From positions 5,515,216 through 5,549,074 of the forward strand of contig NC_057756.1 of the NCBI RefSeq assembly GCF_004010195.1: a DNA stretch of 33,859 nucleotides. The letters run 5' to 3'. The DNA comes from Chiloscyllium plagiosum. Taxonomy: Eukaryota. The notes below the pieces were generated by a model. It saw only the letters and a program-made list of their open reading frames with translations, was not told the DNA's origin and made no database searches. How positions within the stretch are numbered: position 1 is the first letter of the stretch; every line of letters starts with the position of its first letter. Below, in pieces: positions 1 to 33,859 of the stretch. The position numbers and the translations under genes were made by a program.

Positions 1-142
1 CAGAGTCAGAATCATTGGCAACCTTTAAGCGGCAATTGGATAGGCACATGGATGGGTGCTTAAGCTAGGACAAATGTTCGGCACAACATCGTGGGCCGAA
101 GGGCCTGTTCTGTGCTGTATTGTTCTATGTTCTATGTTCTAA
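1..142 (+). mobile_element. CR1-class LINE 3' end with (GTTCTAT)n tail
   Basis: GGGCCGAAGGGCCTGTTCTGTGCTGTA hairpin region followed by TGTTCTATGTTCTATGTTCTAA; near reverse complement of 2701-2849. Confidence 0.9.
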
Positions 143-595
143 GAGGCCCCACCAATGTCCTGTATGACTTCAACATGACATCTCACCTCCAGGTGGGCCA
201 ACTGTCAGTGCGGTATATTAGGAAACAGTAATCATTGTATCATAGGAATCGGGGTGGGCGGAGAATGACACGTAACAATCCAGAGTAAGAAAAACCAGTC
301 GGTAGAGAGTGTACGTCAATGGAGCTGAGCAGGATTGGTTGCAACAAGAGGTTGGAGAGAAGATCAGTTAACTGAACAATGGGCCATTGTCAATGAGCAG
401 ACAATCGGACGATGTTAAACTTGATTGATTTATTGTCATGTGATACCTAAGTACAGTGAGAAGCTTTGTGTGTGAGCAGTACAGGCAGATTGTGGTGAGC
501 AAGGACGTACATGCCAGGGGGTTAAAAAAATAACAGGCATACAGGTTACATCACACAGGATAAAATCAAGAGTTCCGAAAAGATTTATAAGGATT

Positions 596-690
596 TTTTA
601 AAAAATTCATTCCCAGCATGAGGACAGTCCTGGCCAGGCCAACATTTATTTCCCATCCCTAATTGCCCAGAGGGCAGTTAAGAGTCAACC
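596..690 (-). mobile_element. 3' end of a shark tRNA-derived SINE (same family as 1342-1533)
   Basis: Reverse complement GGTTGACTCTTAACTGCCCTCTGGGCAATTAGGGATGGG...GAATGAAT matches the tail of the 1342-1533 copy (TTAACTGCCTTCTGGGCAAT). Confidence 0.6.
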
Positions 691-700
691 CTTCATCCTA

Positions 701-833
701 TTCCTGATGAAGGGCATTTACCCGAAACGTCGATTTTCCTGCTCCGCAGATGCTGCCTGACCTGCTGTGCTTTTTCAGCACCACTCTGATCTAAACTCTG
801 GTTTCCAGCATCTGCAGTCCTCACTTTTGCCTA
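701..833 (+). mobile_element. Short Penelope-like non-autonomous element (family A) with hammerhead motif at 702-733
   Basis: TC-CTGATGA-A-GGG catttaCCC-GAAACGTC-GA, then GATGCTGCCTGACCTGCTG...CCAGCATCTGCAGTCCTCACTTT; related copies at 21739, 29572, 30575. Confidence 0.75.
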
Positions 834-1115
834 GTTTGGGAACATGGTCAGCGTGAACTAGCTAGACTGAAGGGTCTGTTTCCATGCTGTATAACTCTAT
901 GACCTCCTTTCCAAGGATCTGATCCCACAATGTATCCTTTCTTATTACACTGGACACATATACTGCTGTTGGAAACTGTCCTGAACACAATCCATAAATA
1001 CTTGCCATTGCTGCTCCAGTATTTCAGTCTATGTTTGGGTAATTGACATCCCCCATAATAACTGCTAATGTTGATGTCTCTCTGTAATTCGATATACCCT
1101 TTCCACTTGTCTGTA
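833..1115. mobile_element. CR1 fragments: 3' tail (+, ~833-905) and endonuclease fragment (-, ~930-1115)
   Basis: GACTGAAGGGTCTGTTTCCATGCTGTATAACTCTATGAC tail; minus-strand VIMGDVNYPNID resembles the CR1 APE motif vvmGDFNxPxID. Confidence 0.7.
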
Positions 1116-1341
1116 GAAACAGTAAACAATATAATTGTGCCTTTTTCATTCTATTGTTGATGAAAGATGATGTCAAAACCTTATTGACTGAGGACAGAGG
1201 GGACTTATGAAAGACCCAAAACTGTGGAATTAAATTATACCGGCTGTTACCCAATGGTTTAGACAAAGAAATCAATTCTGGATTCTGTTTGATGTGTTGA
1301 AATCTGTAAAGTGTATTATCTAATGTCAACCCCACTTTAAA

Positions 1342-1533
1342 GGGGAGGCAATGGCCCAGTGATATTAGCACTGGACTATTTATCTGGGGACCCTGGTTCT
1401 ACTCCTGCCATGGCAGATGAAGCAATTCGAATCCAGTAAATATCTGAAATTATGAATCTAACAATGACCAGGAATCCATTATTAACTGCCTTCTGGGCAA
1501 TGACTGCTAACCTAGCCAGTTATGTCCTCACCC
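1342..1533 (+). mobile_element. tRNA-derived SINE, internally deleted
   Basis: A-box-like TGGCCCAGTG, B-box-like GGTTCTACTCC, tail shared with 596-690. Confidence 0.6.
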
Positions 1534-1659
1534 CCTTCAAAATAATCTCCTCTGAATTCAGAAAACTGCAGGATCCGTCCTCCAACATTCTCCAGAGCAG
1601 CTTGAGTGGGTGGATAGGTATGAACCCCTAAGTAGTTGTCTAACCAGGTTAGGTCTCCT

Positions 1660-1860
1660 ATTAGAAATTAGGGAGGATGGAAAAGTAGGCCATTTAGCCC
1701 ATCATGTCTACACTGGCTCATCAATTTAACCTATTGCCAATCTCTTACCTGCAATCTACACATTGTTATGAGTTAAGTAACCATCCAATGTTCTTGTGAA
1801 TGCTTCACTTGAACCTGCACCCACCACATTTCTAGCCAGTGCTTTCCATACACTAACTAC
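1660..1860 (-). mobile_element. Old CR1 3' fragment
   Basis: Minus-strand VVSVWKALARNVVGAGSSEAFTRTLDGYL resembles the CR1 ORF2 C-terminus (VVxxWNxLPxxVVEAxSxxxFKxxLD). Confidence 0.7.
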
Positions 1861-1914
1861 TGGCTTTATCTTATTGCAGGTCAATGATGAAGCAATGAAG
1901 ACATTTGGCCCAAG

Positions 1915-1990
1915 GACAGGCCAGGTGTTAGAATTAGAGGTAGGTGAGCACTTTGGGGATAGTGACCATAATTCGGTGATTTTTACACTT
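1915..1990 (+). mobile_element. CR1 endonuclease fragment
   Basis: GQVLELEVGEHFGDSDHNSVIF contains the APE catalytic SDH motif. Confidence 0.8.
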
Positions 1991-2264
1991 GAGGAACTGC
2001 AGATATCCTGGAGTTGAGATGACTTACCTGCAGCAACCTTCTTCCATTGGCCTGGGTATGATCCAACCAACAGAGAGACCACCTGAACCCCATTTACATC
2101 ATTCTGTTAGTGATCGAGAGCATATTAACCTGAAAGCCCTTGTGAAATTGCAAGAGGCCAGGAAACAGCATGAGGACAATATTGAAAGACAGGGTTTCTG
2201 ACTGAGTTAGCAAGTCACTTAGTTCAGTTAATAAGGCGCAACTTTCCCCTAATTAAACCACTCG

Positions 2265-2475
2265 AATAAAAACAAAACACTGCAGATGCTGGAAATCTGA
2301 AACCGCGTAGACAAGCAGGAGGCTGGAAGAACACAGCAAGCCAGGCAGCATCAGGAGGTGGGGAAGTCAATGTTTCAGGTATTAACCCTTCTTCAGGACT
2401 CTGAAACAAGCAAGAAAACCTGAAACAAGCACCGACAATGCTGGAGAAACTCAGGAGGCTTGGCAGCATCTGTGA
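2265..2475 (-). mobile_element. Nested short Penelope-like elements (family A variants) with hammerhead at 2365-2400 (-)
   Basis: Minus strand AGTC-CTGAAGA-A-GGG ttaata CCT-GAAACATT-GACT; the inner element (~2308-2400) interrupts a related element and is flanked by CTGAAAC repeats. Confidence 0.7.
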
Positions 2476-2477
2476 AT

Positions 2478-2700
2478 AACGTGGAGGTGCCAGTGTTGGA
2501 CTAAGGTCGACAAAGTAAAAAAAAAATCACGTAACACCAGGTTATAGTCCAACAGGTTTATTTGGAAGCTCTAGCTTTCATAGTGCTGCTCCTACATCAG
2601 GTAGCTAATGAATCAGGATCATAGGACAGAGAATTTATAGTAAAAGATCAAAGTGTTATACGAGTATTGAACAAACCTCGACTGCTGTTAAGTCTTTAAC
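2478..2700 (-). mobile_element. Penelope-like terminal repeat (family B) with degenerate hammerhead
   Basis: Reverse complement of the 9030-9330 family (AATAAACCTGTTGGACTATAACCTGGTGTT); core degraded to CTGATGTAGGAGCAGCACTATGAAAGCTA. Confidence 0.75.
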
Positions 2701-3505
2701 TTAGAACATAGAACATAGAACATAGAACAATACAGCACAGAACAGGCCCTTCGGCCCACGATGTTGTGCCAAACATTTGTCCTAGCTTAAGCACCCATCC
2801 ATGTATCTAACCAATTGCCGCTTAAAGGTCGCCAATGATTCTGACTCTGCCACTCCCACAGGCAGTGCATTCCATGCCCCCACCACTCTCTGGGTAAAGA
2901 ACCCACCCCTGACATCTCCCCTATACCTTCCACCCTTCACCTTAAATTTATGTCCCCTTGTAACACTCTGTTGTACCCGGGGAAAAAGTTTCTGACTGTC
3001 TACTCTATCTATTCCTCTGATCATCTTATAAACCTCTATCAAGTCACCCCTCATCCTTCGCCGTTCCAATGAAAAAGGCCTAGCACTCTCAACCTATCCT
3101 CGTACGACCTATTGTCCATTCCAGGCAACATCCTGGTAAATCTTCTCTACACCCTCTCCAAAGCTTTATAGGATTTATGCACATCTAGATAGGAATAATG
3201 TGATCAAGGATAGTCAGCATGGTTTTGTGAAGGGCAAGTCGTGCCTCACAAACCTTATTGAATCCTTTGAAAAGGTGACGAAGGAGGTTGATGAGGGGAA
3301 AGCGGACTTTAGTAAGGCGTTTGATAAGGTTCCCCATGGTAGGCTACTGCAGAAAATAAGGAGATATGGCATTGAGGGTGAGTTGGAGGTTGGGATTAGG
3401 AATTGGCTGGATGGAAGAAGACAGAGGGTAGTAGTTGATCATCTGCAAATTTACTGACCCACCCTTCGACTCCCTCATCCAAGTCATTAATAAAAATAAC
3501 AAACC
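2701..3505 (-). mobile_element. Young CR1 insertion with internal inversion: 3' end (-, 2701-3163), RT segment (+, 3164-3437), RT segment (-, 3439-3505)
   Basis: ORF 2782..3069(-) is the CR1 C-terminus (RRMRGDLIEVYK...FFTQRVVGAWNALP); 3200..3457(+) has SQHGF..KSCLTNL..DFSKAFDKVPH; 3439-3505(-) reads FVIFINDLDEGVEGWVSKFAD. Confidence 0.9.
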
Positions 3506-3622
3506 GATATCCTTATTCTAAATGATGAAAGGCTTAACACCAGTCTAGGTTTGTTCAATACATCCCATGAGCTATATAACACTTTGATCTTTTACTATAA
3601 ATTCTATGTCCTATGAACCTGC
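3506..3622 (+). mobile_element. Penelope-like family B fragment, inverted relative to ~2610-2705
   Basis: GATGAAAGGCTTAACA...AACACTTTGATCTTTTACTATAAATTCT is the reverse complement of ~2615-2705 and matches 9130-9225. Confidence 0.7.
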
Positions 3623-6122
3623 TGTTTTGAAGGTGTAAGGGGCACTGTACCTTTCAGAGAGTGAAAAACTAGCAAGGACTTAGAGAAGCACACAGAGTAC
3701 TGGAAAATTTAAAATGTAGCATTTGGTCAAATAGCTAGAGTAGCTGGTAGCCTGGATACAAAAAAAAACAAATTCAAATTCGGCCAATCAGTTTAAATTA
3801 TGCCCCAAGATACCAAACTCCAATCAAGTTTGAATTTAATGTTTTACCAATATTAAAACCAATGAAACGATCCAATACTTTGGGGTATAAAATCAGGAAT
3901 AATTGAACAGTTGAGGGAGAGCTGTCACGTCACTAATATATACAGATTGCCCAGAGAATAGCTGTTTTGAAAGTACCTTTATCTATCAACGACTTGTGAA
4001 ACAGAACTCGCAAAGGAAAGAAGAAGACAGAGGAAAATACAGAGGACACTCAGCAAGCTGACTGGTTTTGAAACGTGATTATACTTTTATTTGGTAAATC
4101 ATAATAAGGATTTTTTTTATCGGATCAATATTGTAGAGGAGAAGTTAAAAGATGGATTAGAGAAAGGAGTTGCAAATACTTGTTAGTTAATTATTCTCTG
4201 TTAGACTTTAAAAAAGAAAGTTGTTAATTTTTATTTTAAATAGTGACTTTTGGGATAGTTTTTTGCCTCTTGAATTTTCACTGATTGCCGCACCGGTTAA
4301 ATCTTTTCTGTGTTGCGTGTTCAAATTAGAAGGGTTGGGGCGGCGGTGGGGGGGGGGGGGTGGGGNGTTTAGGGGCTTGTCAGGATTTGAACAGTTTGGG
4401 TCTCAGATTCGTGATTTGAACAAGTTTAGGCAGATTTGAATAGATTTGGGGTTCAATAAAGCCCAGCAGATTTAAACATTTGCAGGTTATTGTTCTAGAT
4501 CTTTAAATAAAATTTGGTTGAGACAATTAGTTTAATTTCGGTGACTTGTGGTTGATTAAATTAGAAGGGAGAGAAATGGCTCTTAAAATTGGTTCTGGGG
4601 TTTCAAGATGATCCTCAAATTTGCCAAAAAGGTTTAGGAGGAAAAAAAAAAGGCCATGCTTTTAGAATTAACTAATGAGTTAGATTTGAGTTTAACCAAA
4701 AACAAAAGTAAAGCTGACCTTGTCAGGGAATTACTCAAACACTTTAGGTGTATCAGAGAAACAGACAAGTGCAGTCGAGGTCGTAAAACTTAAATTACAA
4801 TTGAGGAAATGGAGTAAGAAGATAAACAGACAGAGAGAGAGAGAGAGAGAAAAGGTTCTTAGCTGAGCAAAGAGAGAGAGAATTTGAACTTGAGAGTTTG
4901 TGACTTAGTCAGCAAAGTCAAGTTAACAGGATGGAGATTAAAAGAGAAGGTGGTGACATATGTAATTATGTTAAAACTCTGCCACATTTTGATGAGAAAG
5001 ATGTTGAAGCCTTCTTTATTTCATTGGCTAGGCAGATGGAGTGGTCCAAGGATTTATGGGTCATGTTAGTTCAGAGTAAACTGGTAGGCAGAGCTAGTGA
5101 GGTGTTTGTCATGCTGTCAGATAAGGGGGTCAAGAGATTACGAAGAGGTTAAATGGGCTATTTTAAGTGCTTATGAATTGCTACCAGATGCATATAGACA
5201 ATGGTTCAGAAACACAAAGAAGGAACCAGGCAAGACTAATGTTGAGTTCAAAAGAATTAAACATAGTCATTTTGATTGATGGGTGAGTGCTTTAAAAATA
5301 GAGAGTACCTTTGAGGCTTTAAGACAGATTATTCTACTGGTGGAATTTGAAAACTCACTTCCAGAGATGATAAGAATTCAGGTGGAGGAACAGAAAGTTC
5401 TGGCAGTGAGAAGGGCAGCAGGATTAGCAGATGAATACATGTTGGTGCATAAGACAAGCTTCCGGCCAGGATTTCATCCTGTGAGGGATAGAAGTTAGGA
5501 GAAGGAGAGATCCTACACTATGAAACCAAGAGTAGAGAGCACTGGTAAGAATTTACCACAGGATAAAAAAGAAGCCCAAGAGGGTGGAAAGGAGGTGAAA
5601 GGCCTCAGGTGTTTCCACTGTGGTAAAGTAGGACACAGAAAGTCACAGTGCTGGTGGTTAAAGAAAGGCCCTGTGGGAAAAGATGTGGGAAAAGAAGCTG
5701 AGCCAGTGGCATTAGTGAAGGGAGTAAAGGAGACCCCAATGAGAGTCAAGGAGCTGCAGGAGAGTGCACAGCCTAGACAGGGGCTGGGTATGGAGTTAGT
5801 ACCTAATCTCTACAAAGAATTTGTCTCTGTTGGGAAAGTTTCTTCAGAAAGAACAGAGGGAAGAAGGACAAGAAGCTATAATTCTGAGAGATACAGGATC
5901 TAACCAGTCACTGATAGTAAGGGATGAGTGAATCTGCACTGTTTCTGATCTGTTACCTGAGATTGTGGTAGTTTGTGGGATATGTGGGCAGACATTTAGC
6001 GTTCCCCTGTGTAAGATCAGGTTGGAGTGCCAACTCAAGACTGGGCAAATTACAGTGGGAGTGATTGACAGATTGTCAGTTTCAGGAATTCAGTTTGTTC
6101 TTGGGAATGATTAGGCAGGATC
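3623..6122 (+). mobile_element. Gmr1-like Gypsy LTR retrotransposon copy 1 (5' LTR ~3623-4366, PBS ~4370-4386, decayed gag from ATG 4576, protease), cut by gap
   Basis: LTR start TGTT(T)TGAAG; PBS TAGGGGCTTGTCAGGAT similar to tRNA-Pro PBS; gag LPHFDEKDVEAFF...YRQWFRN, IILLVEFENSLP (SCAN-like), CFHCGKVGHRKSQC zinc knuckle, LRDTGS protease at ~5884-5901; stops and frameshifts. Confidence 0.9.
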
Positions 6123-6622
6123 NNNNNNNNNNNNNNNNNNNNNNNNNNNNNNNNNNNNNNNNNNNNNNNNNNNNNNNNNNNNNNNNNNNNNNNNNNNNNN
6201 NNNNNNNNNNNNNNNNNNNNNNNNNNNNNNNNNNNNNNNNNNNNNNNNNNNNNNNNNNNNNNNNNNNNNNNNNNNNNNNNNNNNNNNNNNNNNNNNNNNN
6301 NNNNNNNNNNNNNNNNNNNNNNNNNNNNNNNNNNNNNNNNNNNNNNNNNNNNNNNNNNNNNNNNNNNNNNNNNNNNNNNNNNNNNNNNNNNNNNNNNNNN
6401 NNNNNNNNNNNNNNNNNNNNNNNNNNNNNNNNNNNNNNNNNNNNNNNNNNNNNNNNNNNNNNNNNNNNNNNNNNNNNNNNNNNNNNNNNNNNNNNNNNNN
6501 NNNNNNNNNNNNNNNNNNNNNNNNNNNNNNNNNNNNNNNNNNNNNNNNNNNNNNNNNNNNNNNNNNNNNNNNNNNNNNNNNNNNNNNNNNNNNNNNNNNN
6601 NNNNNNNNNNNNNNNNNNNNNN
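6123..6622. other. Assembly gap (500 N)
   Basis: Run of N. Confidence 1.
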
Positions 6623-7591
6623 ATGTCAGCATCCAATCCTGGCCACCAGGTACAACTTTTCACCAGCATCTTCATCTGGGAAAGCCCTGGATGATCCTGG
6701 TAGAGGTCAGCCAGGATCTGGTGGCGACCTTTACTTGGGATAACCACCCTTGCTCCCCACAGTTATATGCCATCCTCTGCTGTCGCCTGGCCCAGAAAGG
6801 TTTCAATCCTGATTGCCCCATTACCACCAGCTGTTTCAGTTTCATGAGGACAGGATCTTTTTTGTGTCCACAGTCAGATATTGTCCACAGTGATTGGAAG
6901 CTCAAAACCAAAATGGATTGTTCCAGGGGAGGCATCACTAGTGATGGCATTAGTCACTTGGCTTCCTGGATGGTGTTCTAACATGTAGTCAGTGAGAATA
7001 AGGGCCCAATGCTGAATTCTACTGGAAGCTATGGTTGTCTCCATCTTGTCTTCCTTCAGTAGCCTCAGCAGGGTTTTGTGATCTGTTACGATGACCAATT
7101 CCCATCTAGAAAGGGCCAGGTGGAACTACCTTACACCAAAGACAAACGCTATACCTTCCTTCACTATCTGGGAAAACTAGCGTTCGGCATTCACCAAAGC
7201 CCAGGAAGCGTATAGTATTGGGTGTTCCTCTCTCTTGGGCTATCGGTGAGCCAACACTACCCCATTGCATGTCAGCACCATCTCTCGTTTCAGATCATAA
7301 TGACAGCTGCTTTTTCATTTCCCTAAAGGAGACGTGACCATTTCTAAGGCTGACTCTTTTTGCTTTGATAGTGCGTTTTGAGAAGATTTGTCGCTCAAGT
7401 TGAGGTTCTGGATGTAGGCAAACCTACATCTTTTTTTGGATAGCAGGTGAAAGGATGCCAAGGTGGAGGCCAGGTTATTCATGAATTTTTTGTTATAATT
7501 CACACGGAAGGACCTAAGCCCTTGTACAGACATGGGGCCGGGGTTCCTGTGATCACCCTCACTTTATCATCCAATGGGTGGAACCCAGTTT

Positions 7592-8299
7592 TCATAGAAT
7601 CATAGAATTCCTACAATGTGGAAACAGGCCATTTGGCCCAACAAGTCCACACCGACCCTTCGATGAGTAACCCACCCAGATCTATTCCTCTGCTACCCTA
7701 CATTTCCCCTGACTAATGCATCTAACGTACACATCCCTGAACACTATGGGACAATTTCCCATGGCCAATCCATCCTAACCTGCACATCCCTGGACACTAT
7801 GGGACAATTTCCCATGTCCAATCCACCCTAACCTGCACATCCCTGGGCGCTATGGGACAATTTCCCATGGCCAATCCACCCTAACCTGCACATCCCTGGG
7901 CGCTATGAGACAATTTCCCATGGCCAATCCACCCTAACCTACACATCCCTGGGCGCTATGGGACAATTTCCCATGGCCAATCCACCCTAACCTGCACATC
8001 CCTGGGCATTATGGGACAATTTCCCATGGCCAATCCATCCTAACCTGCACATCCCTGGGCGCTATGGGACAATTTCCTATGGCCAACCCACCTTAACCTG
8101 CACATCCTTGGGCGCTGTGGGACAATTTCCTATGGCCAACCCACCCTAACCTGCACATCTTTGGACTGTGGGAGGAAACCCACACAGATACGGGAAGAAT
8201 GTGCAAACTCCACGCAGATAGTCGCCCGAGGCTGGAATCGAACCTGGGTCTCTGGTGCTGTGAGGCAGCAGTGTCAACCACTGAGCCACCATGCCGTCC
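7592..8299 (-). mobile_element. HE1-type (V-SINE) tRNA-derived SINE with CR1-like tail and an internal 53-bp x8 tandem expansion
   Basis: Minus-strand head TGGCTCAGTGG (A box) and GGTTCGATTCC (B box), GGAGTTTGCACATTCTTCCCG core, GATTCTATGA tail; inserted in the Gypsy RT. Confidence 0.9.
7735..8158. repeat. 53-bp tandem repeat, 8 copies, inside SINE
   Basis: Unit CCCTGGGCGCTATGGGACAATTTCCCATGGCCAATCCACCCTAACCTGCACAT counted 8 times. Confidence 0.95.
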
Positions 8300-8492
8300 T
8301 TAAAATTTTCCCATCTCCAGTCTGGGAGAAACGTTTAAACACAATGTCCAAATTCTCCATGCACTCTATATTGGTTTTCCCTGTTATTAGAACGTCATCC
8401 AGATAAATGGTGACCTGGGGTCGCCCTTGTAAAATGTTCTCCATGGTCCACTGGAAAAGGGCACAGGCTGATGATGCCCCAAATGACAGTCT

Positions 8493-8819
8493 TGTATATT
8501 GGTATAAACCCTTCTGGGTGTTAATTGTAGCATATTTCAGGAGCTCCTCATCCCAGTTACAACTGCAGGTAGGTGTGGCTCATGTATATTGGTATAAACC
8601 ATGTATATTGGTATTAACCATGTATATTGGTATGAACCCTTCTGGGTGTTAATTGTAGTATATTTCAGGAGCTCCTCATCCCAGTTACAACTGCAGGTAG
8701 GTGTGACTCATGTATATTAGTATAAACCATGTATATTGGTATGAACCCTCCTGGGTGTTAACTGTAGTATATTTCAGGGACTCCTCATCCCAGTTACAAC
8801 TGCAGGTAGGTGTGACTCA
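8493..8819. repeat. Triplicated 90-bp RT segment with 19-bp partial spacers
   Basis: Copies at 8493-8582, 8621-8710, 8730-8819; TGTATATTGGTATAAACCA-like spacers at 8583-8620 (x2) and 8711-8729. Confidence 0.95.
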
Positions 8820-9029
8820 TGTCCAGCTTTGTGAAGGACAGCTCCCCTGACCAACTTTTACAGACATGTCCTCTCTGTGAGGGATCAGGTATTTACCCAC
8901 CTGTGTGAAGTGGTCAAATGGCCTCCTCCTAGATCTATTTCCTGTGTTTGTATGTTAAACAAAATATGACCTGTGAAGTCAGTTTTTACTCTGGAATCTG
9001 ACTTAAACGTTACTAACATCAACATATTG

Positions 9030-9330
9030 TCTAGCTATCACCATTGTTAACAGCTAACCCGAGAATGCAACTTAAAAAAAAAGGGTTTTGTGATTTACAC
9101 ATGAAAGAAGTGAAACTATCACGGTATTCTAACAGATGAAAGGCTTAACAGACAATCAATTTTTCAATGTATAATTTCAGTTACATCACACTGCAAATTT
9201 TTGCTATAAATTCTGTGTTATGATCGAGCCCTCCACAATCACCTGATGAAGGAGCGTCGCTCCGAAAGCTAGTGCTTCCAAATAAACCTGTTGGACTATA
9301 ACCTGGTGTTGTGTGGTTTTTAACTTTGTT
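9030..9330 (+). mobile_element. Penelope-like terminal repeat (family B)
   Basis: Contains a hammerhead followed by AATAAACCTGTTGGACTATAACCTGGTGTTGTG; other copies at 2478-2700, 3506-3622, 26590-26705. Confidence 0.8.
9240..9274 (+). ncRNA. Minimal type I hammerhead ribozyme motif
   Basis: CAC-CUGAUGA-A-GGAGC guc GCUCC-GAAAGCUA-GUG: 3-bp stem I, 5-bp stem II, palindromic AGCU stem III region, UA cleavage site. Confidence 0.75.
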
Positions 9331-9842
9331 ACTAACATGAGATGTGAGGGATGGTCTTATGGGCTCTGAGGTCATTGAAGTCAAGAGGCAGATGTGTCTC
9401 TTTTTAAAGAATCATGGTTTTGGAAAAAGACAGTTGTATCTCTGCTTAGGTTTATCTCACAGATTTTAATAACGGCTTTGTGCCTGTTGTTAACAGTTTC
9501 CTCAGAGTGGAAGTATTACTGTGGAGTGTTTGAGATCTTTGACTAAGGTCAAACTCAGATAAATGACAGGTAAAAGTAAAACCAGACGAACAGTAGAGGG
9601 GAAATACTTAAAGTGATTAGCCATCCTTTCAAACTGTAAAAAGGATATCCTGAAATTAAAACATCGCAGCAAGAGTTAGTTAATGTTAGAAATGAAAGAT
9701 AAAACTTGACTGAGAGACAGAAAGAAACGCAAAACTGTGAGTTAAGAGAGTACTGCAAACAACAAAAGCTGCAGATCACAGCGGGTCAGACAGCTTCCGT
9801 GGAGAGACAGCAAGCTAACGTTTCAAGTCTAAATGACTCTTC

Positions 9843-10049
9843 GTGCTGCATGCAATTCTGGTCTCCCTTCTATCAGAAGGATGCTGTGAAACTTGAAAGG
9901 GTTCAGAAAAGATTTACAAGGATGTTGCCAGGGTTGGAGGGTTTGAGCGACAGGGAGAACCTGAATGGGCTGAGAGTATTTTCCCTGGAGCTTGAAGGGT
10001 TGAGGAACAACTTTATAGTAGTTTATAAAATTATGAGGTACATGGATAA
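9843..10049 (+). mobile_element. CR1 ORF2 3' part, left half (continues at 20258)
   Basis: CMQFWSPFYQKDAVKLERVQKRFTRMLPGL...VYKIMRYMD; resumes as ATAGGGTGAATAG... at 20258. Confidence 0.9.
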
Positions 10050-12628
10050 TGTTATGAAGCTGGAGGCACTGTTACGACAGGGGGAAAACCCGCCTGCTTA
10101 ATTTAAACCAGCCACACAGAAGAGATTTATCCCGTGCAGTAACCTGTGAAAACCCGAGAGGCCAAGAACTATTTAAAGTAAAAATTAACAACTTTATTAC
10201 TTAAAATAGAACAGAGAATAATTAATGAACAGCTACTTACAACTCTTTCCTCTAACCTATCTTTTATCTTCCCTTCTACAATATTAGTCCAATAAAATCT
10301 CCCCGATTAAGATTAACCAAACACTCAAGTTTTCAAAACCAGCCAGTTGTTTGGATTTTCCTGTTTGGAGCTTCCTGTGCTTTTTTTGCTTCTTTTCAGG
10401 GATTATGCTTCACAGGTTATGGATCGATAAAGGTACCTTTAAGAGAGCTATTGTCTGGGCAGCAGGCAGATGCTGGTGACTTGGCAGTTCTCCTCCCAAA
10501 TGTACAATTTTCCCTGGTCTTATACTCCCGAAGCATCAGATTGTGTCATTGGCTTTTAAGATTATCAATATACTTAATTTAAACTTGAATGGAATTTGAT
10601 ATTTTTCGGGGTATAATTTAAACTGATTGGCTGAATTCAGATCTGTTTTTATCTCCAGGCAACCAGCTACACCAGCTGCTGGACCACATGTGACACTGTA
10701 TCTTGTTGATACACTTGATGCTGTATCAGGTAGTCCTGCTAGCTTTTAACTCTCTTAAAGGTATAGTATCCTTTACACCTTCATAACACCTCCCTTGTAA
10801 GAAAAAAATGAACCATCATAATGAAAAAATGGCTTCATTTTGTTGTATTCTTTAAACACATTACCCTAATATATAGATAATTTTATAAAACAATAAATAA
10901 GTCCAAATCTCATTTAAACTTTATCAGTTAAATCCATGATAATGCATCTGTGATTACATTCTTGTGACATGCAGCGTGTATGATTTTTAAATTAACAGTC
11001 AGTAACATAAGACTCCAACAAAATAGTCTCATATTCTTGTCTTTAAAGCGATCTAAGAATGTAAGTGGATTGTGATCCGTGTACACCACCGTCTCCGGCA
11101 TATTGTTCATGACATACACATTAATATGTTGTCAGGCCAGGACCAAACTCAATCGTTCCTCTTCGATTGTGGAGTATTCCCTCTGGGGGATGTTTGAAAA
11201 GTAACCAACTGGCCGTTCAATCCCATCCTCACCTTCCCGTAAGAGGACAGCTCCAACTCCAATGTCACGAGCATCGATGGCGACTTTAAAAGGTTTTGAA
11301 AACTTTGGTCTAGCCAAAACTGGTTTGGTGGTTAATATCAATTTCAAATGTTCGACTGTCTCCTGGCATTGTTCTGTCCACCGAAACTTTGTGTCTCCTT
11401 CAGCAGTTCTGTTAATAGTGCCACTACACTGCTGAAGTTTGGAACAAAATTTCGAAAGATTTTGCTAACTGAACCTCAACTCCTTCATCTTTTTCTTTTA
11501 CTTACTGTTTTGTGCTGTGACTTACGATAGTGGGATCTGGTTACCACACAGTCTGGGAAAATACCAGGATATTTCTGTTTTAACTCCTCGGTTTCTTGGT
11601 CTTCCTTGGACTTCTCCACAACAAGGGGGTGTCGCTCCCACCTTGGACCCTGCTAAATCATTCCCAACTGAATTCCTGGAACTGACAATCTGTCAATCAC
11701 TCTCACTGTAACTTCTTCAATCTTAAGTTGGCACTCCAACCTGATCTTACATGGGAAACGCTAAATTTCTGTCCGTCTCTCCAACAAATTACCACACTCT
11801 CGGGTAACAGATCATAAAGAGTTCATATTCACTCATCCCTTACTACCAGTGACTGGTTAGATCCTGTATCTCTCAGAATTATAGCTTCTTGTCCTTTTCC
11901 CCCTGTTCTTTCTGAGTAAACTTTACCCACAGAGATGAATTCTTTGTTGAGGTTAGGTACTAACTCTATCCCCAGCCCCTGCCCAGGCTGCGCACTCTCC
12001 TGTCACTCCTCAGTTCTCCTTCACTATTACCACTGGCTTAGCTTCTTTTACCACGTCTTTTCCCACAATGCCTTTCTTTAATGACCAGCACTGCGTCTGT
12101 ACGTGTCCCACCTTCTGGCAGTGAGAACACCTTTTCCCAGTGCCCTTCTGTCACCACTGACACTGTAAGTTTCTGTGTCCCACTCATTACGGTGAACACA
12201 CCTGAGGCCTTTCACCTCCTATCCACCTTCTTTATCCTGTGTTAAATTCTTACCAGTGCTCTCTACTCTTGGTTTCATAGCGTAGGATTTCCCCTTCTCC
12301 CAACTTTTATCCCTCAAAGCACAAAATTCTGACCGGAAGCTTGTCTTATGCACCAACATGTATCCATCTGCTCATTCTGCTGTCCTTCCCATTTCCTGAA
12401 CTCTCTGTTCCTTCATGTGAATTCTTACCATCTCTAGAAGTAAGTTTTTAAACTTTTCCAGCAGAATAATCTCTCACAGAGCCTCAAAGGTCTTATCTAT
12501 TTTTTAAAGCATGCACCTATCTATCAAAATGACTATGTTTAATTCTTTCGAACTCAAGTCTTTGAACATAATTCTGACCTGGCTCCTTCTTTGTGTTTCT
12601 GAACCACTGTCTATATGCTTTTGGTACC

Positions 12629-13088
12629 ATAGAGTCAGAGAGTCATAGAGATGTACAGCACGGTAACAGACCCTTCAGTCCAACCCGTCCATGCTGACCC
12701 AGATATCCCAACCCAATCTAGTCCCACCTGCCAGCACCCAGCCCATATCCCTCCAAACCCTTCCTATTCATGTCCCCATCCAGATGCCTTTCAAATGTTG
12801 CAATTGTACCAGCCTCCACCACTTCTTCTGGCAGCTCATTCCATACACGTACCACCCTCTGTGTGAAAACGTTTCCCCTTAGGTCCCCTTTATATCTTTC
12901 CCCTCTCACCCTAAACCTATGCCCCTCTAGCTCTGGACTCCTCCACCCCATGGAAAAGACTTTGCCTATTTACCCTATCCATGCCCCTCATAATTTTGTA
13001 AACCTCTATAAGGTCACCCCTCAGCCTCCGACGCTCCAGGGAAAACAGCCCCAGCCTGTTCAGCCTCTCCCTGTAGCTCAAATCTTCC
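12629..13088 (-). mobile_element. CR1 3' portion inserted in Gypsy copy 2
   Basis: ORF 12718..12951(-) RGNVFTQRVVRVWNELPEEVVEAGT; (GACTCTAT)-type tail at ~12629-12650. Confidence 0.92.
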
Positions 13089-13179
13089 AACAGATTTGAA
13101 TAGATTTGGGGTATGAAAAATCCCAGTAGATTTAAAGACTTGCAGGTAGTGTCCTAGATCCTTAAATAAAATAAAACAA

Positions 13180-13286
13180 GTGCTGGCAGGTGGGACTAGA
13201 TTGGGTTGGGATATCTGGTCGGCATGGACAGGTTGGACCGAAGGGTCTGTTTCCATGCTGTACATCTCTATGACTCTATAACTCTA
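13180..13286 (+). mobile_element. CR1 3' end, inverted relative to 12629-12740
   Basis: GGTGGGACTAGATTGGGTTGGGATATCTGG...CTCTATGACTCTATAACTCTA. Confidence 0.9.
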
Positions 13287-13287
13287 A

Positions 13288-13307
13288 ATCCCAACGACGA
13301 GCCCCCA
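13288..13307 (-). promoter_or_regulatory. Primer-binding site complementary to tRNA-Pro
   Basis: Minus strand TGGGGGCTCGTCGTTGGGAT, 3 nt from the LTR end; compare the classical tRNA-Pro PBS TGGGGGCTCGTCCGGGAT. Confidence 0.8.
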
Positions 13308-14834
13308 AACTGTTACGAAACGGGGTAAACCCTCCTGCTTAATTTAAACCAGCCACACTGAAAAGATTTATCCCGTGCAGTAATCTGTGAAAACCTGAGA
13401 GGCCAAGAACTATTTAAAGTAAAAATTAACAAGTTTATTTCTTAAAGCAGAAAAGAGAATAACTAATGGACAACTATTTACAACTCCTTCCTCTAATCTA
13501 TCTTCTATAATACTCATCCGATAAATCCCCCTGATTAAGATTTACCAAAAAGTCAAGTTTTCAAAACCAAAACCAGTTGAATCTCCTGTTTGGATCTTCC
13601 TGTGTCTTCTTCTTTTTTTCTTTTTAGGGATTATGCAGCACAGGTTACTGATTGATAAAGGTACCTTTAAGAAAGCTATTGCCTGGGCAGTCTCTACATG
13701 TGGGTGGCTTGGCAGTTCTCCTCCCAACTGTTCACTTTTCCCCAGATCTGAAACCCCCAAAGCATCAGATTGTGTCATTGGATTTGAAGATTGTCAATGT
13801 ACTCAATTCAAACTTGATTGGCATTTGGTATTTTTCGGAGTATAATTTAAACTGATTGGCCTAATTTGAATCTGTTTTTGTCTCCAGGCAACCAGCTACA
13901 CTAACTGCCGGACCACATGTTACATTGTATCTTGTTGCGAACACTTGATGCTGTCAGATAGTTCTGCTAGCATTTCACTTTCTTAAAGGTACAGTCCACC
14001 CACATCTTCATAACAGTGTGTTAAGAGAGAGTGAAAGCTCGCAAGCACATGTCACAGAGTGTGCTGGAAAATTGAAAGATGTAACGTTCTGGCTTAACGT
14101 AGATACTAGTTGTTTTCACAGCAGTTTGAATTTAACCAATCAGTTTAAATTAAGCCCCAAGATACTAAAACCCAATCAAATTTGAATGTTATTGTTTTGA
14201 CAACATCGAACCAATGAGATGATCTGATGGTTGGGGTTTAGCAAGCAGGCATTTTGGACAGTTAGACAGAAAGAGCTGCACCTGCCATTGTCAGACAGAC
14301 TGCCCGAAAACTCTCCACAAAAGGTACCTTTTCACGTGAAAATTCTAAGCAGCAGAAGACCGAGATGATCCAGGGAGATCTATAAGTTCGACACCGAAGA
14401 CAACAGCCGCTGACTGGTTTTGAAACTTGAGTTACTGTAAATTTAAAAGGAGCTTTATCGGATCAGTATATTGTTATACTGTTATCGAGAGAAAGGATGC
14501 TTCGAGTTGTAAACAGTTGTTGTTTAATGTTTGATATTTTTATAAATAGTGGAATTTGGGACTTAGACAGATTATGAGACAAAGTGAACTTTTCTGTGTG
14601 CTTGGTTGAATTACTAGAAGGATTTACCACTGTGCCGTAGCAGATTCTGGGCTTCGATCTGTGATTTCGGCAGGTTTAGACAGATCCGGTCTGAGATTTA
14701 AACAGATTTGGGGTAAAAGATCTCAGAGATTTAAAGACTTGCCAATTAGTGTCCTATTACTTTAAATAAAACGTAGAGGAGACAATTAGTTTAACTTTGG
14801 TTATTTGTGGTTGGTTAAATTAAAAGTGATATAA

Positions 14835-17800
14835 ATAGCTCTTAAAATTGCTAAATTGCTTTAAATTGCTGAAGGTGATTCCCAAATTTGCCAAGAAAGT
14901 TGAGAAAGAAAATAACATATTTTTAGAATTAGCAAAGAGATTAGAATTGGGTTTAACAAAAGAACAGAAGTAAAGCTGAAACTGCAGGGGAGTTACTCAA
15001 ACACTTAGATGAGTCAGAGAAACAGACAAGTGCAGGAGGGATAGGAAAATGTAAATTACGTTTGAGGGAAATGGAGTTAGAAAATAAACAAAGAGAGAAA
15101 GAGGAAAGAGAGAGGGTGAGAGAAAGGGGAAGAGAGGAAAAAGAAAAGGAGAGAAGGTTCATAGCTGAACAAAGAGAGACAGAAGGAAGGGAGAGAGATC
15201 GGGAGAAAAGAAAGAGAAATGGACAGAGAGTTTGAATTTGCGACTGAGTTTACAGCTGAGTCAGCAAAGTCAAGTTAACAGGATGGAGATGAAGAGACAA
15301 GGTAGTACAAATATGTTAAAACTCTGCCACATTTTGATAAGAAAGATGTTGAAGCCTCCTTTACTTCATTTGAAAAATTGGTCAGGCAGATGGCGTGGTC
15401 CGAGGATTTTTGGGTGATGTTAGTTCAGACTAAGCTGGCAGGCAGAGCTGGTGAGGTATTTGCCGCGCTCTCAGATAAGGGGTCAAGAGATGATGAAGAG
15501 GTTAAACAGGTTATTTTAAGTGCTTATGAATTGGTACCAAAAGCATATAGACAGCAGTTCAGAAACATAAAAAAGGAACCGGGTCAGACTTATGTTGAGT
15601 TCGACAGAATTAAACATAATCATTTTGATAGAAGGGTGTGGGCCTTAAAAATGGATAAGACCTATGAGGCTCTAAGAGAGGTTATTCTGCTGGAGGAGTT
15701 TAAAAACTCACTTCCAGAGATGGTAGGTATTCATGTGGATGAACAGAAAGTTCAGGCAGTGAGAAGAGTAGCAGAGATGGCAGATGAATATACATTGGTG
15801 CATAAAGCAAGGTTTGGCTTTCGGCAATAATTTCATCCTGTGAGGGATAGGAAGTAGGAGAAGGGGAGAGCCTACGCTACAAAACCAAGAGTAGAGAGCA
15901 CTGGTAATTGTTTGCCACAGGTTAAAAAAAGAAGCCCAAGAGGGTGAAAAGGAGGTGAAAGGCCTCAGGTGTTTCAGGTAAAGTGGGACACAGAAAGTCC
16001 TGGTGCTGGTGGTTAAAGAAACGCCCTGTGGGAAAAGATGTGGGAAAAGAAGCTGAGCCAGTGGCATTAGTGAAGGGAGTAAAGGAGACCACAAGGAGAG
16101 CCAAGGAGCTGCAGGAAAGTGCACAGCCTAGACAGGGGCTGGGGATGGAGTTAGTACCTAATCTCTACAAAGAATTCACCTCTGTGGGTAAAGTTTACTC
16201 AGGGGGAGAGAAGGACAAGAAGCTATAGTTCTGAGAGATACAGGATCTAACCAGTCACTGATAGTAAGGGATGAGTGAATCTGCACTCTTTCTGATCTGT
16301 TACCTGAGATTGTGGTAGTTTGTGGGATAGGTGGGCAGACATTTAGCGTTCCCCTGTGTAAGATCAGGTTGGAGTGCCAACTCAAGACTGGAGAAATTAC
16401 TGTGGGAGTGATTGACAGATTGTCAGTTTCAGGAATTCAGTTTGTTCTTGGGAATGATTAGGCAGGATCCGCGGTGGGAGTGACACCCCCTTGTTGTGGA
16501 AAAGCCCAGGGAAGATCAAGAAACTGAGGAGTTAAAGCAGAAATATCTTGGTATTTTCCCAGATTGTAACAAAATCCCACTACCGTAAGTTACAACACAA
16601 AACAAAAACTAAAGAGAAAGATGAAGGAGTTGTGGTTCGGTTTGCGGACACCCTGTTTGATGTAATGGTGCAGGAGAAACCTGAACAGGCAGAGGGTCAG
16701 ACAGAAGAGTTTACTCCTGAAAGGCTAATGAACTTGCAACAGCAAGACAAGACGACAAAAGATATATATGTGGATGCATACTCCGAAAAGGAGGCAGGGA
16801 ATATTCTGAAGGACTATTATCTGAAAGATAGAATCCTAAGGTAGAAATAGAGATGACGGCAGGTTGATGCGGAGGATAAATGGGCCAAAGTGCACCAGAG
16901 TGTGTTGCCAATAGCATCCAGACAGGAGGTGTTACAGATAGCACATGAACTACCTGTACCCTAGGGGTACGAAAGACTCAGGCTAAGGTACAAAACATTT
17001 TTATTGGTCTGAAATGCCCAAGATTGTGCTTAACTTTTGCCAAACATGCCAAATGGTAGGTAAGCCACAGACGGTAATAAAACCAGCCCCTTTGTTGCCA
17101 ATTCCCACATTTGAAGAACCTTCCACCCTGGTTATAATCGATTGTGTCGGTCCCCTCCCCAGAACTAAAACTGGGAACAATAATGGATGTGTCTCCAGGT
17201 TTCCGGAGGCAATTCCGTTATGGAGTATCAAGGCAAAAAGGGTGGTAGAGGAGTTAGTAGCTTTCTTCACACGGTATGGGCTACCCAGAGAGATTCAGTT
17301 GGACCAAGGGTCTAAATTTACCACCAGGCTTTTGAGGGAGGTTATGGACACAGCTTAGGTATACAGCCCTTTAAATCCAGTGCGTATCACCCTGAATCCC
17401 AGGGAGCTTTAGAAAGGTGGCATCAGACCCTGAAGCCCATGTTGAGAGCGTACTGTCAGGATTACCCGAATGATTGGGATAAAGGTATCCCAATCACATT
17501 GTCTGCCATTAGAGATGCCCCAAATGAATCTACTCAGTTTACTCCCTTTGAGTTAATATTCGGACAGGAAGTGAGAGGCCCTTTGAAACTAAAGAGGAAT
17601 TGACAGGACCAAAGTCGGAGATCTCACACTTAGATTATGTATCACAGGTGAAGGAGAGACTAAAGCTGAACAGCACCTGAGGAGCACACAGCATGAATAA
17701 AGCAGAGAGAAATTCAGAAATTCAGACATTTTTCCAAGGGGATGACGTGTTAGTACTGTTACCAGTGATAAGAGGTCACGTCAAAGCCAGGTTTAGTGGT

Positions 17801-19387
17801 CCCTATCAAATTGGGAAAAAGTTGAATCAGGTGAACTATCTGGTAAAGATGCCAGGTAGAAAAAACTGTATGGGGTATGATGTGAATATTTTGAAACTTT
17901 ATTATAATAGAGAGAAGGAACTGGAGAAACAGGTGTTACATTACTGCCCTACAGAGTGAGATTTCAAATCCAGATGTTGTGGAGTTCAATGTGCCTCACA
18001 GTATGTTATCAATGAGGAAGTCCTTGAGGAGTGGGATAGGTTAGTAACTATCTGCCTCAGGAGCAGAGAACCCAGTTGAAAGGCTTGTTGCAACAATATG
18101 AGGACAAACGCAGAAATAAGATGGGGAGGACTAATACTGTTGTACATGAGGTAGATGTAGATAAAGCAACAACCCTACAGGCTTAATCCTTTCAAAGCCA
18201 GGCAGGTCCAGAGGGAAGTGGATGCAATGCTCAAGAAAGATACCATCGAACCGAGTCAGAGCGAGTGGAGTTCACCGATTGTGTAAGTTCCCAAGCCTGA
18301 CAGGACTCAATGGTTTTGTGTGGACTATCAGAAGGTCAACACTGTAACAAAATCAGACTCCTCCAAGATTGGAGGACTGTATCGAGAAAATTGGACAAGC
18401 CAGTTACATCACCAAGTTGGACTTCCTGCGTGGTTATTGGCAGGTACCTTCATCAGAGAAAGCGGAAGAGGTTTCTGCATTTCTAACCCCAAATGGGCTA
18501 TATCAGTTCAAAGTGATACACTTTGGAATGAAGAACGCACCAGCCACATTCCAAAGTCTCATGAACAGAGTTGTGGCTGGGTTAACAAACTGTGCAGTCT
18601 ATCTGGACAATGTAGTGATCTTTAGTAAGTCCTGGAAAGATCACATGGTACAGTTGGCAGAGCTCTTCGAACTGTTACGAGAAGCAAAACTGGTGATAAA
18701 CTTAAATAAAACTGAATTTGTGAAAGCAGAGGTAACGTAACATTGGTCATGGAAGATGGACCCCATAGAATGCAAAGATGAAGGCCATCGAGGAATTTCC
18801 ATGACCAACCTCAAAGAAAGAGATGCTTCAATTTTTGGGACTAAGTGAATTCTATCGGAAGTTTGTTCAAAGTTCAGCAGTGTAGGGGCTCTGTTGACCG
18901 ATTTTCTGAAGAAGAACACAAAATTTTGGTGGACCGAACAATGCCAGGTGGCATTTGATCATTTAAAAGCAGTATTGACCACCACCTAGTTTTAGCAACA
19001 CCAAACATTTTGAAACCCATCAAAGTTGCCATCAATGCTCGTGACATAGGAGCTGGAGCTGTACTCCTACAGGAAGATGATGATGGAATTGAACTGCCAG
19101 TTGGTTACTTTTCAAAGAAACTCAACACTGACCAGAGAAAATATTCTACGATCATTAAAGAACTATTGAGTTCGGTACTAGCCTTACAACATTTTAATTT
19201 GTATGTCATGAACAATGGGTCTGAGATGGTGAGGTACATGGATCACAATCTGCTTACATTGGGATGTTTTAGATAAAAGAATATGAGACTATTTTGTTGG
19301 AGTCTTATGTTACAGACTTTTAATGAACAAATCGTACATGTTGCGGATCATAAGAATGTGATAGCAGATGTGTTATCACGGATTTAA
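14835..19387 (+). pseudogene. Decayed gag-pol of copy 3: gag (SCAN-like), PR, integrase, RT, RNase H
   Basis: VILLEEFKNSLP (~15680); LRDTGS (~16231); INT IAHE..HFYW..CQTCQ, IIDCVGPLP, DQGSKF, AYHPESQGALERWHQTLK, SGPY (~16930-17830); RT SEWSSP, KLDFLRGYWQ, FGMKNAPATFQ, YLDN (~18240-18740); RH AGAVLLQ..VGYFSKKL (~19010-19390). Confidence 0.92.
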
Positions 19388-20257
19388 TGGATAAAGTATA
19401 GATAAGATTGAACAGATACCAAAGTTATGTGTGTGTGCAGAAGTTAATATGAACTGGGATTAATGCCTTATGTATTTCATAGTAATGGGGTTGAGAAATA
19501 GAAAAAAAGAATCCATCCTTTCATTATGATCGTTCATTTTCTTTTCTTAAGGGGGAGATTTTATGAAGTTCATGACATGCACTGGACCTTTAAGAGAGAG
19601 TGAGATCTGGTAACTACCTGTCCTGTCATAGAATGTGCTGGAAAATTGAAAGATGTAACATTTTGGCTTAAATTAGATACTAGTTGTTTTCACAGCAGTT
19701 TGAATTTAACCAATCAGTTTAAATTAAGCCCCAAGATACTAAAACCCAATCAAATTTGAATTTTATTGTTTTGACAACATCGAACCAATGAGATGATCCG
19801 ATAGGTGGGGTTTAGAAAGCAGGCATTTTGGACAGTTAGACAGAAAGAGCTCCACCTGCCATTGTCAGACAGACTGCCCAAAAACTCTCCACAAAAGGTA
19901 CCTTTTCACGTGAAAATTCTATGCAGCAGAAGACCGAGATGACCCAGGGAGATCTACAAACAGAGGAAGTTCGACACCGAAGACAACAGCCGCTGACTGG
20001 TTTTGAAACTTGAGTTACTGTAAATTTAATAGGGGCTTTATCAGATCAGTATATTGTTATAGAGTGAGATAACACACCCTCAAGAGAAAGGAGGCTTAGA
20101 GTTGTAAACAGGTCACTTTAATGTTAAAGAATAAAATTGATATTTTTTTGTTAAATAGTGGAATTTGGGTAGTTCTCTGTCACTCATACTTTAACAGATT
20201 ATAAGGTGAGGTTAACTTGGTTTAATTAGCAGAAGGATTTACTGCTGTGTCGTAACA

Positions 20258-20571
20258 ATAGGGTGAATAGATAAGGTCTTTTCCCTGGGGTAGGGGAGTC
20301 TAAAACTAGTGGGCATAGACGTAAGGTGAGAAGGGAAAGATTAAAGGGCACCTGACGGGCAACTTTTTCACCCAGAGGGTGGTGCGTGTATGGAATGAGC
20401 TGCCAGAAGAAGTGGTGGAGGCTGGTACAATTACAGCATTTAAGAGGCACCTTAAGAGAATTTGTGACAAATGCTAACAAATAGGAATAGATTAATTTAG
20501 GACATCTGGTCAGCATGGATGAGTTGGACCGAAGGGTCTGTTTCCGTGCTGTATGGCTCTCTATGACTCTA
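20258..20571 (+). mobile_element. CR1 3' end, right half of the element split at 10049
   Basis: TTTTCACCCAGAGGGTGGTGCGTGTATGGAATGAGCTGCCAG...GGACCGAAGGGTCTGTTTCCGTGCTGTATG..CTCTATGACTCTA. Confidence 0.92.
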
Positions 20572-20834
20572 GAAAAAGAAATGGGAAGAAGATGAGAAAT
20601 AAGAGAATAATGAAAAGAGGCAAAGAGTGTTTAAAAACTAAATTAGATTAAAAAGAAACAATAAAGACCAATGGAAAAGGAGATGGAGCTTTTAATAAAT
20701 AGTTTAGAATCCAAAGAGAGAAGGAAACTAGACAACATGGTTTGATTACAGGTGAACTTGGAGTAAAGGAGGAGAAATTAGGGATTAGGATGATTTTGAT
20801 TCCAATGAGAGATTTGATCGAACAACGAGTCTAC

Positions 20835-21030
20835 GCAAAGGATGGTGAGGGCCTGGAATGTGCTGCCAGACACAATATCAGCATTCAAGTAGCACCTGGA
20901 TGAATACATGAATCTGAAGGGAGTAGAGGGACATGGGTCCTGTAGTTTTCGAATGAATGGGCAAAATGTGTAAGTGGACGCTTGGAGGACTGAAGGGACT
21001 GTTCCTGTTCTGTATTGTTCCTTATTCTTT
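20835..21030 (+). mobile_element. Old CR1 3' fragment
   Basis: GGTGAGGGCCTGGAATGTGCTGCCAG...GACTGAAGGGACTGTTCCTGTTCTGTATTGTTC. Confidence 0.7.
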
Positions 21031-21647
21031 AAACCTAGTGCCTCATGTTACTGAGGATAGAGCTGGAAGGTCTGCATTTCACTTGAGTATGCAACTGGTC
21101 AGAAGGAGAGGCCAAAGATATTTGGACCTTCATTTTACCGGGTATTTTGACAGGTCCAGCTCTGACCACATCCCTTTGTTTGTCAGAAGAACAATCTGCG
21201 GACCATGAAAAGATTAAAAAGGTGATTCATAACATGCATGAGCTTGGCTTTGGAATGTATCAGTTAAAATTCAGGATGACAAGAAAGATGTCCAACCAGA
21301 AGTCACCTGGAGAACTTGCAAGAGGAAAAGAAATAATGACTTTGATTATTGAAGTAAGAAAACACAAGGAAAATTCTGATGATGAGAATGAAAACCTAAA
21401 ACTGCTTTTGGATGAGCATCGAATCGTGAAAGATCAGGATAGCAGCAGTTCTGAGGAATATTTTATCTCACATACGCAGTTACCAGTGCGGAGATGCTCA
21501 TTTAGGAATTCATAAGGGCATTGAACAGTGGAAAACCTATGAATGGAAGAGGTCATATTTGGGAGAATACACAGAAGGATGTCAGCGAAATAAAGACAAT
21601 GCCAGACCCATAATGAAAGAAACATTGTCATAATACTGAACATCCTG

Positions 21648-21855
21648 AAGTCGAAAGGTGTGGCACAGGAAAAGCACAACGGATCAGGCAGCATCCGAGG
21701 AGCAGGAGAATCGATATTTTGGGCATCATCTCTCTCTCCTTGATGAAGGGTTTATACCCGAAATGTTGATTCTCCTGCTCCTCGGATGCTGTGCTTTTCC
21801 AGCGCCACACTTTTCGACTCTGGTCTCCAGCATCTGCAGTCCTCACTTTCTCCTG
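21648..21855. mobile_element. Family A Penelope-like element in inverted-repeat form with degenerate hammerhead (~21739-21772)
   Basis: Left arm GCATCCGAGGAGCAGGAGAATC pairs with right arm GATTCTCCTGCTCCTCGGATGC; core TTGATGAAGGGTTTATACCCGAAATGTTG. Confidence 0.75.
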
Positions 21856-22194
21856 GACAGACCAAACCCAATTGTTGGAAGTTAAATGGGAGACCAGTTT
21901 GGAGGCCTAAACGCTCTTCAGAAAGGGGACGTCTGTGAAGGAAGTAAGCAGTAGAACTGTGGCAGGAGCACAGAGGGAACATGCTTCCCTTGAACACAAT
22001 AACAAGCAAGAGTTGTCTCAATACAGTCGTGAAAGTTTATCTTTTAAGTATTGACAAAGAGGATCAGACTGCTGGATGTTCTGAGTATTTTATTTCAAAA
22101 GGTGAGATACTTCAAGGCAAAGAATTAATCAATAAAGATATTGAGAGACGCTGGACCAAGTCAGATACTGATGCTGAGAGCATTACAAAAAGCT

Positions 22195-22325
22195 CTACTG
22201 AAGAGTCATCGAAAAATAAAACATTACCTTGCTCTCTCTCCACAGATACTGCCTGACCAGCCGTGGGCTCCCACAAGTTTTGTTTTCAGTACAGATTCCA
22301 GCAACTGCAGTAACTTGCTCCTCCT
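22195..22325 (+). mobile_element. Degenerate family A-related element (related to ~9770-9842, minus)
   Basis: GAAGAGTCAT...TTGCTCTCTCTCCACAGATACTGCCTGACC...GATTCCAGCAACTGCAG. Confidence 0.55.
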
Positions 22326-24222
22326 TCAAATCCAGTTGCTGCCGAATGATATTGTCTGTTTTCCAGAGGGGTTAATGAAGGGACAAACAGAGGTTACAAA
22401 ACAGGCCCATTATATAAAGTTGGATTGAAGCCTGACTTAATAGATAGTGAGGTGGTATCTTTGGGTGGTTCACTATTAGCCTCACTAAGGCTGGTGGAAC
22501 ACCCAGTGCAATTCAGAGTAACTGGGGTGCTACAGGAGATGCCAAACACCTGTGCTGCTTCCTGACTGTGTTGTGACTAGATCTCAAGCCCATAGATGTA
22601 GCCAGCAGGAAAAGGAATCAATGAAAGATGGAAACGACTTGGAAATCCAGTCATTAGATAAAATTTACCAAAAATAAAATTCAAACTTAAGAAAATGAGG
22701 TTTACCTGTTTCGCTTAGCTTCTCCAATAGAAACACAATCAATGGACTCTGAATAGAAATCATAGCACTAAGCAGCCCACACGGTGATTGAATCAGAATC
22801 AATATCCAAGTGCTATACACAAAAGATAAAGTCTTAAAGGAAAAACAGAGACCACCTCAGATACGAGCCAATGAAGAACGGGGAGCAGTTTATCGGGTGG
22901 TGGTTCTATCTGAGCATTATAATTAAATCTCACGAGGGGCAGTTGAATTTCCAACGTCAGCTTATTTAATTATTAAGAGGTCATGGGCTAAAACATTGAA
23001 ATGTGTATTGCTCATGGTGACATAACGAAGTGGTCAAACAATGTCAGATATGCCAAGCATGTCAGGTAGTGAGGAAAACCAAATCCTCAATTAATCTTGT
23101 GCCTTCAATTCCAATACTAAATTTTAAAGAACTGCTTAGCAGAAGGATTGTGCATTAGGCATCAGCGCTTAATTGTGAAAATGGGAACAGGGAGTTAGTT
23201 CAATTTTATTCAAGACCGAAATTATGTGAAGAAATACAATCAGATCAAGGTTACAGTTTCACGTCACAGATATTCAAGGAAATAATTGTTGGTTCAGGAA
23301 TATAACAATTTACAGCCATTTATCATTCGCAATCTCAAGGAGAATTTGGAAAAGGGCATCAAACTTTAGAAACAGAAACACAGAAAATAGGCACAGGAGT
23401 AGGCCATTCGGCCCTTCAAGCCTGTAGCACCATTTAATATGATCGTGGCTGATTATGTAATCTCAGTATCCGCTTCTCGCTTTCTCCCCATTCCCCTTGA
23501 TCCCTTTATCTGCAAGGGCCACATCCAGCTCCCTCTTGAATATATCCAATGAATATCCCTACAGTTTCTTGTGGGAGAGAATTCCACAGATTCCCAACTC
23601 TCTGAGTGAAGAAATTCTTCCTCATCTCAGTGCTGAATGGCTTACCCTTAAGTCATAGAATGTGACCCATAGTTCTGGACTTCCCCGACATCAGGAACAT
23701 TCTTCCCGCATCTACCCTGTCCAGTCTCATCAGGATTTTATGTTTCTATGAGATTCCCCCTCATTCTACTAAATTCCAGTGAGTACAAGCCCAGTTGATC
23801 CAGTCTTTCTTCATATGTCAGTCCTGCCATCCCGGGAATCAGGCAGGTCAACCATCACTGGACTCCCTCAATAGCAAGAATGCCCTTCCTCAGACTCAGA
23901 GACCAAAACTGCAGACAATACTCCAGGTGTGGCCTCACCAAGGCCCTGTACAACTGCAACAAGACATCCTTAGTTCGATACTCCAATCCTCTCACTATAA
24001 AGGCCAGCATGTCATTAGCTTTCCTCACTGCCTGCTGCACTGTATACTAACTTTCAGCGAATGTTCCACCATGACACCGAGGTCTTGTTACACCTCACCT
24101 TTTCCTAAACTGCCACCATTCAGACAATAATCTGCCTTCCTGTTTTAGTGGCCAAAGTGGATAACCTCACATTTATCCATAATATTGTTGTGGTTCTGTT
24201 CGCCGAGCTGGGAATTTGTGTT

Positions 24223-24262
24223 GCAGACGTTTCGTCCCCTGTCTAGGTGACATCCTCAGTGC
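24223..24262 (-). ncRNA. Minimal type I hammerhead ribozyme motif
   Basis: GCA-CUGAGGA-U-GUC a CCU agac AGG g GAC-GAAACGUC-UGC. Confidence 0.8.
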
Positions 24263-24475
24263 TTGGGAGCCTCCTGTGAAGCGCTTCTGTGATCTTTCCT
24301 CCGGCATTTATAGTGGTTTGTCTCTGCCGCTTCCGGTTGTCAGTTCCAGCTGTCCGCTGCAGTGGTCGGTATATTGGGTCCAGGTCGATGTGTTTGTTGA
24401 TAGACCTGGACCCAATATACCAGCTACTGCAGAAAGCAGCAGCAGCAGCAGAAGCGCTTCACAGGAGGCTCCCAA

Positions 24476-24515
24476 GCACTGAGGATGTCACCCAGACAGG
24501 GGACGAAACGTCTGC
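24476..24515 (+). ncRNA. Minimal type I hammerhead ribozyme motif
   Basis: GCA-CUGAGGA-U-GUC acccagacaggg GAC-GAAACGUC-UGC; predicted cleavage after C24512 (GUC). Confidence 0.8.
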
Positions 24516-24864
24516 AACACAAATTCCCAGCTCGGCGAACAGAACCACAATAACGAGCACACGAGCTACAAATCTTCTCACAAACTTTGAATATCCACAT
24601 TATATTGCATTTGCCAAAGTATTTGAACACTCATCCAGTCTGTCCAAGTCACCCTGCAGCCTCTTAGTATCATTTGAAGACCATGATGAGAGCTAATTGC
24701 CAAGAAAATCCAAATGTTTGGAAAAAAAGGAATATCCCTCGTTACTATTTTGCATTAGGGATACTCCGAATGAGTCCAGATGCTTCCATCCTTCTCAGTT
24801 GATGAGCAGGTGAGCAGACAACTTAATCAATAAAAGAAAAGTTCAGAAACCAAAGCTCAAAGAT

Positions 24865-25390
24865 TATGCTTCCTAAGGAGCAGAGGTAGACCATTCAGCC
24901 CCTCAAGCCTGCTTTCCCATTCATTAAGATCGTGACTGATCTTTTCATGGACTCAGCTCCACTCATCTGCCTTCTCACTATAACCCTTAGTTCCTTTCAG
25001 CTTATGTTTCAGATGCTGAGGGGCAACTTTATAGTGGTTTATAAAATCATGAGGGGCATGGACAGAGTGAGTGTTCAAGGTCTTTTCCTCAGGGTGGGGG
25101 AGTCCAAAACTAGAGGGCATAGGTTTAAGGTGAAAGACTTAAAAGAGACCTAAGGAGCAACTTTTTCACCCAGAGGGTGGTGTGTGTATGGAATGAGCTG
25201 CCAGAGGAAGTGGTAGATTCTGGTACAATTGCAACATTTAAAAGGCATCTGGATGGAGACATGAATAGGAAGGGTTTGGAGGGATATGGGCTGGGTGCTG
25301 GAAAATGGGACTAAATTAATTTAGAGTATCTGGTTGGCATGGATGAGTTGGACTGAAGGTTCTGTTTCCATGCTTACAGCTTTATAACTA
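24865..25390. mobile_element. Two CR1 3' fragments (-, ~24865-25005; +, ~25015-25390)
   Basis: GTAGACCATTCAGCCCCTCAAGCCTGC tail (-); LRGNFIVVYKIMRGMDRV..LFLRVGESKTRGHRFKV (+). Confidence 0.85.
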
Positions 25391-25429
25391 ACACTAGTGA
25401 ATCATGGAAGGAATATTCACCACTTTATA

Positions 25430-25712
25430 GACTTAGAATCTCAGAATTCTTACTGTGTGAAAGCAGACTATTTGGCTCATCAAGTCCACAGTCACGTGCT
25501 GAAGAGCATCCCATCCAGATCCATCCCTTTACCCCACCCCGTGGCTAATCCACCTGACCAGCACGTCTCTGGACTGTGGAGGGAAATCGGAGCATCTGGG
25601 TGGGGTCCCACGTAGATAATGTCCAAATTCCACACAGCTAGTCACCCAAGGGTGGAACTGAACCTGGGTCCTTAGCAATTTGAGGCAATAGTACTAACCA
25701 CTGAACCATCAA
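25430..25712 (-). mobile_element. HE1-type SINE, diverged
   Basis: Minus strand TGGTTCAGTGGTTAG A box and CCAGGTTCAGTTCC B box; aligns with 7592-8299. Confidence 0.8.
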
Positions 25713-25910
25713 GGTGTCCTTACTTATTGCTATATTTGTTATTTGATACTCTCCCTCTCCCATCAAATTTTATCTTACTCTGTTTCTCTCGATCATTGCC
25801 TCTCTAACACTTAGGTAGATGTTCTATAGGTTGCACTATGCTCCGTCTGCTGGCTTGTTCACATACAAAAGATCTTTGACTTAATCCAATTCCATGTCAT
25901 AAATTGTAGC

Positions 25911-26410
25911 NNNNNNNNNNNNNNNNNNNNNNNNNNNNNNNNNNNNNNNNNNNNNNNNNNNNNNNNNNNNNNNNNNNNNNNNNNNNNNNNNNNNNNNNNN
26001 NNNNNNNNNNNNNNNNNNNNNNNNNNNNNNNNNNNNNNNNNNNNNNNNNNNNNNNNNNNNNNNNNNNNNNNNNNNNNNNNNNNNNNNNNNNNNNNNNNNN
26101 NNNNNNNNNNNNNNNNNNNNNNNNNNNNNNNNNNNNNNNNNNNNNNNNNNNNNNNNNNNNNNNNNNNNNNNNNNNNNNNNNNNNNNNNNNNNNNNNNNNN
26201 NNNNNNNNNNNNNNNNNNNNNNNNNNNNNNNNNNNNNNNNNNNNNNNNNNNNNNNNNNNNNNNNNNNNNNNNNNNNNNNNNNNNNNNNNNNNNNNNNNNN
26301 NNNNNNNNNNNNNNNNNNNNNNNNNNNNNNNNNNNNNNNNNNNNNNNNNNNNNNNNNNNNNNNNNNNNNNNNNNNNNNNNNNNNNNNNNNNNNNNNNNNN
26401 NNNNNNNNNN
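25911..26410. other. Assembly gap (500 N)
   Basis: Run of N. Confidence 1.
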
Positions 26411-26589
26411 TATATAGATCAATAACTGTAATAATCTCCGTCAACAAGATCCCTGTTTATATAGATCAATAACTGTAATAATCTCCATCAGCAGGATCTC
26501 CTGTTTATATAGATCAATAACTGTAATAATCTCCATCAGCAGGATCCCTGTTTATTTAGATCAATAACTGGACTATTCTTCTTCCCTAT

Positions 26590-26705
26590 GTTAAAAATCA
26601 CGCAACATCATGTTATCGTCCAACGGGTTTATTTGTTGGACTATAACCTGGCATTGTGTGATTTTTATTTTGTTCATGCTAGTCCAACACTGATACTTCC
26701 ACATC
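26590..26705. mobile_element. Family B Penelope-like end fragment in inverted-repeat form
   Basis: AAAATCACGCAACATCATGTTATCGTCCAAC opposite GTTGGACTATAACCTGGCATTGTGTGATTTT. Confidence 0.7.
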
Positions 26706-27079
26706 TTCTTCAGAAAGATCTCCAGTTGATTTGATCAATAAATGCAATAATCTCAATCAGCAGGATATCCCACCTCCATACATCAATAACTGAATTAAAG
26801 ACCATTAATGGCACCCCCTCTCCCAAAGGAAAGTTCTCCATCAACAGGATCTCTTACTTCTCTGGATCAATAACTTTAATAATTTCCACCAGCATGTCCT
26901 TGTTTTACTATTGATCAATAAATGGCTTAATCTCAATTCGTAGGATATCCTGTCACAATAGATCCAGGCCCCCTCTTTCAATGGATCACTAAGTGGAATA
27001 CTGGCTGTCAGCAGAGTTTCCATTTCTTATAAGTCTTTAATTGGATTGACCTTCATCAAAGGGACCTTGAGGTCTTATA

Positions 27080-27376
27080 GATCATAGAATTGCTATCGTG
27101 TGGGAACAGGCTATCTGGCCCAACAAGTCCACACTGACTCTCTGAAGAGCATCCAACCCAGACTCACCCCATCCCTGTAAGCCTGCATTTCCCATGGCTA
27201 ATCCACCCTGAACTGCACATCTTTGGATTACGGGGGAAAACTGGGCCCCCCCAGAGGAAACCCACGCAGACACGTGCAGAATGTGCAAACTCCACACAGA
27301 CAGTCACCCGAGGCTGGAATTGAACTCATGTCACTGACACTATGAGGCAGCAGAGCTAACCATTTTGCCACACCAG
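27080..27376 (-). mobile_element. HE1-type SINE
   Basis: GAATGTGCAAACTCCACACAGACAGTCACCCGAGGCTGGAATTGAAC; ATCATAGAAT tail. Confidence 0.85.
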
Positions 27377-29571
27377 AACTGGACCAACTTCCATCAGAGC
27401 AATCACCAACTCCTACCGTTCATTTTCTGGGAAATTAGTAGGACCCTCAGATGTAATATATCAATAACAGGATTAATCACAATGGGCTGAATCTCCTGAT
27501 CCTTTCAATCAATAGTGGCATAATGTCCTCAGCAGAATCTCTATTACCTATAGGTCAATAACTGAAATAATAATCATCTTCAGGATCTCCCATTCCAAAT
27601 GTCAATAACGGGAATATTGTCCATCAGCAAGAACCCTGCTCCTACATATAAATAAATACAATATAAACTAGCAGGATCTCTACTTCCTATTGATAATAAA
27701 GTGGAATGATCTCCATCAACTGGATTGCTTGTTCCTAGAGATCAATAATTGCAAAGAATATCCACTAGCTAGATACTGTATCCTTTTACAATAGATCCAT
27801 ACATGGAATAATCCCATCAGCAGTACTGTATCTCCCAATCCTATTGATCAATAACTGGAATAATCTGCATTGACAGGACCTCATGCTCACATTAGTCAAT
27901 GTATGAAATGATCTCCTTCAGCAGAGTCTTAGAGATGAAAAATGGGCTCAACTTTCATCAACCAGATCTCTTGTTCCTTTCAATCAATAACAGAATAATC
28001 TCCATCAGCAGGATCTCCTGATCCTAAAAGTCAAGAACATGAGTAATCTCCATTAACAGGCTCTGCTGTTCCTATGGACCAATGACTGGAATAATCTCAA
28101 TAAGCAGGAATTTATTTTCCTACAGATCAATAATTAGAATAAATGCCATTAGCACAATGTCTTGCTCTTATAGAGCAAATATCATAAGAGTTTCCATCAG
28201 CAGGATCTACAGATCTTCCATAGATCAATTTATGGTATAATCTGCTGATGTGGGATCTCTAGTTCCAAAGATAAATAACTGGAATAATGTGTATCAGCTA
28301 CAATTCCTGTTCTGATACATGAAGAACGTGAATAATCCCTGGTAAGATCTCTTGTTTCAATATCTCGATAACTGGATTAATCTGCACCGGCAGGATCTCA
28401 TGGTCAGATGATCATGAACTGGAAGAATCTGGACCAGCAGGATCTACTCATCATAGAGATCAATAATCGAAATAATCCCCACCAGCATTATCTCCTGATC
28501 CTATAGATCACCAACTGGAACAATCTGCATCAGCAGGATCTCCTGTTCATATAGATCCATAACTGGAATAATCTCCATCAATAGGATCGCTTGTTCCCAT
28601 TGATCAATAACTTCAATAATTTGATCAGCATGTTCTCCTTTTACTATTGATCAGTAACTGGAATTATCTTGATCTGGAGGATCTCCAGTTCTAATAGATG
28701 AAGGTCCCCAAAAATCTCAATCAACAGGGTTTCCTCTTTCAATACATCAATAAGTAAAATAATGCCCATCAGTAGGATCCTCAATTCTTATAGGTCCAGA
28801 ACTGGAATGATCTCCAACAAAAATACCTCCAGTTCTTCCAGATCAGGAACTGGAGCAATTTCCATCTCAGTGATCACCAATCCCTATAGCTCAATTTCTG
28901 GAATAATGTCCATTATCAGGAGCCCCAGTTGTAATAGACTGATGACAGGAACAATCACAACCAGCAGGATCTTCTGATCCTTCAGATCAATAGTGACATA
29001 ATGTCCTCAGTAGAGTCTCCATTTCCCATTGTCAATAACTGAAATAACATCCATCTTCAGGATCTCTTTTTCCAAAAGTCAATAACTAGAATGAACTTCA
29101 TCTTTGGGATCTCCTGTTACTTTTGATCAATAATTGGATCAATCTCAATCAATAAAGTTGAAGAATAATCTTGAAAAGGATGTCCTATTCCTATTGATCA
29201 ATAACTAAACTAATTTCCATCAGCAGGTTTACTATTCCTACAGACCAATAACAGGAATAATCTCTATCTGCAGGATCTCCTGCTCTTACTTATCAAAAAC
29301 AGCAACCACTAATTCCTACACATCAATATCTGGAATAATCTCTCCTGCACAATCCTTTTCTCATATGAAATAATAATTGGAATAATCTCCATCAGCAGGA
29401 TCTCCTTGTTCCTATCGATCAATAATTGGAATAATCTCTGTTGCAGTGTTCACTAATAACTAAAGATCAATTCCTGGAATAATCTCCATCAGCAGGAGCT
29501 CCAGTTCCATTAGATTGACAATTGGTATAATCTCCGCTGAGGAGGCACTGCCAGTTAACTATGAGATACTG

Positions 29572-29702
29572 TAGGAGAAAGTGAGGTCTGCAGATGCTGG
29601 AGATCAGAGCTGAAAATGTGTTGCTGGAAAAGCGCTGCAGGTCAGGCAGCATCCAGGGAACAGGAGAATCGACGTTTCGGGCATAAGCCCTTCTTCAGGA
29701 CT
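29572..29702 (-). mobile_element. Family A Penelope-like element with intact hammerhead (29667-29702) and 15-bp TSD
   Basis: AGUC-CUGAAGA-A-GGGC uuau GCCC-GAAACGUC-GAUU; TATGAGATACTGTAG at 29560-29574 and 29707-29721. Confidence 0.85.
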
Positions 29703-29719
29703 ACAGTATGAGATACTGT

Positions 29720-30410
29720 AGTCTATTTCCTCATTCCTTCGGCATTCAAGAAATTAACAGCTGACCTCTTTGTTTAATGGGGCTCATTTAAATCATTCCT
29801 GACAGCCCCTTGATTCCCTTCCTAACACCTCCAGCTTATCCTTATCCAATGATCTCCATGTCCAACGTTATCCGAGGTGGAGAGTTCCATAGTTGCACTA
29901 TCCTCTGACAAAATACATTTTAAAATAATCCCCACCTCTGTCCTTCATGGGAGGCTCTCAGTTTTAAAGCCAGGTCTCCTTGCTCTGGGCTGACTCAGAA
30001 TAGGAATGTTGGGATCTTAAACTCTCTGAATAGGTCACTTTTCGAAACTCGAGTGGAAAGAAACGCTGGTTTTTCCAGGTACCAGTCGAGTAAACCACCT
30101 GAGCCGCTTCCAACACTTTCACATCTTGCCTTAAATAAGGAGACTGAAACTTCACACAGTATTCGAGATGTGGTCTCACCAATGCCCTGTATAACTGAAC
30201 CATAATATCCTCACTCAAAACCTCGCAGAATAAAGGACAGTATCCCATTAGCTTTCTTCCTTACTTGCTGGACCTGCACACCAACCTTCTGGAATTCTGA
30301 AAACTACACACCAATAATGTTCTGCTCCACAGAATTCACAGTCACCGACCATTTGAGTAATATTTTCTCTTTTTTGCATTCATCATCCTAAAGTGAACAA
30401 CTTCACTGTG
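29720..30410 (-). mobile_element. Old CR1 3' region
   Basis: ORF 29964..30248(-) VQLYRALVRPHLEYCVKFQSPYLRQDV. Confidence 0.8.
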
Positions 30411-30504
30411 AAAGCTCTCAATATTTTCCCCTTGATATAAACCTCTATCTATTTCTTGGCTTCTCTCTTCTTCTCTAAGCTTCTTTTGCTATGTTTCCCT
30501 CCCT

Positions 30505-30670
30505 TAAAAATGTGTTGCTGGAAAAGCGCAGCAGGTCAGGCAGCACCAAAGGAACGACGTTTCGGGCATAAGCCTGATGCTGCCTGACCTGCTGAGCTTT
30601 TCCAGCGACACATTTTTCAGCTCTGATCTCCAGCATCTGCAGTCCTCATTTTCTCCTATGTTTTCCTCCC
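30505..30670. mobile_element. Family A element in inverted-repeat form, hammerhead truncated
   Basis: GCTGGAAAAGCGCAGCAGGTCAGGCAGCA opposite TGCTGCCTGACCTGCTGAGCTTTTCCAGC; CTATGTTT(T)CC near-duplication at the flanks. Confidence 0.75.
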
Positions 30671-30699
30671 TGTCAGCTTCTGTCTCTAACTCAAGCTGT

Positions 30700-31215
30700 T
30701 TTTCTCTCTGTATCTCCCTTCATTTTTAACTATCTCTGTCTATTTTGCACTCCCTCGCTATCGTTTTCTCTACCTCTAAGTCTATATTTCTCTCTACCTC
30801 TCTCTCTCTAGCATCAACACAATTGCTCTTAGTTTTCTCTCTCGGTCTCTATCTTTCACTCTGCCTGACCCCAACTGTGTCTATTCCTCCTTGTCTCTCT
30901 TTCTGTCCTTATTTCCCCCTCTTACTATCTGTCTTTATTTCTCACTCTCTGTTAGTCAATATTTATCCATCTCTCTCGATTTTGTCCTTTCCCTGTCTGC
31001 ATCGAGGTCTCTATTATCCAGTCCTTGCCTCCGTTTCCCTGTCTGTCTCAATTTCTTCCTGATGCTCTATTCCTTCACCCCACTCCACTTGCTCTCTTTG
31101 CACCTATCTCTATTTTTCCATCTCTCTCTAATTCCCCTCTCCGTCTGCCTCCATTCCTCACTCTCTGTCTCTCTGTATCTGGCTCAATTCCCTTAATTTT
31201 CTCTACTTTTCTGAC
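30700..31215. repeat. CT-rich low-complexity region
   Basis: Degenerate (CT)n/TCTG. Confidence 0.8.
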
Positions 31216-31625
31216 TCTCGCTGGCACCATACTCTGTTGACTGTGAATTCCTGCTGAATGTGCCCCTGCCGTTCAGTTCTGCCGCTGCCTACATTTTATT
31301 TTATCATAACCCCAATGTTTGACGCCTCAGCTGTATTGTTGCTATTTTAACAGTTGCGTTTCCGCCACGGACAAAGAAGTCTCGACAGTGAGCTGACAGA
31401 AAAGGAGGTTTTATTATTGTGCCCCGGGGATTTGAGGTGACAGCCTGAGGAAAGAGGGCAGTCACGGCCGCGGTGCTTCCTACTCACAACCTCATTGTTA
31501 CAAACTCTGGCCAGAGGAAAGGAAATGAGTGAAATCCTCCTCCAGCACAGATTAACAAAACAACTAACGACTGAAGTGATTCATTTCAGACACACATCAT
31601 GGTCAGAACCAGAGCTGCCTTCTGT

Positions 31626-31940
31626 CTCACTCACTCACTCACAACTCACTCGTTCACTCCCTCACTCACTACCTACTCACTCCCTCACTCGTTCCCTCAT
31701 TCACTCACACTCGCTCCCTCACACTCATTCACTCCCTCACTCCCTCCCTCATTCACTCACTCCCTCACTCATTCCCTCAAACTCACTCACTCACTATCTC
31801 GTTCACTCTCTCACACTCACTAACTCATGACCTCATACACTCCCTCATTCACACACACACTCATGCACTCTCATTCACGCACTCCCTCAGAGTCACTCAC
31901 TCACTACCTCATTCATTCACTCCCTCACACTCCCTCACCC
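31626..31940. repeat. (CACT)n/(CCCT)n microsatellite
   Basis: CTCACTCACTCACTC... Confidence 0.95.
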
Positions 31941-32116
31941 TGAGATTGGTAACATCAAGTGAACTCAGCACCAACAGGAACTAGCGAGGGGAAATGAAAA
32001 TGTCCCACTGATTTCAGTATCATCTGCACTGGCAGTGTACTAATCCTGGTCATAGTCACTCAGTAAAGAGAAACATTGGTCCCCAATTCAGTGCAAAATT
32101 CAGAGAGATGTTCCTG

Positions 32117-32679
32117 GCGAGGGAGTGCTACAATGTCGGAGGGTGAGTGCTGAGGGAGTGGGCACTGTCAGAGGGTCAGTGCTGAGGGAGTGGGCACTGT
32201 TAGAGGGTCAGTTCTGAGGGAGTGGGCACTGTCAGAGGGTCAGTGCTGAGGGAGTGGCAACTGTCGGAGGGTCAGTGCTGAGGGAGTGGGCACTGTCGGA
32301 GGGTCAGTGCTGAGGGAGTGCGCTTTGTCAGAGGGTCAGCGCTGAGGGAGTGGGCATTGTCGGAGGGTCAGCGCTGAGGGAGTGGGCACTGTCGGAGGGT
32401 CAATGCTGAGGGAGTGGGCACTGTCGGAGTGTCAGTGCTGAGGGAGTGGGCACTGTCGGAGGGTCAGTGCTGAGGGAGTGGGCACTGTCGGAGGGTGAGT
32501 GCTGAAGGAGTGGGCACTGTCGGAGTGTCAGTGCTGAGGGAGTGGGCACTGTTGGAGGGTCAGTGCTGAGGGAGTGGGCACTGTCGTAGGGTCAGTGCTG
32601 AGGGAGTGGGCACTGTCGTAGGGTCAGTGCTGAGGGAGTGGGCATGTCGGAGGGTCAGTGCTGAGGGAGTGGGCACTGT
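32117..32679. repeat. 32-bp minisatellite, about 17 copies
   Basis: Unit GTGCTGAGGGAGTGGGCACTGTCGGAGGGTCA. Confidence 0.95.
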
Positions 32680-33256
32680 GAACCCTCTGGGTGAGTAGCT
32701 GGGATTGGGAGAGATCTTCCTGGTGTTTTGGAAATAAAATGCTTTCCTGAAGTAACACGTCTAATGAATGATCCCATGAATCTTCCAACTTTGACCATGG
32801 TGGGGTCCTGTTGTGCACACAGGAGAGATTGCCCAGTTCCTACAGTGGCCTCCGTTTTGCACTGGGTGAGTGCAGTGTTTTGTATCCCCCTGAGTTGGTA
32901 GTGGTTTGTACTTGAACCCAGGTTTTGTTGGAGATTGGTTGACTCCAGGATTTCCCTGCTCCATGTGCTGTCGCCGATTCTGGGACCTGCAGCGGCTGCC
33001 GGCTCCCAATGGATCAAGAAATGGCGAGAGATTTGGCGGGAAATCCTGAGATTTCGGCGGGAAATTAAGGATATAGGGGAGCAGTTCGAGAATTTGGTGT
33101 GAAATCCTGAGATTTTGCTGAAATATCGAGGGATATTGGCGGGAAATCCGGAGATATACCCATGTTACTGGTACTGGCGGGAAATCCTCAGACTTTGGCT
33201 GGATTCAAAGATCCTGACGGAGAGGTTCGAGGACACTGGCAGGAAGCCGAGGGACA

Positions 33257-33859
33257 TTGGCAGGAATGGTGTGGCCATGGGTGGGAATGGTGTGGCCATG
33301 GGCGGGAAAGGTGTGGCCATGGGCGGGAATGGTGTGGCCATGGTTGGGAATGGTGTGGCCATGGGTGGGAATGGTGTGAGGGCGGGAATGGTGTGGCCAT
33401 GGGTGGGAATGGTGTGGCCATTGGCGGGAAAGGTGTGGTCATGGGCGGGAATGGTGTGGCCATGGGTGGGAATGGTGTGGCCAAGGGTGGGAATGGTGTG
33501 GCCATTGGCGGGAAAGGTGTGAGGGCGGGAATGGTGTGGCCATGGGCGGGAATGGTGTGAGGGCGGGAATGGTGTGGCCATGGGTGGGAATGGTGTGGCC
33601 ATTGGCAGGAATGGTGTGGCCATGGGCGGGAATGGTGTGAGGGCGGGAATGGTGTGGCCATGGGTGGGAATGGTGTGGCCATTGGTGGGAAAGGTGTGGC
33701 CATGGGCGGGAATGGTGTGGCCATGGGTGGGAATGGTGTGGCCATTGGCGGGAATGGTGTGTGGGCGGGAAAGGTGTGGCCATGGGCGGGAATGGCGTGA
33801 GGGCGGGAATGGTGTGTGGGCGGGAATGGTGTGGCCATGGGCGGGAATGGTGTGAGGGC
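33257..33859. repeat. 21-bp G-rich minisatellite running off the window end
   Basis: Unit GGCGGGAATGGTGTGGCCATG with shorter 17-bp variants (GGCGGGAATGGTGTGAG). Confidence 0.95.

What the first reader, a model, noticed from the sequence alone, without database searches (positions are those of the whole stretch)
701..29702. Dense set of minimal hammerhead ribozyme motifs in at least three dissimilar short Penelope-like families
Seen: intact or near-intact cores at 702-733(+), 2365-2400(-), 9240-9274(+), 24223-24262(-), 24476-24515(+) and 29667-29702(-), with degenerate or truncated ones at ~2570-2605, ~9815-9842, ~21739-21772 and ~30555-30575. The families share little primary sequence. All keep CUGA(U/A/G)GA, one extra nucleotide before stem II, a family-specific stem II (GGGC/GCCC, GGAGC/GCUCC, GUC/GAC), GAAA, a mostly palindromic ACGU/AGCU mini stem III and UH, plus a short stem I. 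Established: Penelope-like retroelements carry minimal type I hammerheads proposed to act as dimers. Inference: shark genomes hold very high copy numbers of short, non-autonomous, ribozyme-bearing retroelements that may self-cleave host introns or yield small circular RNAs.
Basis: partly seen in the sequence, partly recalled or inferred. Interest (0 to 1): 0.75.

Follow-up and report, generated by a model that had tools for sequence, protein, structure and literature searches.

The report
Penelope hammerheads with U6 cleavage fossils
These motifs are the known tiny hammerhead RNA at the ends of three protein-coding Penelope-type jumping genes, mostly as decaying stubs, but in eleven genomic insertions U6 RNA is joined at the predicted cut bond, so the ribozyme likely does cut the element's RNA in living cells.

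Summary
The motifs are real: 6 strict cores in the window against 0.1 by chance, and 88 in 976 kb of random genome (about 3x10^5 by extrapolation). They are the minimal hammerheads described in Penelope-like element (PLE) terminal repeats in 2014. They are not separate non-coding families: longer copies of all three run into a GIY-YIG/RT frame (A, B Neptune-type; C Poseidon-type). Stems covary between lineages, but single copies decay neutrally, are rarely in tandem, and RNA reads cross the cut site, so host-intron cleavage and small circles are unsupported. Three results bear on mechanism. Family A stubs start 0-5 nt before the core (41 of 65), often after an extra G. Family B RNA is polyadenylated 27-30 nt behind the predicted cut. 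U6 snRNA is joined at the first base after the predicted cut in 11 insertions across all three families, among 91 U6-end places; none was seen elsewhere in a repeat. That is likely a DNA record of in vivo cleavage, which I did not find in print. This scan noted these points before, on other pieces of this genome and in other genomes; the U6 lead came from such a note and was retested here.

The parts
700..832 (+). Family A (A1) PLE terminal-repeat stub; core C3 at 704, H17 at 731, predicted cut 731/732; begins 4 nt before the core, with a short inverted piece 5' of it
   Evidence: 8-nt TSD candidate at 663/827 is weak
2277..2402 (-). Older A-related stub; core C3 at 2396; palindrome decayed to ACAU; 4-bp stem I; left end read by eye
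2522..2640 (-). Decayed family B copy (A9 changed, stem II broken)
9020..9327 (+). Family B (Neptune-type) 5'-truncated insertion: 3' UTR piece, TATAAA 9205-9210, core 9243-9271 (predicted cut 9271/9272), AATAAA 9281-9286, family poly(A) sites after 9298 and 9301
   Evidence: 13-nt TSD at 9009/9328; relatives run into RT+GIY-YIG; poly(A) reads are family-wide
9770..9845 (-). Degenerate A-like copy, CUGA box lost; limits read by eye
21660..21851 (.). Inverted family A pair: 21660-21725(-) and 21741-21851(+); C3 changed to U, palindrome decayed
24185..24592 (.). One family C (Poseidon-type) insertion with inverted arms; intact cores at 24226-24259(-) and 24479-24512(+); the minus arm carries the last codons of the GIY-YIG frame (tblastn hit about 24348-24434); junction hairpin 24357-24432; an ATG at 24485 inside the ribozyme opens a frame that matches the translation of a relative
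26588..26667 (.).
29575..29700 (-). Young family A (A2) stub, intact core C3 29698 to H17 29671, starts 2 nt before the core
   Evidence: 17-nt TSD at 29558/29705; its 36-nt core occurs 28,555 times exactly
30507..30657 (.). Fold-back family A insertion, 30507-30574(-) and 30576-30657(+); both arms lack the CUGA box

Best explanation
The motifs are minimal type I hammerheads in the terminal repeats of at least three protein-coding Penelope-like retrotransposon lineages, most copies are truncated and decaying stubs, and the ribozyme likely cuts the element's own RNA at times in the germ line. Shown: link to RT/GIY-YIG frames, inverted arms, TSDs, two preferred 3' ends 30-40 nt apart, neutral decay of copies, a poly(A) site behind the family B motif, and U6 joined at the predicted cut bond. 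Inferred: RNA starts about 4 nt before the core (family A), so a transcript from one repeat to the next would hold two whole hammerheads that could pair through their palindromes, probably with help from the element's protein. Reverse transcription starts inside the RNA 85-130 nt behind the core. On uncut capped RNA it would run off the 5' end and give the 90-135-nt stubs with an extra G. Cut RNA would carry a 5'-OH end, which RtcB could join to U6 (by-catch) or to the element's own 3' end (circle, untested). Long copies would come from circles, tandem read-through or a template jump; these were not told apart.
For: ORF link: family B repeat downstream of GIY-YIG in 9 of 10 loci and 12 of 12 further loci; a 479-aa stop-free frame holds RT (Pfam RVT_1, 35.2 bits, over cut-off) and the GIY-YIG region; family A repeat downstream in 27 of 30 loci, 17 of them at 211-279 nt; family C repeat downstream in 19 of 21 tblastn rows of the random sample. 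Covariation on 13 lineage representatives: 25 double changes against 9.9 shuffled, score 0.78 against 0.27, 0 of 500 shuffles, slid registers at most 0.33. 5' ends: 41 of 65 consecutive exact A2 copies start 0-5 nt before C3, 17 reach 13 nt or more; 76 of 150 A copies start at -10..+3. Base before a start at -4: G 69, A 18, T 13 in the first 100 listed (hand count; p about 1e-18 against 0.27); G in 10 of 17 non-inverted insertions (p 0.006). 3' ends of B: 54 of 59 at 83-91 or 116-132, as for the two internal RT starts of the anole element (PMC11167929). Poly(A): 604 and 790 of 3,796 laid reads end in A-tails 12 and 15 nt after AATAAA; 56 of 59 genomic B copies extend about 20 nt or more past that site. 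U6: 11 insertions (7 A, 3 B, 1 C) join a run of 5-6 T to the first base after H17, among 91 distinct U6-end places; 8 checked on fetched DNA, 3 from 12-18-nt listings only. RtcB joining of U6 to 5'-OH RNA is published for L1 (PMC6789731, abstract).
Against: No cleavage assay was possible. Poly(A) reads show no starts or ends at the cut in A or B. Family A stubs show no excess of 5' ends at the cut (0.88 per nt against 0.91 and 0.85 either side); B shows a weak one (8 of 62; p 0.02). Stem I of A1/A2 has a U.U mismatch, and minimum-energy folds of short monomers and dimers mostly do not give the active fold. The extra G lies inside the TSD in 8 of 10 non-inverted cases (read by eye), so it is read as a microhomology preference, not a free extra base. 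Start pile-up (A) and poly(A) site (B) are shown in different families; B has no strong start pile-up (8 of 62 at -10..+3) and C none (3 of 27 within 16 nt). One arm of the C chimera is imprecise; two B junctions are exact only for the short GT variant. U6 also joins two places inside the family A ORF and many SINE 5' ends, so template switching may contribute. No full-length element with two repeats was found or sought to the end. In the anole element, ribozyme mutants did not affect insertion in vitro.
Confidence: 0.78

Rival explanations
1. The 90-135-nt units are self-propagating non-autonomous elements (SINE- or retrozyme-like): stubs are transcribed again, perhaps from an internal promoter, and copied by PLE proteins in trans, possibly through small circles.
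For: Stubs outnumber long copies in family A (48 of 65 within 12 nt), have TSDs, and contain the RT start region. Drosophila Penelope has an internal promoter (PMC2377424 passages). Tandem PLE-derived retrozymes were reported in one cartilaginous fish (bioRxiv 10.64898/2026.07.22.740005).
Against: No tandem array holds a motif in the window; 6 same-strand gaps of 500 nt or less among 211 copies; 5' ends are ragged over 0-5 nt and stubs share the exact core of ORF-linked copies; stubs lack the upstream TATA-like box; a single stub cannot excise a circle. A formal test for stub-only subfamilies was not run.
Confidence: 0.1
2. The motif no longer cuts; the RNA 5' end at H17 seen in U6 chimeras is made by a protein nuclease or by an RT stall followed by a template switch to U6.
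For: Template switching is a published alternative for U6/L1 chimeras (PMC11838501 passages). In vitro activity of such motifs is low (PMC4209133). No reads began at the cut in anole RNA-seq or here.
Against: The junction is the same core-defined bond in three families whose sequence after the cut differs; ordinary family A stubs do not stall there; core and stems are kept across lineages. A template switch from a cut end would still need the cut.
Confidence: 0.08
3. Dispersed copies act on the host: they cleave introns or UTRs that carry them and are kept for that role.
For: About 90 strict motifs per Mb; copies are read through in host transcripts (95% of reads run on into unlike sequence); the ACGU palindrome is shared by A and C, so mixed dimers are conceivable.
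Against: G12 in CpG is changed in 35 of 130 copies against 60 of 320 flank CpG bases; inner-core A/U 13 of 442 against 87 of 2,192 in flanks, p 0.34. Inverted partners (75 of 211) lie on opposite strands. Reads of both strands cross the site. Strand bias within genes was not tested here. The host effect seen in RNA is a poly(A) site, not a cut.
Confidence: 0.04

Closest known systems
[quoted passage not shown]
   Same: Same core, extra nucleotide after A9, G10.1-C11.1 pair, palindromic 15.1-16.1, many sequence families per genome, mostly single motifs ascribed to truncated PLEs.
   Different: Sharks are not named in the parts read; counts there are about 4,000 (coelacanth) and 9,000 (Xenopus) against about 3x10^5 extrapolated here; the paper states there is no in vivo evidence, whereas U6 junctions here point to in vivo cutting.
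Poseidon element of Anolis (PAc), Frangieh et al. 2024 (PMC11167929; parts 1-2 of 4 read)
   Same: Internal RT start at two sites that define a 30-40-nt tail; ORF start inside the ribozyme with the cut 26 nt later (28 nt in family C here); protein-assisted cleavage in vitro.
   Different: Different species and, for A and B, a different clade; they found no RNA-seq ends at the cut; the parts read do not describe a start pile-up, poly(A) site or U6 chimeras.
EN+ PLE clades Neptune and Penelope/Poseidon (PMC8557442, passages)
   Same: 5' truncation, inverted 5' copies, optional tail; a CX2-5CxxC linker before GIY-YIG in A and B, absent in C.
   Different: Clade names rest on that motif only; Nematis shares it and no tree was built.
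Non-LTR retrozymes (PMC7229834 passages; bioRxiv 10.64898/2026.07.22.740005 parts 1-2 of 5)
   Same: Type I hammerheads, PLE-related, high copy number.
   Different: Retrozymes are tandem 150-450-nt non-coding repeats that give circles; these copies are solo or inverted and continue into a protein frame.
U6/LINE-1 chimeras made by RtcB (PMC6789731, abstract and outline)
   Same: U6 ending in about five U joined in sense to a retroelement 3' part and retrotransposed.
   Different: L1 partners are variably truncated; here the junction in the repeat is fixed at the ribozyme cut bond and the carrier is a PLE.

Membership tests
PLE minimal type I hammerhead | CUGANGA and GAAA..UH boxes with stems I and II | tested here: met
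   intact core in 74 of 132 random copies of six subfamilies
PLE minimal type I hammerhead | Extra nucleotide after A9, G10.1-C11.1 pair, palindromic mini stem III | tested here: met
   first stem II pair G-C in 11 and G-U in 2 of 13; ACGU or AGCU in 61 of 88 strict hits
PLE minimal type I hammerhead | Covariation of stems between families | tested here: met
   the 13 rows were hand-picked, related, and the structure was set from them, so the shuffle count is not a probability
PLE minimal type I hammerhead | Self-cleavage at H17 as dimer or with protein | not testable with these tools
   Indirect support only: U6 junctions
EN+ Penelope-like element | One frame with RT followed by GIY-YIG upstream of the repeat | tested here: met
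   B. C: RT and EN pieces (Pfam RT below cut-off, EN no hit). A: GIY-YIG only (Pfam 20.3 bits, below cut-off); its RT was not examined
EN+ Penelope-like element | 5' truncation, inverted 5' copy, 30-40-nt optional tail, TSD | tested here: met
EN+ Penelope-like element | Full-length unit flanked by two direct pLTRs | tested here: inconclusive
   None seen in 16 loci of 8-10 kb; not searched further
Neptune versus Penelope/Poseidon clade | CX2-5CxxC linker before GIY-YIG; RT phylogeny | tested here: inconclusive
   Linker present in A and B, absent in C; no tree built
Non-LTR retrozyme | Tandem short repeats with a hammerhead in each unit | tested here: not met
Non-LTR retrozyme | No protein-coding link | tested here: not met
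Non-LTR retrozyme | Abundant small circular RNA | tested here: inconclusive
   No back-joint at the cut in one poly(A) run, 2% of it read; such a library misses circles
RtcB-made U6 chimera | U6 ending in a five-U tract joined in sense to the partner | tested here: met
   5 T in 10 insertions and 6 in one
RtcB-made U6 chimera | Ligation at RNA level rather than template switch | not testable with these tools
   Both arms of two inverted insertions carry U6, which fits but does not prove it

The most novel reading that the evidence does not exclude
The PLE terminal repeat is laid out like a retroviral R region that holds exactly one ribozyme (start just before it, poly(A) site just after it, RT start beyond that). 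Each unit-length RNA therefore carries its own dimer pair, cuts both ends in vivo, and is closed by RtcB into a circle that templates the long copies, while uncut capped RNA yields hundreds of thousands of run-off stubs. U6 chimeras are the fossil by-catch of that ligation step.
Probability: 0.35. Interest if true: 0.75.

Novelty: new member of a known kind. Interest (0 to 1): 0.5.

Why it matters
Whether the weak minimal hammerheads of animal Penelope-like elements cut in vivo has been open since 2014; a 2024 study found cleavage only with protein in vitro and no RNA-seq ends at the site. U6 junctions at the same bond in three unrelated families are a cheap, genome-only read-out of that cut and can be counted in any PLE-rich assembly. 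With the start pile-up and the poly(A) site they give a testable layout for how this class completes reverse transcription. The motifs as such are known, and the dispersed copies look inert; their likelier effect on host genes is to supply poly(A) sites.

Tried and rejected
Rfam scan: no hammerhead model matched; the mir-133 hit at 24357-24432 is below its cut-off and is the inversion-junction hairpin. Energy folding of monomers and dimers was uninformative. A first comparison suggested core conservation within families (38 of 1,306 against 348 of 6,099, p 1e-5); rejected because copies were selected to align up to C3 and flanks carry lineage variants; the base-matched inner-core test gave p 0.34. 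A pile-up of ordinary stub ends at the cut: absent in A, weak in B. Sequencing runs: no RNA holder listed; run X20 laid no reads (no test); contigs of X1 cannot show ends. Searches used top BLAST hits and are biased, so end statistics rest. The random sample covers only large contigs, and not their full lengths. Literature searches that found no report of shark PLE hammerheads, of a start or poly(A) layout or of U6-hammerhead chimeras; the library lacks most subscription papers, Lunse et al. (dimer cleavage) was seen only as a reference entry, and unseen supplements of PMC4209133 and of the 2026 preprint may list cartilaginous fish. No protein fold, complex or tree was run.
Full report
Observation. 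The ten sites are in the sequence as described, with small corrections. A strict descriptor (core boxes, stem II of at least 3 bp, two-base mini stem III) gives 6 hits in the window against 0.1 in Markov shuffles, and 88 in 100 random 10-kb stretches (975,918 non-N bases) against 2-3 in three shuffles. BLAST with 11 seeds finds 295 pieces in that sample, 200 of them covering the core. Extrapolated to about 3.4 Gb this is about 3x10^5 strict motifs and 7x10^5 core-covering copies (the sample covers large contigs only). Exact counts agree in scale: the 36-nt core of the 29667 copy occurs 28,555 times and a degenerate A1/A2 33-mer 62,227 times, with 0 for the reversed controls.

Three groups, all ends of coding elements. 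Group A (702, 2365, 21739, 29667, 30555, probably 9815) shares one tail; B (9240, 2570) and C (24223/24476) are unrelated to it outside the core. Longer copies of B continue upstream into a GIY-YIG frame in 9 of 10 and 12 of 12 loci, one with a 479-aa stop-free frame that Pfam scores as RT. A GIY-YIG piece found 261 nt upstream of an A copy retrieved 30 loci, 27 with an A repeat downstream and 17 at 211-279 nt. For C, 19 of 21 tblastn rows in the random sample have the repeat downstream, mostly about 81 nt away, and the window's own minus arm encodes the last GIY-YIG codons. A and B have the CX2-5CxxC linker that PMC8557442 gives for Neptune and Nematis; C lacks it and has an ATG inside the ribozyme 28 nt before the cut, as in the anole Poseidon element (26 nt). 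The 24223/24476 pair is one inverted insertion, a standard PLE form; 75 of 211 random copies have such an opposite-strand partner.

Selection acts on source elements, not on copies. Across 13 lineage representatives stems I and II covary (25 double changes against 9.9; hand-picked, related rows). Within families, G12, which sits in a CpG, is changed in 35 of 130 copies against 60 of 320 flank CpG bases, and inner-core A/U positions differ in 13 of 442 against 87 of 2,192 (p 0.34). Only 6 same-strand neighbour gaps are 500 nt or less, and no tandem array carries a motif.

Where copies start and end. I saw family A starts piling up just before the core in biased top hits; earlier notes of this scan read this as run-off from a capped RNA with an extra G, and I tested it. 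Of 65 consecutive exact A2 copies on one contig, 41 start 0-5 nt before C3 and 17 reach 13 nt or more. Genome-wide, 8,782 of 28,555 keep 7 nt of upstream source sequence. In 1.14 Mb of unselected DNA 76 of 150 A copies start at -10..+3. Where the start is at -4 and the next base is not the source C, it is G in 69 of the first 100 listed (hand count) and in 10 of 17 non-inverted insertions, 8 times inside the TSD. That fits a cDNA ending in a cap-templated C that anneals to a target G (inference; cap copying by RTs is recalled, not from a call). The -4 position lies in an initiator-like TCATTCC about 32 nt after a TATA-like box (read; consensus recalled). B and C show little or no such pile-up. 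3' ends are bimodal: 54 of 59 B copies end at 83-91 or 116-132 nt from C3, and A2 copies end near 90 or 125 (by eye), as expected from two internal RT starts.

RNA. One poly(A) single-cell run with the same species label was laid at 88% likeness, so reads are family-wide and only 2% of the run was read. For A2, 2,123 reads lie on both strands, 95% run on into unlike sequence, and no place shows many starts or ends: read-through in host transcripts. For B, 604 and 790 of 3,796 reads end in non-genomic A-tails after 9298 and 9301, 12 and 15 nt behind AATAAA and 27-30 nt behind the predicted cut, with one strand about 85%. These molecules are uncut; cut 3' pieces would be too short to see. 56 of 59 genomic B copies extend about 20 nt or more beyond this site, so they were not primed at the mRNA tail.

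U6 junctions. A U6 family search (48 matches) and two end-motif searches (24 and 60 matches) gave 91 distinct places, including true genes and some chance matches. Eleven insertions join U6 to a PLE repeat: 7 A, 3 B, 1 C. In all, a run of 5-6 T is followed by the first base after H17. Eight were checked on fetched DNA, three from short listings only. One C arm is imprecise, and two B cases are exact only for the short GT variant. None of 37 U6 ends tested by BLAST joins a repeat at another place apart from that C arm; two join inside the family A ORF, and many join SINE 5' ends. Hammerhead cleavage leaves a 5'-OH (established chemistry), and RtcB joins U6 cyclic-phosphate ends to 5'-OH RNA before retrotransposition (PMC6789731). 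Whether by ligation or template switch, an RNA 5' end existed at that bond in cells that passed it on. The sequence after the cut differs between the families, so the shared core is the simplest cause.

Model. Shown: coding PLE ends, neutral stubs, B poly(A) site, two 3' ends, U6 junctions. Inferred: transcription start just before the motif; two whole ribozymes per unit RNA; occasional, probably protein-assisted dimer cleavage; run-off stubs from uncut RNA; long copies from circles (proposed in PMC4209133), tandem read-through or a jump. The start and the poly(A) site are shown in different families, which weakens the combined layout.

Comparison and verdict. The motif and its host are known (PMC4209133, parts 1-2 of 4; reviews PMC6155905 and PMC6765202, passages). 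The retrozyme definition is not met (PMC7229834 passages; 2026 preprint, parts 1-2 of 5). TATA and initiator in a pLTR were noted for a rotifer element (PMC3846280 passages). Searches found no paper on U6-hammerhead chimeras or on shark PLE hammerheads, within a library that lacks most subscription papers and with supplements unseen. This scan had 702 notes with these words. Novelty: new member of a known kind. Interest 0.5, carried by the U6 evidence on an open question and not by the motifs.

Noticed in passing
window 9281-9301 (family B, genome-wide): The family B repeat is a working poly(A) site with a GU-rich element behind it; about 57 pieces per Mb of family B could end host transcripts.
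   Followed up: partly
L331 (G000:C13:35730267): Full U6 joined to an unidentified about 120-nt GC-rich sequence inside an 18-nt TSD; the partner's 5' end may be another processed RNA end.
   Followed up: no
L332, L333, L337, L342, L345-L350 and others: Many U6 copies are joined within a few bases of the 5' end of a tRNA-like SINE.
   Followed up: no
L339, L343: U6 joined inside the family A GIY-YIG frame at two different places.
   Followed up: partly
L100, L116, L127, L144, L174 (subfamily A3): A young A subfamily has a perfect 4-bp stem I and an AATAAA in its tail, unlike A1/A2; a good candidate for cleavage assays.
   Followed up: no
window 26411-29543: Degenerate 47-48-nt tandem repeat over 3 kb, next to an assembly gap at 25911-26410; no long open frame found in it.
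   Followed up: no
window 15306-15827 (+), with repeats 5126-6122, 11548-12507, 15479-16567: A 174-aa open frame in a repeat present three times in the window; it looks like a gag-like retrotransposon piece by eye.
   Followed up: no
window 7722-8159, 32119-32679, 33255-33854: Minisatellites of 53, 32 and 21 nt; the 53-nt unit matches a dispersed repeat at 25533 and 27187.
   Followed up: no
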